A DNA stretch of 64,000 nt from a virus: the IMG/VR virus record IMGVR_UViG_3300030099_005362. One strand, given 5' to 3'. The notes under the pieces are model-generated. The model searched no databases. It saw only the letters and a list, made by a program, of their open reading frames with translations, and had not been told where the DNA came from. The position numbers were made by a program, and so were the translations under genes. Below, piece after piece: positions 1 to 64,000 of the stretch; positions within the stretch are counted from its first letter, which is position 1, and the number at the start of each line of letters is the position of its first letter.

Positions 1-302
1 ACCTCTATGTAGCCACGCTTTGCAATCCTAGACAGCTCTGTTAAAAATTTATCTAGATCATGCATGTGTTCGGCTATATGACTAGCTATGACAAAATCGA
101 ACTGCTTATCATCAAAAGGGGTATTAGCCGCGTCCGACTGAACAAAACGTTTTTCTGGATATAGATCCGTGTGATCGACTATATCAGAAAGAGTTTGTGC
201 CTCTTCCCAAGCAAACCGACCACATCCCAAATCTAATATTTGCCATGTGCTGTTGTCTCTCAGCACTTGAAGTATATGGCTCTTGTGAGTTCTTTTAATC
301 AT
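1..302 (-). CDS. Class I SAM-dependent methyltransferase (runs off window start; not in ORF track)
   Basis: Manual translation from ATG at 302: MIKRTHK...ILDLGCG...PFDDKQFDFVIASHIAEH..., giving motif I DLGCG and a Methyltransf_11-type PFxDxxFD/EH; ATGA overlap with the 299..778 stop. Confidence 0.85.
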   Translation of the reverse strand, partial: MIKRTHKSHILQVLRDNSTWQILDLGCGRFAWEEAQTLSDIVDHTDLYPEKRFVQSDAANTPFDDKQFDFVIASHIAEHMHDLDKFLTELSRIAKRGYIE

Positions 303-778
303 ATCTTCTTTAAGTCACTGATAGCGATATTGTAACAGTCCGCTTTAACTCTAAAGTTATTATCGCCGTCAATCTGCCCCTTCTTCAGAAACTTAGCATC
401 TTCAAAATATTTGTGCTTATAGTATTGTCCAAGCACCCAAGCCCTTTTCCAGCGACCGTTGATATTTTCTAGTCTGACAAATACATATATATCACAGTCC
501 TGCTTTTTTTGTAAAGAGGCGATGGAACACTCGTAATAATCTTTTGGTTTGCTAGTGCATCTCTTGGTTTTGACATCGTACCTAATTCCATCTTTTACTA
601 TATCATAGCTGTAAGTGTTGGTTATGTCACCTTTTATTATTTCATTAGCAACTTGTTCACCCAAAAAACCCGCAATGTTCCCCTCGCCCTTTGTTATTGA
701 GTTGTTTATCTCTCCCATTTCACGAGCCTTTCTCCAAGCTCGCTGTTTCATGTCTTGTGTTATTTCTACTTCAATCAT
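299..778 (-). CDS. PD-(D/E)XK-like nuclease/hypothetical phage protein
   Basis: GE...YD...DVKTK pattern. Confidence 0.5.
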   Translation of the reverse strand: MIEVEITQDMKQRAWRKAREMGEINNSITKGEGNIAGFLGEQVANEIIKGDITNTYSYDIVKDGIRYDVKTKRCTSKPKDYYECSIASLQKKQDCDIYVFVRLENINGRWKRAWVLGQYYKHKYFEDAKFLKKGQIDGDNNFRVKADCYNIAISDLKKI

Positions 779-1469
779 CTCTGCTCCACAGTATAATTCT
801 TCCTTTTTTATCCTTCTTTGCCTTCTCAGTAATAGTAATAGGTATCAATGATCCTGTTTGATTATGCTGTTTCCAATGTGACACATCTAAATCTAAATCT
901 TCTGAGAAAAAGTCTTTAATTTTAGTAGCATCATCTTCTTCTATGTTGAAGACAAGTAAATCATTCGGCCTGTCCTTAAAGTATTCTAGCACATTACTGA
1001 TATGAGCATTCCACTGATTTTCCCATAAAGTCAATACTTCTTCTTCGGTCATTTTCATATGATGCATGTATGAACCGAGATAGGTTCTTCCACTACCAAA
1101 CACATGGCTTTGCCTACTTTTAATCCATTTAATTAGATTTCTACGATTTAATATGAACTTGGAATTTGGATATTGTTTGTCAAGTTCTGTGAAGTAATTT
1201 ATATACGCATGAACACAGGGAAAGTAATCGTCCGAGTCGTCATCAAATCCGTCTAAATGAGACTCCATATCTGAATAGAAATCAAAGTTTTCCATACCCT
1301 CAAGAAGAGGGCGGTCATTTTCATAGTTTCTTTTCATTTCAAGTGCGACATACTTGTGGGCACTTTCATGCCACCATCTCCAATGAACAGATGCAATGCC
1401 ATTACCTTTGAAGAAATGGTATAAGCTTGATGTACCACACTTGTTGAATCCTATTTGAAAAATCTTCAT
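771..1469 (-). CDS. Sulfotransferase family protein
   Basis: IGFNKCGTSSL PAPS-binding loop; YPNSKFIL.RR...WIKS. Confidence 0.8.
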   Translation of the reverse strand: MKIFQIGFNKCGTSSLYHFFKGNGIASVHWRWWHESAHKYVALEMKRNYENDRPLLEGMENFDFYSDMESHLDGFDDDSDDYFPCVHAYINYFTELDKQYPNSKFILNRRNLIKWIKSRQSHVFGSGRTYLGSYMHHMKMTEEEVLTLWENQWNAHISNVLEYFKDRPNDLLVFNIEEDDATKIKDFFSEDLDLDVSHWKQHNQTGSLIPITITEKAKKDKKGRIILWSRDD

Positions 1470-1654
1470 TGCTGCGTTCCTGCCGCTCGCTTTATGTCGC
1501 TGCCTATGGCACTAAGACCTAAAAACAATCCAGCCACTAAGAACCAAGTCCAAGCGTCTTTATCTTCTAAAGCTAACCATGTAGAAGACGCTATACATAG
1601 TGAACATATAATGTAACCCATATTAAAATTATCCCGGAGCTTCGTAGTATCCAA
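1466..1654 (-). CDS. Small two-TM membrane protein
   Basis: Two hydrophobic segments; overlaps neighbouring genes in operon fashion. Confidence 0.55.
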   Translation of the reverse strand: MDTTKLRDNFNMGYIICSLCIASSTWLALEDKDAWTWFLVAGLFLGLSAIGSDIKRAAGTQQ

Positions 1655-2651
1655 TGTTATGTCCTTCTCTTGTACAGTTATCTATAGTTTCCTGCTCTCC
1701 AAATGCCTTAAGATGTTCCTCTACGTGCTCACACATAGAAATATTAGTTCCCGGCCAGTTGTTCTTGTAGAAATGGCAGAGCTTAGTGCATTTGAAGCTG
1801 GTTCTGTTTCTAGAACAGGGTTGTGGAAAATCGTTTCTCTGTATCTGCTTAAATCTTTTTTCAAGCATACCCAGAAACTTCTCCTGATCAGACTTGTCAA
1901 AACACATGCTAAAAGGTCCACCGTCTCTTATATAAAATATCGTCATTATCGCCTGAGTATATTCAGGGTAAAGTTGCGATATAGCATAATTATACAGTAA
2001 CAATTGCGGATCGTCAAGTAGTTTCTCGTAAGTTTTTTCTTCCCCAGTGGCCCAGTTCAGTCTTCTTCCGGTTTTCCAGTCAACAACCTCAATCGTATCA
2101 TCCGCAACCTTAGTAACAAGGTCAATAGTTCCCTTGATCGCAAGTTGCCCTTCTACCTCTTCACCGTTAGGCATCTTGTACTTAAACTTTGCCCAAGGCT
2201 CGTCGATAGCTATGTCGAACTGTGGCTCAGCGTCTACGATGTCCCTTTTTCTTGGATCAAACTGGCCATCATTGTAAGTTAAGGCTGTTTCAACCTGTGT
2301 TCTACAAAACTTTACATCCGCACCAGTATATTTATGAACACACGTAGATGTATAGTGCTCATAGCTTTTGTCTAGTATCCTAGAGACAAACGTTTTTGTG
2401 AACAGGCTTCTAGGAGTAAAGTTGACTTTGCCAATCGCATCGTCTTTTATATATAGACTTTTTTTGTCTGGGCTTTCTTGTAGTTTCTTTTTACATGAAG
2501 ACAGAACTTCCATAACTTTATGTACTATAGTACCAAGCTGTGCCTTCTTGCCAGATGTCGATCTGTGCCCTAAAACATAAGTTATGAAATATTGCATTTG
2601 ACAATAGTCATAGTTATTATATGATGAGCTTCTTATGTAGGTTACAATCAT
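1629..2651 (-). CDS. Cas4/RecB-like PD-(D/E)XK exonuclease, probable Fe-S staple
   Basis: GTIVH, KGTIDLV..VVDWKTG, QLLLY; one N-terminal Cys plus a C-terminal Cys cluster. Confidence 0.85.
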   Translation of the reverse strand: MIVTYIRSSSYNNYDYCQMQYFITYVLGHRSTSGKKAQLGTIVHKVMEVLSSCKKKLQESPDKKSLYIKDDAIGKVNFTPRSLFTKTFVSRILDKSYEHYTSTCVHKYTGADVKFCRTQVETALTYNDGQFDPRKRDIVDAEPQFDIAIDEPWAKFKYKMPNGEEVEGQLAIKGTIDLVTKVADDTIEVVDWKTGRRLNWATGEEKTYEKLLDDPQLLLYNYAISQLYPEYTQAIMTIFYIRDGGPFSMCFDKSDQEKFLGMLEKRFKQIQRNDFPQPCSRNRTSFKCTKLCHFYKNNWPGTNISMCEHVEEHLKAFGEQETIDNCTREGHNIGYYEAPG

Positions 2652-3535
2652 TCTCCAGTAACCTCTTTGATGGTATGAATACCCCCAACAAGCTGTGGCT
2701 CTGGTTCAGAAACAGGTTCTCCGCTTTGAACGTGTTTAGCAAGTTTCTCATTTGGCTGTTGCAGTGTTGTTTCTTTGCCTAGCCATCCCCAGTCGCCTAG
2801 AACTCGTATTAACTCTTTGCACGACTCATGTATTGTCATGCCTTCGTTGTCTATTACGGCATCAAAATTATCCCACTCGGACAATGCCGACTCGCTTGCG
2901 TGGCTGTCTTGGTGTGGAGACCTAGTAAGTCTGATGACTTTTCCGCCTGCTCTTTGTATAGCGTCGGCCTCGTTCGGGAATCGGCAGTCATCCACAATAG
3001 ATAATAGAGGATTTTCAAATTTTATATCTGCTATACATCTATCAACCCAGATGTTGTCATATATCTTTCTACAAACATCTGTGCCAAAGTACTGAAGAAA
3101 CTCCCTTGCTGTCATTTTCTTGTTTCTTTTCTTTTTATTATTGATCTTTAGAGGCAAGTCTCCCCATTTAATGTTGGTAAGAGTGTTCTTTTGGCTGTCT
3201 GTTCCATAGCACTGCTCATGAGAAAGACCAAATAGACCGGTGGCTATCTCCTTTAGTGGTGCAGCAAAGGAGTACTTTTTGACATATGGCCACATACTAT
3301 ATATTGCCCACTCTGAAAATTGCAGATCAGTTCTAGATACGTCTAGTACAGCGTTGCCCTTTTCTTCTCTTCCTTGTTCGTCGATTATGTTTGTTGTTAC
3401 AACCAAGTCGCCGTCAGCAATCTGGAAATCTTCCACGATTCCGTGGCAAGCCATTTGATAACCATGAAGAAAATTAGAACAGGTTGTTTTTCCAGACTGC
3501 TTAGTTCCAGAAAAAGCCAGAATTCTACCTTGCAT
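2648..3535 (-). CDS. Deoxynucleoside monophosphate kinase
   Basis: GTKQSGKTT P-loop, FAAPLK, REFLQYFGTD, DDCRFPNE, HASE. Confidence 0.85.
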   Translation of the reverse strand: MQGRILAFSGTKQSGKTTCSNFLHGYQMACHGIVEDFQIADGDLVVTTNIIDEQGREEKGNAVLDVSRTDLQFSEWAIYSMWPYVKKYSFAAPLKEIATGLFGLSHEQCYGTDSQKNTLTNIKWGDLPLKINNKKKRNKKMTAREFLQYFGTDVCRKIYDNIWVDRCIADIKFENPLLSIVDDCRFPNEADAIQRAGGKVIRLTRSPHQDSHASESALSEWDNFDAVIDNEGMTIHESCKELIRVLGDWGWLGKETTLQQPNEKLAKHVQSGEPVSEPEPQLVGGIHTIKEVTGE

Positions 3536-4568
3536 TATTTGTTCCTTTCAACTGGGGATATAATTGTTCTTTTATTTGTTCGATTGTCATGTCGCCAACA
3601 TCCTTTTCGGATATGCTGGGACGGTAATAATTAAATCTTCTTCCGCACTTTTTAAGTATCTGCGAATAGGCCTTGTCTCCGGCCTCATCTGAATCCGTGA
3701 GTATCACTAAATTTAATGCACCACTAGATTCAAGCAATATCAGTTGGTCTTCATTTATACTAGATCCAAAAATTCCAACTGCATTTTTAAGACCGGCCTC
3801 ATGTAGCCTCCAAACATCTCCCTGCCCCTCAACAAGAATGGCAGTGCGTGTTTTCAATATTTCTTCTTTTGCTATGTTTAAACCATATAGGACTGACTTT
3901 CTAAAGCCCTTGCTGTGCAGCCACTTTGGCTTCATGTCGTCATTGGTGGATCTACCCACGCATCCTATATAATTATAGCCCTCATCGTAGATTGGGACAA
4001 CAACTCTTCCCGACATTGGCTGATTTTTTGCCGAGCATAATCCAACATCGAAGGAATCTAGGGTTTCTGGGCTGTAGCCTCTACCTATATAGTATTGTGC
4101 TGGTATTTGAATTTTCGATCTTATTTCTTCTCTACTTATTACGGGATCGTTTCTCTGTATCTTTCTATTGAATACATCAATAACCTTGAATGTATTTTTT
4201 TGAGTGCTTTCTAAATCTAGATCGTCTATATCTTTCTTTAAGAAATTAGCACAGAAAGATGCTGTTTCATTCATGGAGACAGACTTGTTTCTTTTCTGAG
4301 AAAGACACCCCCTAACAAACCCAAAAAGATTATTTGCATACTCTTCTTCGCAGTGCTGTGTCCAACATGCCCAGTTTCCCTTTTGCGTCATGCCGTCTGT
4401 GAAGATACAGCACCCTTCTGGGTTGTCACCGCCATGAACAGGACAAGCAAACGCTACTCTGTTGGGATACTCTACATATTCTATGTCGAAATAGGTCAAT
4501 AAAGCATCAAGCCTCAGAAACATTTCGTTAGAAAGTGCTGATATCTGATTGTTCGTTAATGTCCTCAT
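3525..4568 (-). CDS. dnaG: DNA primase (Zn finger + Toprim); start moved to MRTLTNN
   Basis: CPVH...CWTQHC Zn finger, GRVVVPI..GR, LVEGQGD, DSDEAG. Confidence 0.9.
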   Translation of the reverse strand: MRTLTNNQISALSNEMFLRLDALLTYFDIEYVEYPNRVAFACPVHGGDNPEGCCIFTDGMTQKGNWACWTQHCEEEYANNLFGFVRGCLSQKRNKSVSMNETASFCANFLKKDIDDLDLESTQKNTFKVIDVFNRKIQRNDPVISREEIRSKIQIPAQYYIGRGYSPETLDSFDVGLCSAKNQPMSGRVVVPIYDEGYNYIGCVGRSTNDDMKPKWLHSKGFRKSVLYGLNIAKEEILKTRTAILVEGQGDVWRLHEAGLKNAVGIFGSSINEDQLILLESSGALNLVILTDSDEAGDKAYSQILKKCGRRFNYYRPSISEKDVGDMTIEQIKEQLYPQLKGTNNAR

Positions 4569-6003
4569 CCGTCTCGAATCCCTCTTCTCTGGTTCTTGAG
4601 TTCTCATGTATCTCGTTTCTAGTATCACCCTCTTCAATTCTACCAAATCTCCCATGCATCTTCATAGACACATAGTCTCCGTCGTCTAGACCTTCTCCAT
4701 GTCTAGCAACGACTGGAACAAGTTTTCTGTTGCCATTGTCTATTCCGTCTGTGGCCACCTCCTCGTCAGATTTCAGCTTAAATATAGAGAAGCTAGTACA
4801 TAACCAGATTAGCCTGTCAGAACCAGAAACAACATCTGTAGATTCTTTTGTTATACCGTCCCTATTTAACTGCACAAAGGCTAAGCATGGCACATCATAC
4901 TTCACCACAAAGTTGTGTAGCTTCGTGATCTGAAAACCTAAAACCTGATACTCCTGCATCGAGGCACTAATTCCCTCTGAGCCCATCAGCTTAAGATAGT
5001 CATAGACCACTAGGCAGTCCTTTGTTTGTCCGTTTTCATCAAATCCAACATGCTGATAGATCCACTTTCTCATCTGGCTGAGTATGTTCTCAAAAGACTC
5101 GCCAGCAATGCTGATATAGTGATATGGAATATCTTTTAACTTTTCGGCAGCGGCGAATACCTTTTCTTTTTCTATTTCGTTTTCAGAAAACCTACCTGTA
5201 GATATCTTATTAATTTCTACTCCTGACATATTTGCCAAGATTCGATTGTAGTGATCTTCTTTAGACATTTCTGTATCTAGCATCAATACGGGAATATCTA
5301 GTTCGCCCGCCACATGCATTGCTACGGCATCGCCAAACATAGACTTACCAACCTTTGGTCTAGCGGCCACTAGGTCAACACACTTTCTCCGTAGTCCACC
5401 ACCAATGGCCACGTCAAACCTTGAGAACCCACTTGGTATACCCACAAAATCAGACACGTTTTCGCTAAGATATTCTACGTAGTCTTCTACGCCCTCTCCT
5501 AGTATCTCTGTCTTTTTTCTAGATGATTGGTATATGTCGCCCGTCGCTTCTAGTAGCGGCTCTTCTATTTTAGCCACGAGATCCATTACGTCTTCATCGC
5601 CCGTAATTGAATCTAGGTCGCTTTCACACGCCTTTAGTGTCTTCTTAAGATCTCTGGCTAGTTTAAGCTTTGCTATTTTGGCGGCATGACTAGCAACATT
5701 CTCTTTATGTATTGGAAAGTTAAAAAGAGATCGTATAAAACCAATCTCGTCTTTGTTGTTTATTTGATCATGCACACCAAGATCATTCGCAGAAGACAAT
5801 ATAGAGGAAAGCTCTACTTGCGTGTTCTCCGATATAGATCTATATATACAGTCAAATATCAACTGATTCATTGGATCAGTAAAAGACTGCGAGCTTATAA
5901 AATCAACTTCTAGATACGCATCTAGTCCATATTGACATAGTGCTGCCAAAACGGCTCTTTCTGCGGCTAGATCTTCTAGTTTTCTGGTTATCTTCTTAGG
6001 CAT
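4528..6003 (-). CDS. dnaB: Replicative helicase, DnaB family
   Basis: AERAVLA N-terminus, AARPKVGKS Walker A, EMS, VYDYL, VQLNR. Confidence 0.93.
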   Translation of the reverse strand: MPKKITRKLEDLAAERAVLAALCQYGLDAYLEVDFISSQSFTDPMNQLIFDCIYRSISENTQVELSSILSSANDLGVHDQINNKDEIGFIRSLFNFPIHKENVASHAAKIAKLKLARDLKKTLKACESDLDSITGDEDVMDLVAKIEEPLLEATGDIYQSSRKKTEILGEGVEDYVEYLSENVSDFVGIPSGFSRFDVAIGGGLRRKCVDLVAARPKVGKSMFGDAVAMHVAGELDIPVLMLDTEMSKEDHYNRILANMSGVEINKISTGRFSENEIEKEKVFAAAEKLKDIPYHYISIAGESFENILSQMRKWIYQHVGFDENGQTKDCLVVYDYLKLMGSEGISASMQEYQVLGFQITKLHNFVVKYDVPCLAFVQLNRDGITKESTDVVSGSDRLIWLCTSFSIFKLKSDEEVATDGIDNGNRKLVPVVARHGEGLDDGDYVSMKMHGRFGRIEEGDTRNEIHENSRTREEGFETDEDINEQSDISTF

Positions 6004-6398
6004 TTGTCGCAAACGTAAAATTCTCTTTGATGCTGAGGATGTGTTGAAAAAGTCTTATTGCATCTAGTGCAAAGCTGTTCAATCTTTTGAAACGGTCTTC
6101 TTTTTCTTTCGGTTAGCTGAACCTCTGGTGTAACATCGTCAGTGTGTTCAGAACCGTCATCCTTAAACTTGTTAAATCTAGGCATGTCCGTTACCGGCAC
6201 GCCTGTAATCTGTCCTTGTGTCTTTCTTTTCTTGATCTCTGTCATGCCTTCGGGTAGGCTAGACGCCCTAGTCGCTGGCTTTTCTTCTGGCGACGGAGGA
6301 TCAGACTTGACGTTGGAGTTCAGTATTTGTTGAATAAGCTCTTGCTTCTGTTCTTGCGAAAGAGAATCAAGAAGTTTTTTCACAACTTCGTCACTCAT
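5988..6398 (-). CDS. Hypothetical protein with C-terminal Zn ribbon
   Basis: CTRC...CDKC. Confidence 0.6.
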   Translation of the reverse strand: MSDEVVKKLLDSLSQEQKQELIQQILNSNVKSDPPSPEEKPATRASSLPEGMTEIKKRKTQGQITGVPVTDMPRFNKFKDDGSEHTDDVTPEVQLTERKRRPFQKIEQLCTRCNKTFSTHPQHQREFYVCDKCLRR

Positions 6399-6399
6399 G

Positions 6400-6873
6400 C
6401 TATCTCCTTTTTGATAAATTGTTTAATATTTGGGCCATACTCTGTATTCTATCTGCCTTGCCACTTAGCATCTTTACCCTTGCGTCGGCGTGGTTTTTTA
6501 CTTTTAGTATTTGCGATGCTAGCGGGTTTTCTTTAATTGCCGAATAGTATTTTTCTTGCCACTTAGTATATTGTGTCCCATAGTTCTGCATCACTGTAGA
6601 TATTATATACCAAATACTGGAATCTGCCCATTCTAAAATTGCATTTTCTTTTGTTCTTAGCGTCTCTATATACTCAGCGTAAGCGTATAGCTCATAAGCA
6701 TAAAACGCACAGTCACTGTTTGATAAGGAGCTAAGGTCTTGTCTTCTGAAATTTAACGCTTCTGGAACCTCTTTTCTAGGCTCACTGCTATGTACATATT
6801 TAGAGTTAACCCAAGAGTCTATAGCCTCTACAAACTCAACTAACTTTTCTTCTCCAGTCATCCCAGTCCTCAT
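6400..6873 (-). CDS. Hypothetical helical protein (possible recombination mediator, by context)
   Basis: All-helical/coiled-coil character; lies between recA and dnaB. Confidence 0.5.
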   Translation of the reverse strand: MRTGMTGEEKLVEFVEAIDSWVNSKYVHSSEPRKEVPEALNFRRQDLSSLSNSDCAFYAYELYAYAEYIETLRTKENAILEWADSSIWYIISTVMQNYGTQYTKWQEKYYSAIKENPLASQILKVKNHADARVKMLSGKADRIQSMAQILNNLSKRR

Positions 6874-7243
6874 CGTAATTGAATTCTACTAATTTTATAT
6901 CGTTTAACTCGCACCATTCTTTTTTATCTCGATCTCTAGCTTGAGCCTTAAAAAATGACAACTTGTCTTTGAAGAAAAACTTATTAAATTTAAAGTGCTG
7001 CTCGCCATGAACTTCAACCATTAGGTTTCTATTCGGTATAAAAAAATCAGCACGAAGAGTGCCTTTTCTGATACCGTTGTTAGTTCCTACTAGCGAAACT
7101 TCTTCTAGTATTCTATCATACGGAAAGAGAATGTCAAGTAGCTCCTTCGCATTTTTATGTAAATTTGATCTTTTAGAAGATGAAGACTCTTTGCTAGAGG
7201 GGTTCCATTTGTATTCTTTTCCATCAAGGCCTGTTATTTTCAT
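6836..7243 (-). CDS. Vsr/DUF559-like endonuclease
   Basis: ADFFIP...VEVHGEQH...RDRDKKEWC. Confidence 0.75.
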   Translation of the reverse strand: MKITGLDGKEYKWNPSSKESSSSKRSNLHKNAKELLDILFPYDRILEEVSLVGTNNGIRKGTLRADFFIPNRNLMVEVHGEQHFKFNKFFFKDKLSFFKAQARDRDKKEWCELNDIKLVEFNYDEDWDDWRRKVS

Positions 7244-7506
7244 TTTCTAATGTTCCACTTTTTCTTAGCCTGTGTCCAGTCTTCAGCGTGACCAGAAGAC
7301 GCACCACAATCTTCACATTCGTACCAGCACATACTTACGGTTTTTAGCTCTTCCTGCATCGCCTCTCCTCCGCAGAACGGACAGGGGAGCATCGTGTCTT
7401 CTGTGTACTCCACGACCTGTATGTCGTGTTCTCCACACTTTATGCACCATATAGGCTTGTTATCTACATCGACAACCCTATTACAGCACTTTATTAAATA
7501 CTTCAA
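7240..7506 (-). CDS. Lar-like restriction-alleviation Zn-ribbon protein
   Basis: LPCPFCGGEA...CEDCGAS...AKKKWN. Confidence 0.7.
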   Translation of the reverse strand: MKYLIKCCNRVVDVDNKPIWCIKCGEHDIQVVEYTEDTMLPCPFCGGEAMQEELKTVSMCWYECEDCGASSGHAEDWTQAKKKWNIRK

Positions 7507-7507
7507 G

Positions 7508-8590
7508 TTAAAGCATTTCCTTTATTGATAATTCTAAAAACTCTACTAGATTTGGGTTCTCGGATAAAAACGCATAAAGATTATCTTGGCCCTGAAATTT
7601 AAATGCTTTATTTAGAGCCTCTTCATCCTCTACATTTAGTTCAGGCTTTATTTTTTTCGCCTCTTCTTTGCACAGGCTCATAAACGAGCAACTGAACCAA
7701 GCACCCGACTTGTCTATAAGACCAAGATCGCACGACAACATTAGCACCTCTTGGGTCTTGTCTATCCCGTGTCCATACCTAATGTAACTTTGAACCTGTC
7801 CTCCCGGTGCTCCCATAGAAGAGCAAATAATTTTCCAATTAACAACCTGACCAATTCTGTCGCCTCCAGTGCTAGTCCAAGGCGATACAGCAGAGACCTT
7901 CTCTCCTCCTCCGGCTATCTCCATTCTTGTATCCGCTTGATACTGGATCTTATTACCGCCGTCTGCCAGCTTCGCTTTACCAAACCCTCCTGTGTTTGCA
8001 ATGTAGTGCGTTATGGCAATAATTAATCCGTGTTGGCGAGGTAGTAGCTGTCCTATCTTCTTTGTAAAAATAGACAGTATCTTAGGAAGGCCAGCTCTTC
8101 CGGGACTAAAGTCTCCGTCTAGTTCTTTTTTAGGCATCAAAGATGATATCGAGTCGATAATTAGAACCGCACCGTAATAGTCAGGGTGGCTCATCATTTT
8201 GTATGCAACATCTAAGAAGTCTTCTGCCGGTATAGGTTTATCTTCTGGTGCAACGATGGTCATCTTGCTAGGATCTAGATCCGATACCTCAAAGTTCATG
8301 TCTTTTAGTCGGCCCTCGGCGTCCAAGTAGATAATTGGTCTGCCTTCTTTTTGACAGTTGGATGCTATCTGCATGGCCGTTGTTGTTTTACCCGACTTAG
8401 GGTCGCCTGTTAGTGTAAGCCAGCTACCTTCTCTGATCCCGCCGCCCAGTGCGATGTCTATGGCTGGGCTAACAGATATTGTTTTGAAGTTCTTCTTTTG
8501 CTCAAGAACATCTGTTCCACTACGGATAATCTCCCCGTAGTCTTTGATGATTTTTTTCAGGTATTCAGGAGTCTTTGTTTTTGTTGCCAT
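7508..8590 (-). CDS. recA: RecA/UvsX-like recombinase
   Basis: DIALGGG, GDPKSGKTT, YLDAE, IIDSI, GLIDKSGAWFS. Confidence 0.92.
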   Translation of the reverse strand: MATKTKTPEYLKKIIKDYGEIIRSGTDVLEQKKNFKTISVSPAIDIALGGGIREGSWLTLTGDPKSGKTTTAMQIASNCQKEGRPIIYLDAEGRLKDMNFEVSDLDPSKMTIVAPEDKPIPAEDFLDVAYKMMSHPDYYGAVLIIDSISSLMPKKELDGDFSPGRAGLPKILSIFTKKIGQLLPRQHGLIIAITHYIANTGGFGKAKLADGGNKIQYQADTRMEIAGGGEKVSAVSPWTSTGGDRIGQVVNWKIICSSMGAPGGQVQSYIRYGHGIDKTQEVLMLSCDLGLIDKSGAWFSCSFMSLCKEEAKKIKPELNVEDEEALNKAFKFQGQDNLYAFLSENPNLVEFLELSIKEML

Positions 8591-9050
8591 CTGCTTTCCT
8601 CAATTTCGACATTAAGCTATTGTTTGATTTCTTTTTTCTTGGTTTGTATTCGCCGTCCGGTATGTCTATAACATTTCTTTCTTTGCTGTTTTTTTCATCA
8701 ACTATTTTCTTTGATTCCTTTATCCCATCTTCTACAAAGTTTAGGGCGAGTACAAACTTCTTAGACTTATGCAAAAAACCAAGAGAATATATATTTCTAC
8801 CTCTTGAGCTGTTTAGATAATGTAGTACGGCCTGCTCGCCATATTTCTTAATAAGCTTTGATGCCACTCTAACTTGTGTCTGATATTGTTCGTTCTTAGA
8901 GTTGTTCCAAAATTTATACTCAAGACTGCCGTTGTTTTCTCTCTCGCTTTTTCGTATACATACCATCTCTGCAATGTACTGTGCGGCACTACACGGTTTT
9001 GAGGTTGAGATACTTTTGTACTTTGGGGTTTTTGAGTTTTTCTGATTCAT
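8565..9050 (-). CDS. Hypothetical basic protein
   Basis: ORF tiled within the operon. Confidence 0.6.
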   Translation of the reverse strand: MNQKNSKTPKYKSISTSKPCSAAQYIAEMVCIRKSERENNGSLEYKFWNNSKNEQYQTQVRVASKLIKKYGEQAVLHYLNSSRGRNIYSLGFLHKSKKFVLALNFVEDGIKESKKIVDEKNSKERNVIDIPDGEYKPRKKKSNNSLMSKLRKADGNKNKDS

Positions 9051-9504
9051 TTTTAAAAATCATATTGTCCAAATTTACTTGGGACAATCCTCTTCTTGAT
9101 GACTTCTGTTCAAATTCATTATTTGGCCAAGTGTATTTAGCGACATCTATATAGTCACACGATTCATGCAGTAACGACACTGTTAAAGTTTGAAAAGATT
9201 GAGAGTGTGAGCCGTCCATCATTTGGTTCTTTGCGATGCCCCTCATTATAGAGATGCCATCTAGTCCCGTGCTATCTTCAAAAAAGACCTTGTGCTGAGC
9301 ACCAAACATATAAAGCTCTACCTTGGCTGGCACAACGTCGTTTTTGCGACAATGCTCCTTTAATCTCTCTATGGGGTTTGGATAATTAGGTCTCTCATAA
9401 TCCCCATAGACTTTGACTCCATCTGTCAAGGTTATCTGCCAGCTTATCATCAGCTCCTGATGACAGAGCCTTTCCATATGTCCATCAAAATTTGTACAAA
9501 TCAT
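8989..9504 (-). CDS. Hypothetical protein
   Basis: ORF tiled within the operon; ATGA overlap. Confidence 0.6.
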   Translation of the reverse strand: MICTNFDGHMERLCHQELMISWQITLTDGVKVYGDYERPNYPNPIERLKEHCRKNDVVPAKVELYMFGAQHKVFFEDSTGLDGISIMRGIAKNQMMDGSHSQSFQTLTVSLLHESCDYIDVAKYTWPNNEFEQKSSRRGLSQVNLDNMIFKNESEKLKNPKVQKYLNLKTV

Positions 9505-9707
9505 TTTGCTTCCTCTGTGTGTCTATTATATAGCTCATGATCAACGTAATATTCTCTTACGAGCATATCGACCAATATACTGAATAATTCAGGATCTTCA
9601 ATACAAGACAATTTTTTTTCAGCCGCTCTTATGGCCGCCTCACGAAGAACCGTGGTTCCTCTGTGGGCATCGCCATATTGTCTTTTAGTGTAGTCTCGGC
9701 TTCTCAA
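9501..9707 (-). CDS. Hypothetical protein
   Basis: 4-bp overlaps on both sides. Confidence 0.55.
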   Translation of the reverse strand: MRSRDYTKRQYGDAHRGTTVLREAAIRAAEKKLSCIEDPELFSILVDMLVREYYVDHELYNRHTEEAK

Positions 9708-10039
9708 TCTTTGATCTTATGAATGAACTGTCTATATCTAGCGGGCGTCTGCGGCTCTCTACCTTGCTTAGATTCATCAGACGCCATTGAGGCTGACTCG
9801 GTCATAACCGTAACTCCCCTCTCTTCGTTTCTAGCGAATAGGTCTCCAGCCTTGTGTTCTGCTGGCTCCTGTGTGGCCTGCTCTTCTTTGTTTTCAGCAG
9901 CTAGGCTGTCGGCAAACTTTTTAACAATCGGCTTGGATCTGTCCATTTTTTCTGCTAGGGACGATAGGTCGCCATCAAATCTAGACAGATTTTTAGTTAT
10001 ATATTCTTTTTCTTTGTTTGAAAGTGGTCCTTTTTTCAT
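9704..10039 (-). CDS. Hypothetical protein, possible N-terminal HTH
   Basis: LSNKEKEYI...LAEKMDRSKPIV; GGAG RBS. Confidence 0.6.
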   Translation of the reverse strand: MKKGPLSNKEKEYITKNLSRFDGDLSSLAEKMDRSKPIVKKFADSLAAENKEEQATQEPAEHKAGDLFARNEERGVTVMTESASMASDESKQGREPQTPARYRQFIHKIKD

Positions 10040-10042
10040 TTT

Positions 10043-10384
10043 CTACTCCGTGATAGATCTTCTAGCTCTAGTGAAATACATTCTGTTTTTTGTCTTTAGA
10101 TACTTTATATAGTTATTGAAAGACGACTCAGGTATCTTTTTGTATTTATAAAAAGACCTGTTCGCTCTCGTATCAACCCCGTGAGGATCTAATATCTCTC
10201 CTCGTCCATAAAGAACAAATCTTTGAATAGACACCGTTTCATAATCAAGATTCGTGGCCACCACCTTGGCTACCGCGTTTTTCTCTTTGGTCTCGTTGCC
10301 TCTTGTGTCGTAAAATTTTATATCTACCTTTGCTGGCTTTGGTATATCCAAGCCGGAAAGATCTTCTTTATCACCCCTTGTCAT
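10043..10384 (-). CDS. Hypothetical protein
   Basis: ORF tiled within the operon, GGAG RBS. Confidence 0.6.
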   Translation of the reverse strand: MTRGDKEDLSGLDIPKPAKVDIKFYDTRGNETKEKNAVAKVVATNLDYETVSIQRFVLYGRGEILDPHGVDTRANRSFYKYKKIPESSFNNYIKYLKTKNRMYFTRARRSITE

Positions 10385-10688
10385 TTATTCTCTCCAAAAT
10401 TTCTTTTAGTTTTCTAATACAATCGGCCTCGTCTACGCCTCTTACGTGGAACTGGCCCTTTCTAGTTAGTCCATATTTTTTTAACGCTCCGTTACCCATT
10501 ACCGAATGATCTAAGGTTTCATCTACATTCATTGCCCTCACATCTACTTTCAATGTCACTATAGCCAGATGTGGCTTTTGACTTCTAGGTATCTTTGGAT
10601 AGTGATTACCTAATATCTCGGAACCAGAGGGCAGATCTTTTGGTTCCGGACTGTCTTTTGGTATCATCAGTCGCCCTCCTTGATCCAC
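10371..10688 (-). CDS. Hypothetical protein
   Basis: ORF tiled within the operon; true start probably MIPK. Confidence 0.55.
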   Translation of the reverse strand: MDQGGRLMIPKDSPEPKDLPSGSEILGNHYPKIPRSQKPHLAIVTLKVDVRAMNVDETLDHSVMGNGALKKYGLTRKGQFHVRGVDEADCIRKLKEILERINDKG

Positions 10689-11014
10689 TTTAGCTTTTGT
10701 TCTGGCGTCATGGATGTTATTTTTTGATGTAGTTTTCTCTTTTCGTTCTTCTCGTTATTGAGGGCCTGATTGACGCCATCCTTTATCGCCCTATCCTGCT
10801 TCTCATAAAACCCCATGTTTCTAGCATTTTTGTCGGCAAGCTGCCCTATACTCTTGGCTTCTCCTCGAACAAACATTGCTGGGGGATTTATGTATACTTT
10901 TCTTAGTGTCTGCTCGTCGCAAACTGGGCACTTTAGCACTGATGGTTCGTGTACGGACTGTGATATCTCTGCGTAGTACGCACACTCTTCGCACTCAAAG
11001 TCATAGGTAGGCAT
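10667..11014 (-). CDS. FmdB-family Zn-ribbon protein
   Basis: MPTYDFECEEC...CPVC; AGGAG RBS. Confidence 0.85.
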   Translation of the reverse strand: MPTYDFECEECAYYAEISQSVHEPSVLKCPVCDEQTLRKVYINPPAMFVRGEAKSIGQLADKNARNMGFYEKQDRAIKDGVNQALNNEKNEKRKLHQKITSMTPEQKLKWIKEGD

Positions 11015-11076
11015 ATTGATTACTCTCCTTAATTCAATTTCTATATTATGGTCAACAGATTCAGATAATGCACTAT

Positions 11077-11745
11077 TTATTTTAGTCTATTTAGAATATC
11101 TGAGATGATACTATTTCTAACAATGTCAGAAGAATCTAACTCGCAGATGGCCACGCCATCAAGATTATCTAGCTTAGATATACAGGTGTGTAAACCTCCA
11201 TATTCGTTACCCCTAAGATCAGTTTGATCTAGGTCGCCGTTTATAACGGCCTTAGACCCAAGCCCTATTCTAGTCAAAAACATTTTTATTTGCTCAAATG
11301 TAGCGTTCTGTGCTTCGTCTAAAATCATAAATGTATCATGAAAATTTCTACCACGCATATACTCAAGGGGACATATTTCAATTGTATTTGTTGCCCTCAT
11401 GGAGTTGTATGTCTCTCTTCCTAGAAAAAGTTTCATCTCTTCTGTAATCGGAACCAGATACGGTTGGACTTTATCGGTCAGTGTTCCCGGTAAAAAACCC
11501 AGCCCTCTTCCCGATTCAACTACAGGCCTGCTTATCACGATCTTTTGAACTCTATCTTGAAGCAAGTACTGACAAGCCAAGCCCACAGCGACCGCTGTTT
11601 TTCCCGTTCCCGCCGGTCCACAGCAAAATGTAACATCCGCTTCTGACATTGATCTGATATAGTCAGACTGATTGTCTGTCTTTGCTCTAAGCTTTTTTCT
11701 GGCTGGTCTTGTTGGTTGATTTTTTGTTTTTTTATTTCTTGGCAT
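11077..11745 (-). CDS. phoH: PhoH-like ATPase
   Basis: GPAGTGKT, LGFLPG, YMRGR, LDEAQN, LTRIG, GDLDQTD. Confidence 0.95.
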   Translation of the reverse strand: MPRNKKTKNQPTRPARKKLRAKTDNQSDYIRSMSEADVTFCCGPAGTGKTAVAVGLACQYLLQDRVQKIVISRPVVESGRGLGFLPGTLTDKVQPYLVPITEEMKLFLGRETYNSMRATNTIEICPLEYMRGRNFHDTFMILDEAQNATFEQIKMFLTRIGLGSKAVINGDLDQTDLRGNEYGGLHTCISKLDNLDGVAICELDSSDIVRNSIISDILNRLK

Positions 11746-11755
11746 CTGCTATTTT

Positions 11756-13168
11756 CTAATAAATGTCTGGTGCTGTTGGGTTATCTATCTTTGCCGTGTG
11801 CGTTTTTGGTGCAAAGTCTCCCATTGCATTTTGATAAACTAGTGTACATTCCATGTTTCCTCCACCGGTGTCTCCTCCCGAAAGACCAAAATCAACTAAA
11901 TAATTTTTCTTGCCCATCAAAAGATTATACCAATAGCTTGTTCCGCCGCTAGTGGCCTTGTTTCCTTTTAGATATATTGCTATTTCTTCGCCAGCCTTAT
12001 ACTTGTCAATTCCCAATCCTTCGTCACCATCTGCCTTACTGAAGTTTGTGTCGGTAGCCTGCCAATCAATACCGTTGTCGGTTAGCTGTGCAAGATTTCC
12101 GTAATAAAGATCTGATATAATTCCAGTGTAACTTGTGCTAACGTTAATGGGTAAAGCAACCTGTTTCATAAGGTTTGTTCTTGCACGAGCCCCTCTAGCA
12201 CCTCCAAACTCCCCTAGATCAAATAGCTCGTTATAGTCTATAGAAACGTCAATAGTAACGCTTTGTAAACCCAGCAGAGGAACGCTGGATCTGTCTTTGT
12301 GCCCATCTAAAGACGCATCTCTGGTTCTATTTGTCCATCTAAAGGCTCTCTCTACTTCTTTTGGGTATTTCCAGTCCTCGGTTATTACGTTTCTCCTACG
12401 TAGCGTACCCGCACCATCTACAGTCGAATGAAACTCCGGATAGGAATTTATGTTTGACCCGCCTTCATTTTTGGTCATTATAGAGGTGGTGAAGGTTAAA
12501 GATTCGGTCATTGCACCTTCTACCGATAGGTTGTAACTAACGCTTCTCAACACGCAGCATCTGTAGGTTACATCGTGACAGGTGGATACGGTTTCATTGT
12601 TTGGCATCGTAGACCATACGCTGTAACTATTTAAACTATCTACCTTTGACGGAGCAGGTCCACCAACGGTTGGAGAGGTATTTAGGCTTGTTCCTGCGTC
12701 ATCAAACATATCCCTAACAGAATCGGCTGGATTATCATCAGAAACGCCTAGATAGGCTTGGTTAGCACCCATTACCAAAGTTATATCATAATTTTTCAAA
12801 GCGTCTTGAAAACCATCCGCACCCAAGTTGTCTTGGTTAAGAAGATGCATTGCCTGATAACCAGATGTCGCTGTCGGCTGGTAGAAAAAAGTAGCACCAT
12901 TTTTGCCGTCTATTACTCTTTCTATTGTTATCTCAAACTCTGGCTTAGTATACGAGCCATATTCTTTTTGAAACCTACCGTAATCAGGGTATTCTGATCT
13001 ACTTACAGAAGTATTTACTCCAACAGACTGAACCCCATGTAGCACCGTAAAGGTATTTGGATTTTCAGTTCCTCCGCTTTTTGTGGTGTTTCTCTCAAAA
13101 AAAAGAACACCAAGCATAGCGTAGAATATTCTACCGTTGCCAGCTAATAAACTTGGATAAGTTGTCAT
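11756..13168 (-). CDS. Putative virion structural protein (tail-tube-like, internally duplicated)
   Basis: Rich in T/S/G/N and beta-type sequence; repeated motif LHGVQSVGV / LLGLQSVTI; late-type motif upstream. Confidence 0.5.
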   Translation of the reverse strand: MTTYPSLLAGNGRIFYAMLGVLFFERNTTKSGGTENPNTFTVLHGVQSVGVNTSVSRSEYPDYGRFQKEYGSYTKPEFEITIERVIDGKNGATFFYQPTATSGYQAMHLLNQDNLGADGFQDALKNYDITLVMGANQAYLGVSDDNPADSVRDMFDDAGTSLNTSPTVGGPAPSKVDSLNSYSVWSTMPNNETVSTCHDVTYRCCVLRSVSYNLSVEGAMTESLTFTTSIMTKNEGGSNINSYPEFHSTVDGAGTLRRRNVITEDWKYPKEVERAFRWTNRTRDASLDGHKDRSSVPLLGLQSVTIDVSIDYNELFDLGEFGGARGARARTNLMKQVALPINVSTSYTGIISDLYYGNLAQLTDNGIDWQATDTNFSKADGDEGLGIDKYKAGEEIAIYLKGNKATSGGTSYWYNLLMGKKNYLVDFGLSGGDTGGGNMECTLVYQNAMGDFAPKTHTAKIDNPTAPDIY

Positions 13169-13200
13169 ATATTTTTTCCGTCTAGATTGTCAATTTATAC

Positions 13201-13211
13201 TATATACGCAC
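13201..13211 (-). promoter_or_regulatory. Putative late promoter motif GTGCGTATATA
   Basis: TG(C/T)GTATA motif shared with 20401, 32598, 37651, 41703 (-) and 61589 (+). Confidence 0.5.
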
Positions 13212-13619
13212 TTAATCTTCCTCTTTTACAAAAATTCCATCTACCATTTTTCCCTTGCGGTCTTTGATATCGTTATAAGCGGCTCTTAAGCAGGAAGAAA
13301 GGCTTATTTTGTTTCTTTCGCAGATATTGATCATAACAACCAACATGTCTCCAATATCATCTTTAATATCCTTTTCTTTGCATACAGAATCAGATAGCTC
13401 GCCAAGCTCTTGTAGTAGCTTTAGAACCTGATCTTTATCTGAACTGCCGTCAATCAAGTTTCTATCGTGGTGCCACTTTTTAGTTTTTCTTATAAGTTCT
13501 TCCATACCATGACTGGGATCTATATAATGATCGTTCCTCATCAACATTTGCATCCTAGCCTTTTGATCAGGATTCATAGGCTCTCTGTCGTCGTAAGTAA
13601 TTTTGTCCATTAAATTCAC
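13212..13619 (-). CDS. MazG-like nucleotide pyrophosphohydrolase
   Basis: QVLKLLQELGEL...DDIGD...AYNDIKDRKG. Confidence 0.85.
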   Translation of the reverse strand: MNLMDKITYDDREPMNPDQKARMQMLMRNDHYIDPSHGMEELIRKTKKWHHDRNLIDGSSDKDQVLKLLQELGELSDSVCKEKDIKDDIGDMLVVMINICERNKISLSSCLRAAYNDIKDRKGKMVDGIFVKEED

Positions 13620-13798
13620 CTCTTGAATTTTAAGTTTATGTCGTTTAAATGTATCGTTATAAAAGTCTCATCTCCGACTTCTTGGACTGAGACATTCTTA
13701 ACTACCCCGTCAACAATCGAGGTAATCTTTTTAATCATCTCCTCAGAAACCCCGTACCTTTCTAATATGTCGTCTACGATAGAATCTACGATACCCAT
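13616..13798 (-). CDS. Hypothetical protein
   Basis: Tiled between thyX and the MazG-like gene. Confidence 0.5.
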   Translation of the reverse strand: MGIVDSIVDDILERYGVSEEMIKKITSIVDGVVKNVSVQEVGDETFITIHLNDINLKFKR

Positions 13799-14424
13799 CA
13801 GTCTCTCCCGTTACAGATTGCTTGTAAAGTAAACTTAAATGGTTCGCCCTCAATAGTGGCAACCAAGTCCCACATCTGTTGTGCGATTTCACGAATTTCT
13901 TTCTGTGCGTGCTCGCTGTTTCTTAGATTGATAAAATTAGCGAAGCTACGTATGTTAAACATTATGTCAGCTTGAATCTGACTGTTGTAAGTCTTAAAGA
14001 ATCGTGCTGACTCTTTTGCTCGCTTGCGTCCCAGAACTGGTTCAAGTTCAGTTAAGCATTCATGATATAGTTCATTGCCAGCCTCGGTGTATTCTATTAG
14101 TTTGTTTTGCCATTTACGAACCCAGTCATCTGGAACGTAATACTTATCTTCTTTTAATTCTTTATACCTAGCAGACTCAGCGTTAAGAGAACTAATCCGG
14201 TGCTTAAGTAGATGAATATGACTGGCAATATCAGTATCAACAAGGAAATGCACCACTCCTTTCTCGAATGGGGTTTCATGTCCGTTGACCCAGAGCATTT
14301 CGATAAGTCTTTGTATTCGTCCTCTTTTTTCATCTGTAAGTTCTCTCGATGTAGAAGTCCATGCTGAACAGGCGATAATCTCATCGCTTCCGTAATATCC
14401 TAAAAGCTCTACTTTATTCTTCAT
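13798..14424 (-). CDS. thyX: FAD-dependent thymidylate synthase
   Basis: GHETPFE, KHRISSLNAESARY, LRNSEHAQKEIR. Confidence 0.93.
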   Translation of the reverse strand: MKNKVELLGYYGSDEIIACSAWTSTSRELTDEKRGRIQRLIEMLWVNGHETPFEKGVVHFLVDTDIASHIHLLKHRISSLNAESARYKELKEDKYYVPDDWVRKWQNKLIEYTEAGNELYHECLTELEPVLGRKRAKESARFFKTYNSQIQADIMFNIRSFANFINLRNSEHAQKEIREIAQQMWDLVATIEGEPFKFTLQAICNGRD

Positions 14425-15337
14425 TAGTCTCCCTTAGCCAGTCTTGAAGTTTAACTTTTGGCTCCCATCCAAAGGACTTAATTTTGTCTATGTTTGCCTG
14501 TGTGAACCTAGCCTCTCCCGGTCTTTCTGGTATGAATGTATAATAAGGATCTTCTCCACCAATAATGTTGACTAGATCTAGGATAGCATAGCTCACCCCA
14601 GAACCAACATTAAAAAGCTCTCCACAAACAGCTTTGTCTTTACATAGTGCCATTGTTATATTGGCGTTGACAACATCTGATACATGTGTAAAGTCTCTTG
14701 TTTGCAGCCCATCACCAACAACGGTCATGGGATTACCTTCTCTGTTTTGCTTTTGGAACAGCCCTATTACTGGTGCATACTGACCCCTTGTTGGCTGTCG
14801 TTCACCATAGACGTTAAAGTATCTAAACGAAACGGTCTCTAGCCCATAGAGGGTATAGTACATTTTGCACAAATCTTCTCCAGCACGCTTGGCGACCGAA
14901 TACGGATTCAGGCAGTCGGGCATCATTGTTTCGATCATTGGGGGTTTGTTTTTTAGTCCATATGCCGCCGATGTTGAAGAGTATACAACCCTACTAACCG
15001 CATGAAGACGAGAGGCCTCTAGCACATTAAGGGTTCCGACAGTATTAGTCTGGAGTGCTAGGGCTGGATCTTCTATAGTCGGTTGTATTCTAGACTCTGC
15101 TGCCAAATGAAAAACATAATCAACACCCATAAACAGGTTGTGAATATCATCATAGTTGTTTATATCTAGCTCATAATATGAAGCGTTTTTTGACGGATTG
15201 TAGTAAAAGCTTTCGTGACAGTCTGCGGAGAGGTTGTCAATGACCGCAACTTCATGCCCCTGATATATGAGTGAATCAACCAAATTAGATCCGATGAATC
15301 CACATCCGCCAGTGACAATACATTTACTCATTATCAA
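14414..15337 (-). CDS. NAD-dependent epimerase/dehydratase (extended SDR)
   Basis: TGGCGFIG, YSVAK, RYFNVYG, GDGLQTRDF. Confidence 0.92.
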   Translation of the reverse strand: MIMSKCIVTGGCGFIGSNLVDSLIYQGHEVAVIDNLSADCHESFYYNPSKNASYYELDINNYDDIHNLFMGVDYVFHLAAESRIQPTIEDPALALQTNTVGTLNVLEASRLHAVSRVVYSSTSAAYGLKNKPPMIETMMPDCLNPYSVAKRAGEDLCKMYYTLYGLETVSFRYFNVYGERQPTRGQYAPVIGLFQKQNREGNPMTVVGDGLQTRDFTHVSDVVNANITMALCKDKAVCGELFNVGSGVSYAILDLVNIIGGEDPYYTFIPERPGEARFTQANIDKIKSFGWEPKVKLQDWLRETNEE

Positions 15338-15767
15338 TTACCTTTTCTATTAATCCGCTTGAAGACTGAGTTTTTCCTCCTCCAACATTGAAAGCCATCT
15401 TTATGCCTCTCTTCTCACAAAGCTCATATTCAGGTATATTGTCTGACTTCCTATCCCCGCCATTCGCAAAGATCATCTCGTCAAAATCCCATTCAAGAGA
15501 GTATCTGGTATGCAGTATATTCAGCGTTGTAACTACTGATCCATCTTCGTCAACCGATTCAACAGCACTGTTAACACACTGAAGTGCTTCAACTATCCTC
15601 ATCCTTTCTTGACAATCCATAAAGGGCTTGCTCCCTTTTATCTGTACTTGATTGTCATTATTGACTATTACTATTAAGTAGTCACCCAACTTTTTGGCAC
15701 CTTCTAGGTAGTCTAAATGACCTCCATGTATAGGATTAAAGTAACCAGAAACCACAACTACTCTCAT
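15324..15767 (-). CDS. Cytidylyl/adenylyltransferase (TagD/RfaE-like)
   Basis: GYFNPIHGGH (HxGH), KTQSSS. Confidence 0.88.
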   Translation of the reverse strand: MRVVVVSGYFNPIHGGHLDYLEGAKKLGDYLIVIVNNDNQVQIKGSKPFMDCQERMRIVEALQCVNSAVESVDEDGSVVTTLNILHTRYSLEWDFDEMIFANGGDRKSDNIPEYELCEKRGIKMAFNVGGGKTQSSSGLIEKVIDNE

Positions 15768-16837
15768 AAACTCATGTCTCCAAAATCCATGTCTTCTAAA
15801 TCGTTTTTGCTAGCACCAATTTTGTAACTTGTTATTTCATGCTCTTGTGGTGCAACCTGAACACTTTCGCTTTGCATCCAAGCCTGAGTCCATCCGGCTA
15901 TGGGGTTTTTGCCAACGTTGTCGTATGGTAGTCCAATGCTTTTTCTCCTAGACATGCAGAGCCAGTCGATATATTGGTGAAGCACTGTCTCGTTAAGGCC
16001 AATAATTGACCCGTCCTTAAACAGATACGACGCCCATTCTTTCTCTTCTTTTGCTGCGTTCTCAAACATCTTGACGGCATCTTCTTCGCATTGCTTGGCC
16101 ACCTTAACAAAACCCTCGGAATCCTCTTTATGTAGAATCTTCAAGATGGCCTGAGTATTTGCTAAGTGTAGTGCTTCGTCACGCTTGATTAACTTGATAA
16201 TATCGGCATTGCCTACCATCTTTTTGTTCTCTGCAAACGCAAAGCTACAAACAAAGCTGACGTAAAATCTTATCGCCTCTAAAATGTTGATACTAACTAC
16301 GGTCATATATATCTGTTTTTTAATATCCGTTGGCTTGTTCTTGTCGCAAGCCATGCCCATCAGATTATTGTAGTCAGTTATAGCAACATCTGCACGCTTC
16401 ATTATCTCCTTGTCTTCATAAATTCCCTCAAACACCTCTGAGCTATCGGCGTAGACATTTTGTATGATATATGAGTATGATTGACTGTGAATTTTTTCAA
16501 AGAACTGCCAAGTCATAAGACACGCTTCAAGCTCTGTGTTTGTAACAAACTCTAGCAAGGTTGGAACACCCCTACAGATAACGCTGTCCAGCATCGTTTG
16601 ATATTTTAGGTTGGAGGTAAAAATAAATTTTTCGTTATCTGAAAGCGTCTGAAAATCAGCACGATCCTTTTTAAGTTCAATCTCTTCCGGTCTCCAGAAA
16701 TTCATCATCTGCTTACTGTCAAGATCCTTGAATATAGGATACTTGACGACATCATATCTTTGAACCCCCAAATCTTTACCCAGAAAAAGAGGCTGAGACA
16801 TAGGATCAACATTCTTGGTATTAAAAATAGTTTTCAT
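15764..16837 (-). CDS. nrdB: Ribonucleotide reductase class Ia beta subunit
   Basis: FWRPEE, LDS, EKIHSQSY, LEAIRFYVSF, RDEALH, VAPQE. Confidence 0.96.
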   Translation of the reverse strand: MKTIFNTKNVDPMSQPLFLGKDLGVQRYDVVKYPIFKDLDSKQMMNFWRPEEIELKKDRADFQTLSDNEKFIFTSNLKYQTMLDSVICRGVPTLLEFVTNTELEACLMTWQFFEKIHSQSYSYIIQNVYADSSEVFEGIYEDKEIMKRADVAITDYNNLMGMACDKNKPTDIKKQIYMTVVSINILEAIRFYVSFVCSFAFAENKKMVGNADIIKLIKRDEALHLANTQAILKILHKEDSEGFVKVAKQCEEDAVKMFENAAKEEKEWASYLFKDGSIIGLNETVLHQYIDWLCMSRRKSIGLPYDNVGKNPIAGWTQAWMQSESVQVAPQEHEITSYKIGASKNDLEDMDFGDMSL

Positions 16838-19062
16838 ATTGCACATGCTCCGGATTCGCAGTTCATACCCTTCTCGGTGTCGCCATCTCCATCGGGAGTA
16901 TTGGCGTAATAGAAATTTTTAAGTCCGTACTTATATCCGTAGATTTGGTCTTTTATTATCACGCTAAGCGGAACATTTCCGTCTGCATAGTGAGAATAGT
17001 TATAGTATAGATTCGTACTCATGCTCATGTCTACAAACTTCTGAATAACCGCTGCTATATTTAGCATCGCCTTATTGTCTTCCATTTCCCAAGCTAAAGT
17101 ATAGTAGTTTTTTCTTCTTCTGTAGTTAGGAACTATTTGTTTAAGTACTCCGTTTTTAGCCTTCTTATAGAGAAGCAAACTTCTGACAGGCTCAATACCG
17201 TTAGTACTGTTTTGTATTACACTACTAGACTCACAAGGCATGATAGCAGATAAAGTGGAATGACGCAGCCCATGTTCTTTAACACGTTCACGTAGGCTCT
17301 CCCAGTCCATGTTGTATTTAGGCCAAACTAATTCGTCTACCTCTTTTTTATACCAGTCTATAGGAAGAAGGCCTTGAGCGTATTTAGTTTCGCTAAACTT
17401 TTCGCATGGCCCTATTTCTTCTGCAAGCTCACAGCTAGCACTTATTAGATTCCATTGTATCTTCTCCATCATTTCATGAACAAGCTCTAGCGACCCGTTA
17501 TCCTCGTATTTGAGTTTATTCTTAGCCAAGAATCCAGCTAGATTTGTTATACCTATACCCAAAGACCTTCTGTTTTTAGTGAAGTTTTCTCCAGCCAAAA
17601 CAGGATAATCCTGATAGTCTATAACCGACTCAAGAGTTCTAACGGCCATTCGGCAAGCGTCTTCGATGTCTTTATCCGAGTTTAGCTCTAGCAGATTAAT
17701 AGCAGACAGTATGCATATACCTATTTCACCGTCCGGATCATCTATCGAGTTGATCGGTTTAGTTGGATGAATAATTTCTTGGCACAAGTTACTCATGTAA
17801 ACAGGCACAGACCAAGAGCCGTGTTCGTTGGCGTTGTCTATATTCATGCTATAGATTCGACCCGTCTCTAGACGTTCTCTTGCGAAAATTTCAGCCAGTT
17901 TTCGGGCTGGTACTTTCTTTTTGAATTTCAGAGATCTAGCGTTTTCATATTTGAGGTATAGCTGCTCAAACTTTTCATTGTCTCCAAATGCTTCATACAG
18001 CCCTTTAGCCTCGTCAGGACTGAATAGAGTCACATCTTCATTGGCTATCAGGCGGTCATAGAACAGCTTACAGAACTGGATACTGTAGTCCAGCTTACGG
18101 ACACGATTGTCGTCTGTTCCTGCGTTGTTTTTTAGAACCATTACGTCTTCGATCTCGTAATGCCAGAAGGGTATGTGTACCGTAGCAGAGCCGCCACGCA
18201 ATCCATTCTGTGATGTTGACTTAACAGCCGACTCAAAGTTCTTTAGGTAAGGGATCAATCCTGTGTGGATGACCTCTCCACCTCGAATGGGAGAGTTAAT
18301 TGGACGCATCCTGCCGATGTTGAGCCCGATCCCCGCTCTTCTCGCCGTGTATTTGCCCACTGCATGAATACTTGAAAATATAGCGTCAAGGTTATCGTCA
18401 ACATCAACCAAAACACAACTTGCGAATTGACGAATGTTAGTGCGAACACCAGCCATAATAGGAGTGGGTAGATTAATTTTGAACGTTGAGTAGCAGTCAT
18501 AAGCTTTTTTAACCTCATCTACTGAATCAAATAGACACATAGCTATTGCCATGTATGCGAATTGTGGTGTTTCGTATATAACTCCAGTACTTCGATTTTT
18601 AACTAGATACTTGTCTATCATTTGCTGTAGACCGGCATATGTAAACAGGTCGTCTCTACTGTGGTTTATATACCTTCCAAAACGATCTACATCTTTATCG
18701 CTCCATTTTTTAAGGATGTGCGGATCATATATACCATTATCTTCGTTTCTTTGCAGGAACAGCAGAAAATCGGTAGGCTCGTCTCCACAGCCCCACACCT
18801 CTTTTCTGAGCTGCATGTTTAACAACCTAGAGGCTACGTATTGATAATTAGGCTCTGATGTAGATATTAAGTCGTTTGCGGATTTTATTAAAATCTGGTG
18901 GATCTTAGAGGTCTCTATGCCGTCATGAATCGACAGGTTGGCGTTCATCTCTATGTCTGAAAAGGATACTCCATTAATTCCTTTTGTTGCCCACTCTACT
19001 ACCTTGTGAATTTTTTCTACGGAGAACGATTCCTTGTTTCCGTTTCTTTTTGTTACTTCCAT
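16834..19062 (-). CDS. nrdA: Ribonucleotide reductase class Ia alpha subunit
   Basis: ATP cone VTKRNG, QFASCVL, SNLCQEI, NSTNGIEP, C-terminal CESGAC. Confidence 0.97.
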   Translation of the reverse strand: MEVTKRNGNKESFSVEKIHKVVEWATKGINGVSFSDIEMNANLSIHDGIETSKIHQILIKSANDLISTSEPNYQYVASRLLNMQLRKEVWGCGDEPTDFLLFLQRNEDNGIYDPHILKKWSDKDVDRFGRYINHSRDDLFTYAGLQQMIDKYLVKNRSTGVIYETPQFAYMAIAMCLFDSVDEVKKAYDCYSTFKINLPTPIMAGVRTNIRQFASCVLVDVDDNLDAIFSSIHAVGKYTARRAGIGLNIGRMRPINSPIRGGEVIHTGLIPYLKNFESAVKSTSQNGLRGGSATVHIPFWHYEIEDVMVLKNNAGTDDNRVRKLDYSIQFCKLFYDRLIANEDVTLFSPDEAKGLYEAFGDNEKFEQLYLKYENARSLKFKKKVPARKLAEIFARERLETGRIYSMNIDNANEHGSWSVPVYMSNLCQEIIHPTKPINSIDDPDGEIGICILSAINLLELNSDKDIEDACRMAVRTLESVIDYQDYPVLAGENFTKNRRSLGIGITNLAGFLAKNKLKYEDNGSLELVHEMMEKIQWNLISASCELAEEIGPCEKFSETKYAQGLLPIDWYKKEVDELVWPKYNMDWESLRERVKEHGLRHSTLSAIMPCESSSVIQNSTNGIEPVRSLLLYKKAKNGVLKQIVPNYRRRKNYYTLAWEMEDNKAMLNIAAVIQKFVDMSMSTNLYYNYSHYADGNVPLSVIIKDQIYGYKYGLKNFYYANTPDGDGDTEKGMNCESGACAI

Positions 19063-19104
19063 TTATATTTTTCTTCCATCTTCGATGTTATAATCATGTA
19101 GATT

Positions 19105-19133
19105 ATTATACACCATAAATGTCCTTTTGTCAA
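19105..19133 (-). promoter_or_regulatory. sigma70 consensus promoter for the nrdA operon
   Basis: TTGACA-17-TATAAT. Confidence 0.85.
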
Positions 19134-19155
19134 CCGAATAAAACCCAAAAAATAG

Positions 19156-19189
19156 AAAAACCGCCAGCAAATAAAAATTCACCGGCGGT
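19156..19189 (-). terminator. Intrinsic terminator
   Basis: ACCGCCGG...CTGGCGGT stem followed by a T-run. Confidence 0.6.
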
Positions 19190-19218
19190 CAAAATTTAAA
19201 CGATTTTATTAAGCTAAA

Positions 19219-19539
19219 TTACTCTTTCATTCCGTCTACTTTAGACATCAGAGATCCTAGCTGTTGACTTATCTGGTTGTGTAGATTTTTATTATCCTGA
19301 ACAACCATTTTACACTCAGTAACGTTTTCGCTCATTTGATCTATCTTATCCTCTATGCCGCCGACACGCTTTTCTATACGTCCCATACGTTGATTCAAAG
19401 ATTCATTTACCTTTTGTTCTAACACGATAATTTGCTTTCCATGTTGAACCATAGTGTACAGCACCCAGCCCAGAACGGGAATAAAAAACATTCCTATTAC
19501 TTCAGTCACGTTTCTGATTAAGTCCCAAGTCTCGTTCAT
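19219..19539 (-). CDS. N-terminal TM + coiled-coil protein (holin/XhlA-like)
   Basis: One TM helix followed by heptad repeats. Confidence 0.5.
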   Translation of the reverse strand: MNETWDLIRNVTEVIGMFFIPVLGWVLYTMVQHGKQIIVLEQKVNESLNQRMGRIEKRVGGIEDKIDQMSENVTECKMVVQDNKNLHNQISQQLGSLMSKVDGMKE

Positions 19540-19566
19540 GACATCTCCTATGGTTATATTAAATCC

Positions 19567-19600
19567 AAAAAAAACTACTCACCGCCGAAGCGGTGAGCAG
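19567..19600 (-). terminator. Intrinsic terminator with UUCG tetraloop
   Basis: CTGCTCACCGC-TTCG-GCGGTGAGTAG followed by T8. Confidence 0.9.
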
Positions 19601-19614
19601 CAAGAAAATATGGA

Positions 19615-20322
19615 TTACATACCAGTGATAGGCTTGTAGTCGAAGAAGTTTCCGCTAGTACTGATATTAGCGTCAACAAAGTCAACCATCATCACAAGTT
19701 CACCCGGTACCGCACGAGTTGGGTTAGCGGCACTGTCGCTATTAGCCGAGGTTGAGCCAGCGGCTGGATCCCAGTAATTCTCGTTGAGAGCATCTGGAGC
19801 AGAAGCACTGTCAGCACCACCTGTTGCAGCAGCAACCCAGTTGATTCTACTACCCAAAGCAGCACCAGCATCATTTCGAGATTTAGTGCTTGTCCAACTG
19901 AATCTGTTAGCTCGGAAAGCAGTAACGGTCTTAGCACCATACTGATTACGAGCACGCATAACGGCGTCGTTGGATGAGAACGATTTGCTTCTGGACGAAG
20001 ACTGAATAGTGGTGTTTGCGTAGTTACCAAGACTGGTACTGACTCCCATCATTGGGAATCTAGAACCTGCTGCGGTTCCTCCATCCCAAGCAAAAGTACC
20101 ATTCGCACCTTGTGCTTTGATGTTTCTTACCAGACCATTTTCTACATTAGCTGGGCCAGTCGGAACGCCTTTTTCTACGGCACTGTCGGCCAAAGAAAGT
20201 GCCTTGGTAATTACGTCACCAGTGCTAGAGTTTCCTAAAATTGTACCGCCTTCTTTAGCGGCTGTAAACGTACCATTAGAGGTGTTCTTCAAATAGTTTG
20301 AAGTGTTACCCGGAACTGCCAT
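19615..20322 (-). CDS. Putative virion structural protein
   Basis: A/G/S/T/N-rich; own upstream motif (20401) and strong terminator. Confidence 0.55.
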   Translation of the reverse strand: MAVPGNTSNYLKNTSNGTFTAAKEGGTILGNSSTGDVITKALSLADSAVEKGVPTGPANVENGLVRNIKAQGANGTFAWDGGTAAGSRFPMMGVSTSLGNYANTTIQSSSRSKSFSSNDAVMRARNQYGAKTVTAFRANRFSWTSTKSRNDAGAALGSRINWVAAATGGADSASAPDALNENYWDPAAGSTSANSDSAANPTRAVPGELVMMVDFVDANISTSGNFFDYKPITGM

Positions 20323-20400
20323 AATAATCTCCTTGTTGATTAAAAAACAAAATTAAACGATATTTCCAATATTCCACAAAAAGATCCAGTTCCTAGCTAT

Positions 20401-20410
20401 ATATACGCAA
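20401..20410 (-). promoter_or_regulatory. Putative late promoter motif TTGCGTATAT
   Basis: Shared TG(C/T)GTATA motif. Confidence 0.5.
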
Positions 20411-20414
20411 CTAT

Positions 20415-20894
20415 TTAATCTAAGCAATTTTTTTGGCAAACTTTTATGGCTTTTTTTAGTCTTCTACGTGCAGTCTCTCTGCTATACCCATTAGACTTGC
20501 CAATTTCCACCATTGTCATGTTATGATAAAACCTTTTATCAATCACATCTTTTAGCTCTGGATCTAGGCCGGTAAGTATGTCAAACACTTCCATGCGTCC
20601 ACGGGTACTGATGTCAGTCTTGTCGAAATTTTCATCTCGATTGAATTCCATTCTTTTCTTCTTGAGTTTATTTTTAAAAGCAAAGCTAATCTGCTGATAG
20701 AGATATGAAGTGAACTTGGTGCCTCTATCGGCATCATATTTATCCATACATCTCCAAAGTGTTTGCATCTTAATTGACTCTATGTCGTCTGGGTCGATAG
20801 AGTTTTTGTATCTGTTCGCAACCTTGTTCATAATATTTTGAACGTCAGAGCTTTTCCAATAGTCTTCGTAAGTAGTGCAATTATCCATGATCAC
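20415..20894 (-). CDS. Phage-encoded sigma70-family sigma factor (regions 2+4)
   Basis: Region 2 LWRCMDKYDADRGTKFTSYLY; region 4 HTH MTMVEIG...SRETARR. Confidence 0.88.
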   Translation of the reverse strand: MIMDNCTTYEDYWKSSDVQNIMNKVANRYKNSIDPDDIESIKMQTLWRCMDKYDADRGTKFTSYLYQQISFAFKNKLKKKRMEFNRDENFDKTDISTRGRMEVFDILTGLDPELKDVIDKRFYHNMTMVEIGKSNGYSRETARRRLKKAIKVCQKNCLD

Positions 20895-21537
20895 CTCTCA
20901 AAATGATTCCGCCTAGTTTCTGTTTAGTTTCCAATAATTCATTCAATCCGTCTAGATAGGCTTGGTCTAGATGGTCTGAAACAATATAGTCAACCTTGCC
21001 AGTAGGAGCAACTAGTATAGACCAGTATTTCGTACTCTCAAGCTGTTCCTTAATTAAGTTTACTGTCGCTTGTGTTTGTTCGTCTGACAGTAATTCCTTT
21101 TCTGTATATCCGCATAACTTCTTTTCTATGTCTAGTCTAACCTCTTTAAAGCTAAAGAGCCTAGCTATTCCAATGAAGAAGCTGTATCTTCCTAATATCT
21201 TTAGTGCCTCAACACCCTTTACTTTAGATAACGTCTCTTTAACCCCATGCGTAACATCAAAATTAGTGCTGCCAAGCCAACAGTCCCATCTATCGGACGG
21301 TTTGAATGGCGAGTCTAGGTGGTACATACCCATCGGCGTGTGTAGTATTTTGGGTTGTTGATCAATGAGTCCCGCAAATGGGAGTATTTGCATTTCGCCA
21401 GTTTCCTGCATTTCGCCAAGCTCGTTCTGTAGCTCTTCTAAAAGCAGTTCTTCTGTGCCTATTTGTTCATCTACAATAGCATTCCAGCTTTTCCAGCAAA
21501 TCTTCTTACGTGATTTGAGATTGTATTCATCGAACAT
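20881..21537 (-). CDS. Hypothetical protein
   Basis: GGAGG RBS; ORF tiled within the operon. Confidence 0.65.
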   Translation of the reverse strand: MFDEYNLKSRKKICWKSWNAIVDEQIGTEELLLEELQNELGEMQETGEMQILPFAGLIDQQPKILHTPMGMYHLDSPFKPSDRWDCWLGSTNFDVTHGVKETLSKVKGVEALKILGRYSFFIGIARLFSFKEVRLDIEKKLCGYTEKELLSDEQTQATVNLIKEQLESTKYWSILVAPTGKVDYIVSDHLDQAYLDGLNELLETKQKLGGIILRGDHG

Positions 21538-21548
21538 ATATTCCTCCC

Positions 21549-21896
21549 TTAAATGCTGGTTATTTTATCAGGAGGCACGACCACTGAATCACCTTTACTG
21601 TCAATCGACGCATACTTGTATATTATATTCTCTATTGCCATAAAGTCGGTCTCCGCATTATTTAATACGCATTGGTTCTTAATTTCTTCAAATATTTTAT
21701 TGCCCAAATCATCAATAAGCAGCTTGTAAAATATAGAAGCAACACCCAACAATCCGTCGTCTGTTGGCTCCCAGTCACAATTATATACTATCTCTCCCTC
21801 TTTGTCAACCAGTATAGTCAATTTTGCTGAGAAATCTTGTTCGCTAGAACTGTTGTTGCTGGAGACATCTTGGTCTTTGTGAGAGTCCTCTGTCAT
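21549..21896 (-). CDS. Hypothetical acidic protein
   Basis: ORF tiled within the operon. Confidence 0.6.
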   Translation of the reverse strand: MTEDSHKDQDVSSNNSSSEQDFSAKLTILVDKEGEIVYNCDWEPTDDGLLGVASIFYKLLIDDLGNKIFEEIKNQCVLNNAETDFMAIENIIYKYASIDSKGDSVVVPPDKITSI

Positions 21897-22233
21897 AAAA
21901 TTCTTCCAAGTCCTGTAAAAGGTAAGGTTTAGTTAGTCTGTATCCTTCTTTAACGCCTAGAGTGCCCTCTGGTACTAATACTGAGTATAAAGCTTCGCAC
22001 TCGGTAGAACCACGTTCATGTCTAATGTCAGACAAGAGCGGGGATGCCCAGTCACAATTCAGACTACAACAAGACTCATAAAGCTCTTGTATGGTTTCTG
22101 GTATTGTTTTGGTAGACACATATTTACTAGGAAACCCCCCATCGTCACGCACGACGATATCTAAAAAGTCAGGTGCTAATGGACTAAAACTAGAATCTGC
22201 CTGCATCATTAGTAGCGTTATCTTAAACTTCAT
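21844..22233 (-). CDS. Hypothetical protein
   Basis: ORF tiled within the operon. Confidence 0.55.
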   Translation of the reverse strand: MKFKITLLMMQADSSFSPLAPDFLDIVVRDDGGFPSKYVSTKTIPETIQELYESCCSLNCDWASPLLSDIRHERGSTECEALYSVLVPEGTLGVKEGYRLTKPYLLQDLEEFYDRGLSQRPRCLQQQQF

Positions 22234-22240
22234 AGATTAT

Positions 22241-22480
22241 CTAGTTGCCTTCCTGTGACTCGTCTTGGCTAACTTGTTCTTTTTGATTGGCCTGAACTTG
22301 ACTCTGAAGCCTGTTCAATGTTTCTACTTCTGCAATTTTCCTAGTGTACGTTGCAACGGCCACAGCCAGTCTATCGACGGAACCTTTTTTTGTTGGTTCT
22401 GCTAGTACCGAATTTATCTCAAACGCAGCCACATCAATTTCTGATCTTAGTTCGCTTTTTAAAACGTTAATAATATCCAT
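22241..22480 (-). CDS. Hypothetical helical protein
   Basis: AGGA RBS, ORF tiled within the operon. Confidence 0.55.
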   Translation of the reverse strand: MDIINVLKSELRSEIDVAAFEINSVLAEPTKKGSVDRLAVAVATYTRKIAEVETLNRLQSQVQANQKEQVSQDESQEGN

Positions 22481-22535
22481 CTTTTTTCCTTAAAGGAGGG
22501 GCGTCTCAGGGACACCCCTTATTTAAAACATTCTC

Positions 22536-22676
22536 TTAGAATAAAAATCTTGACCACCAGCCCTGAGCGGCACCCAAGAAATAAAGACCTACAAGCACTC
22601 CTCCCACTACCGCAGCACGTCTAATAAGCTTGTGCTTTCTTATAAAAGTACCGATTGGCCCCTTAAAAAGTGGCAT
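22536..22676 (-). CDS. 46-aa basic single-TM protein (not in ORF track)
   Basis: MPLFKGPIGTFIRKHKLIRRAAVVGGVLVGLYFLGAAQGWWSRFLF; AGGGGG RBS. Confidence 0.6.
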   Translation of the reverse strand: MPLFKGPIGTFIRKHKLIRRAAVVGGVLVGLYFLGAAQGWWSRFLF

Positions 22677-22697
22677 AAAACCCCCTTATGGTTATTG

Positions 22698-23147
22698 TTA
22701 CCTAAAACACCAAGACAGGCCATCGAAATGGCTTGCCAACTTTTCTTTTTCTTCCTTTGTTATAGTATGGTTTTCTGTTCCGATTATGCCAGACATTAAT
22801 CCAACTAAACCGCTAGAAAGACCTTCGTATTTGCCCCTTAGTCTTCCTTTGAAAAACGTTTTACCAGCCTCAGTATAGATGTCATTTATCTGTTGAGCAT
22901 CAACCGAGTAATCCTTAAGCCTCTCCGAAAAAACCTTATTGAAAGCAAACATATCCGCCCTGTCTTTACTATCGGTAACTTTGTCGGCTATACTTGAGAC
23001 TCTCTCTAAAATTTCTTCGCTTGGTTCAACAACATTGTTGTCGTCAGGTTTAGGAGTAAAATCAGGAATCCTTTCCTGAATTACAGGCAAAAAAACTGCC
23101 GCAAGAATGAGAACCGCACCCAAGATTAATCTTGTTTTATTCGACAT
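22698..23147 (-). CDS. Membrane-anchored/exported protein
   Basis: N-terminal hydrophobic helix; AGGAG RBS. Confidence 0.65.
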   Translation of the reverse strand: MSNKTRLILGAVLILAAVFLPVIQERIPDFTPKPDDNNVVEPSEEILERVSSIADKVTDSKDRADMFAFNKVFSERLKDYSVDAQQINDIYTEAGKTFFKGRLRGKYEGLSSGLVGLMSGIIGTENHTITKEEKEKLASHFDGLSWCFR

Positions 23148-23155
23148 AATTGCTC

Positions 23156-23452
23156 CTAATCGGTTTCGTTGCTTGCTAATTTCTCAGTTTTCTTCTTTTT
23201 GCATAGAAGAGGAAAAACCTCTTCAAGTTTTAATGATGCCTGTTCTAGACCTAAGTCCTCGCACGCATCACACAGATTCTCCCACTTGAGAACTATGTCT
23301 GTTATAGTATTATCGGGTATAGAGCCGATATCCTTTACTTTGTTTTCCTCTTTATTTGAGAAAAGCTCCATAACGACTGGGGCCACCAATAGGAGACCCA
23401 TGCCCATCAATACTAACTGTAGTGGATTTAAGTCACTCAGAAATTGAAGCAT
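23156..23452 (-). CDS. Single-TM membrane protein
   Basis: N-terminal TM helix. Confidence 0.6.
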   Translation of the reverse strand: MLQFLSDLNPLQLVLMGMGLLLVAPVVMELFSNKEENKVKDIGSIPDNTITDIVLKWENLCDACEDLGLEQASLKLEEVFPLLCKKKKTEKLASNETD

Positions 23453-23464
23453 TTTAAATCCTTA

Positions 23465-23653
23465 TTATTTTGTTTCTCGAACGGTGTCACCGATAACCCA
23501 AGCTACAACGATGGTTACAACACCAACGATTTGCTCCGTGTCAAGAGTGAGCCCGAAAAGTTCAGACGATACGACACCAGCCAAACCAACAGCCGACACC
23601 CAGAATCTACGTGATTTAAGTAAAGATTTTACCTTATCCATTTTACTCTCCAA
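23465..23653 (-). CDS. Two-TM holin-like protein
   Basis: LKSRRFW followed by two TM helices, typical of small phage holins; tandem Met starts. Confidence 0.55.
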   Translation of the reverse strand: MESKMDKVKSLLKSRRFWVSAVGLAGVVSSELFGLTLDTEQIVGVVTIVVAWVIGDTVRETK

Positions 23654-23675
23654 TTAAAAGTTTAACAAAACATAA

Positions 23676-24083
23676 TTATCTAAAAATAGGGAATAATAAC
23701 CCCCTACTCCTAGTTACTTCTTTATTTTTACATTGACACGAGCACCCCTTTTTATTGCATCCACAGTCACAAGCTTCATTGTTGTTTTTTGCTGAGTGAT
23801 ATGGACACGGGGTAACGTGACCGTCTCCTTGTATTATTTTTCCAGTGCCCTTACATACGCACTTTTCAGGATCCGGATCTGGCCCCAAAGGCGTATCATC
23901 TGGAACCGGAGTCTTTCCAAGTACCTTTGCCTCTGCTAAAGCAAATGACTTGTTAGCCTCTATCATTATACTCTCTATGTCGTAATTTGTCAAGTCTTTT
24001 TTTGAATTTTCTGGGTTAATATTGAAGTAAAAGAGTGCAACTACAACAACAAGCCCTACAATCGCCCTTTGTTTGAAATTCAT
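23676..24083 (-). CDS. Membrane-anchored Cys-rich protein
   Basis: N-terminal TM; CVCKGTG..CPYH (DnaJ-type Zn repeat-like) and CDCGC..CSCQC. Confidence 0.6.
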   Translation of the reverse strand: MNFKQRAIVGLVVVVALFYFNINPENSKKDLTNYDIESIMIEANKSFALAEAKVLGKTPVPDDTPLGPDPDPEKCVCKGTGKIIQGDGHVTPCPYHSAKNNNEACDCGCNKKGCSCQCKNKEVTRSRGLLFPIFR

Positions 24084-25003
24084 TAGAATACCTCGTCTAT
24101 TGTCCAGTCTATTTTTCTAGCGGGGAATCCATCTACGTTGCTGAATACCCAAGCACCTCCGCCAGACAACATGCCTCTTGCATCCTTTTCTCGTATCCAA
24201 AAGCTGCCCTCTGGCTGATCGTGTTTCTTGGGGCCGGAGTTCCAAATTCCCCAACTATTTTGAACTAGAAAAAGTGTTTCGTTTAGAGTTTTGCGAGAAT
24301 CATCGCAAGCGATCCAAGCCATAGCATGACTCCACCTGCCAGAACGTTTGGCGATGCCGTTAGCATCCCTACGAGAACTGAAGCCATACCCACTACATAC
24401 ACTAAGTGCATAGCCATTAGCAAGGGCGTCTCTAGCTTCTTCAACTGTTCTGACGTTAGATATTGTTTTGACCTGATGCTTTTTAGCTTCCGTAGTATAT
24501 ACATCTTTTGGTATTCTCTTTTTTGCACCTAGTGACGAGTTGTAAACTGAAAGATCAACATCTCCGTAGTCTTTTCTTAGGAGTATGCCTCCCGTTTGAT
24601 GAACATATCTAGCCGCACCACTACATGTCATTCCTTGTCCGTTGTGACTTCTGGATTGATATATAGCTTCTGTAGCACCACGAGCGACAAAATCTTCTCT
24701 TTCTGACTTAACATCTATTTCCACAGATCTGGTTATATCTACAGCGTTTCTTGTGGAGTGGGATACGCAGTCTCCCGTCGTCTGTCTCTCCGATGGCCCA
24801 AAAGACGGATCGAACTTTAATAGGCTTTTGAAGGGGAGACTTAGTTTGCCTTCACCAGAACCACATAGATCGTAGGCGGCTGCACCAAAAACAGGCATGG
24901 GAAGCTCTCCCATAAGTTTTTTCACATCTTCTTCGTCGCAGACCGCACCAATAAACCCGTCGCGATACTTATTTAGTATTCTTCTTGGTGTACTAAAGTC
25001 CAT
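24083..25003 (-). CDS. Papain-like (C1) cysteine peptidase
   Basis: QTTGDC, HAMAWI, QNSWG catalytic motifs. Confidence 0.85.
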   Translation of the reverse strand: MDFSTPRRILNKYRDGFIGAVCDEEDVKKLMGELPMPVFGAAAYDLCGSGEGKLSLPFKSLLKFDPSFGPSERQTTGDCVSHSTRNAVDITRSVEIDVKSEREDFVARGATEAIYQSRSHNGQGMTCSGAARYVHQTGGILLRKDYGDVDLSVYNSSLGAKKRIPKDVYTTEAKKHQVKTISNVRTVEEARDALANGYALSVCSGYGFSSRRDANGIAKRSGRWSHAMAWIACDDSRKTLNETLFLVQNSWGIWNSGPKKHDQPEGSFWIREKDARGMLSGGGAWVFSNVDGFPARKIDWTIDEVF

Positions 25004-26063
25004 TTACTAGCTCCTTAGTTGAGTTTTGCCAACTAAATTTTTTGGCAGTTTCTATACCATCAGGATTATAAAGCGAACCAGTCTCTTGTTTTTCTCTATG
25101 TACAGATCTCATGTGCTGTACTAGCTGTTCTTTAGGGGACTCTGATAACTCTGCCCATCTTCCATATTCACCAGAAAAGAAAATTCCGTCTTGTGCCTGT
25201 TCTAGGTTATCTACATTTATTAATAGAGAGTTGTCTTGGTTGCAGAACTCGGTATGTGCCGAGTAATTTGTAGTAATAACCTTTTTACCACAGGCCATCA
25301 TTTCTAGCAGCTCTAGGTTCCAGCCTTCAGCTCTCGCCGGAAAAACACCACAGTCGCTTTGACGCATAATAGTATACACATCTTTATGGGATGCTTGTCT
25401 AGGAATTATCCTTATCTTACTGCCTAAAGGGGAATTTTTGTAAAGATCTGCCCACGCTTGGTTTTGATTGCCTATAAAGGGGTTTTCACACATCATCCAC
25501 AATTCTACATCGTCATTGTGCTCAAATGCCAGATTAAAACACTCTAAAAGTATGTCGTGCCCTTTTCTCTTTTCCCATTTGCCGCAGTTAAAGAATATGG
25601 TCTTCGGGCGATTAGATATAAATGGCTGAAACACATCCGTGTCTACGCCAAGTGGAACCACATGGACACGCCCATCGTCAAAGAAGTGTCCGATCATCTG
25701 GTCTAAGATTATACTTTTTGCCCACTCAGAACAGACAAAAATCTTATCACAATGACTAAGGCTTAGCTTTTCTTCCTCGCTGAATTCGTCCAGCTCAAAT
25801 ATGGGAAACCCTATATGTTCCCCATGTCCCACAAATTGAAATAGGTCATTTTGATGCCATATTTTAACACATGGCTTTATGGTCATGTCGTCTCGGTTCT
25901 TTAGTCCGGTCTCGATATCTGAATCAATAAACTCTGGTTTTCCGATTGGGTACAGGGCAGTGGTGCGGTATTCCGCTAATAAGTTTTTAAATAAATTATA
26001 TCCCGCTACCCCGTAGCCCAAACTGTTTATGGGTGTAATCAGATTTATCAATTTTGTTTCCAA
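24993..26063 (-). CDS. Glycosyltransferase family 4 (GT-B)
   Basis: GYG, VPLGVD, GKWEKRKG, EGWNLELLEMMACG. Confidence 0.9.
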   Translation of the reverse strand: METKLINLITPINSLGYGVAGYNLFKNLLAEYRTTALYPIGKPEFIDSDIETGLKNRDDMTIKPCVKIWHQNDLFQFVGHGEHIGFPIFELDEFSEEEKLSLSHCDKIFVCSEWAKSIILDQMIGHFFDDGRVHVVPLGVDTDVFQPFISNRPKTIFFNCGKWEKRKGHDILLECFNLAFEHNDDVELWMMCENPFIGNQNQAWADLYKNSPLGSKIRIIPRQASHKDVYTIMRQSDCGVFPARAEGWNLELLEMMACGKKVITTNYSAHTEFCNQDNSLLINVDNLEQAQDGIFFSGEYGRWAELSESPKEQLVQHMRSVHREKQETGSLYNPDGIETAKKFSWQNSTKELVNGL

Positions 26064-26131
26064 TCTAGAATATGTAATCCGCTTTTTTTATATCAGAAAA
26101 GCGGCTTATAAAAACTGATTAATATATAGTC

Positions 26132-26158
26132 TATCGTCACTCAGACTTCTGCACATTA
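26132..26158 (-). promoter_or_regulatory. Possible sigma28-type-only promoter TAATG-N17-CGATA
   Basis: Same spacing as the nested motif elsewhere, but without TTGACA. Confidence 0.35.
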
Positions 26159-26548
26159 AAACCTAAAATGAAAGAAAAAACCTTGAAAGGGTGCTGGGTA
26201 AACTGGCACCGGCTGAGGTTGAATAATCACCGGAGGATAATAAGACGGAACTCTATAGTATCTAAAGTATGGATTTACAGGTCTGTAGTAATAGTCATAG
26301 AAACCAAAACCATGTTTAGTTTCGATCCTTGGTTGCTGTGGCTGAGTCTGGGGTCTCTGCCACTGTTGCTTTCCGGGAATCTGTGGTCTTGTTACGGGTG
26401 GTCGTGTAAAATCTCTAGGTACGCTCTTTACAGTCGGAGGCTTGATAACCTTGCGTTCGGGCTGCTCTGCTTCGGCTGACAAAGGAACAAACAAGAGACA
26501 TAGTATTGATGCTAAATATTTCATTATGACACCTCGCAGTCTGGACAC
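26156..26548 (-). CDS. Exported Pro/Tyr-rich protein
   Basis: Signal peptide MKYLASILCLLFVPLSAEA; P/Y/Q-rich body. Confidence 0.6.
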   Translation of the reverse strand: MSRLRGVIMKYLASILCLLFVPLSAEAEQPERKVIKPPTVKSVPRDFTRPPVTRPQIPGKQQWQRPQTQPQQPRIETKHGFGFYDYYYRPVNPYFRYYRVPSYYPPVIIQPQPVPVYPAPFQGFFFHFRF

Positions 26549-26718
26549 TCACAAGCGTCTTGACATATACACTCTTGAACTGGGCATGGGCATTCGTTTT
26601 CGCATATATCACAAATCACAGGATTCTCCTTTGTAAACATGTTTTTTACTTCGTCTTTATTGATAAATAGGATTGCACCCACAATCAATACAGCTAAAAA
26701 GGGTATTTTAAACTTCAT
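26524..26718 (-). CDS. Small exported Cys-rich (metallothionein-like) protein
   Basis: Signal/TM followed by 9 Cys in about 27 aa. Confidence 0.6.
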   Translation of the reverse strand: MKFKIPFLAVLIVGAILFINKDEVKNMFTKENPVICDICENECPCPVQECICQDACECPDCEVS

Positions 26719-26729
26719 GATAGTTATCC

Positions 26730-27986
26730 TTATATAATAATGTCTGTTAAAACTTTGCCGCCGTCTACGATTTCGATAGGTCTTTCGCCCGGAGCCATTA
26801 GCTCTTTATCGGCAACTATTCCCAATCTATTGTAGATGGTAGCGGCCCAGTCCTCTATGTTGACTGGATTTTGGTCTGGCTCACTAGCAGTGGCGTTTGA
26901 GGTTCCATATGTCATTCCTCCCTTGATTCCACCACCAGCAAGCACCGTACTAAATACCTTTGGCCAGTGGTCTCTTCCTGCACGATTATTAATTTTCGGC
27001 GTTCTTCCAAATTCAGAAACAACACAAACCAAGGTGGAATCCAGTAGGCCACGCTGGTCTAGGTCTTCGATAAGACTTGCAAACCCCTGATCGAAAGCTG
27101 GTAGCTGGCTATTCATACCATTGGCTATGTTGTCGTGCATGTCCCATCCGCCATAGGTAAGAGTAACAAAACGTGTTCCAAACTCAACCAGTCTTCGGGC
27201 AAGAAGCATTCTGGCACCCGCAGTATTTCTGCCGTACTTGTCTCTTGTCTGTGCCGATTCTTTCTCTATATCAAAAGCGTCCTTTGCATTTTGATCTCCT
27301 ATCAAGCTATATGCACGCTCATAAAAAGAGTTCATCGCCTTTACAGAGTCGGCGTTCTGCTTTTTGTTAAAGTTGGTATTTACTACATTAAGTACACGCT
27401 GTCTTCTTGCAAACCTTTCATCTGGAACCGGAAGTTTCAGATCTCTAACTTGGAAGTCGTTACTGGCAGGATCAGACCCTAAACCAAACCCAGAATATGA
27501 GCTACTTAAATATCCAGTACCTGCAAATTCGTTAGGCTGGTTGGGGATACAGACATACGGAGGAAGGTTTTTGCGAGGCCCAAACTCATGTGCAACCACT
27601 GAACCCATTGATGGGTATTGAAGGGCTGGGCTAGGTCTATAACCAGTAAACATATTGTGTGTGCCACGCTCATGAGCAGCTTCTCCGTGGGTTAGACTTT
27701 TTATAATCGTTAACTTGTCTGTAATCTTAGCGGTTTTCTTCAAAAGCTCGCCCACACGGATACCCGGAGCGACCGTGTCTATGCTGCCCAACGGGCCACG
27801 ATACTCAAGAGGAGCGAATGGCTTAGGATCCCATGTTTCCTGATGAGCCATTCCTCCCGGTAAGTATATAAAAATTATGCTTTTTGCTGGGCCTTCCACG
27901 CTTTCGTAGTGCTTCTGATCGGCCATAGCCAGTGAAGCACCAAAGCTACCTAAAATACCAGCGTGTAAAAAAGATCTTCTATCCAT
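26730..27986 (-). CDS. DUF1501 protein 1 (Tat substrate); start moved to MDRRSFL
   Basis: RRSFL, GGMAHQETWDPKP, ARRLVE, GGWDMH, SEFGRTP, GRDHW. Confidence 0.92.
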   Translation of the reverse strand: MDRRSFLHAGILGSFGASLAMADQKHYESVEGPAKSIIFIYLPGGMAHQETWDPKPFAPLEYRGPLGSIDTVAPGIRVGELLKKTAKITDKLTIIKSLTHGEAAHERGTHNMFTGYRPSPALQYPSMGSVVAHEFGPRKNLPPYVCIPNQPNEFAGTGYLSSSYSGFGLGSDPASNDFQVRDLKLPVPDERFARRQRVLNVVNTNFNKKQNADSVKAMNSFYERAYSLIGDQNAKDAFDIEKESAQTRDKYGRNTAGARMLLARRLVEFGTRFVTLTYGGWDMHDNIANGMNSQLPAFDQGFASLIEDLDQRGLLDSTLVCVVSEFGRTPKINNRAGRDHWPKVFSTVLAGGGIKGGMTYGTSNATASEPDQNPVNIEDWAATIYNRLGIVADKELMAPGERPIEIVDGGKVLTDIII

Positions 27987-27996
27987 TACTATTTCC

Positions 27997-29199
27997 TTAC
28001 CACATTCTACAAGACCAGTATCGTGCTTTCCATTTAGGCCCCGGGGCCGTGTCGCACTTATGTCTTGCCCTAAAACTTTTTCTTCTTTCGGGATTGTCTC
28101 TTTTGATCTCCATATTAGGATCACCAAAACGAACTATAACAACTTTTCCAGAACCGTTTTTGGTATAGACAGCAAACTTCTTTGGGCCATCTGGAGTTCT
28201 GAATGGTTTATTTAATGTGACCTTCCTGCCTTGATACTCTGCGGATTTACCTTTGTATAAAAGCGGAGTGCCGTCCTTTTTGTAGTTACCTTTTCTATTA
28301 TAGCTAAATCTTTCACCCGTTTTTGGATTTTCATATACATAAGCCGCCTTGGATTTTTTAGGATGTCCCTTTGGCAGGAGGTCATTGTCCTGTGTATAGG
28401 CCGAGTTTGAGGGCTTGCCAGTTCTGAGCAAAGTAAGAAAAGCGTTTACTCTAGCCATAGCCCATCCATCTCTAGACATTTTTGGTGCGTGGCTTGTTGA
28501 GTAGGCTCCGGCACCCCTACGATACACAGCCTTAAGCATACCAAGAGTAGCCTTTGATCCTTTGCCTTTGGCGTTATGCTCTTTTACTTTTTTAGAAAGT
28601 CTTTCAGTAGTCTTCTTGCTGAACGTAATCTTGCCACTAGGGTTCTTGGCACTGTCTGGCTTGTTTTTCTTAGATCCCCTTTTCTGATCTTTTTTGGGGG
28701 CTGGTGTTCTACGTGGGTCTCCCTTTGGCGGCTTGTCAGCGTTCGCCTCTTCAGCATAAGATGGAGGGCCAAGTTTCTTTTGTTTCTTCGGCCCCTGTGC
28801 TTTCTTTAATTCTTCTGGGCTTGGTCTACCCTCTTTTTCGGTTTTGGCTGGCCTGTAGTCGTCGCCTTCTCTCTGCTTCTTTTTACGAATGTTTTCCCAT
28901 AGCCCCGGTTTAGCCACGGAAATATCCCACTCTTCAGTGCTTTCCTGAAAGTCTACATAATCAGCCTCTGCGGGTACGTAGAAGTTGTCTTCATTTATAT
29001 CTTCTGTATATCCAAATGTTTCTATGTTGTATTGCATATCGACAGAAGCCGATGTTGACAGCCCTTCAAGAGCCTTAGACATACAGACCGCTGTTCTTTG
29101 TTTTCCGTCTGGAAACTCTTTTGACACCTTGTTGTCTGACATACATCTAGACATAAAGTTTTCTCTAGACTCGTCTTCTCTTCTGGAAGGCAGTGGCAT
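27997..29199 (-). CDS. Basic multi-module phage protein (DUF6321-like C-terminus)
   Basis: Modules FMSRCM, PGLWENIRKK, VYRRGAGAY..WAMARVN, RFGDP..RRKSFRARHKC..ARYWSCRMW. Confidence 0.7.
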   Translation of the reverse strand: MPLPSRREDESRENFMSRCMSDNKVSKEFPDGKQRTAVCMSKALEGLSTSASVDMQYNIETFGYTEDINEDNFYVPAEADYVDFQESTEEWDISVAKPGLWENIRKKKQREGDDYRPAKTEKEGRPSPEELKKAQGPKKQKKLGPPSYAEEANADKPPKGDPRRTPAPKKDQKRGSKKNKPDSAKNPSGKITFSKKTTERLSKKVKEHNAKGKGSKATLGMLKAVYRRGAGAYSTSHAPKMSRDGWAMARVNAFLTLLRTGKPSNSAYTQDNDLLPKGHPKKSKAAYVYENPKTGERFSYNRKGNYKKDGTPLLYKGKSAEYQGRKVTLNKPFRTPDGPKKFAVYTKNGSGKVVIVRFGDPNMEIKRDNPERRKSFRARHKCDTAPGPKWKARYWSCRMW

Positions 29200-29217
29200 T
29201 TTAATCTCCTGTTTTTT

Positions 29218-30429
29218 TTAAAATAGTTCTTTTATTATTTTTCCGGAATTAGCTATCTTCATAGGTCTTCCGCTTTTACTTGTATAAGTTGTTTGCAACG
29301 AAATACCAAGTGCCTTGCAAACGGAAGCCATGACATCCTGAGATGTATATGGTTCGGTTTCAACACGAGTACCGTCTGAGTTGGTTTCCCCAACAGCTAT
29401 GCCGCCCTTCATGCCAGCACCACCAACAACGACACTCCAGCTTCGTGCCCAGTGGTCACGGCCAGCGTTTTGGTTGATACGTGGAGTTCTACTAAATTCG
29501 CCCATCCATATGATAGCCGTATCCTCTAGTAGTCCTCTTTGCTCTAAGTCCTCTACTAAGGCACTCATGCCCTGATCGAGCATAGGTAACTTTGTATCTC
29601 TTAATGTTGGGAAGATGTTTTGATGGTTGTCCCATCCTCCTAAGCCCACTTCAATAAAAGGCACACCAACTTCTACTAGCCTTCTGGCCATCAGACACCC
29701 CTTACCGAAACTATTGTCTCCATATCTTTCTTTGACGTTTTCTGGCTCACCTTCAACTTTCATAGCATCCATCTCTGAGCTTGTCAAAACATTAAATGTT
29801 TTACGTAGAACCTTTTGGTGATCCTTTGCTAAAGCTCCTCTGCTACTATTGATAAAGTTAGTTTCTATTATGTCTAGTGCCTGTGCCCTCTGATAAAATC
29901 TTTGATCTATTTTCATATTTAGATTTCTGATTCTACCATCGCTGTTTACAACGAACGGCGAATATTCCGCACCTAAGAATCCAGCACCAGCACTTGGGCC
30001 ATTTACAGAGACAAACTGAGGTATCATAAGTTCTGGTTTTTCAAGCTCTTTAGATAACACAGCACCGTAACTAGGATGAACCATGTTCGGGTTTGGGACA
30101 TAGCCTGTGTGCATGTAGTATCTGCCACGCATATGATCAGCTTCACGAGTACTCATACTACGAACAATCGCCATGTTATGCATTTGCTTTGCCATCAGAG
30201 GCATGTGTTCACTTATTTGAACATCACCACTGGTTGCGATTGGCTTAAACGGGCCTCCCGTTGGTGCATCTGGTTTTAGATCCCAAATATCCATAGTAGA
30301 AGGGCCACCTCCCATCCATAAGAGAATGGCCGATTTACCGTTTTTCTTTAGCTGTTCTTCATTGGCCTTTAAGGTGCTAGTAAGACCCAACACGCTGGCC
30401 GTAGTAGCTAAAAAATCTCGTCTTCTCAT
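29218..30429 (-). CDS. DUF1501 protein 2 (Tat substrate)
   Basis: MRRRDFL, WMGGGPS..DIWDLKP, ARRLVEVG, GGWDNH, GEFSRTP, GRDHW. Confidence 0.92.
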   Translation of the reverse strand: MRRRDFLATTASVLGLTSTLKANEEQLKKNGKSAILLWMGGGPSTMDIWDLKPDAPTGGPFKPIATSGDVQISEHMPLMAKQMHNMAIVRSMSTREADHMRGRYYMHTGYVPNPNMVHPSYGAVLSKELEKPELMIPQFVSVNGPSAGAGFLGAEYSPFVVNSDGRIRNLNMKIDQRFYQRAQALDIIETNFINSSRGALAKDHQKVLRKTFNVLTSSEMDAMKVEGEPENVKERYGDNSFGKGCLMARRLVEVGVPFIEVGLGGWDNHQNIFPTLRDTKLPMLDQGMSALVEDLEQRGLLEDTAIIWMGEFSRTPRINQNAGRDHWARSWSVVVGGAGMKGGIAVGETNSDGTRVETEPYTSQDVMASVCKALGISLQTTYTSKSGRPMKIANSGKIIKELF

Positions 30430-31673
30430 AGTATTGCCTTTGCTTCTCCCTCTAGTAAATATCTCGGCCTTCCTCCATTATCTATTCTTTGTATAGACTT
30501 ATCTATACCAAAGTGGTCAAACAGAGTCGCCTGAAGATCTAATGGCCCTACAGGTTTTTGTGTTGGACTGTATGACCTATCGGACTCTCCAATAGTTCTA
30601 CCGGACGCATAGTTTCCACCAGCCATGAGCATTGGAGTAATAGATGGCCAATGATCCCTTCCGGAATTTGCATTTATTTTCGTTCTGCCAAATTCCCCCG
30701 TGACAACTAGCAGTATCTTTTTATTGAGACCACGAGACCATACGTCTTCAAGGAATCCAGATATAGCCTTGTCGATTGGTGCGACTCTGGTTTTGAGAGA
30801 GTTAGATATGTTGCTATGCATATCCCATCCACCATAATGAACTGTTATGAATCTCGTCCCATGTTCTACTAGCCTTCTAGCAAGAATCATTTGCTCGCCA
30901 ATATCGTTAGCTTTGGTAGATCCATACATCGCCCTAGTTTTATCGGACTCTTTGTCTGTTGCGAAAGCTTCTTTTGCGGATCCTAAGATTACATCGTAAG
31001 CCTGCCCCTTGTAAAAATCAACAGAGTCCGCACTTGAGCCAGCCACACTTCTGGCGTCTAGCCCTCTGAGTAGGTTCTTTCTGGTGGAAAATCTGTCTAG
31101 CTCAACTCTTGGTGTAAGGTTATCTTTGTTAGAGGGGTCAAATGGCTTATATGCTCCACCAAGCCAAGCACCTTCGTCTCCTTCGATTTTGCCCTGTTTA
31201 ACATAAGAGGGAACTCCGTTCTCTGGATGGTTTGCTCCGTACACAGCAGAAACCACTGAGCCAAAGGATGGATACTTTGCTATGGAGGTCGTGGTTCTCT
31301 CTGGGTTATAGTGACCGGTCATCATGTAATGAGTGCCCTGTCTATGCGAAGAATCTCTATGAGAGAACGAGTTTACTACATTTAGTTTTTGAGTATGCTT
31401 GGAAAGCTCAGACCAATCGGCACCTAGATTTATGTTAGTCTTAGGGTCGTAGATAGATCCATTTACAGGTCTCCATTCTACCGGCACATCTTCTGTTGGT
31501 GCGTGAAAAGTTTCAAACTGAGTCGGCCCTCCTCCTAGCCAAACCCAAACAACAGACACGTCTTCACTGGCTTCCTGTGCTATTGCCGCTTCTGAAAGAC
31601 CAGCCGCACTCATGGCCGTACCTATTCCACCTATCCTTAAAAAATCTCTCCTGTTAAAAGTGAAGTCTATCAT
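30426..31673 (-). CDS. DUF1501 protein 3 (Tat substrate)
   Basis: NRRDFL, WLGGGPTQFETF, ARRLVEHG, GGWDMH, GEFGRT, GRDHWP. Confidence 0.92.
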   Translation of the reverse strand: MIDFTFNRRDFLRIGGIGTAMSAAGLSEAAIAQEASEDVSVVWVWLGGGPTQFETFHAPTEDVPVEWRPVNGSIYDPKTNINLGADWSELSKHTQKLNVVNSFSHRDSSHRQGTHYMMTGHYNPERTTTSIAKYPSFGSVVSAVYGANHPENGVPSYVKQGKIEGDEGAWLGGAYKPFDPSNKDNLTPRVELDRFSTRKNLLRGLDARSVAGSSADSVDFYKGQAYDVILGSAKEAFATDKESDKTRAMYGSTKANDIGEQMILARRLVEHGTRFITVHYGGWDMHSNISNSLKTRVAPIDKAISGFLEDVWSRGLNKKILLVVTGEFGRTKINANSGRDHWPSITPMLMAGGNYASGRTIGESDRSYSPTQKPVGPLDLQATLFDHFGIDKSIQRIDNGGRPRYLLEGEAKAIL

Positions 31674-31695
31674 AATAAACCCTCTCTGCAAAAAA

Positions 31696-31887
31696 TTATT
31701 CTTCAGCTACTCGTAATGCGTTTGTATTGGGTACAGGCTCTGGGAGTATTTCCGAGTCTCTAGACATGGGCACAGGCATAGGAACCTGCTGTATTACTAC
31801 CGGAACGTGTCTTATGTGTTCCCAGACAATATATGTTGTAAGACATATGGAAACACTAACAAAAAAACCAAACCAGAAATTTTTCAT
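31696..31887 (-). CDS. Small single-TM protein
   Basis: N-terminal TM, Pro-rich tail. Confidence 0.55.
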   Translation of the reverse strand: MKNFWFGFFVSVSICLTTYIVWEHIRHVPVVIQQVPMPVPMSRDSEILPEPVPNTNALRVAEE

Positions 31888-31888
31888 T

Positions 31889-32563
31889 TTAACCTACCTT
31901 CTCCGGAAATAAGTCCGGAAACAAATTATACTTTACATTTTCCCAAAGTGCCCCAGAAATCACCATCGACGCATCATTGTCTGAGGGGTAGTGTACACCC
32001 TGTAGACACCTAGCGTAGCCAGCCAGCCCTATCCTCCGAAAGAAGTAAGAACTATACTGTGGATACATCGCTGCCATTTGATAGGCCGCAAACGCAGCAT
32101 AGGCAGTGTGCCCAGAAGGATATGCTGGTGTATGATGCGAGTCTGTTTCTAGTATGTTTATTTTTATGCCAAAGTGAGGTGCAAGCTGCTCTGGTCTAGG
32201 TCTATTGTAGATACCTTTTAAATTGGTGATTACCGGATCAAAGGTTTTATAGAAAAGATCTCTAAATTCCTGCCTATCAAAGCTGAGGTTTTTCTCCTCT
32301 AGGAAGGGCATAAAAAGATCTAGCGGATCTTTGTCAACAAGCATAACCAAAGAAACCTGTTCCTCTGTTAGTCTCTGGGTTATTTGAGACAAAAACTTTA
32401 GTTCCTTGAGGGTTATGGCAGAGGTATTCTTAGGTGGTTCCGGTAAAACGGTTTTCCATCCTATTGTTATCTCGTCGCTTACCTCCAAAGATTTTGGTGA
32501 TTCGGTGTATTTTATTGAATCAATCTTTTTGGAGACTTCTGAAACTATGTTGTTGGGATCCAT
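31889..32563 (-). CDS. PAP2-superfamily phosphatase/haloperoxidase-like protein
   Basis: KxxxxRPRP, YPSGH, RxxxGVHYPSD. Confidence 0.88.
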   Translation of the reverse strand: MDPNNIVSEVSKKIDSIKYTESPKSLEVSDEITIGWKTVLPEPPKNTSAITLKELKFLSQITQRLTEEQVSLVMLVDKDPLDLFMPFLEEKNLSFDRQEFRDLFYKTFDPVITNLKGIYNRPRPEQLAPHFGIKINILETDSHHTPAYPSGHTAYAAFAAYQMAAMYPQYSSYFFRRIGLAGYARCLQGVHYPSDNDASMVISGALWENVKYNLFPDLFPEKVG

Positions 32564-32597
32564 TTTTTTATTTTCCGTTTAGGTTGTGATGCACAAG

Positions 32598-32610
32598 ATT
32601 ATACACACAA
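32598..32610 (-). promoter_or_regulatory. Putative late promoter motif TTGTGTGTATAAT heading the PAP2/DUF1501 operon
   Basis: Shared TG(C/T)GTATA motif. Confidence 0.5.
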
Positions 32611-32622
32611 ACACGGGGTTTT

Positions 32623-33030
32623 TTAGAAACAATCCCTCAATACATCCTGAACGGTTGCGTGTCGGTCTTTTGACCCACAGCTATTAACAAGGTTTTTTGC
32701 ATCTTTTGCGGTGTGTCCCAGAGAACGCAGTGCGGCTACAGCATCCGATCCTATTGATGTATCAGAAAATAGCTCAACTTTCTGCTTCTTCTGGGGGGTC
32801 TTCTTGCCCTTCTTCTCGGCCCGCTCAACGGTTTTTGGTCGCGTTTTGTAAACACTCCGATAGACAACCCTGTCAACCTCAACGGGAACGTACTGCACCA
32901 TCGGCTTCTGCGGCCAGATCTCAATTATGTACGATAACATTCTGCAAAAAAACGCCAAGGTTATTGGTAGCGTAAAGCATAGTATTACCCAAAAGGCGAT
33001 GTCTCCATTAAATGTTCCTGTGTTTTGCAT
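32623..33030 (-). CDS. Membrane protein with RuvA C-terminal-like domain
   Basis: N-terminal TM; DAVAALRSLGHTAKDAK. Confidence 0.55.
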   Translation of the reverse strand: MQNTGTFNGDIAFWVILCFTLPITLAFFCRMLSYIIEIWPQKPMVQYVPVEVDRVVYRSVYKTRPKTVERAEKKGKKTPQKKQKVELFSDTSIGSDAVAALRSLGHTAKDAKNLVNSCGSKDRHATVQDVLRDCF

Positions 33031-33031
33031 T

Positions 33032-33262
33032 TTATACTTCCTCTTCTTTTGGCTTCCTGTATGTATTGCCTTTGTTCTGTAGCTTTTTAACTTCTTGCTC
33101 CAGCTTGAAGGTCTCTCTTTTTGCTTTTCTCTCTTTTATATTTTCGGCAAGTCTCGCATCTTTCTTTAGCTTGCCTCGTCTTTTTTTGGCCAGTTCTTTA
33201 GCTGCCTTCTTTTTTCCTCTCGCCAAGTCCTTCTGTTGTTTCTTTCTGTCTGGTTTCTTCAT
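33032..33262 (-). CDS. Small Lys-rich protein (start moved to MKKPDRKK)
   Basis: Highly basic and helical. Confidence 0.55.
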   Translation of the reverse strand: MKKPDRKKQQKDLARGKKKAAKELAKKRRGKLKKDARLAENIKERKAKRETFKLEQEVKKLQNKGNTYRKPKEEEV

Positions 33263-33372
33263 TGGGTGTCTCTCAATCCTATTAGTACGAGTCCGACATT
33301 TGCTAGGGCGTATGACATCCAAACCAGTGCCCAAGCAAAATCCTTCTTAAACATATAGCACACTGCGACTAT

Positions 33373-33403
33373 AAAATATAACGCCCCCACTAAGGAGGGC
33401 ATT
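33373..33403 (-). terminator. Probable terminator after hsp20
   Basis: AATGCCCTC...GGGGGCGTT hairpin followed by a T-rich tract. Confidence 0.55.
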
Positions 33404-33431
33404 ATAAAAATCAGCGAGTCCAGAGTTTTCA

Positions 33432-33845
33432 TTACTTTATTTCAATCACTTTAGGTTGTTTTTCCGGAGGAAGAACTTCTTCCAGTGATACCTTAAGTAG
33501 GCCGTCTTCTAGTTCCGCAGATTTTACCTCGATGTGCTCGCCAAGGCTAAAGGTTCTTTTGAATCTCTTAGTAGAGATCCCTTTGTGTAAGTGTTTTGTT
33601 TCTCCCGAAGGATCGTTGTATCCCTCTATAGACAGAACGCCATCCTCCACAACAACGCTAACGTTTTCTTTCTTGTAACCAGCTATCGCTAGCTCCACAA
33701 GGATCTCGTTTTCGTTTTGTATGATATTGAACGGAGGGAAATTGGTGCGTTCTACGTTAGACAGTCGGTCAAATATCCGACTCATTCCGATGGAATTAGA
33801 GAAGAGTTCTCTAAAGAGTTGTTCGTTTTTTGATAGTGCATTCAT
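33432..33845 (-). CDS. Small heat-shock protein (Hsp20/IbpA-like)
   Basis: NFPPFNI, ELAIAGY, LHKGIS..FKRTF, DGLL.V.L, IEI. Confidence 0.93.
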   Translation of the reverse strand: MNALSKNEQLFRELFSNSIGMSRIFDRLSNVERTNFPPFNIIQNENEILVELAIAGYKKENVSVVVEDGVLSIEGYNDPSGETKHLHKGISTKRFKRTFSLGEHIEVKSAELEDGLLKVSLEEVLPPEKQPKVIEIK

Positions 33846-33909
33846 ATTTTTTCTCCTAATTAAAGCGAGGTGTTTGACTGCCCAACATTAGGCACAGTCT
33901 GTATAAAAA

Positions 33910-34074
33910 TGGAAGGGTGGGATTGCCTTTAACATACCCACAAATTTCGGAGCCAGTTATGGCATTGTTCCTACTTTAACCACTATCTTAACCATGTATA
34001 GCACTTGCCCGTCCGGTTAAGCCTCATGTGCTGTTACCATCACTGGCTTACTCTCGTATTTTCAGCCACCTTCC
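33910..34074 (-). ncRNA. tRNA-like structured RNA (~165 nt; possibly related to the manA motif)
   Basis: 5' GGAAGG pairs with 3' CCTTCC-A; T-arm-like GTGGG/CCCAC with enlarged loop; long internal helix AGCCAGTgATGGTA/TGCCATaACTGGCT; consensus promoter upstream. Confidence 0.65.
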
Positions 34075-34104
34075 TTAGACTAGGAAGCTATCCCAGTCTA
34101 ATAT

Positions 34105-34133
34105 ATTATAGCATATTCAATGATCTTTGTCAA
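34105..34133 (-). promoter_or_regulatory. sigma70 consensus promoter for the ncRNA and hsp20
   Basis: TTGACA-17-TATAAT. Confidence 0.85.
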
Positions 34134-34279
34134 GTCTTTTTTCAATTTTTTCTTTGGTTTTTAGTAGCTTCTTTTTTCTTCTGTTTATTTTTTTGGCTTC
34201 AGAGGTTGTTATGTCTGGGTTATAAAGACGATCCGAAAGTATGTGGATTCTGTCCTCTATGCTCTTTATCTGTCTGTTT
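34117..34279 (-). CDS. Small basic coiled-coil protein (MNKINK...)
   Basis: Short ORF filling the gap after ssb. Confidence 0.4.
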
Positions 34280-34365
34280 GTCTTGTTTATTTTATTCATT
34301 TTTATAAACCTAGAACGTAGCGGCACCGCCGCAAGAACGAATGCCGCTACGAACAGGATTGCAGC

Positions 34366-34713
34366 TTACGACTGTTCCGTAGACGCTAGTTCACGACTAG
34401 GTTTTACAACTTTGGAGAAAGTGCTAGGAAGGATACTGTAAGAGGTGCGAGACACCCCGTTTTTGTCTTCCCAATTTCTTTGACGCAATCTTCCGTCAAT
34501 GATTACACGATCACCTTTGCTTAGTTGCACGTTTTGTGCGTAGGCTGCGTGACTACCCCATCCATCCACGTCAAGATACACGGTCTCTTCCCGACCGTTG
34601 CCAACAGATTCGTTGACTGCAATTCTGAACGTGACAAGATCCTTTTCAGAGATCTCTTTGTATTCCGGATCTTTGGTGAGGTTTCCCTTGAAAACTACTC
34701 TGTTATTAAACAT
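34366..34713 (-). CDS. ssb: Single-stranded DNA-binding protein
   Basis: NRVVFKGNLTKDPE, KGDRVIIDGRLRQRNWEDKNG. Confidence 0.92.
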   Translation of the reverse strand: MFNNRVVFKGNLTKDPEYKEISEKDLVTFRIAVNESVGNGREETVYLDVDGWGSHAAYAQNVQLSKGDRVIIDGRLRQRNWEDKNGVSRTSYSILPSTFSKVVKPSRELASTEQS

Positions 34714-34738
34714 AAAATTAAACTCCCTAAAATTAGAA

Positions 34739-34957
34739 TTAAGCGTTTGAAGATGCTCTACGGTAGAGTGCCTTCTTAGCTAGGTTACGACTTTTATCTA
34801 CTCCGTGATTCTTAAGTAGCGATCTTGCGATGCTAGAGTTTGACGTTCCGGCGAAAGAGGAAACAAATTCCTTTCCCGTCATATCGCCTTTTGCAAAGTT
34901 AGAAACAGTACTTACATTACGCTTCGTATTAAGAAGCGAGTTCCAATTTGTAGTCAT
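34739..34957 (-). CDS. Hypothetical basic protein
   Basis: GGAG RBS, TAATG overlap. Confidence 0.55.
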   Translation of the reverse strand: MTTNWNSLLNTKRNVSTVSNFAKGDMTGKEFVSSFAGTSNSSIARSLLKNHGVDKSRNLAKKALYRRASSNA

Positions 34958-35373
34958 TAAGACTCTCCTTTTCTTTTCTTTAAAGAAACACTAATTAATT
35001 TATGTGGACTATTATACATTCTGTCCAACATAGATGATTTTACTTCCTTACCCATGTATAGGAATTCGTATCCACTTGCATGTCTACCCTTACCTACAAC
35101 AACTAAGCCGTTTTCCTTTACGTGTTTTATTTGGTAAACTCCGGGATTTGTGAAATATAGCCTCTCACCGCTTTCCTTTAGATAGTAAGTGCCAGATCTA
35201 CCAACAACCCTGACATGATCTCCGGGGTTTAGTTCTTCTTTCCAATTCTCAACAAATCTTTTCTTCTTCTTATAAAAAACGTAGCCGCACTTTTTACATG
35301 TCGCTAGTCTTGCGTGACACTCTGTATTACAATCTGGGCACGCCTTTACCGGTTGTTTTCTTTTCTTCGCCAT
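34957..35373 (-). CDS. Zn-ribbon-containing hypothetical protein
   Basis: CPDC...CKKC; downstream of the promoter at 35411. Confidence 0.6.
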   Translation of the reverse strand: MAKKRKQPVKACPDCNTECHARLATCKKCGYVFYKKKKRFVENWKEELNPGDHVRVVGRSGTYYLKESGERLYFTNPGVYQIKHVKENGLVVVGKGRHASGYEFLYMGKEVKSSMLDRMYNSPHKLISVSLKKRKGES

Positions 35374-35410
35374 CTTTGTTTCCTCGCTTGGTCGGTTGGT
35401 CATTACTATT

Positions 35411-35450
35411 ATTATATATCAACTATCGTCGTTTGTCAATCGGTTATTTA
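35411..35450 (-). promoter_or_regulatory. Composite sigma70 + sigma28-like promoter
   Basis: TAAAT-6-TTGACA-aacgaCGATA...-TATAAT. Confidence 0.8.
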
Positions 35451-35962
35451 GATTTTTTCTGAATTTTTTCTGAGGCTTCTATCAAGTGTTTCGCAGATAG
35501 GTCGTCTTTTGAGATGAATATAAGGTCAATCTTTTCTTCAATCATCTTATATATATTCACGTAGTTTGGGGAGCTACTGCACATCTTTGGGTTGGAAATG
35601 TCTGAAAAATATATCTTTTCTATTCCACACTGGTAAAGCATCTGTAGGCAAGATAGGCATGGAATGGCCGTTATGTATGCCGAGGCACCTAATGTAGATC
35701 TACCAATCCTTACTGAATTATATATGGCGTTTGCTTCGGCGTGTATCATGAAGGGATATTTTTCGGGTCTGGTGTTTGGCAAGCAGTCGTCGTCTATATC
35801 TCTTATAAAGCCATTATAACCAGACGATATTACCGTTCTGTCTTTTACTAGAACACACCCGCATTGCGTTTGTGTATCGTGGCTTCTTCTAGACCATAGA
35901 GTAGCCTCTTCAAAAAATATGTTGTCCCAATCGCTTGGTTTCTTTTTATTTAATATTACCAT
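35444..35962 (-). CDS. dCMP deaminase (start moved downstream of tmRNA)
   Basis: RSHD..TQCG, GYNG, HAEANA, PCLSC. Confidence 0.9.
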   Translation of the reverse strand: MVILNKKKPSDWDNIFFEEATLWSRRSHDTQTQCGCVLVKDRTVISSGYNGFIRDIDDDCLPNTRPEKYPFMIHAEANAIYNSVRIGRSTLGASAYITAIPCLSCLQMLYQCGIEKIYFSDISNPKMCSSSPNYVNIYKMIEEKIDLIFISKDDLSAKHLIEASEKIQKKSK

Positions 35963-35973
35963 AATCCTAGCAG

Positions 35974-36314
35974 TGGAGGCGGCGGGAATCGAACCCGCGT
36001 CCTGCATTGATTCCATAAAAACATCTACATTGTTAGCCTGCTGTAATCGCACAACAAACAAAGCTATCCGATTATCGGAGTCAGATGGATTACCATCATC
36101 TCACGATTAATTCAAGTAGTGAGTCCTCTATCTAGGAACGGCCTAGCCCGTTCATGATTGGGCATGAAGGCTCATGAAGCCCCCTGCTGCTACGCAGCGA
36201 GTGCGAAATTCTCTTCGACACTTAAAAAAATATAATCGGTTTTTATACTGGCCAACCGATCAACCAGTCAATGCAGTCTTTACTTCCACAATCAGTCGAA
36301 GCCTAATCGCCCCC
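35974..36314 (-). ncRNA. ssrA: tmRNA, tag (A)VEENFALAA
   Basis: 5' GGGGGCG...TTCGAC; 3' GGACGCGGGTTCGATTCCCGCCGCCTCCA; G3.U Ala identity pair; TAAGT-GTC GAA GAG AAT TTC GCA CTC GCT GCG TAG. Confidence 0.95.
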
Positions 36315-36316
36315 CC

Positions 36317-36871
36317 TTATCTTACTTGTATTTCCATGTCCAGTAATCTTTCTATTTCCTTTGGTATTTTCTTTATTATAGTATGTCTATCGGGCTTTGT
36401 CAACTCCTTTCTTGAAGAAATTTCCACAATTCTTGCGTTTAGTACTTCTGGATCGTACATTGTTTGTGTTCTCTTTATCTGTTTAGAGATCACAACCCTT
36501 TCACATTTATCTGACTGGTCATAGTAATGAGTATACCATTTGTCTTTATAAAGATACGGAGAGATGCCGCTTGTTTTATTGAGTCCATAATTATTATTAT
36601 GAAGAGTAAAATAGTCTATAACTACATAGTCAGAGCCTTGATACCAATTTCCGGTAAGCTCACCTTCTTTTATCTCTGGTAGTAATACATTCTTGCGATA
36701 CTCCCAGAATATAACTTGGGTGAATTGCTTTTTAATCTCTCCGCTGTCACTATCTCTAAAATACTTATGATTAATCTCTATCATATCTACGTAGTCAACG
36801 ACAAAAGTTTTTTCTTTTGTCCCAGCGTCCAAGAAGACAATCAGTGTCAATATTTTGACTACGTTGAGCAT
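36317..36871 (-). CDS. Hypothetical exported protein
   Basis: Hydrophobic N-terminus. Confidence 0.6.
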   Translation of the reverse strand: MLNVVKILTLIVFLDAGTKEKTFVVDYVDMIEINHKYFRDSDSGEIKKQFTQVIFWEYRKNVLLPEIKEGELTGNWYQGSDYVVIDYFTLHNNNYGLNKTSGISPYLYKDKWYTHYYDQSDKCERVVISKQIKRTQTMYDPEVLNARIVEISSRKELTKPDRHTIIKKIPKEIERLLDMEIQVR

Positions 36872-36877
36872 CAGACA

Positions 36878-37606
36878 CTATCCAACACCCAAGAGCATCA
36901 TACTGCGTCCACCTCCGCCACCGGCAGTACCTTCTCTGAGAGCAATATTAGCAAATGCAATGGCATCAACCTCACCGCCAACCACGCTAATTGTGTCTAT
37001 CTGTAAGGCACCTACGGTCTCCGCTGAGACGGAGTTTTTCTGTATGCTAATCATTCCAACTTCTGAGCCTGTCAGTATTGCTCGTCTAGTATGACCCGTG
37101 AATGATTGTGCGTTGTCGAGCGTTCCCTCGTCACCGTTGTCGTTACACGCAGCAATTCTGAACAACTCATCATCAAATGAGTCTGTAGTACAGGACGCTA
37201 TATTGAAATACGGAGGAAAACCGGGGGTTTGATATTTTTTAACGTTGTCTTGGCCAGACCCTCTTAGCACAAGCGGCTGTCCTGTATTACATCCAGAAAA
37301 TCTATGAACAATAAATCTCTTGTCAGAAGCGTTATCAGTACTACTTGTAACTGGATTTGATTCAGAGGAAGTGGCTATCTTGTAAAAAACAAAGAAACGA
37401 CAAAGGTTTGTTCCAAAGTAAGCGTCTGTGGCCTGCTCATCGACAAGTTGTGTATAGCCAGTCGGGGTACTGAGTGCGAAGGCACCCTCGTGTACACCAG
37501 CAATAAGTATCAAATCGTTTTCTACCACTCCCGCAGGTAGGGCTATTGTTAAGCTAGTCCCCGATGTAAACGAGGTAGTTTGTGTGCCTTCTAATACTAC
37601 TGCCAC
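36878..37606 (-). CDS. Putative virion accessory beta-rich protein
   Basis: S/T/G-rich; C-terminal GGGGGRSMMLLGVG; late-type motif at 37651. Confidence 0.5.
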   Translation of the reverse strand: MAVVLEGTQTTSFTSGTSLTIALPAGVVENDLILIAGVHEGAFALSTPTGYTQLVDEQATDAYFGTNLCRFFVFYKIATSSESNPVTSSTDNASDKRFIVHRFSGCNTGQPLVLRGSGQDNVKKYQTPGFPPYFNIASCTTDSFDDELFRIAACNDNGDEGTLDNAQSFTGHTRRAILTGSEVGMISIQKNSVSAETVGALQIDTISVVGGEVDAIAFANIALREGTAGGGGGRSMMLLGVG

Positions 37607-37669
37607 TTTACTGCTCCAATTTTATTTTATGAAAACTTTTAAGCCACAATAGTATACACAATTTATCTT

Positions 37670-39052
37670 TTAACCGGCATTTGGATTATATAGATTTATC
37701 TCATCGTATTCATATCTATATAGCCGTTTACCGTTATTTTGTCGGGGTATTTGTTCTAATAGAGACTCAGACCATGTGGCACAACGTCCACAGTTTCTTC
37801 TGCCCTTATTTCCACCGTGTGAAATTGCTGAATATTCAGCTATGTGCTGCACGGGAGAGGGGTCACAAAACCACATTGTTCTTCCCATTATGTTCATTAT
37901 CTTTCCTATTGCTGTATCGCTGTTCTGCACCCTCCAAGGTTCTGCCCTTCTCTTCTCTTGCATTGACTCCCAAGCGGATTTTGTTCTTAGTCTTGCTCCT
38001 AGCCAGTTTTTAGTAAAGTCTAGCTCAACCACCTGCTCCAGTATTTTTCTAGGCCAAACTAGGGCACAGGCACCCCACATGCTCTTTGTTATTACTCTAT
38101 TTACTCCACGATCCCTTTGCTCTGTCTTTTTGTGTGGCTTAAGACTATAGTGCTTGGGGGTGTAAAGTGAGACAAAACCAACCTCTGTATCTGGCCACAG
38201 GATGTTTTGCTCTAAAAAGGTCTTTGAATCGGGATGAAACAGTGAATCGTCCTGTACCGTAAGAATAGTATTTGCATCGCTATTTTCTAAAGCATATCTA
38301 CAGGAGTCTAGCCAGTTATGCCAAACTCCTCTCTTTGTCTCATTGTTAATGGTAAATTCTTCGTATTGCTTCCCAAGGCCACGAACATTTGGTTCCGCAA
38401 ATATAAAGGGAGTAAATCCCGCTATCTGTAGTGACTCAACACAGTTCTGTAGAGTTGAAACTTTTCTAGGTGCTGTAGTCACTGCACAGAACCACTTTGT
38501 CTTGGGATTATCGGCTTCTTCTTTTTCTCGTACCTTGTTAATAGCAGACTCCACCAGTCTTTTGGCTACAACTTTAGTAGCTGACGAAGGAACCCAACTA
38601 AACAAAACCCTTTTATTAGACTCTGCTACTAGGTGATCAATTATTGCCTGTTTGTTGTTGGTGCATCCTTCTACTCCCCATATGTTCATCTTCTTGGCCC
38701 AGCTTTTACAAGAACAACCGGGCCTTTCTAAAAACTTTGGTATCATTTTGTGTAGCTCTGTACCAACTCCTTCTCCTATCTTCTCTGAGACAGAACGAAG
38801 AAGGTTTTCTCCTGATTCTTCTGCGGCCTTCAGTGCTAACTTTTGAACCGTCTTACAGGCCGCCGTTTTTCCATCCTTATGCCAGTTACAGATTTCACAT
38901 CTGTAGGGATTTGGTATTTTTGCCGGAACCCCAGCCATATCAGATGCGAGTTTGCATATTTTATCTTCACCAAAATCTGCCAGATGATGACAGTCAATGT
39001 CTTCCCAAGTTGCGTCTGGGTTCCCTATTATCATGTGAAATTCTTTAGCCAT
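37670..39052 (-). CDS. Cys-rich N-terminal domains fused to a GT-A-like glycosyltransferase domain
   Basis: VTTAPR..TL..ESL, VQDD (DxD-like), PSPVQH; N-terminal Cys motifs incl. GCSC..WAKKMN.WG. Confidence 0.6.
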   Translation of the reverse strand: MAKEFHMIIGNPDATWEDIDCHHLADFGEDKICKLASDMAGVPAKIPNPYRCEICNWHKDGKTAACKTVQKLALKAAEESGENLLRSVSEKIGEGVGTELHKMIPKFLERPGCSCKSWAKKMNIWGVEGCTNNKQAIIDHLVAESNKRVLFSWVPSSATKVVAKRLVESAINKVREKEEADNPKTKWFCAVTTAPRKVSTLQNCVESLQIAGFTPFIFAEPNVRGLGKQYEEFTINNETKRGVWHNWLDSCRYALENSDANTILTVQDDSLFHPDSKTFLEQNILWPDTEVGFVSLYTPKHYSLKPHKKTEQRDRGVNRVITKSMWGACALVWPRKILEQVVELDFTKNWLGARLRTKSAWESMQEKRRAEPWRVQNSDTAIGKIMNIMGRTMWFCDPSPVQHIAEYSAISHGGNKGRRNCGRCATWSESLLEQIPRQNNGKRLYRYEYDEINLYNPNAG

Positions 39053-39070
39053 TTGTACTTTCCGTTTGGT

Positions 39071-39316
39071 TTATATAATATAAATAGGAGTGTTATTACC
39101 GACATAGGCTCCAAAAGTATTGTACTCAAGCCACTCTAGAGCCTCGTCTTGATCTATACTAAGATTATTTGCTGCTATCTCTACCATTTTCGGAATATAA
39201 TAAGCAACCCTTCCTGAATCGTGGCCACCACAAACGCCAATAATAGCGTCGTCATAACCATTGGCAAACAGAAGATCATCGCCAAAATATTCGCACAACT
39301 TTTCACGAATTCCCAT
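39071..39316 (-). CDS. Conserved small phage protein
   Basis: GYDDAIIG...EALEWLEYNTFGAYVGNNTP motif. Confidence 0.7.
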   Translation of the reverse strand: MGIREKLCEYFGDDLLFANGYDDAIIGVCGGHDSGRVAYYIPKMVEIAANNLSIDQDEALEWLEYNTFGAYVGNNTPIYII

Positions 39317-39482
39317 GTCCCTTGAATCCTTTTTTCCATGTTTTCTTGTCCTTGTCCCACCATTGTCGATACTTTTCTACTATCGTCTTGGACTTTTCGT
39401 TAATCAATTTTATATGCTCCCGAAACGCCTGAAGCTCTGCTTCATCTGTTTTGCGGGGTTTATATTTTTTCTTTTTTGCCAT
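39303..39482 (-). CDS. Small basic protein (MAKKKKY...)
   Basis: ORF tiled within the operon. Confidence 0.5.
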   Translation of the reverse strand: MAKKKKYKPRKTDEAELQAFREHIKLINEKSKTIVEKYRQWWDKDKKTWKKGFKGHGNS

Positions 39483-39483
39483 A

Positions 39484-40044
39484 TTAAGTTCTCTCAACGC
39501 AAACAACGGCGATCTGACGACCTAACACAGAGCAGGGCTGTGAAACTTGGGCACACTGACAGTTTAGCGATCCTGTCGAGCTATCACATTCATCAACTAT
39601 TATGTCATACGCCCAGTGATCAAAACACTTCCATATACAGTAACCGTCTTGGAGGCAGTCTTCTCCGGGTGGCCCCAGACTTGAGAGCGAAAGAGACTCA
39701 GAAACCGTGGAAACCGACACGGAACTAGAGCCTAACGACGACGAAGCAGACGACGAAACCGAAAAAGAGGAACTGCTACCCGACGAGGACGATCTAGATG
39801 AAGAAGACGATGAAGAAGATAAAGACCTAGAGGAAGACAAGGATGACGAAGACGACAAAGATGACGAAGACGACGAAGCAGACGACGAAGCAGACGAAGA
39901 ACTAGACGACGAAGACGATGAAGCAGACGACGAGGAAGAGCTAGACGATGACGACGACTGGGAGGAACTGCTGCCACTACTGCTACTTGATGAGCTTGAG
40001 CTACTACTAGGATCGTCTTTGCAGCACTTGCACGGCCTTCCCAT
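39484..40044 (-). CDS. Poly-serine protein with Cys-rich termini
   Basis: MGRPCKCC, then about 110 aa mostly Ser, then a Cys-rich C-terminus; GGAG RBS. Confidence 0.7.
   Translation of the reverse strand: MGRPCKCCKDDPSSSSSSSSSSSGSSSSQSSSSSSSSSSSASSSSSSSSSSASSSASSSSSSLSSSSSLSSSRSLSSSSSSSSRSSSSGSSSSFSVSSSASSSLGSSSVSVSTVSESLSLSSLGPPGEDCLQDGYCIWKCFDHWAYDIIVDECDSSTGSLNCQCAQVSQPCSVLGRQIAVVCVERT
39720..40008. repeat. Low-complexity trinucleotide-like tract (TCG/TCT/TCA codons) encoding poly-Ser
   Basis: gacgacgaag-type repeats on the + strand. Confidence 0.85.
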
Positions 40045-40081
40045 TTCTTCTCCAGATACTAACTTTTACTATTTTTACTAT

Positions 40082-40399
40082 TTAAGTGGTCTCGTATGGC
40101 CAAATTTTTGCAAGCTCATCCGTAACTCCCTGTATCTCCACTATCCATCTACCGTATTTACCGGTCTTGTTTGTTTTTATAATAACGCTGCCCTCATAAG
40201 GAAAGGACGCCTTAGACTTTTCTAAAAGTTCCCTGCACATCTTTGCCGCCACGATAAAATCCTTGTGGCCTCGCTCTGGAGTATCTACACCAGCGAGCCT
40301 GCCCCTAACTTTCATATACACACTGAACCCTAGATCTACGATAAAGTCAACAGTGTCTCCGTCAACAACCCTGTGTACAGTAGCCTTGTATTCATACAT
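40082..40399 (-). CDS. Thermonuclease (SNase-like)
   Basis: MYEY...RVVDGDTVD..DLGF...RLAGVDTPE...GKYGR. Confidence 0.88.
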   Translation of the reverse strand: MYEYKATVHRVVDGDTVDFIVDLGFSVYMKVRGRLAGVDTPERGHKDFIVAAKMCRELLEKSKASFPYEGSVIIKTNKTGKYGRWIVEIQGVTDELAKIWPYETT

Positions 40400-40614
40400 T
40401 ATTGGGGAAACCACCTGTCTAGTGTATCTAGTCTATCCTCTGCATCAGCCAGTTTTGACAATGCCTCGTTTAAATTGGAGTGTAGGTCTTCAGTGCTATG
40501 GTCTCCTATCCCAGCGGGATGGTCTAGCATTATATTAAGACTGCACAAAGCCTCGGCTCTATCTGCTCTAGCTTTCATATAAAGGGACTCGATAGCACTA
40601 TCTCTATATTCCAT
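40399..40614 (-). CDS. Conserved small phage protein
   Basis: HPAGIGDHS motif. Confidence 0.65.
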   Translation of the reverse strand: MEYRDSAIESLYMKARADRAEALCSLNIMLDHPAGIGDHSTEDLHSNLNEALSKLADAEDRLDTLDRWFPQ

Positions 40615-41356
40615 TTAATATCCTTTTCTTAAAGTTGGTTTCACTGTAATTATAGTAAAGTTTAAAATCTTTAGCATATGTTTTTTGTAACCATTTCATA
40701 TTTTTTTCAGATATTGGTCTTTGATCGGCGTTTGAGCTTCTATTTTTGTGAGGAAGAATGTAATCTAATCCTAGTTGTTTTGTTAGGTAGTCAATTTCTT
40801 GCTCTATATTATCCATTATAATTACAATAGAGGGCTTGAGATACCAACTAGCCTGCGGCTCAAATGGAAATATATACTGACATTTTTTAGGGCCGATGTA
40901 GTTTAATGCTGATTCTAAAACATTAGACTCTATAATATATTTTATGGTATATGCGAGTGCTCCCGTACCCTCTCTTAGTATAGAAATCCAAGCGTTTGGC
41001 CTATTCGACAAGGCCTGTATGTCTTTAAAAATCTGAGATTTTCTATTGTCTATGAATGTTGGCAGACTTATCTTTTTGTCTTTATTTTTTTTTCTGATAG
41101 ATTTGAAATGGTCATCTATCTTTTTGTGCTTTTCTGATAGTGTTTCTTCACACATTTCAAAAAAGTCTGAAACATACTTGACAGCAGACTTAAATCTATC
41201 TACTGGATTTCTAATTATTAGTATTTGATTTTTTATAGACGGGCTACTTACGTCTGCTCCGTGACCGTTGTACTTTATGAGGCCGTTGCTTTGAAGGCAA
41301 AGGTGTCTCATTGAAGTACCCGCTGTCTTGGGCACATGAATAAAATTAAACATCAA
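40604..41356 (-). CDS. Sulfotransferase family 2 protein
   Basis: FIHVPKTAGTS (5'-PSB) and RNPVDRFKS (3'-PB). Confidence 0.85.
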   Translation of the reverse strand: MMFNFIHVPKTAGTSMRHLCLQSNGLIKYNGHGADVSSPSIKNQILIIRNPVDRFKSAVKYVSDFFEMCEETLSEKHKKIDDHFKSIRKKNKDKKISLPTFIDNRKSQIFKDIQALSNRPNAWISILREGTGALAYTIKYIIESNVLESALNYIGPKKCQYIFPFEPQASWYLKPSIVIIMDNIEQEIDYLTKQLGLDYILPHKNRSSNADQRPISEKNMKWLQKTYAKDFKLYYNYSETNFKKRILNGI

Positions 41357-41673
41357 AAGTCAAGTTCGGAATTGAACTCCTCTGTCAACTCTATGTAGTC
41401 GGAAAGTGCCAGCATTATCAATAATATATACTGATTCAACTCACAGGGAGTTAGTTCAAAGCCCTTTTCTGCTATTTTATGTCTTAGATGAAGCCTTTGT
41501 CCCCTATCTAGCTCGCAAATTGTCATTAGATAGTGTGTTGTTTCTGGATCTCCATCTAGAAAAAGATCTATAAAGTTACTGTAGGAGTCCCAAGCTGTGT
41601 TCTCCTCAAGTGCTGGTTCATACAGGCTCCTTAGTATCCTGCTAATTCTTTTTTTCTCCATTGTTCTATTCAC
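41353..41673 (-). CDS. Hypothetical protein
   Basis: ORF downstream of the motif at 41703. Confidence 0.55.
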   Translation of the reverse strand: MNRTMEKKRISRILRSLYEPALEENTAWDSYSNFIDLFLDGDPETTHYLMTICELDRGQRLHLRHKIAEKGFELTPCELNQYILLIMLALSDYIELTEEFNSELDF

Positions 41674-41712
41674 TTTTAACGAGGGTTTTCTCTGCTATAT
41701 TTCTATACGCAA

Positions 41713-42771
41713 TTAAATCGAGTTATCAAAGTGTGTTCTACCTACTTTTATAGCCTTAGCACATTTTGGCAAATCCTTAAGGGACGTGGCTCCAACATAA
41801 GCACAACAGCTACGTAGACCTCCTTTAACGTCACTCATAACAGAGTCTGCTGATCCCTTGTATGGCACAATTTTAACTCTACCCTCGCTGGTAGCATAGT
41901 TATTCATGCCTCCGCTATGTTTATCCTGTGCTTTTTCGGACGACATACCGTAAAATTTAAGACCCGTTTTCTTTTCTTCAGTAGAATATTGCCACTCTCC
42001 CTCACATTCGTCTGTTCCTGCGAACATACCGCCCAGCATCACAAAGTCGGCATTAGCAGCGAAGGCCTTGCAAATATCAGCAGGGATTCTACATCCTCCA
42101 TCGGCACATACCAGCCCCATCTTTCCATCGCCGCTTTTTAGTCCGTGAGCAGCATGGCTACATTCAATAATTGCTGAAAGCTGTGGGTATCCTACTCCAG
42201 TTTTTAGTCTTGTTGTACAGGCACTTCCCGGTCCAATACCTATCTTTACAATATCAACACCGCCATGAAGAACCAACTCCTGAACCATCTCAGGTGTACA
42301 AACGTTGCCAGCCATAATGATTGAATCTGGAAAATGTGATCTAACCAACAAACACCATTCTACAAATTTTTCAGTGTATCCATTGGCAATATCTATGCAA
42401 ATATTTGGGCTAGAGTGGATTCCTTTTTTGATGGCGTGTAGTTTCTCTAAATCGTTCTTATTCATTCCTATAGAAACCCACACGCTGGACTCTATATTGT
42501 AGTATTTAAAGTACTCCACAACCCTGTCAGGATCGTGGTACTTGTGAAGGCATGTTACCGCTTCGTGTTTTGACAAAGCAGCACCCATATTAAAGGTGCC
42601 AGTAGTATCCATATTGGCCGCAATAATAGGGAGTCCATGCCACTCTTTTGGCGAGTGAAAAAACTTGAAGGTTCTTTTTAATTGTACTTCCTTTCTACTG
42701 GCGGAAGGCGAGCGTGCTGGAACCAATAGGATGTCGTCAAAGTCTAATTTAGTTTCGTCTACTATTTTCAT
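41713..42771 (-). CDS. guaC: GMP reductase
   Basis: [44 protein letters not shown]. Confidence 0.93.
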
Positions 42772-43386
42772 TTATTCCCAATCGTAAGATACAAACCATT
42801 TACTAAAGTCTTGCTGTTTCAAAACCACGCCCTGCTTACCGCCCATATAGCTTATGGGTCTGAAGCCAGCAGTCTTGTTGACGTTGTTATAAAATTCTTT
42901 AACTCTGGGCGACCACATTATGCCCCATTTAATTTGCTGACTCTTGGACTCCACTAATTTAATATGGCGATCAAAGTCATAATCTCTTGGCTTTCTTAGG
43001 TCTGTTCCACATCTCACTGAATTATAGATAAAGAGAATGCTCGCTTGTTCTCTAACATAAGCCTTCAGATCATTTTCTTTTAATGTAAATTTACCAGCCG
43101 TAGGAACCCACTTAATCTCTAGCGGCTCATCTGTTAGTTGTGCGTCTAATCCTTCGCCTCTTATTGATCCAGATATTTTATAGTCAGCACCGGCGGTATT
43201 CCCTTTAGCAATAAACTCTCCATCATTGCCGCAACCATTGTCACTCCATTCTGAAACATGTAGGCCGCACGCTCCAGACTTAACTTTTTCTAGCCACTCA
43301 GTAAAGAAATATTTCTCTAGTTTTGTGGCAAAGTGAATGTCTTTTTTAAAAGTTGACACGCTTCTGTTATCGAATCTCGTTGACAT
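42772..43386 (-). CDS. PD-(D/E)XK-like hypothetical protein
   Basis: AD...LEIK pattern. Confidence 0.45.
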   Translation of the reverse strand: MSTRFDNRSVSTFKKDIHFATKLEKYFFTEWLEKVKSGACGLHVSEWSDNGCGNDGEFIAKGNTAGADYKISGSIRGEGLDAQLTDEPLEIKWVPTAGKFTLKENDLKAYVREQASILFIYNSVRCGTDLRKPRDYDFDRHIKLVESKSQQIKWGIMWSPRVKEFYNNVNKTAGFRPISYMGGKQGVVLKQQDFSKWFVSYDWE

Positions 43387-44213
43387 TGTTTATCCTTTGT
43401 GGTTAGGTCACGGACTAATTCGTTATAGTTTTCTACTGCCTCTAAGGGGCTGGAATTTATATTGTTTTGTTTTGCTATTGAGATCATACTTGACAGTTCT
43501 TTTGGTAGACACTTGCCACCAAACCCCCTCTTTCCGTCATGACCGGGAACTTGCCAGTGAATGTCGCCCACGCGAGGGTCTGCTTCCTGCATGACTTCAA
43601 TCATTTTGTTGTAATCTATTCCTAGAGAGTTACATATATCATAAATTATATTTGCGAAAGTAATTTTTGTCGAGAAGAAACTATTGGTTGTAGTTTTTAT
43701 CATCTCTGCGGTAGTGGGGTCTGTATAGATACAATCAGAATCTGGCCAAGCCATGCTATGATAGTCTGAGAGCAAATGCTTCATCGAAGGGTCAGGTATC
43801 CCTAGAAGATGCTTAGTTGTGTTTTTAACGTCTTCTACTGCTGTTCTTTCGGTTAGAAACTCTGGATTGCATACCAAGACGCAGTGATTATACTTTTCTT
43901 GAAGTCTCTGTGTTGTGTGCGGAGACATCGTTGATTTTATTAGGACGACAGTAAACTTGCTGACTCTCTTGGAGTAGTAATTAATGAGCTTGCAAGCATT
44001 GTCCACATGCAGGGTGTCACACTTCCCATGTTTATCAGATGGAGTAGGGACACAAAGATATATAATGTTAGATTTTTCGACCACCCTTTGGTATCCTAAG
44101 TTCATGTCTACCGTATCAGATAGATCATATGACGATACGCTAAATATCTTTTTCAGGTGCGACAACAAGGCGGAGCCAACAAAGCCCCTACCTATGATTC
44201 CTACGTTATACAT
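43317..44213 (-). CDS. UDP-glucose/GDP-mannose dehydrogenase family protein
   Basis: GRGFVG, CVPTP, IKST, NPEFL, AEMIK, GFGGKCLPK. Confidence 0.9.
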   Translation of the reverse strand: MYNVGIIGRGFVGSALLSHLKKIFSVSSYDLSDTVDMNLGYQRVVEKSNIIYLCVPTPSDKHGKCDTLHVDNACKLINYYSKRVSKFTVVLIKSTMSPHTTQRLQEKYNHCVLVCNPEFLTERTAVEDVKNTTKHLLGIPDPSMKHLLSDYHSMAWPDSDCIYTDPTTAEMIKTTTNSFFSTKITFANIIYDICNSLGIDYNKMIEVMQEADPRVGDIHWQVPGHDGKRGFGGKCLPKELSSMISIAKQNNINSSPLEAVENYNELVRDLTTKDKQCQRDSITEACQLLKKTFTLPQN

Positions 44214-44214
44214 C

Positions 44215-44469
44215 TTACAGTCCTATGAGATTTTTAATTCCGCCCAAGTCAAAGCCGCCCTTAAATATAATTAAATAAGCGGCTATAGCTGCCACTATCA
44301 TAAACACCAGCCACTTTCTTTTGGTTGCAACAGCATATGCTTTTGCGGTGACTTCTTTTATTCTTTCTAGGCGAAATAGCCTTCTAGACTCTTTTCTTTC
44401 TTTGAGTCTCTCGTGCTTCTCGTTTTTTAGTTTTTCTTTTTCTTCTTTGTTCTTTTTGAATAGTGGCAT
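44215..44469 (-). CDS. Basic protein with C-terminal TM helix
   Basis: K/R-rich region followed by a hydrophobic helix. Confidence 0.55.
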   Translation of the reverse strand: MPLFKKNKEEKEKLKNEKHERLKERKESRRLFRLERIKEVTAKAYAVATKRKWLVFMIVAAIAAYLIIFKGGFDLGGIKNLIGL

Positions 44470-44470
44470 G

Positions 44471-44671
44471 TTATCTCCAAAATAGAAGGATTTTGTGCCA
44501 GAGTGGACGATCCTTCTTGTTTTTTGTTTGTTTAGTTTGTCTTTTGTGTCTGTTCTCTTCGTCGAAATAAATCTTTCTTAGTTCAGGCGTACTCGTTCTT
44601 TTCTTGAGTGTCAACGCAACCCGACCATAATGAGAGTCAGACATATCCCTAGTTTCGCTTCGTCCTGCCAT
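44471..44671 (-). CDS. Small basic hypothetical protein
   Basis: ORF tiled within the operon. Confidence 0.5.
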   Translation of the reverse strand: MAGRSETRDMSDSHYGRVALTLKKRTSTPELRKIYFDEENRHKRQTKQTKNKKDRPLWHKILLFWR

Positions 44672-44899
44672 TTAATTTCCATCCCAACCCTCTTGCCAAG
44701 ATCTAAATTCTGGATCTTCGTCTTCTTCAACGAAGCATATGTTAAATTCTTGGTGAAGTCTCTCGAAATACTTCATGGGGATTTTTATTGTTTGGTTGTA
44801 ATGATCCGCCTCAAAAACAGAGTTGTACAGAACATCACCCCAAGCCTTCTTTAGTTCATGAAACACTATACACCCCCGTAGATATAGATGCCCATACAA
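44672..44899 (-). CDS. Small hypothetical protein (true start probably internal)
   Basis: ORF tiled within the operon. Confidence 0.45.
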   Translation of the reverse strand: MYGHLYLRGCIVFHELKKAWGDVLYNSVFEADHYNQTIKIPMKYFERLHQEFNICFVEEDEDPEFRSWQEGWDGN

Positions 44900-44979
44900 A
44901 GACTTACGCCCAGAAGAAAACCCAATACGAAGTCTTTAGTCTCTAAGTTATTCATTTTTTTCATTTCCTCTTGCCCCTT

Positions 44980-45007
44980 ATTATAAAGTACAATAGCTAA
45001 TTGTCAA
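44980..45007 (-). promoter_or_regulatory. sigma70-type promoter
   Basis: TTGACA-16-TATAAT. Confidence 0.7.
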
Positions 45008-45142
45008 GTCCTAATTTTGTTTTTTCTTCTTTTTATAACTTTCGACTCTTCTCTTTTAAGTAACGCAAAGGCTGTTAAAACTACAGAAATTTCTATAGCC
45101 CAAGCCAGTAGACCGGCCATCAATGCTTTCATAGTATATTCC

Positions 45143-45331
45143 TTACAACATGATCCATAGAGTCAATAACATCACCATAGCACATGCTACTATAACGCTA
45201 AATATTATAGCGTTTGATTTACGTCTTTGCTTTTCTTTTTCTGAAATTCTTTGCTTTATTCTTTCGGCAGTTGCCCAGTATCCGTCTTTAATCGGATCAA
45301 ACCCTAATTCTTCCCATTTATGTTTCTTCAT
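45143..45331 (-). CDS. Small protein with C-terminal TM
   Basis: Hydrophobic C-terminus. Confidence 0.5.
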   Translation of the reverse strand: MKKHKWEELGFDPIKDGYWATAERIKQRISEKEKQRRKSNAIIFSVIVACAMVMLLTLWIML

Positions 45332-45509
45332 CGTCCTCTAGCTTCTCCCCGTGTTTGTCTACGGTTATCCATCCACATCCTTCACACAGGCAAAAGTACC
45401 TCTCCTTACCTCTAGCTATCCCAGCAAAATCATTTTTGTCGGCGTTCTCTTTTCCAAATAACTCAGCAGTGCAGGTGTAACAAAAATTAGCCACAATATT
45501 TTTCTCCAA
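45318..45509 (-). CDS. Small Zn-binding phage protein
   Basis: FCYTC...NDFAG...LCEGCG..VD..G. Confidence 0.6.
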   Translation of the reverse strand: MEKNIVANFCYTCTAELFGKENADKNDFAGIARGKERYFCLCEGCGWITVDKHGEKLEDDEET

Positions 45510-46212
45510 TTATTCTTTTTGTATCTGTCCAGTCTTGGACGTTATAGTATGTGTCACATTGTATCGCAAGAGTATGGTCGTTGCCGCCTAGTTCACATCT
45601 GTCACCAAAGAATATGGTTTCTCCGAACATATCAGAAAGCACCTGAGATTTATCTCTGCCGATTGGATATATGTCTATACTTATCTCTCCACCTATCGCA
45701 AAGGAAATATCTTCGTACTTGGAAGATAATTCGCTTACTATGTTTAGTCTTTCTCCTTTAAGTTTGTCCCATTCAAAGTATTCTTTTCTCTGAAGCTGGT
45801 TTGCAGACCTGCCTAGTGTAGAGAAGTTCACCATCATGGGTACACTATTCTTTTCACCTCTCCTATATTCAATATTATTTTCAGCCTTACCGTACCATTT
45901 ACTTTTTGTAAGTATTTTTTTAAGGTCTTTGATTAAAGGGTCGGGTACTTGCCAATGCTTTTCCCATCTTAAACGATTTCTAATGTATAGTTGATTCCCA
46001 GAATTTTGATAGCACCCGTCTACATGTCTATAAAGGGATAGTCCAATTTGCTCTAGGGTCTTTCGTCTGTCTGAGCCGGTGACTAAAAAAATCTTGTTCC
46101 CTCTCTCCCTTTGAAATGTAATCCAGTTACCGAACGCTTGACGAAAATTACTGTCCATAGTTTTTCTTGCGGGGGTCAGTGTTCCGTCTACGTCAAATAA
46201 AAAATTAATCAT
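45487..46212 (-). CDS. HAD-IIB phosphomannomutase (eukaryote/PMM-like)
   Basis: FDVDGTLT, VTGSD, NFS..GR, GGEISIDI, FFGD..GGND. Confidence 0.88.
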   Translation of the reverse strand: MINFLFDVDGTLTPARKTMDSNFRQAFGNWITFQRERGNKIFLVTGSDRRKTLEQIGLSLYRHVDGCYQNSGNQLYIRNRLRWEKHWQVPDPLIKDLKKILTKSKWYGKAENNIEYRRGEKNSVPMMVNFSTLGRSANQLQRKEYFEWDKLKGERLNIVSELSSKYEDISFAIGGEISIDIYPIGRDKSQVLSDMFGETIFFGDRCELGGNDHTLAIQCDTYYNVQDWTDTKRIIGEKYCG

Positions 46213-46408
46213 ACAATATATCTCGGAATAAATCTACGAAGAACTTGAGTAAAACATTGTGAAAGAAGAAAATAAAAAGGAATAGCACTATCCAAAAAAA
46301 AGAAACCCAATCTGTCTCATCATCTGGTCTTTGATGAATACCCTCGTTCCAACTATCTGATCTCCTTGCGGGGTTAGTCTTCGGTGGGCTGTAAGGATTC
46401 TTTTTCAT
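46205..46408 (-). CDS. Small TM protein with NPYSPP motif
   Basis: NPYxxP N-terminal motif plus a TM helix. Confidence 0.5.
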   Translation of the reverse strand: MKKNPYSPPKTNPARRSDSWNEGIHQRPDDETDWVSFFWIVLFLFIFFFHNVLLKFFVDLFRDILYD

Positions 46409-46676
46409 TGCTCAGATTTCTGAAGTTTTCTGCAAATTGTTGAAACCCCGCCAACACTTCTTCCCTTGCTACCTTTCTAGATATTGATTCCATTTCACGG
46501 GGAGCCATCTCGACAAAACCTTCCATCATCATCTCAACCTCTGCTAAATTTTGAAAACCGTCCATAAGCATACTTCTATTTTCAGCAACCATTTTGTGGG
46601 TCACATGGGATTTATACCCCAAGTATCCCAAGCTACCAAAAGTGATGACGGCAAAAAGTGTCATTAACTTATTCAT
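46374..46676 (-). CDS. Membrane-anchored hypothetical protein
   Basis: N-terminal TM. Confidence 0.55.
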   Translation of the reverse strand: MNKLMTLFAVITFGSLGYLGYKSHVTHKMVAENRSMLMDGFQNLAEVEMMMEGFVEMAPREMESISRKVAREEVLAGFQQFAENFRNLSNEKESLQPTED

Positions 46677-46917
46677 TTCTACTTTCCTTGTAAACGTATT
46701 TATTTTTTTCGTAATATTCTTTATTTTCTAATACAGAACTGGCTTCATGTTCATGCTTGAAGTAATGTTTGAATTGTTTGTACAGGGCTTTTACTTGTTC
46801 AAAGGCCTCGTTCTCGTCTATCTTTCCTCCCTGCTCTAGGTCGCATATGATAGACATTTGTATGTTAAATGCCCTGAAGGGATCGTCGTACTTTTCAAAT
46901 TTGAATTTACTACTCAT
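46669..46917 (-). CDS. Conserved small phage protein
   Basis: IICDLEQGGKI..EAFEQVK motif. Confidence 0.55.
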   Translation of the reverse strand: MSSKFKFEKYDDPFRAFNIQMSIICDLEQGGKIDENEAFEQVKALYKQFKHYFKHEHEASSVLENKEYYEKNKYVYKESRNE

Positions 46918-47061
46918 TGTATAACTCCGGAAAATTATCTCTACAGTATTTGGTAAATATCTCTAAGGCCTCTGTGTATGTTGAACAAAAATCAATGACC
47001 TGTTCCACTTCGTCGTAGACAAACCATCCGTCTTCCGAAGGACACCACACTATGTTTTTAT

Positions 47062-47904
47062 TTACGGACATGTGCCGTCTCTCTTTTTTCTGTTTTCAGA
47101 TATGGATAGAGGTCTTGTATTTTTATAGTTCATTACCTTGTAAACATTTTCTTTGTTGGTTAGGTCTACCGAGTTAAACGGAATTATATGATCTAGCTCC
47201 CACACCTCTCCCCGATTGTCCCAAGTCCAACCTTCTTCAAACTGAGACTCTATCCACTCCAAAAAGAAGTCCCTTGAGCAGCCGAGAGAATCTCTTATAA
47301 ATGAGAACTGAGGACTTGCTCTTCTTCCGCTTTTTACATTGTAGTAGTCATTGTCTCTTATTTTAATATTGCTTTTATCAAGAACGTATTGTCTGACATC
47401 GTTTAGTTCTGCGTCTTGTCCCAAGTGATCCAGTGCCTCTCTAACCATATTAGACTTATTTAGGCTTCTCTTTGGTTCTCTTCTTATGAATTGATTTAAT
47501 CCAGAACCCAATCTTGATCTTATTCTTGCCTGTTGATTATTTTGCTTTTCTTCTTTTCGACCAAGATTGTAACAATTTTTACACTTTGATCCACCGCTGT
47601 CTCCTTTTTGCCTAGCAAAACTTCTATGATGTATAGAAGCACAACGTATACATAGGAACTCCTGTTCATGCACTCCCTCTATGATCGTACCTGACTGGAG
47701 CTGTGTGTTCCGAAATGTGGAGTCCTCTATTTTAGATTGATGTATCTTAAAGGATATAGTCCTACCACAGTCCGTGTCAAACTCAGCTATTAGCCCAGTT
47801 CTGTTTGCGGCATATAGGGCGACTAATCTTATTTTCTTTTTCCACCAGCCAGTGTCCCACGTTATGGTATTCTGCTCTAAAAGTTTTTCACGCTTAGTTT
47901 TCAT
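47062..47904 (-). CDS. HNH-family endonuclease-like protein
   Basis: CIRC...CKNC; W.WDN.G..WELDHIIP...NTRPL..EN..K. Confidence 0.75.
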   Translation of the reverse strand: MKTKREKLLEQNTITWDTGWWKKKIRLVALYAANRTGLIAEFDTDCGRTISFKIHQSKIEDSTFRNTQLQSGTIIEGVHEQEFLCIRCASIHHRSFARQKGDSGGSKCKNCYNLGRKEEKQNNQQARIRSRLGSGLNQFIRREPKRSLNKSNMVREALDHLGQDAELNDVRQYVLDKSNIKIRDNDYYNVKSGRRASPQFSFIRDSLGCSRDFFLEWIESQFEEGWTWDNRGEVWELDHIIPFNSVDLTNKENVYKVMNYKNTRPLSISENRKKRDGTCP

Positions 47905-49108
47905 TTCTCCAGCCGTTCATTAGTGTATTCAATGAGTTGCCACCCAGAAATCCCTTTATCTCATCATCAGAATATCTTTCCAAAGAATGTAAATATCTGG
48001 TTAATCTGGGAAGTTCTGATATGTCAACCATCTCATCAGGAGGATCGGTAAACCCGTCATAGTCCGTTCCCAATCCGACTACATTAGCTCCGGCAACATC
48101 TCTCATGTGACTAATTGTTTGTTCAATATACTTTAGCCCCAACGGTGTGTCAACTGGGCTTATCCAATAATTCATAAAGATAACACCTACAACGCCGCCA
48201 TGATCTGCAATCCACTTTAGTTCCCAATCTTCTAGGTTGTATGGATCACGGTTAATTTCAAAGCATCCAGTGTGGCTAGATATAACGAGGCTCTGCTTGT
48301 CGCCAACTATTTCGTATACTTCTTTTCTAGCTTTGGGTGTACAGTGAGCAATATCAATTAACATTCCAAGCTCGGTCATTCTCTGTACGACCTTAGCACC
48401 TAAAGCGGTAAGCCCCTTATTCATGTCCCATCCGGCCATGAGGTTTTTCCAGTTACTTCTTTTGATCCCGTAGGTGGGGTAAGGAAACACCGGAGGAGCT
48501 ACTTTGTTAGGATAGAAGTGTGCCAGCGTCAGATATGCTACACCTCTTTGGGATAAGTATTCAAGGTTACTCAAAACCTCTGACTCTATGTCTTGGCTAA
48601 TTTCTGATGTCTCGCTCTCTATTCCTTCTAGGCTATGACCGCCCTCAACCGAATGTATAAAGGCTATATTCTTTTCAGCCAAAATATCTATCAAAGAGTT
48701 CTTGTCTTTGGCAAACTTTATTTTTCTTTCTGGTTCTTTGTTGTTATACGACTCAGCCTCTTTCTCCATTGCATCCATCATAGACACGGTAGCGTCAAAA
48801 TAGAAAGGATCGAAGACACGCTTCTTCGTTTCTGGTGATAAAGTCAAAGCCAGTTTTACAAGACCCTGATCTTCTATCCATTCTCGCTCAGGTATATAAC
48901 ACGTTGAGAAAACAACATCAACGCCACCCTTGTCTAATAAGGGAAATGTGCTTCTCTGACTCAAAGGCCAGAAGGCTCTCTTAAATAAAGATGCTAAAAA
49001 TTTAGTCTTGCTTGTTGTTAAGTCTCTGTCGAGGAGAAACTTTTTTAAGACTGCGTGATTGTGAAGGTCTACAACAGTAGCGTCTTCGTGTAATTGCTGC
49101 CAAGTCAT
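47894..49108 (-). CDS. Membrane dipeptidase (peptidase M19, amidohydrolase fold)
   Basis: DLHNH, SVEGGH, IDIAH, SSHTG, GLGTDYDG, GGN. Confidence 0.88.
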   Translation of the reverse strand: MTWQQLHEDATVVDLHNHAVLKKFLLDRDLTTSKTKFLASLFKRAFWPLSQRSTFPLLDKGGVDVVFSTCYIPEREWIEDQGLVKLALTLSPETKKRVFDPFYFDATVSMMDAMEKEAESYNNKEPERKIKFAKDKNSLIDILAEKNIAFIHSVEGGHSLEGIESETSEISQDIESEVLSNLEYLSQRGVAYLTLAHFYPNKVAPPVFPYPTYGIKRSNWKNLMAGWDMNKGLTALGAKVVQRMTELGMLIDIAHCTPKARKEVYEIVGDKQSLVISSHTGCFEINRDPYNLEDWELKWIADHGGVVGVIFMNYWISPVDTPLGLKYIEQTISHMRDVAGANVVGLGTDYDGFTDPPDEMVDISELPRLTRYLHSLERYSDDEIKGFLGGNSLNTLMNGWRNEN

Positions 49109-49120
49109 TGGTAAAACTCC

Positions 49121-49624
49121 TTAAACTAGGTAGGACTTTACGCCCACACCCTTAGCTAATTCTATGTTCTCTCTATTATCGTCATAAAAATAGATTTTAT
49201 CATACAATTTCATAATTGTTAGTAGTGATTTTTTCTTAGCGTTTGCTATTCCGCAGTGATCGTCGCTATCTCCCACGCATATAATTTGCTTGGCCTCTAT
49301 GCCAGCTAATTTCAAAAACTTAGCTATAGCGTCTGCGACATCATTACTTCTAGCGGTTAAAATATATACATCATGCTGTTCGCCATATACTTCTTTAGCT
49401 AAATTGATTAGCTCGGTTGGCTTGCCGTCAATAACTAAATCGGGACACCTGAACTGAGAGAAGTCAAACCTCTCGCCATTCTTTAGTGTATAACCATTGA
49501 ACTCAGCGGGAGTAAGTTCTCTGATATATCCCCTGCAAGTTTTTGTGTCGGGCATCACAACCAGTACGCAAGCTTCTGTTGTTGCGAGAGTGTCGTCAAA
49601 ATCAAATACAAATGCTTTTCTCAT
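49121..49624 (-). CDS. HAD-superfamily phosphatase
   Basis: FDFDDTL, ILTAR, K, FYDD. Confidence 0.82.
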   Translation of the reverse strand: MRKAFVFDFDDTLATTEACVLVVMPDTKTCRGYIRELTPAEFNGYTLKNGERFDFSQFRCPDLVIDGKPTELINLAKEVYGEQHDVYILTARSNDVADAIAKFLKLAGIEAKQIICVGDSDDHCGIANAKKKSLLTIMKLYDKIYFYDDNRENIELAKGVGVKSYLV

Positions 49625-50121
49625 TTTTGATCTCCTATATATTCATGTGAATAGCATACTCTCATAGATAGAGATTCTTTCACCATGTTATTATAGTTTT
49701 TCTTTCTGCCGATGTTATCGGGTCTTGCCTTCTTGTTCTTGCTGGTTGGTCGCCATACTTTTCGCTGACTTCGAGCTTCTCCTAATTTTATATTGGCGGT
49801 CTTTGAGAAAAATCTTTTTTCTTCTCCTGTTAAAATTTTACCAACACATTCTGACATGTTGTTGCCAATGCCCATGCCCTGATAGTCCGACAGGACAACG
49901 AGCCTATGTTCTCTCCAAGCGTTTTTAAGAGAGCCGCTCGGCATGGCTAGTACAGAGTTAAAGGCTACAGGATTGCCCCAGAGATAAGCAACCCAACAGC
50001 GTGCAGCCTTGTTGAGAGAGTCACCAAGATAATGATGCTTCTTAAAAAGATTCCAGTATCTTTCCTTGAACTCTTTTGGAATCTCATAGACTTCTAACTG
50101 TATGGTTGGTCTTTTGAACAT
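49621..50121 (-). CDS. GNAT-family acetyltransferase
   Basis: FKKHHYL, RLVVLSDYQGMGIG (acetyl-CoA binding motif A). Confidence 0.82.
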   Translation of the reverse strand: MFKRPTIQLEVYEIPKEFKERYWNLFKKHHYLGDSLNKAARCWVAYLWGNPVAFNSVLAMPSGSLKNAWREHRLVVLSDYQGMGIGNNMSECVGKILTGEEKRFFSKTANIKLGEARSQRKVWRPTSKNKKARPDNIGRKKNYNNMVKESLSMRVCYSHEYIGDQK

Positions 50122-50741
50122 TAGTATATCTCTATCTTTGCTACCTTCTTTAATTGCTGGCGTGGATCGTCATTAACAAAACGTTCGCCGCTGTCACAGT
50201 CAAAAACCCAATCAGGTTCTATCCATTCAATTATATCTTTATGACAAGAACATAAAACTACATTCCTGATGTCCTTGCGTCTGATATATTTGCTCAGGGC
50301 TACTGACAAACTCTTTGCTGTTTCCCTGTTGACCTCTGAGGTAAACTCATCCAATATCATACCGTTCCGTAACTTTCTAGCTACAACAGCACGGTACTTT
50401 TCGCCATTGCTAAGGACATGAAAAGGTTTGCATAACGTCGGGACAGAGGCGAGTCCACAAGCAAACAGTTTCTCAATAGCTTCGTCTGGTGTTTCAAAGT
50501 GTGAAACGATAGCCTTATCGTTAAGCCAGAGCGTGCTATTGTCATTGGCTCTGAAGTGATGGTTTAGAATCTGGCTTTTACCGCTTCCACTTGAACCTAC
50601 AATCATGCCGATGTTGAAGTCAGCCATAGGCAATTCAAAATCTGGAATGTCGGTTGTGATAGTCCCGTCGAAGTCTAGGTCGAAAGCCTGTGCAACCTTA
50701 GAAGTAAAATCGTCTGGCTCTACGTTGATGCTAATTTTCAT
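50121..50741 (-). CDS. Soluble ABC-type ATPase
   Basis: GSSGSGKS, LSNGE, ILDEF, H-switch SCH. Confidence 0.85.
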   Translation of the reverse strand: MKISINVEPDDFTSKVAQAFDLDFDGTITTDIPDFELPMADFNIGMIVGSSGSGKSQILNHHFRANDNSTLWLNDKAIVSHFETPDEAIEKLFACGLASVPTLCKPFHVLSNGEKYRAVVARKLRNGMILDEFTSEVNRETAKSLSVALSKYIRRKDIRNVVLCSCHKDIIEWIEPDWVFDCDSGERFVNDDPRQQLKKVAKIEIY

Positions 50742-51166
50742 TGTAGGTAATTTCCCCCCTGTAGTTTATCTAATATGTTTTCCAGTGTCTCTGCTTGAAA
50801 GAGATTGGCTGACGCAAACGCTCTGATTGACTGATCTACTTCTCTCTGATCTTTTGCGACCTGCTCAAATGTGTGCGGAACGTCATCGTCCTCGATAGAC
50901 TCATCCGAGGTAATCATTTCAGATATGGTTGCCCTAACTGGTGGCTTGATCTCCCTACCTTCTATAAGATTTAGTATCTGGATCATAACTTCCGCATTGT
51001 ATGAGTCTGTAGCGGCAACGATACCTAAGCTATGGATTTGTTTTGTGTTCCAGTTTACAACCTTCTCTATCTTTGATTCGGTCTGTAGGTCGCTGTAGTA
51101 TTTACCACCGACAAACGAAGCAAAACAGCAAATGAGGGCAAGATTTAGTAGTATGACGTTCTTCAT
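50738..51166 (-). CDS. Membrane-anchored/exported hypothetical protein
   Basis: N-terminal hydrophobic helix. Confidence 0.55.
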   Translation of the reverse strand: MKNVILLNLALICCFASFVGGKYYSDLQTESKIEKVVNWNTKQIHSLGIVAATDSYNAEVMIQILNLIEGREIKPPVRATISEMITSDESIEDDDVPHTFEQVAKDQREVDQSIRAFASANLFQAETLENILDKLQGGNYLQ

Positions 51167-51305
51167 TTTCTTCCTCTTATTTTATTATTTATGGTAACTA
51201 TTATATTCCAAGCTATTGGAATTATTAAAACTAAATCGTTAATACGGAACGATAACTCTATAAAAGTTACCAGAACTAAAATGTTAAACGGTATTGTTGG
51301 TATCA

Positions 51306-52220
51306 TCAGTGTAATGCGTACATTGATCTGGCGTTCTTTAGATGTGAAGCACAGGCACGAATAGCTGCGTCCTTAGACTTGAGTTCTATATCCCAGTCGT
51401 AGTCGTCGCTACACGGGAAGTCTACCGGCATGTCTGCGTGACTGCGTGGATTGGTCTTTTCAGGATGTGACTCACTGTAATGAAACAGTGGCTTGATGTC
51501 ACCCCAAGTCTCTGCACACTCTAGGTAAGTGTTCTTGGCTGATGGGTTACACCGGTCATGCAGGTTGTCATATGTGATGGGTAGGTTAAAATACTTGAGT
51601 AGGTTATCTACATTCCAGCAACCTTTGTCCTCGTTCTCTATAACCAGTCGGCTAGTTACAGCTTGACTGCACTGGTTTAAGCGAAACATGAAACGAGTAG
51701 CGATCTCAGCGAGATCACCCTTTGTGCAGTTGACATGGATGTTCATAGGATTGTAGTAACTACGCTCACAGCCTAGCTGATCCATGACCCAACCATGATG
51801 ATTTAGCTCTAGGATGGTCTTGTCTACTGACGCTTGATTTTCGCTGGCAAGCACGTTGAACTGATCTGGGTGCATAGACAGTCGCACTCCCCAGAAGCTC
51901 TTGTTCTCCCACGCAGTGTCGTTGAGGGTCTGCATGATAGCCTCGTACTGAGGTACGTCTGAGATGTCGTAACCGAACTCAGGGTGAGTCAGTACGGGAA
52001 AGAGGTTGCTTGATATACGGTAGCCCCAGCGGTTCTCCCAGCAATGCAGGATAGCAAGCCTTGTGACCTGTACGTTATTAAGCCAGCGTGAGCCTAACTC
52101 GTTGAGTGCGTGAGAGATACTGTGTTGACTGCACAGATCGTTATAACGCTTCCATGTCATAGTCTGGAAAGCGTGGCCTTGTTCTTTGAGTTCGTTACTG
52201 ATGCAACATAGACTGTACAT
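51306..52220 (-). CDS. uvsE: UV-damage endonuclease
   Basis: YRISSNLFP, RLSMHPDQF, NIH, IENED, DNLH, FHYSES, HAD, IELKSKD. Confidence 0.92.
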   Translation of the reverse strand: MYSLCCISNELKEQGHAFQTMTWKRYNDLCSQHSISHALNELGSRWLNNVQVTRLAILHCWENRWGYRISSNLFPVLTHPEFGYDISDVPQYEAIMQTLNDTAWENKSFWGVRLSMHPDQFNVLASENQASVDKTILELNHHGWVMDQLGCERSYYNPMNIHVNCTKGDLAEIATRFMFRLNQCSQAVTSRLVIENEDKGCWNVDNLLKYFNLPITYDNLHDRCNPSAKNTYLECAETWGDIKPLFHYSESHPEKTNPRSHADMPVDFPCSDDYDWDIELKSKDAAIRACASHLKNARSMYALH

Positions 52221-52264
52221 AATATTCTCCTGAAAGTGCTGACTCGCTATGGTTAGTAATTAAG

Positions 52265-52336
52265 TAGCCCGACGAGGAATCGAACCTCGAATTGCGGTTT
52301 AGAAGACCGCTGTTATATCCGTTTAACTATCAGGCC
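52265..52336 (-). tRNA. tRNA-Arg (TCT)
   Basis: Cloverleaf; anticodon arm GCGGT-CTTCTAA-ACCGC; T arm CGAGG-TTCGATT-CCTCG. Confidence 0.92.
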
Positions 52337-52340
52337 ATAG

Positions 52341-52414
52341 TAGACTCGGAGGGACTTGAACCCCCGACCAAGAAATTATGAGTTTCCTGCTCTGACCAAC
52401 TGAGCTACGAGTCC
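52341..52414 (-). tRNA. tRNA with CAT anticodon (probably Ile2/lysidine, otherwise elongator Met)
   Basis: GGACTCG acceptor (C4-G69), TAGCTCAGTTGG, anticodon loop CTCATAA. Confidence 0.88.
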
Positions 52415-52419
52415 ACAAG

Positions 52420-52491
52420 TAGTACGGGCAAGAATCGAACTTGCGGAGGCGAGTATATAAGACTCACGGAGATAACCAATCCCACCGTACC
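52420..52491 (-). tRNA. tRNA-Ile (TAT), atypical D arm
   Basis: GGTACGG/CCGTACT acceptor, TGAGT-CTTATAT-ACTCG, GCAAG-TTCGATT-CTTGC. Confidence 0.75.
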
Positions 52492-52501
52492 ATGTAAATC
52501 A

Positions 52502-52541
52502 ATTATAACATACCTATCGGCATTTGTCAATCGGGTCTTTA
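52502..52541 (-). promoter_or_regulatory. Composite sigma70 + sigma28-like promoter for the tRNA cluster
   Basis: TAAAG-6-TTGACA-aatGCCGATA-7-TATAAT. Confidence 0.85.
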
Positions 52542-52559
52542 GAAAAAATTAAAAGAAAG

Positions 52560-52632
52560 TACCCCGTAGGAGAATTGAACTCCTGTCTTCAGGATGAAAA
52601 CCTGATGTCCTAGTCCACTAGACGAACGGGGC
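52560..52632 (-). tRNA. tRNA-Glu (TTC)
   Basis: GCCCCGT acceptor, TCAGG-TTTTCAT-CCTGA, T arm AGGAG-TTCAATT-CTCCT. Confidence 0.92.
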
Positions 52633-52651
52633 AACCTAAGACTTTTCAATA

Positions 52652-53062
52652 TCAGAAACTAAATTCTGCCAATGTTATAAAGTCTTGATTGTCGATCTCT
52701 CTATGTAGAGGGAAGATCAACTTATTTGATTCCACTGGCTCACCCAAGTCGATCTCTGGAGGAGTTGTGGGCATTTCTTTCAATCTAGGCGGAGTCCAGA
52801 ATCCTCTTTCGTACCGGAACATTCTAGGCTTAGGCCAGTTGAATCTAGACCTGAATGGAGAAGTAATAATATCTCCTGTTCCTTTGATAATCTTCTTGGT
52901 TCCTGCTACAGTCTTACAGCCTACTTCCTTGAGGTAAAGACCCGTTCCCGTGAGAACGTCACCAACGGTAACTCTCTCAAAGAAGATTGGTTTTCTTTCC
53001 TGTGCATCTGCGATATTGATGCTGAACAGGCTAATCACGATTGCTAAAATAAGATGTCTCAT
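52652..53062 (-). CDS. Exported hypothetical protein
   Basis: Signal peptide ending ADA-Q. Confidence 0.6.
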   Translation of the reverse strand: MRHLILAIVISLFSINIADAQERKPIFFERVTVGDVLTGTGLYLKEVGCKTVAGTKKIIKGTGDIITSPFRSRFNWPKPRMFRYERGFWTPPRLKEMPTTPPEIDLGEPVESNKLIFPLHREIDNQDFITLAEFSF

Positions 53063-53089
53063 TTTTATTCCTTTGGTAAAAGTGTAAAG

Positions 53090-53123
53090 AAAAGCCGGAG
53101 CCGCATCCTAACGACCCCGACTT
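53090..53123 (-). terminator. Intrinsic terminator after rIIB
   Basis: AGTCGGGGTCG...CGGCTCCGGCT followed by T-tract. Confidence 0.7.
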
Positions 53124-53141
53124 CGTTCTAACCAACCACGA

Positions 53142-53978
53142 TTAGAAATCTAATTGTTCGTTTTGGTACTCCTCTGTTTCGTAGTAGTCATCGTACTCGT
53201 CCTCCATGAACACTTCTTCTTCCAGTTGCTCACGGGCAATGGCAACTACAGTATACTTGCTGACTCTCATCTTGGAGTAATTACAATCAGTCGGTACGCT
53301 AACAATGTCAGCGGGGTCGAACTTGACAAGCAAAACAACACCATCATTGCCAGCCCAGTCATTGGCGTACTCGTAAGTACCCACATGTAGACCTGCGGCA
53401 CATCCTTCGTTGCAGTTGTCGCTGACTTTGCGACGATTCATACTACACTCATCACCGATGTTATTGCGGAACGAGTTGCCAGTGTACTTGTCAACGTGAT
53501 CGCCAGCAGTAAGAGGGCGACCGTTATTGTCTTTCCGGTCATCACCCTGATAGATGCTGACTCCCTTGTAGCCAATTAACATTCCGTCATCGGAAATTGG
53601 TAGACCTTTGTGACTACACCATGTGTAGGATTCTTGAACAGCACGATTGCTGACGTTCTGATAGAGGCGGTCTAGATAGGCAAGCATAGGCTGATGATCC
53701 CAGCCGTTCTTGAGCATATTGATGATACGCTCGGTTGGCTGACTCGCTACCTGCTCGTCCTCGTAATACAGGAACCCGTCACGGAACTCAAAGTTACCTT
53801 CTGACCAGTTCTCGATGACCGTACCCGTGTTGAAAAGAGTTACAAACTCATTCTCATCTCCAGCCATGACGCACTCGCAAAGCCCATTATATTCTGGGTG
53901 AGTGTGGTCATATTGAAATGGCTGACCGCCAAGTACAACAGTCCAGTGATTGTCGTTTGATTTGATATGTGACAACAT
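53142..53978 (-). CDS. rIIB: rIIB-like protein (start moved to MLSHIK)
   Basis: LPISDDG..IGYK, MNRRKV, C..GLHVG...YA, DPADIVSVP.D....KMRVSKY. Confidence 0.85.
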   Translation of the reverse strand: MLSHIKSNDNHWTVVLGGQPFQYDHTHPEYNGLCECVMAGDENEFVTLFNTGTVIENWSEGNFEFRDGFLYYEDEQVASQPTERIINMLKNGWDHQPMLAYLDRLYQNVSNRAVQESYTWCSHKGLPISDDGMLIGYKGVSIYQGDDRKDNNGRPLTAGDHVDKYTGNSFRNNIGDECSMNRRKVSDNCNEGCAAGLHVGTYEYANDWAGNDGVVLLVKFDPADIVSVPTDCNYSKMRVSKYTVVAIAREQLEEEVFMEDEYDDYYETEEYQNEQLDF

Positions 53979-54024
53979 AGTTCTAATCCTCGCTAAAAGT
54001 GAAAGTGGTTGATTCGATACTTTA

Positions 54025-54064
54025 ATTATAATATAGTTATCGTCGTTTGTCAATAGGTTCTTTA
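54025..54064 (-). promoter_or_regulatory. Composite sigma70 + sigma28-like promoter for rIIB
   Basis: TAAAG-6-TTGACA-aacgaCGATA-7-TATAAT. Confidence 0.85.
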
Positions 54065-54158
54065 CAAATTTCTAAAAATATTCCAAACTATCAGTGCGTT
54101 ACAAATAACTGCTTGTAATACAATTATAGTTCTAATAAAGGCTACCTTGTCGGCCTCC

Positions 54159-54392
54159 TTATCTTCTCCTATCTTCTCCCCCAGAGCTTTTGCCCAAAGC
54201 CTCCACATTGTGTCCCATCTCCTTTAGTTCTTTAATTGTTACGCCGAAAGCATCTGTAAGTTCTTCGTAAAGGTCAATCATCTGTGTTAGACTGTAAACA
54301 CCTTCTTGAATGAAGCACTCGGTCGTTGTGTCTACTATGTCAACAGTAACATACCTACCTTCCCAAACTGTTTTAATATCGTCCATTTTCAT
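54159..54392 (-). CDS. Small acidic hypothetical protein
   Basis: Early-region ORF. Confidence 0.5.
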   Translation of the reverse strand: MKMDDIKTVWEGRYVTVDIVDTTTECFIQEGVYSLTQMIDLYEELTDAFGVTIKELKEMGHNVEALGKSSGGEDRRR

Positions 54393-54687
54393 CCTTGCTG
54401 CTCCACATCATAGTCCTCGATGGCATAGTCCCAATCTTCTGGTAGTCCTCTGACATCTACACACATGCCACCTTCAATGACTACTGTGATTTCGTGATAC
54501 CTGTCCACTACCATCTCATGCTTGCTTAAAGTTACTGTATTACTCATCTTTCAATACTCCTTCTACGCAGAGAATTTCCCACGCATCATCCATCGCAGAT
54601 TGTAAATGTTTAGTATAATAGTTATCGGGTACATCTTCAAGAACATTAAAGTATAAACTTTCAATTACCTGTAAAAGATATTTGTTA

Positions 54688-54993
54688 TCACTCATCGTCA
54701 TTCTTATGTATTTGGTAGTCAGTAACTAAATTTGAAATTATTTCTTGCCATTCTGTAATAGTCTTGAAGTCAGACATTAGTTGATCCAAAACAACATCCC
54801 ATTCCACACCATCGTTGTATGTTAAGGAAGATTGTGCGATAAAACAAGCAACAGTATAAGAGGTATGCTGGAAAGCGTTTTCATCACGAAACTCGGCATC
54901 CCAATCGTGAGAATGTTCCTGTGCGTAATGGCAGATTTTTGCACAAGTGTCAACTAGAACTTCTCTTTCTTTTATCAATTCTTTAATTGTCAT
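54688..54993 (-). CDS. Hypothetical protein (MTIKELI...)
   Basis: GAGG RBS, overlapping stop/start. Confidence 0.55.
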   Translation of the reverse strand: MTIKELIKEREVLVDTCAKICHYAQEHSHDWDAEFRDENAFQHTSYTVACFIAQSSLTYNDGVEWDVVLDQLMSDFKTITEWQEIISNLVTDYQIHKNDDE

Positions 54994-55201
54994 CTTCGCC
55001 TCTGAATTTCTCGTTGGTAAAATCTTCTGGTTCGTAACCAAGTTGTTCTAAATTAGCATAGAACATATCGTTATCTTCTAACATGATAGAGTATACGTCA
55101 TCATATACAAACTGGGTAAGTTCTTGGAATGACATGCCATTAACAATATAGTCTGCCAAATTCTTAATCATCTCATGTGTTGGTACTGTAGTATTACTCA
55201 T
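54983..55201 (-). CDS. Small acidic protein (MSNTTV...)
   Basis: Starts in the repeated 19-bp junction. Confidence 0.55.
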   Translation of the reverse strand: MSNTTVPTHEMIKNLADYIVNGMSFQELTQFVYDDVYSIMLEDNDMFYANLEQLGYEPEDFTNEKFRGEDDN

Positions 55202-55418
55202 CTTCAATCTCCCTGTTATATGTTTTCCAATCTTCATCGTAAACACCAGTCTCACTATCGAAGATGTTTTCAAAAACTACTACTATATCGCCTTCTAAAA
55301 TTCGTTGAACAAACTTTGCCTTAGCCTGCTCGATAAGAGTTTCTGGATCAGTTCCAATAGGAGCATCAACAGCAACACAACTATCAAGAGTAAAATCATA
55401 TGATACTTTGTTACTCAT
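55194..55418 (-). CDS. Small acidic protein (MSNKVS...)
   Basis: Starts in the repeated 19-bp junction. Confidence 0.55.
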   Translation of the reverse strand: MSNKVSYDFTLDSCVAVDAPIGTDPETLIEQAKAKFVQRILEGDIVVVFENIFDSETGVYDEDWKTYNREIEDE

Positions 55419-55429
55419 CTTCAATCTCC
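55194..55429 (-). repeat. Exact 19-bp direct repeat GGAGATTGAAGATGAGTAA (55194-55212, 55411-55429)
   Basis: Identical RBS+start junctions; a variant at 54540-54560. Confidence 0.85.
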
Positions 55430-55801
55430 TTACCACCAGCTAGAGTAAACAACAGTGTAACCTTGTTTGATTGCGGCACGAGCCTCACGGATAAACTCAC
55501 GGTCTTGCTCGGCGTAGTGATCGTCAGAGTTTGCACCGAAGAAGAATCCTACTGTCTCTGGTAGTGCTGACTCGTCGAGACTCTGTTCCAGAGCGTCCAA
55601 GTCCTCCAGCGTCAACTCAAGGTCAACACAGTTGAACGATTCTTCACCACCCTTCTCATGGTAGAGTTCTTCCATCCACCCTTGCAGGTTGGGATGCTTA
55701 CGCCAGTAGGCTAACTCCATGCTATCTTCGTAGTAGGTGTAACCATCTGCGTCTGTTGATGGTTCGCCCTTGCGGGCTGTTGCGTATTGATCTAGTCCCA
55801 T
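55430..55801 (-). CDS. Conserved phage early protein (MGLDQY/YWRKH family)
   Basis: MGLDQYA...YWRKHPNLQGWM...GFFFG...YSSWW. Confidence 0.75.
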   Translation of the reverse strand: MGLDQYATARKGEPSTDADGYTYYEDSMELAYWRKHPNLQGWMEELYHEKGGEESFNCVDLELTLEDLDALEQSLDESALPETVGFFFGANSDDHYAEQDREFIREARAAIKQGYTVVYSSWW

Positions 55802-55835
55802 TTTAATTCTCCTGTGATTGGTTAGTTGTCCTTTT

Positions 55836-55863
55836 ATTATAACATCTATCGGCTAATTGTCAA
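55836..55863 (-). promoter_or_regulatory. sigma70-type promoter containing GCCGATA
   Basis: TTGACA-attaGCCGATAgatgt-TATAAT (16-bp spacer). Confidence 0.75.
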
Positions 55864-56049
55864 GAGGCTCAATACATATTTTTCAAATTTTCTTTTGTTT
55901 TTTCCAAGTCCTCATAGTATTCTAAGACAGCCGGACAGTCATCTGCTGTATCACTGCGATCCAAAACATTTACAATGTAAGTCTCATCTGGGCAGTAAAT
56001 TCCAAGAATGATTCCATCCTCGATCTCTACAATAATGTTTTTGTCCATT

Positions 56050-56355
56050 TTATCTCCTAATTCTTCCTAGTAAATCTTTATGTTTGTCAACAGGTTCTTC
56101 GGTCTTATCTACAATCATCTGTTCATCGGGATAGTAGAAAACAAAATATGAATGTATGATCTTAGTGTTTGGACAGAACTGCCCCATCTCATATGTTGTT
56201 TGCCACACATTAATTCTATATCGTTGAATGTTACCCTTCTGCCACAAGAATCCGGCACGAATCTTTGATATATTTTTTAACTTGCTAAAGTTGCACTTCT
56301 CCTCCAAGAAGTCTTTAAGAATGTTATCTGGTATTTGTGGTTTAGGTTTACTCAT
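56050..56355 (-). CDS. Hypothetical protein (MSKPKP...)
   Basis: RYRINVW motif; downstream of rIIA. Confidence 0.55.
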   Translation of the reverse strand: MSKPKPQIPDNILKDFLEEKCNFSKLKNISKIRAGFLWQKGNIQRYRINVWQTTYEMGQFCPNTKIIHSYFVFYYPDEQMIVDKTEEPVDKHKDLLGRIRR

Positions 56356-56377
56356 TTTAGCTGGCTCTGGCGGTTTG

Positions 56378-58321
56378 CTAATTGGTTTCTTCTTGGTTCT
56401 CACGAATAGTTCCTCCAATGTAGTTTGCGATCTTGGTTTGGTATTCCTTGTCGGTTGACTGCATCTCCCAGTCTGACAGGAATGTGAGCATCTCGTACTT
56501 GACGAAGAACTCGTCCATCATGTCCTGAATCATAGTGTCCTTCTCCATCTCGGCTATAGCCTCGACACGATCCTTGTTGATGTAAGATACCCAGTCAGCG
56601 ATCTCGCTGTTGCTCTGTTGCTCTACAAGTGCCACCATGTCACTGATGTCGTCGTGCTGCATGTGTTCGTGCATCTTCTTGAACACATTGAACTGGCGAA
56701 CATTATAGTCGTAGTACGTCTTGGGTGATCGTACAATTAGCTCACGCTTGACGTAATCTGCAAGGTCGATGAAGTTACCGTCCTTGAACTGCTTGGTCTT
56801 GAGGAACGCTGACTTCAGGGCAACAACTTTTGGTGCGTCGATACCACACTTCTCCAGACGACTCAATGCTCTCTTGACATCGCTGTTGCTGTAGTACACA
56901 CCATCACCACCCACTGGCTCCCAACGATTGATCTCGATGTACACTATCTCGTCGCCATCAATAGTTAGCTCGGCCTCGTCGAAGGAATCCTTGTTTGTGA
57001 AACCAGAGAAGTTGCGGTCAAATACGAATGTCTTGACTGTGCTACCCGCTTTGGCGTAACTTTGGCGTACAACTTTGGGCAAGTCCTCCAAGTCTAGCAA
57101 TACGTCCTCGTCGATCAGACACTCTTTGATCTGCTCGTCTGTCAGGATAACCATTGTTAGCTTGTTGAAGTCCTTGATGTACTCTCTGATACGAGTCTGC
57201 ATACGGTCTTTGTGACGGTAATACTTGATATTCTCGCCTACTGGTACACGCTTGGACGTGGCCTTGTCGGTGCTACGCCAGCTACGCTGGAAGTAGGTGA
57301 ACTCTTTGCTTGTCTCTGGCAGGTCGTACTGCTCAAGGTCTGCTTTGACATGCCTACCGAGATTGCCTTGACGCAAACGGTTTGCAAGAACAGCCTGCTT
57401 GAATGGAGAGTCCAACGCTGCGATTTGCTGACTCGCTTCGGTTGCTAATTTATCTTTTACTTGCTGGAACTTATCCTTGATGGCCTGCTTGGTCTTGTCG
57501 TCCATAGCAAGATTCTCACGGGCAGTATCAAAACTCAACTCGCCTAGATCGAACTTGAGATAACCTTTTGTGTTGAAGTCATCTAGCTCATCAGGAATCT
57601 TGTAGGCGATATTGCCCATAAGAGCATACATGCTACCCCAACTGGCGGTCAAACCAAAGTCCTCACCCTTGAACGCATAGTCGTCACGGGTTTCCTCGAT
57701 GGTACGCACAACGCTTTTATCGTTGATGTTTGGTACAGTACCTTCCCAGAACCGGAACACGTTAGCCGCTTCTTCTGAGAACTCGTACACCTTGCCCTCT
57801 ACAGATAGCGTGACCTCCAGACCGTTTTTGCCGCCCCATCCACACTCTGTAAGCAGAGCAACCACTGGCTTGCGATCTTCGTCACGATAGCATGTGTAGG
57901 TGCGGCATGTTCCGTTGATATAACTTTTTACGGTAAAACTATCTGTCATAGAGTATGGCGACAGACTACCGATACCAAAGCAACCAATGACCTCGTTGCT
58001 GTCACGCTTGGTGCTGATACCAATACCAGCAAAGATGTTACGCACCTCGTCGTCTGTGAGTCCAGTACCGTAGTCACGAATAGAGAAGTATGGCTCTAAC
58101 TGTGTTGGCAGATGAACGTCGAACGGAATGTCCGTAGTGCCAGCCATAACGTGACTGTCATGTGCGTTGCAAGAAAGCTCACGGATAATCGCTCGCTCTT
58201 TGTGAGAGTATACCTTGTCGGCAAACATATCTACGATAAACGCAATGTCGCCAATAGCAAAGTCAGATGTTTCAAAGTCGCCGTGTACTGCTACGTTCTG
58301 TTCTTCTGTGTAAAGTTTCAT
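56378..58321 (-). CDS. rIIA: rIIA-like protein with N-terminal GHKL ATPase
   Basis: IIRELSCNAHDSH, IRDYGTGL, STKRDSN..IG.FGIGS.SP, F..GEL....RE.L. Confidence 0.88.
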   Translation of the reverse strand: MKLYTEEQNVAVHGDFETSDFAIGDIAFIVDMFADKVYSHKERAIIRELSCNAHDSHVMAGTTDIPFDVHLPTQLEPYFSIRDYGTGLTDDEVRNIFAGIGISTKRDSNEVIGCFGIGSLSPYSMTDSFTVKSYINGTCRTYTCYRDEDRKPVVALLTECGWGGKNGLEVTLSVEGKVYEFSEEAANVFRFWEGTVPNINDKSVVRTIEETRDDYAFKGEDFGLTASWGSMYALMGNIAYKIPDELDDFNTKGYLKFDLGELSFDTARENLAMDDKTKQAIKDKFQQVKDKLATEASQQIAALDSPFKQAVLANRLRQGNLGRHVKADLEQYDLPETSKEFTYFQRSWRSTDKATSKRVPVGENIKYYRHKDRMQTRIREYIKDFNKLTMVILTDEQIKECLIDEDVLLDLEDLPKVVRQSYAKAGSTVKTFVFDRNFSGFTNKDSFDEAELTIDGDEIVYIEINRWEPVGGDGVYYSNSDVKRALSRLEKCGIDAPKVVALKSAFLKTKQFKDGNFIDLADYVKRELIVRSPKTYYDYNVRQFNVFKKMHEHMQHDDISDMVALVEQQSNSEIADWVSYINKDRVEAIAEMEKDTMIQDMMDEFFVKYEMLTFLSDWEMQSTDKEYQTKIANYIGGTIRENQEETN

Positions 58322-58358
58322 GTTCTAATCCTTGTGGTTGGTTGGTTAGTATGCCTCT

Positions 58359-58398
58359 ATTATACCATAGGTATCGGCATTGTCAAGAGGTAACTTTA
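58359..58398 (-). promoter_or_regulatory. Composite sigma70 + sigma28-like promoter for rIIA
   Basis: TAAAGTT-5-TTGACA-atGCCGATA-7-TATAAT. Confidence 0.85.
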
Positions 58399-58568
58399 GA
58401 TTTTTCTCTTTTTTTTCTTTCCCAATCTAAAGCCGCACATAAACACTGTATGATGTAATGTTCTGTGAATCCCGCTAATGGAACTGAATCTGGTGATGGA
58501 TGGTCGTGTGTACCAAAACTGTTGATACATTTAGTTATGATTTCTTTTTGTTTCTCGCTGTAGTTCAT
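58383..58568 (-). CDS. Small hypothetical protein
   Basis: Early-region ORF (MNYSEK...). Confidence 0.45.
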   Translation of the reverse strand: MNYSEKQKEIITKCINSFGTHDHPSPDSVPLAGFTEHYIIQCLCAALDWERKKREKSKVTS

Positions 58569-58840
58569 CTTCAAGTTCCTGCACTTCCATTAACTGGTTA
58601 AACGCTTCAATTCTAGTTACTTCGTACAATTTTCCTTTGTGTTCGTACAAGTCTCCTTCCTTGTAGCCATCTTGTAAGTCAACGTAATAACTTCTAAACT
58701 TATTCACTATTCTTCCTCAATTAGTAGTTCGATCTCACCTTTCTGCAACTGCTCGATGTACCAAGCGGTTGCCTGCTCACGGGCATCTTCTTCTGACTCT
58801 GCCTCAAACGCACAGCCTGATTCAATATACATGTAGTATG

Positions 58841-59233
58841 TCATGCTTCCACCTTGCAATCTTCTACGGCAAAACGCTCGATAGTCTCAGCCACAGGAAT
58901 GTAATATAAAGACGATACTAAATCATAGTTGTCTGTAGGAGAATCACCCCAACTCATGCCTCCGGTATAAAGAAACCTCATTCGTTCACCCTTTTCATTA
59001 TATTCCCAGTCTGTGCCACAGTCTCTAGGTTCGCCCAAGTTCATTACCTGTTCGATTGTATCGAGACACGCTTCCTGAATTTCAGTATCGCTCTCGTCGT
59101 CCCAGAACAATTCATCACGAAGATTCTCGTAATCTTGCGGAGTAAGGTTGGACAGTTCTTCTGTAAGAACCTTCTTGCGATCTTCTGTCATTCTGAATAC
59201 TGGAGTCTTAGCCAGTGTAAAATCTGCACCCAT
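58841..59233 (-). CDS. Acidic hypothetical protein (MGADF...)
   Basis: GGAG RBS; TGGMSWGDSP motif. Confidence 0.6.
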   Translation of the reverse strand: MGADFTLAKTPVFRMTEDRKKVLTEELSNLTPQDYENLRDELFWDDESDTEIQEACLDTIEQVMNLGEPRDCGTDWEYNEKGERMRFLYTGGMSWGDSPTDNYDLVSSLYYIPVAETIERFAVEDCKVEA

Positions 59234-59275
59234 TGTAATGCTCTCCAAAGGTTAAAAGTGTCGGTTACACTATCA

Positions 59276-59315
59276 ATTATACTATAGGTATCGTCACTGT
59301 CAAGTGGTTACTTTA
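59276..59315 (-). promoter_or_regulatory. Composite sigma70 + sigma28-like promoter
   Basis: TAAAG-7-TTGACA-gtgaCGATA-7-TATAAT. Confidence 0.82.
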
Positions 59316-59321
59316 GTTTTT

Positions 59322-59507
59322 TTAGAAAAATTTGACCTTTTCTTTTTCTAGAAGGTATCTCTTTGTTATGGATGCCATGTCGTTCATGGTAAACTTAACA
59401 GCAAGTTGTTTTACCGATTGTGTTTCTTCTTCGGTTTCCAGTTCAGATTTAGCCCACTCTAAGTTTTTGCTATAAAGTTTTCTTACGCTTTTCTTGTTAA
59501 TTTCCAT
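59322..59507 (-). CDS. Small hypothetical protein
   Basis: Early-region ORF. Confidence 0.45.
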   Translation of the reverse strand: MEINKKSVRKLYSKNLEWAKSELETEEETQSVKQLAVKFTMNDMASITKRYLLEKEKVKFF

Positions 59508-59603
59508 GATCTTCGTACCAATTCGTAAAGTCCAACAAAATATAGAGACAAAGTAAGGTTAGGTTGAATAGTCAAGCATATTGCCAAGAAAGATATATCC
59601 GTT

Positions 59604-59792
59604 CTACTCATCTTTGTTGTCATGTCTTATCTGCACCAGAAAAACAGCAAGAGATTTAAGCATGTCGGAATATTCTTTGTCTGTCCATCCCATCATTTTT
59701 TTATTTATGTCATAGAGGGTTGTACCCTCTGCTCTGTCTAGCATATCGAGTGCTATTTCAAGATGCCTTATGAATTCACTCTTGTCTGGCAT
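59604..59792 (-). CDS. Small hypothetical protein
   Basis: AGGA RBS. Confidence 0.5.
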   Translation of the reverse strand: MPDKSEFIRHLEIALDMLDRAEGTTLYDINKKMMGWTDKEYSDMLKSLAVFLVQIRHDNKDE

Positions 59793-59979
59793 GTGTTAGT
59801 TCCTTTAACTTTGATATTAAACCCTTGAGCGTAGCGGAGATTTTTTCATGCTCTTGAACGCTCCAAGAATCTTCTAATGCCTTTTCGTAATACCTAATTG
59901 CCAAATCAACCTGTTCTATTTCGTATTCTCTGGTAATTTGCATAATCTTGCTCCGTTTTCGAGTAAAGGTTACTGTGGT

Positions 59980-60019
59980 ATTATATACTATATTTCGTCT
60001 ATGTCAATCCCAAACTTTA
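59980..60019 (-). promoter_or_regulatory. Composite sigma70 + sigma28-like promoter
   Basis: TAAAGTTT-4-TTGACA-tagaCGAAA-7-TATAAT. Confidence 0.75.
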
Positions 60020-60415
60020 CAAATTTTTTATCTTTTCTATGAGTTTTTCCTCTGGGACTAAGCCGGTCGTTCTCTCCTTCTCCTTGTCTCCATTTAAGAA
60101 TATAATTGTAGGTATTAGTTTGATCTTATGCTTCGACGCTTCTTTCTTGTCTTTGTCTACGTCATACATAATGAAGTCAACTTTATCTAGTTCTTTTTTA
60201 ACATTCTCTTTTTTTAGAACCTGTTTCATCAGTCTACAGGGAGAACACCAAGTCGCCCCAAAATATAAGACTCTTTTATTGTTGTCCTGCTCGTCAGAAA
60301 CAAACACGCTTTCCGGCTCAATAAAGTTTCGATCATCAATTTTCTTTTGCGGATATGAGGCTACCAGAAATGGCACTATAAAGAACAGCATACAAATGAT
60401 TGCTACGTTTCTCAT
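60017..60415 (-). CDS. Exported thioredoxin-like protein
   Basis: Signal peptide; FGATWCSPC; IPT. Confidence 0.88.
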   Translation of the reverse strand: MRNVAIICMLFFIVPFLVASYPQKKIDDRNFIEPESVFVSDEQDNNKRVLYFGATWCSPCRLMKQVLKKENVKKELDKVDFIMYDVDKDKKEASKHKIKLIPTIIFLNGDKEKERTTGLVPEEKLIEKIKNL

Positions 60416-60464
60416 TTTAGTTTCCTTGTTAATGTTATCTTTCTGGTATTACATACGCATTTAT

Positions 60465-60668
60465 CTAATCGTCATAATGATTTGTTTTGCCGTTATTGCC
60501 CCCGAAGTTCCAGTTAAGTCTTGTTGATCTCCAAATCCATAGCTCATAACACTTTGCACACTTGATTATGTTGCCTCTATTGGTTGGTATCTTATAAAAA
60601 TCCTTAGTTTCTTCGTTACAGTCTATGCAGATTTCCTTTTTCTTTTGTTTTTTATTTTTTTTGCTCAT
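60465..60668 (-). CDS. Small Zn-finger protein (MSKKNK...)
   Basis: CIDC...CAKC. Confidence 0.5.
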   Translation of the reverse strand: MSKKNKKQKKKEICIDCNEETKDFYKIPTNRGNIIKCAKCYELWIWRSTRLNWNFGGNNGKTNHYDD

Positions 60669-60819
60669 AAAGTTATTTTTTTCTCCAGAGTGTTCCGATT
60701 CCGTTCCTTTTTCATCATACATAATCGACAGTAAAAAGCCAGAAAAACACACAGTATATTGAGGTTCTTGCTAGGTATAAATACATAATAAAGTCATAAC
60801 ATAAAATTGTGAAAAGGAC

Positions 60820-60847
60820 TTGACATACAGCTAAAATACAGTATAAT
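60820..60847 (+). promoter_or_regulatory. sigma70-type promoter in the divergent AT-rich intergenic region
   Basis: TTGACA-16-TATAAT. Confidence 0.6.
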
Positions 60848-61217
60848 ATATTAAAGAACACACACACGATATACCAATAGTACATATAGACAAATACATA
60901 CATAAACATAAGGAGGGCATGGGGTTACGTCAATAGAAAAAATATGGATTTAACCTCCTCTACCCGCAATAAGTAATTGTCTGGGTTTATTTCCCAAGAA
61001 GTTGCCTCCAAAAGTTACTAAATTGGGACAAAAAGCCACAAAGTTGAAATTTTGTTGACCCATTTGCTCCATTTTAATACGAATATAAGGTGTATATTCT
61101 CTCGTAAAGGCTCTTTTACATCTATAAAGTAACAATGTTATTTAATTACTCTATGGCCTTACGGCCTTTTTAGCAGAGATATTAAGAAAGGTTTGAATAG
61201 GACAACTCTAACCCTAT

Positions 61218-61586
61218 ATGGAGGAAACAATGAATGTCCAAATAGACCGAAGCATCTTTAGTGATAAGTTAGAACGTAGATTTGGTGGCAAACGAGCATA
61301 TGCTGACCAGTCATTTGATCTCCTCGATGAGGTTTATGACAAAGCCCAAGAATGGTTTGATGACGAACTACAACATCATCCCAAAGACAAAGACAGCCCA
61401 CGAGACTTACGAATTTCCCTCAAAAGGTATATCTGCAATAATATAGATTTGAGTGACAGTAAGAGATCGTTTTTCGTTGGAAGTCATATATGGGTATGGA
61501 TAGCAACACAACTAATTACCTATATTGTAAAATTACTGATCGAACATCACTGGGAAGAAATATATAGTTCTGTAAAGAAGAAATAA
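61218..61586 (+). CDS. Hypothetical protein (probable start MNVQ after GGAGG)
   Basis: First ORF of the plus-strand island. Confidence 0.6.
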   Translation: MEETMNVQIDRSIFSDKLERRFGGKRAYADQSFDLLDEVYDKAQEWFDDELQHHPKDKDSPRDLRISLKRYICNNIDLSDSKRSFFVGSHIWVWIATQLITYIVKLLIEHHWEEIYSSVKKK

Positions 61587-61637
61587 ATTTGCGTATAATC
61601 TTTCGTAGCGGCATACCAACCACGAAAGGTCAATACG

Positions 61638-62321
61638 ATGAGACTGTTCTTAATTTTAGCGTTTCTATTTTTACCAATAGAATTATATGCACAAGAATGG
61701 GAAGAATCAAAAGAATCATATGAGTCTAGTATTGTTCAATTAGAATACTCTAGGGGGACATCTATAAGTAGAGGCACTGGTTCTGTTGTTAAGTTCATAA
61801 AGGATAGTGAGAGATTTCCTGATTACTATATTGGGATTGTATTAACTGCCTCTCATGTAGTCCCCGATGAAGATTCCCTAGCAACTATAACTTTTAGTAC
61901 GGGAAAGAAAACACAAAAGAATAGCGTAATAGTTAAGTTCCCATACGAAAAAGATATGAATGGTGATCTTGCATTAATAAAAGCGTTGATACCAGATGAG
62001 GTTGAACCTTTAGGTGTGACTGAAGTAGTTCCTCCTATGGGCAGCAATGTTGATCTTGGTGGATTCGGAACAGGATCGTATCGTGGCTGGACTGCAAAGT
62101 TCGCTGGCAGAAAGTTATCCGATGATGGGATTATAGTTTTGTCTTGGGGCATACAGGGAGATAGTGGCGGGCCAATTATTTATAACGGAAAGATAATAGG
62201 AGTTATATGTAGGGGTTCGGGATTAAGCAGGTACAAAGATACATCTAGAATAATAATAGCCCCAATACATGGCAGTAGCGTCAAGAGGGTAATCAACTTT
62301 ATAAAATTATATTCTAGTTAA
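61638..62321 (+). CDS. Exported trypsin-like serine protease
   Basis: Signal peptide; LTASHV, DLAL, GDSGGP. Confidence 0.9.
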   Translation: MRLFLILAFLFLPIELYAQEWEESKESYESSIVQLEYSRGTSISRGTGSVVKFIKDSERFPDYYIGIVLTASHVVPDEDSLATITFSTGKKTQKNSVIVKFPYEKDMNGDLALIKALIPDEVEPLGVTEVVPPMGSNVDLGGFGTGSYRGWTAKFAGRKLSDDGIIVLSWGIQGDSGGPIIYNGKIIGVICRGSGLSRYKDTSRIIIAPIHGSSVKRVINFIKLYSS

Positions 62322-62642
62322 ATGTTTAAAGCAAAATTCAACGCCCCCATTATATTTGGGCTTCTATGGGTAATCATGGTAAGCATGTTGGATCATTACT
62401 ATACCATAAAGCTAGAGGAAACAATTCTAGACTATGAACAGAATCCAATCGGCACGTTCCTGATTAAACTTGACTCTGGTTCCGTCGCTTTGTTCATGAC
62501 GCTCAAGATGATTTGCTTGTGGCTCTTAGTCATTGCTATTCTAATACTATACAACATAAAGAAGCTCTACGCTTATATCTCTTTAATCTCTTTATGTATA
62601 GCCCAACTACTTCTTCTTATATATTTCATCTGGGGAGTATAA
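62322..62642 (+). CDS. Three-TM membrane protein (DUF5658-like)
   Basis: LD..YT...EQNPI...K motif with TM helices. Confidence 0.65.
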   Translation: MFKAKFNAPIIFGLLWVIMVSMLDHYYTIKLEETILDYEQNPIGTFLIKLDSGSVALFMTLKMICLWLLVIAILILYNIKKLYAYISLISLCIAQLLLLIYFIWGV

Positions 62643-62652
62643 ATCAGTATTT

Positions 62653-62895
62653 TGGCTGACTCCCATCAATGGCCGCAATCAGATAGTTTTAGACTAGACA
62701 AATGTAAAAATGGCTGACTGGTGCTATATAGCTGCGACTCTAGTTAGATGAGATACGACAGTTTCAAAAAGTTGCTGGATCCGCTGACTGGCTGGTAGGG
62801 TGGCGACTCTGTTTGGTAGGGGTTCGACAGAGGTGTGAAAGTGGCTGACTGGTGGTATCTGTGGCGACTCAGTATAGATGAGATGAGACAATGTA
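62653..62895. repeat. Four degenerate ~60-70 bp units (GCTGACT...GCGACTC...GACA)
   Basis: Units start at 62653, 62711, 62781, 62842; GAC cores phased about 20 bp apart. Confidence 0.7.
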
Positions 62896-62978
62896 GAGAA
62901 GATCCTTCCAATGGGTGGCATGGGTGAAGTAGTCCTAACCCCCCAACAAGACTAGTTGACACGTTTGGTCATAGTACC

Positions 62979-63017
62979 ATTATACCATAGTATCGACATA
63001 AGTCAATAGGAACTTTA
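62979..63017 (-). promoter_or_regulatory. Composite promoter firing into the repeat tract
   Basis: TAAAG-6-TTGACT-tatgtCGATA-6-TATAAT. Confidence 0.7.
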
Positions 63018-63018
63018 A

Positions 63019-63146
63019 CGTAAACCCTTACTATATAAGTACTTACAGCAAAAAGATAAACAATACGAAATACGCTTGCATTGTAGAGTTTGGCACAAGT
63101 GTTGCTGCCCCGGTTTTCGTAAGTCCTTTGATACCAAGCACTTACG
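63019..63146. repeat. Two 29-bp 11-7-11 imperfect palindromes
   Basis: CGTAAACCCTT-N7-AAGTACTTACA (63019-63047) and CGTAAGTCCTT-N7-AAGCACTTACG (63118-63146). Confidence 0.7.
63091..63106 (+). promoter_or_regulatory. sigma54 (-24/-12) consensus site
   Basis: TGGCAC-AAGTG-TTGCT. Confidence 0.55.
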
Positions 63147-63254
63147 TCAAAACTTTCCTAGCGTCGTTTAATCAGTTCCGTTACGATACCAAGTGTCAAG
63201 ACAGAAAAAAATAAAATTAAAATAAATTTTCCGATGTTCATTCCACACCCCTAG

Positions 63255-63300
63255 AAAAAAACCGCTACCGGTCAGGACAACGAGTCCCAACCGGCAACGG
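63255..63300 (-). terminator. Intrinsic terminator after the DUF932 gene
   Basis: CCGTTGCCGGT...ACCGGTAGCGG followed by T7. Confidence 0.75.
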
Positions 63301-63319
63301 CACACGAAAGGGGTACAGA

Positions 63320-64000
63320 TTAGGCCGCAAGCTCTAGGGCGAGCTTCTCAGCCGCCCGCACTTCTTGCGAGTTGGACGCACGCAGGATTCGATCAAAGTC
63401 ACCTTTGAAACCTTCCTTCGCTTGTGCATCGTGCTGGACGTAGCCCTGAACAGCGTTGTACGCTTCCCAAGCGGAAACCACGTTGGTCATAGCTGGACGA
63501 CCTGTCAGGTTACGCTCACGATTGAGACGCTTCCAGATTGCCTCAGTACGATTTTGGTGAGTAGTCACCGCACGTACCTTTTCACCACGAGCCGCACGAT
63601 CCAACTGATCCTGATCAGGACGACCATAGATAGAGTCGAGAAACTCAGTCATGCGAACCTCAGTGGATTCTAGACGGTCGATAACGTCAGTCAGAGTTGA
63701 CCAGCTATTTTTGAGAGTCTCAAACGTAGCGATCAATTCGTCCATGTTGGCACGCAAGCCGGAAGTGTGACGAATGGAAACGGTTGTACCGTTGACCATA
63801 CGCATCATAGCCAGATTGCTACACGCATCACGGAAGTAACCAAGCGAGGCAGTAAACGCCTTGCCATCATAGCCAGCGTTAATCATCACGCGAGGCCAAA
63901 CGTTGTCGGTGTCCCGATCCTTGAAGATCGACCGACGTTGCTCGGCAGTCGGAGCAATGGAAACGTAATGACCAGAACGGAAGTGAGTATCGCAAGCAAT
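63320..64000 (-). CDS. DUF932-family phage protein (5' end beyond the window)
   Basis: Frame open to the window edge; YDG, FRDACSN, IRHT, SAWEAYNAVQGYVQH. Confidence 0.8.
   Translation of the reverse strand: MACDTHFRSGHYVSIAPTAEQRRSIFKDRDTDNVWPRVMINAGYDGKAFTASLGYFRDACSNLAMMRMVNGTTVSIRHTSGLRANMDELIATFETLKNSWSTLTDVIDRLESTEVRMTEFLDSIYGRPDQDQLDRAARGEKVRAVTTHQNRTEAIWKRLNRERNLTGRPAMTNVVSAWEAYNAVQGYVQHDAQAKEGFKGDFDRILRASNSQEVRAAEKLALELAA

Follow-up and report, generated by a model that had tools for sequence, protein, structure and literature searches.

The window analysed here, a 64-kb stretch of DNA, belongs to an uncultured, large, marine phage. Between 35 and 63 kb it carries a series of minus-strand promoters in which a consensus sigma-70 promoter is interleaved with a second pair of boxes, TAAAG and CGATA, called the pair below. 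Seven such TTGAC(A/T)-16/17-TATAAT promoters, each quoted by the lowest coordinate of its minus-strand TATAAT, were named in a preliminary description; we found all seven in place, with boxes that are perfect or near-perfect. The promoter of the phage tmRNA, which has the same design, had been overlooked. These promoters, and those with part or none of the pair, are as follows (numbers between boxes are nucleotides).

62979..63017 (-), nested promoter: TAAAG 63017-63013, TTGACT 63006-63001, CGATA 62995-62991, TATAAT 62984-62979 (TAAAG-6-TTGACT-5-CGATA-6-TATAAT); a full match to TAAAGWWY-N12-RYCGAWRN
59980..60019 (-), nested promoter 5' of a small ORF: TAAAG 60019-60015, TTGACA 60007-60002, CGAAA 59997-59993, TATAAT 59985-59980 (TAAAG-7-TTGACA-4-CGAAA-7-TATAAT)
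59276..59315 (-), nested promoter 5' of ORF 58841-59248: TAAAG 59315-59311, TTGACA 59303-59298, CGATA 59293-59289, TATAAT 59281-59276 (TAAAG-7-TTGACA-4-CGATA-7-TATAAT)
58359..58398 (-), nested promoter of the rIIA-like gene (56378-58321): TAAAG 58398-58394, TTGACA 58386-58381, CGATA 58376-58372, TATAAT 58364-58359 (TAAAG-7-TTGACA-4-CGATA-7-TATAAT)
55836..55872 (-), sigma-70 promoter with GCCGATA (55851-55847, 5 nt before TATAAT) and without a TAAAG-like box
54025..54064 (-), nested promoter: TAAAG 54064-54060, TTGACA 54053-54048, CGATA 54042-54038, TATAAT 54030-54025 (TAAAG-6-TTGACA-5-CGATA-7-TATAAT)
52502..52541 (-), nested promoter 5' of tRNA-Ile, tRNA-Met and tRNA-Arg (52491-52264): TAAAG 52541-52537, TTGACA 52530-52525, CGATA 52519-52515, TATAAT 52507-52502 (TAAAG-6-TTGACA-5-CGATA-7-TATAAT)
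44980..45007 (-), pair-less consensus sigma-70 promoter within the pair-bearing region
36375..36415 (-), nested promoter of the phage tmRNA (36314-35971): TCAAG 36415-36411, TTGACA 36403-36398, CGATA 36392-36388, TATAAT 36380-36375; TCAAG-N18-CGATA (spacer 13) with a perfect TTGACA-17-TATAAT
35411..35450 (-), nested promoter, TAAAT variant, 5' of ORF 34957-35403: TAAAT 35450-35446, TTGACA 35439-35434, CGATA 35428-35424, TATAAT 35416-35411 (TAAAT-6-TTGACA-5-CGATA-7-TATAAT)
34105..34133 (-), pair-less consensus sigma-70 promoter of the manA-like RNA and hsp20
23965-23993, consensus sigma-70 promoter with only a weak pair variant, TCAAA-N18-CGACA (24005-23965)
21780-21808, consensus sigma-70 promoter without the pair
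19105..19133 (-), pair-less consensus sigma-70 promoter of nrdA

In all seven of the originally named promoters the distance from TAAAG (TAAAT in one) to CGATA (CGAAA in one) is 17 nt, as had been described, and the spacer between the 8-mers is 12, the upper end of the range of 11 or 12 quoted for sigma-28. The -10-like box takes the forms GCCGATA, GACGATA, GTCGATA and GACGAAA. TTGACA is displaced by one base relative to the pair, again in line with the original account, and TATAAT is in register with it in six of the seven. Since TATAAT keeps the register of the pair, the spacing within the window does not carry the claim, made from that spacing, that the pair is read as its own unit: it cannot distinguish such a unit from boxes fixed to the -10. 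Exact TAAAG-N17-CGATA occurs six times in the window against an expectation of 0.08, a number reached by none of 100 shuffles. Five of the matches are named promoters; the sixth, at 23311-23337 on the minus strand, is intragenic and without sigma-70 boxes. A/T-rich tracts lie upstream of the nested promoters. The preliminary description was also right that the 55836 promoter has GCCGATA only and that the nrdA and manA-like RNA/hsp20 promoters lack the pair. Its TAATG variant at 26132-26158 is one mismatch off and we did not count it, because, by a rough estimate, chance alone would supply enough one-mismatch variants of this kind in 64 kb.

Spacing, register and placement of the pair in related phages

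The comparison drew on over 118 IMG/VR stretches of related phages and on four near-complete genomes of 148-174 kb. In 1.02 Mb of related contigs, with the matches used to fetch them masked, TAAAG-Nk-CGATA occurred 64 times at k=17, 133 times at k=18 and 0-10 times at every other k from 0 to 40. The three matches at k=16 are at background, though the fetch pattern permitted N16. The claim of a distance of exactly 17 nt therefore stands for the named promoters of this phage and gives way, across the family, to the use of both 17 and 18, with N18 (spacer 13) the commonest.

The pair keeps this distance while its position on the sigma-70 promoter changes. The gap between CGATA and TATAAT varies from 2 to 8 nt in the relatives and that between TAAAG and TTGACA from 3 to 8 nt. 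In some of them TTGACA lies 5' of TAAAG and TATAAT falls between the two boxes of the pair; in others the whole pair is upstream of TTGACA, and it can also lie entirely downstream of the sigma-70 boxes. The register in relative G004 is 4-5 nt off from that of the window and the register differs even among orthologous promoters; orthologues of the 55836 promoter in the relatives carry both boxes, in three different registers. A pair that holds 17/18 nt while sliding against the sigma-70 boxes is decisive evidence for a separate unit, so on this point the relatives uphold what the window alone could not. TAAAG with at most one mismatch lies 17/18 nt upstream in 81% of non-ascertained promoters that have CGATA in the spacer; among the linked-box controls, three distance pairs gave about 1% and the fourth (22/23 nt) 12%.

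The boxes are conserved. Where promoters are orthologous to that of rIIA (protein identity 26-100%), conservation is 0.97 in box columns and 0.67 in the columns between boxes, and all four boxes of the rIIA-like promoter are kept at orthologous promoters where rIIA is only 26-57% identical. We read this as selection.

The nested design occurs 8-15 times per genome. Both in the four near-complete relatives and in the window, the pair is restricted to the initial 12-28 kb of the early region, and nearly every copy encloses TTGAC; pairs alone, without a sigma-70 promoter, match only at the level of the reversed-pattern control. We did not find the pair in the middle and late parts of the four near-complete genomes. 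About half of equally perfect sigma-70 promoters do not have it.

Match to the sigma-28 consensus and the suspected host

The logo of the pair in the relatives, T(A/C)AAGwTT...G(C/A)CGATAw, follows the sigma-28 consensus within both boxes as well as beside them, down to the extended -10 G, and so bears out the resemblance first pointed out in the window. Sigma-28 promoters have been given as TAAAGWWY-N11/12-RYCGAWRN (Yu et al. 2006, as quoted in PMC8762339) and as TCTAAAG / GCCGATAA, with the extended -10 G read by Arg (PMC12784957). The -35-like boxes of the window (TAAAG in six of the seven named promoters, TAAAT in one, TCAAG at the tmRNA) and of its relatives fit the sigma-28 forms TAAAG(WWY), TCTAAAG or TCAAG, and the -10 box fits RYCGAWRN / GCCGATAA with the extended -10 G. 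Among 160 non-ascertained -35-like boxes of relatives, TAAAG (67) is followed by TCAAG (34), TTAAG (12) and TGAAG (8); C or T precedes TAAAG and wTT follows it. The best-kept flank is the G two nucleotides before CGATA, present in 89% (GC 53%, GA 24%, GT 11%), and A or T follows CGATA in 79%. The GA forms (GACGATA) break the consensus Y of RYCGAWRN.

Planctomycetota is the suspected host phylum. Upstream of 90 Planctomycetota flagellin genes, T[AC]AAG-Nk-CGAWR matched 14 times with k=16, 12 times with k=17 and not at all with k=18; the antisense control had three sites. N18 is also outside the tested sigma-28 optimum, quoted as 11-12. Both planctomycete genomes checked have a FliA that exceeds the curated cut-off, and flagellin is present in 80 of 151 Planctomycetota genomes. 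Mis-binned copies occur in MAGs of a dozen phyla, and we found no host signal from the phage tmRNA.

Possible readers of the pair

A separate, sigma-28-like two-box signal interleaved with sigma-70 promoters is strongly supported by these comparisons of sequence. We infer from them that the pair is a start signal, with a probable reader and a possible benefit to the phage. Our explanation, to which we give about even chances, is that the early promoters combine a housekeeping and a sigma-28-family promoter in one site and that host FliA is the most likely reader of the latter. Within about 40 bp, each early promoter in the 35-63 kb region would accommodate two: the consensus housekeeping promoter TTGACA-16/17-TATAAT, and the sigma-28-family promoter T(A/C)AAGwwy-N12-G(C/A/T)CGATAw, its -35 just upstream of TTGACA and its -10 within the sigma-70 spacer. 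One polymerase at a time would occupy the site. For Eσ70 the start would be expected about 7 nt past TATAAT; a sigma-28-type holoenzyme would begin about 11 nt upstream of that, on the first bases of TATAAT, the latter position being inferred from the geometry of the P. aeruginosa fliC complex, with a start 7-8 nt after the -10 box (PMC12784957). If FliA reads the pair, either holoenzyme could switch on the earliest genes together with the tRNAs and tmRNA at injection, including in sigma-28-rich motile cells. The placement of the pair supports this explanation, as the first kilobases of the early region must be transcribed before any phage protein exists.

Host FliA and a hand-over to the phage sigma at 20415 had both been suggested as readers. 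Of these two candidates we favour FliA, which fits better because the pair is at the earliest promoters and N17 is a natural spacing before planctomycete flagellin genes. Several counterpoints should be set beside this preference: the canonical N16 is essentially unused in the family, where N18 dominates; the phage has its own sigma, with WhiG as best solved relative; and a pair that is almost never alone would also fit a regulator site on sigma-70 promoters. The features that concern the phage sigma are these.

20415..20894 (-), phage sigma factor A: 159 aa, with regions 2 and 4 and no region 3
20402..20409 (-), late-type motif TGCGTATA, immediately 3' of the sigma A stop codon

It is unlikely, in our estimate, that the pair is a promoter for sigma A which maintains transcription of the early region, tRNAs and tmRNA once host sigma-70 is no longer used. 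Sigma A, having regions 2 and 4, needs a two-box promoter, and it is present in five of five genomes, with one ortholog in every complete relative that bears the pair (four in all). Among solved structures, the profile of the five orthologs matches WhiG (7lq4, sigma-28 family) best (E=1e-8) and matches no other over its full length, from which sigma A would retain some support as the reader. The 17/18 nt used across the family departs from the canonical sigma-28 spacing, and a different distance between boxes would be plausible for a sigma that lacks region 3. However, the promoters of a phage sigma would stand alone before middle and late genes without host-type promoters, where the pair does not occur in the four near-complete genomes and the window. 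With E. coli FliA only region 2 of sigma A aligns and the basic residues of FliA in 2.4 are not kept; sigma A lacks region 3, yet the extended -10 G is so well kept. Its gene lies at the end of the early region behind a pair-less promoter and is followed directly by TG(C/T)GTATA, a motif enriched before late genes, which takes this position after the gene in three relatives as well. The preference for 17 or 18 nt does not track sigma A relatedness, the window (17) being closest to G004 (18), a weak comparison at n=5.

We consider it somewhat more doubtful again that the pair, rather than being a start signal, is bound by a phage or host protein which turns the first sigma-70 class off (or up) as a group, for example in immediate-early shut-off. 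The pair does sit only on or beside sigma-70 promoters and marks one positional early class while other consensus promoters go without it, and a blocker would tolerate the observed sliding. Yet two dissimilar boxes in one orientation with 1 nt of flexibility are the habit of a sigma factor and not of a dimeric regulator, boxes and flanks reproduce one specific sigma consensus, and in those relatives in which the pair is wholly upstream of the -35 it would not block polymerase. Finally, it is very improbable that the extra boxes are an UP-element half-site and a spacer element within a single long sigma-70 promoter, or belong to an inherited duplicated cassette: the shared register of TAAAG, CGATA and TATAAT in six of seven window promoters and the upstream A/T-rich tracts would suit it, and early promoters of large, T4-type phages have spread as cassettes, but in relatives the pair shifts by up to 6 nt, sometimes about 20 nt, against both hexamers, the sequence between the conserved boxes varies freely, and many equally perfect sigma-70 promoters do without the pair. 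Boxes of an extended sigma-70 promoter would hold fixed positions, and the register data, with offsets of 2-8 nt and non-interleaved arrangements, contradict it.

Comparison with known promoter systems

We found the same design in no cultured phage. Tentatively, we suggest that a large aquatic phage family has wired its immediate-early genes, tRNAs and tmRNA to the motility sigma of the host as well as to the housekeeping sigma. If this is true, infection of flagellated (swarmer) cells would be at full strength from the outset, sigma-28 would here be seen to serve phage promoters for the first time, and lineage differences between 17 and 18 nt would report the FliA geometry of the hosts.

The small sigma genes of this phage have counterparts in SPO1 gp28 and gp33/34, T4 gp55 and the sigma of phiEco32 and 7-11 (PMC8948821). 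The separate TG(C/T)GTATA late-type motif suggests a temporal cascade here too, but in phage-encoded cascades the sigma promoters stand alone before middle or late genes, whereas the second signal described here is limited to the earliest host-type promoters.

The class 3 flagellar promoters, read by sigma-28 (FliA in E. coli, Salmonella and Pseudomonas, SigD in Bacillus, WhiG in Streptomyces), share with the pair the (C)TAAAG/TCAAG -35 followed by A/T, the -10 GCCGATA(A/T) with its conserved extended -10 G, a fixed orientation and one base of flexibility in spacing; the window spacer of 12 is inside the experimentally tested optimum, as quoted, and no rarer than 11 in front of planctomycete flagellin genes. 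They precede motility genes, whereas the pair precedes early genes, tRNAs and the tmRNA. Unlike them, the pair almost invariably accompanies a consensus sigma-70 promoter, either inside it or next to it, its spacer in the family is 12-13 and never 11, and A often replaces the pyrimidine (GACGATA).

In E. coli and Salmonella, fliA, flgM and fliD have both sigma-70 and sigma-28 promoters, embodying the same idea of one gene started by the housekeeping or the flagellar holoenzyme. The bacterial genes usually keep their two promoters apart, and FlhDC is required at the sigma-70 promoter; in the phage, by comparison, four boxes are interleaved within about 40 bp and both signals are near consensus.

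Putative nested promoters in the window and its phage family

Nearly all genes of the window (64 kb, 41% GC) lie on the minus strand, among them a rIIA-like gene, nrdA, UvdE, thioredoxin and dCMP deaminase. The window also encodes a small sigma factor, and its RNA genes include four tRNAs and a true tmRNA. When 8 kb was compared by megablast with 50,697 phage records, no isolated phage proved close in DNA, and a blastn search of those records with a 51-nt promoter did not find that promoter in any of them. Among the matches listed, 88 of 118 related IMG/VR stretches have proteins in common with the window, at 23-100% identity. This places the window in a family of large aquatic phages that is diverse and uncultured.

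A mechanical scan found 14 minus-strand promoters and one plus-strand promoter of the form TTGACA-16/17-TATAAT, perfect or one-off. The preliminary description had reported that seven on the minus strand also carry a sigma-28-like pair of boxes, and their box positions are as it described: TAAAG is followed after 17 nt by CGATA in every one (N17; variants TAAAT at 35450 and CGAAA at 59997) and TTGACA shifts by one base, standing 6 or 7 nt after TAAAG. The window has six exact copies of TAAAG-N17-CGATA, against 0.08 expected. The tmRNA promoter (36415-36375), which had been overlooked, carries TCAAG-N18-CGATA. Pairs run from 63 kb down to 35 kb, a stretch in which only the promoter at 45007 is without one; that at 55863, recorded earlier as GCCGATA only, does keep just the CGATA box. 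The promoters of nrdA (19133) and of the ncRNA/hsp20 (34133) lack the pair, as had been claimed, as does that at 21808, and 23993 has a weak variant only. The TAATG variant proposed at 26132-26158 is consistent with chance by our estimate. An exact TAAAG-N17-CGATA at 23311-23337 (minus strand), without sigma-70 boxes, lies in ORF 23156-23452 with the next gene 164 nt on, and is either chance or a rare stand-alone site.

Two further features of the window:
35971-36314, minus strand: tmRNA (Rfam RF00023, 107.7 bits), genuine, phage-encoded, with its own nested promoter
60820-60847, plus strand: sole consensus promoter on this strand; it lacks the pair

The tmRNA overlaps a long ORF call (35444-36061), so the true start of that ORF must be further downstream. 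The plus-strand promoter diverges from the early region and is predicted to drive three plus-strand ORFs (61218-62642), one of them a trypsin-like peptidase (61638-62321).

Position of the pair in relatives

In six of the seven promoters TATAAT keeps a fixed place relative to the pair, 7 nt downstream of CGATA. Because the -10 box moves with the pair and only TTGACA shifts, by a single base, the window alone is insufficient to establish independence. A search of IMG/VR with the composite pattern returned more than 118 stretches, where chance expectation was estimated at far less than one; the stretches listed total 1.02 Mb and contain 446 distinct perfect sigma-70 promoters. Once the matches used for retrieval had been masked (the retrieval pattern allowed N16), TAAAG-Nk-CGATA was found in them 64 times at k=17, 133 times at k=18 and 0-10 times at every other k, and two control word pairs were flat across k. 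Among the matches listed, 160 non-ascertained promoters have CGATA in the spacer; TAAAG (at most one mismatch) stands 17 or 18 nt upstream in 81% of these, compared with about 1% in three control distance pairs and 12% in a fourth (22/23 nt). The claim of exactly 17 nt holds for the seven sites in the window but not family-wide: among the matches listed N18 (13 nt between the 8-mers) is commoner than N17, and the canonical N16 is at background. The 17/18 preference varies from contig to contig (chi-square p = 0.002), the window being of the N17 type.

In the listed relatives the CGATA-to-TATAAT gap takes every value from 2 to 8 nt and the TAAAG-to-TTGACA gap runs from 3 to 8 nt, with the pair distance constantly 17/18. 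The pair slides as a unit relative to the sigma-70 boxes, over about the range that two 8-mers are calculated to permit without overlapping TTGACA. It is this sliding, and not the fixed register of the window, that sustains the earlier proposal that the pair is its own unit. The register preferred in the relative G004 is 4-5 nt away from that of the window, and among orthologous promoters of one gene the register varies from phage to phage. Some relatives have the whole pair upstream of TTGACA, and a conserved promoter sub-family shows the opposite interleaving, with TATAAT between the boxes of the pair.

Sites of TTGACA-3-TAAAG-9-TATAAT-2-CGATA in four retrieved stretches (coordinates on the matched strand):
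L010, about 7717
L031, about 8880
L054, about 6762
L081, about 8619

Across 11 distinct sequences orthologous to the rIIA promoter (rIIA identity 26 to 100%), conservation is 0.97 in the 22 box columns, 0.67 between boxes and 0.60 in the flanks.

Four near-complete family members (148-174 kb) have 8-15 pairs each, overwhelmingly on one strand and clustered in a single stretch of 12-28 kb where the region rich in sigma-70 promoters begins; further downstream their consensus sigma-70 promoters are without the pair, and the window is split likewise. Pair-only sites in the relatives searched (some 5-8 candidates) are no commoner than controls or chance background, so we do not claim that the pair acts alone. 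Placement and the lack of excess pair-only sites together indicate an add-on to the earliest host-type promoters.

Candidate readers of the pair

Comparison of sequences makes FliA of the host the favoured candidate reader, with about an even chance of being the right one. The N17 of the window corresponds to a 12-nt spacer, the top of the tested sigma-28 optimum. We took a census of T[AC]AAG-Nk-CGAWR in 90 flagellin upstream regions (L149-L178, L200-L259) of Planctomycetota, the suspected phylum of the host. There were 14 sites at k=16, 12 at k=17, none at k=18 and at most one at any other k, with three sites in the antisense control. N17 is thus a normal sigma-28 spacing in Planctomycetota, and several flagellin sites closely resemble the phage boxes; N18 has no counterpart among them. 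TCAAG is seemingly commoner in GC-rich Planctomycetota genomes and TAAAG in AT-rich ones, and the near-even split between 11- and 12-nt spacers may help to annotate motility regulons. Counting TAAAG...GCCGATA spacing genome-wide in five bacterial genomes proved too noisy against controls.

In species-representative genomes the composite pattern returned 30 stretches, nearly all of them phage-like contigs mis-binned in MAGs; as these are scattered over about a dozen phyla, host assignment by co-binning was rejected. The few matches in genomes of cultured organisms resemble tRNA promoters that fit the pattern by chance. BLAST of the phage tmRNA against 401 Planctomycetota genomes matched at the universal 3' end only and so gave no indication of the host. 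Contigs with family-type promoters are filed in MAGs from many phyla, archaeal as well as bacterial, several Flavobacteriales among them, probably through binning errors.

Examples (L-numbers are retrieved stretches):
SAR202 MAG OSU_TB57 (L121, L123, L136, L137, L147): contigs of 152 kb and 64 kb, seeming to contain a whole phage genome
Planctomycetaceae MAG Bse_15 (L128, L142, L148): contigs with family-type promoters

The small sigma-like proteins of these phages form two orthologous groups. Sigma A (window 20415-20894, minus strand) has regions 2 and 4, lacks region 3 and passes just the generic sigma-70/ECF model. Among solved structures its best match, and the only one over the full length, is WhiG (E = 1e-8), which keeps alive the option, raised at the outset, that a phage sigma reads the pair. 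We consider this unlikely, and host FliA fits better: sigma A aligns with E. coli FliA in region 2 alone (32% identity), is without the basic residues of FliA region 2.4, and has no region 3 although the extended -10 G of the pair is conserved. The sigma A gene stands at the end of the early region, downstream of a promoter that has no pair, and the N17/N18 preference does not track sigma A relatedness (n=5). Moreover, the sigma A stop is followed directly by TG(C/T)GTATA in the window and G004, and by GGTGTATAA in the relatives G001 and G002. TG(C/T)GTATA is found in excess ahead of late genes, outside the sigma-70 region; it likely marks a class of late promoters and may be what the phage sigma in fact recognises.

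TG(C/T)GTATA sites, all without a -35 partner:
window 20402-20409, 13203-13210, 32600-32607, 37653-37660 and 41704-41711, minus strand
window 61590-61597, plus strand
G004 (L187-L194), 15 sites

The second group, with region-2-like similarity only, comprises ORFs of about 170-180 aa, which in G001 and G004 lie at the margin of the early region; within the window no ortholog was observed.
G001, 22476-22994
G002, 10758-11270
G004, 25145-25690

A regulator site is a slightly poorer prospect than sigma A: the two boxes are dissimilar, constantly oriented with transcription and flexible in spacing by one base, properties typical of sigma factors and not of dimeric regulators. Least probable by far is that the pair is part of an extended sigma-70 promoter or an inherited cassette, since the differing registers and arrangements among relatives and orthologous promoters exclude UP-element, spacer-element and simple cassette-by-descent readings.

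Proposed overlapping promoters and the sigma-28 consensus

Because the sigma-28-type and sigma-70 promoters overlap, one holoenzyme would exclude the other. With the geometry of the window, the sigma-28-type start would coincide with the opening bases of TATAAT and precede the sigma-70 start by about 11 nt; with the opposite interleaving it would fall downstream of the sigma-70 start. Alternative sigmas melt DNA poorly, so an easily melted TATAAT at the sigma-28-type start might account for the favoured register.

Phage early promoters are the textbook example of pure housekeeping promoters, and our full-text searches met with no account of sigma-28-type promoters in the early regions of phages. 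Here most early promoters bear an additional sigma-28-type signal whose position is independent, and it is conserved throughout a phage family that is diverse and uncultured. If host FliA reads it, early phage transcription would follow the host cell's physiological state (motile or not); the alternative is that early promoters are re-used by a phage sigma of FliA/WhiG lineage. On either reading the phages offer synthetic biology natural compact two-sigma promoters, and the pattern tags the family in metagenomes (more than 118 contigs from one pattern); a possible clue to host identity lies in the spacing preferred by host FliA.

There is good support for the nested second promoter as a sequence signal. 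The logo of the pair is (C/T)T(A/C)AAG(A/T)TT ... tG(C/A/T)CGATA(A/T). The sigma-28 consensus from mutational work, as quoted in PMC8762339 from Yu et al. 2006, is TAAAGWWY-N11/12-RYCGAWRN. In the open complex on P. aeruginosa fliC the boxes are TCTAAAG (-36 to -30) and GCCGATAA (-15 to -8), and a conserved arginine reads the extended -10 G/C (PMC12784957). The phage pair resembles sigma-28 promoters in both boxes, in the C before TAAAG and the A/T run behind it, in the A/C choice at position 2 of the -35 box, and in the G two bases ahead of CGATA, which is kept in 89%.
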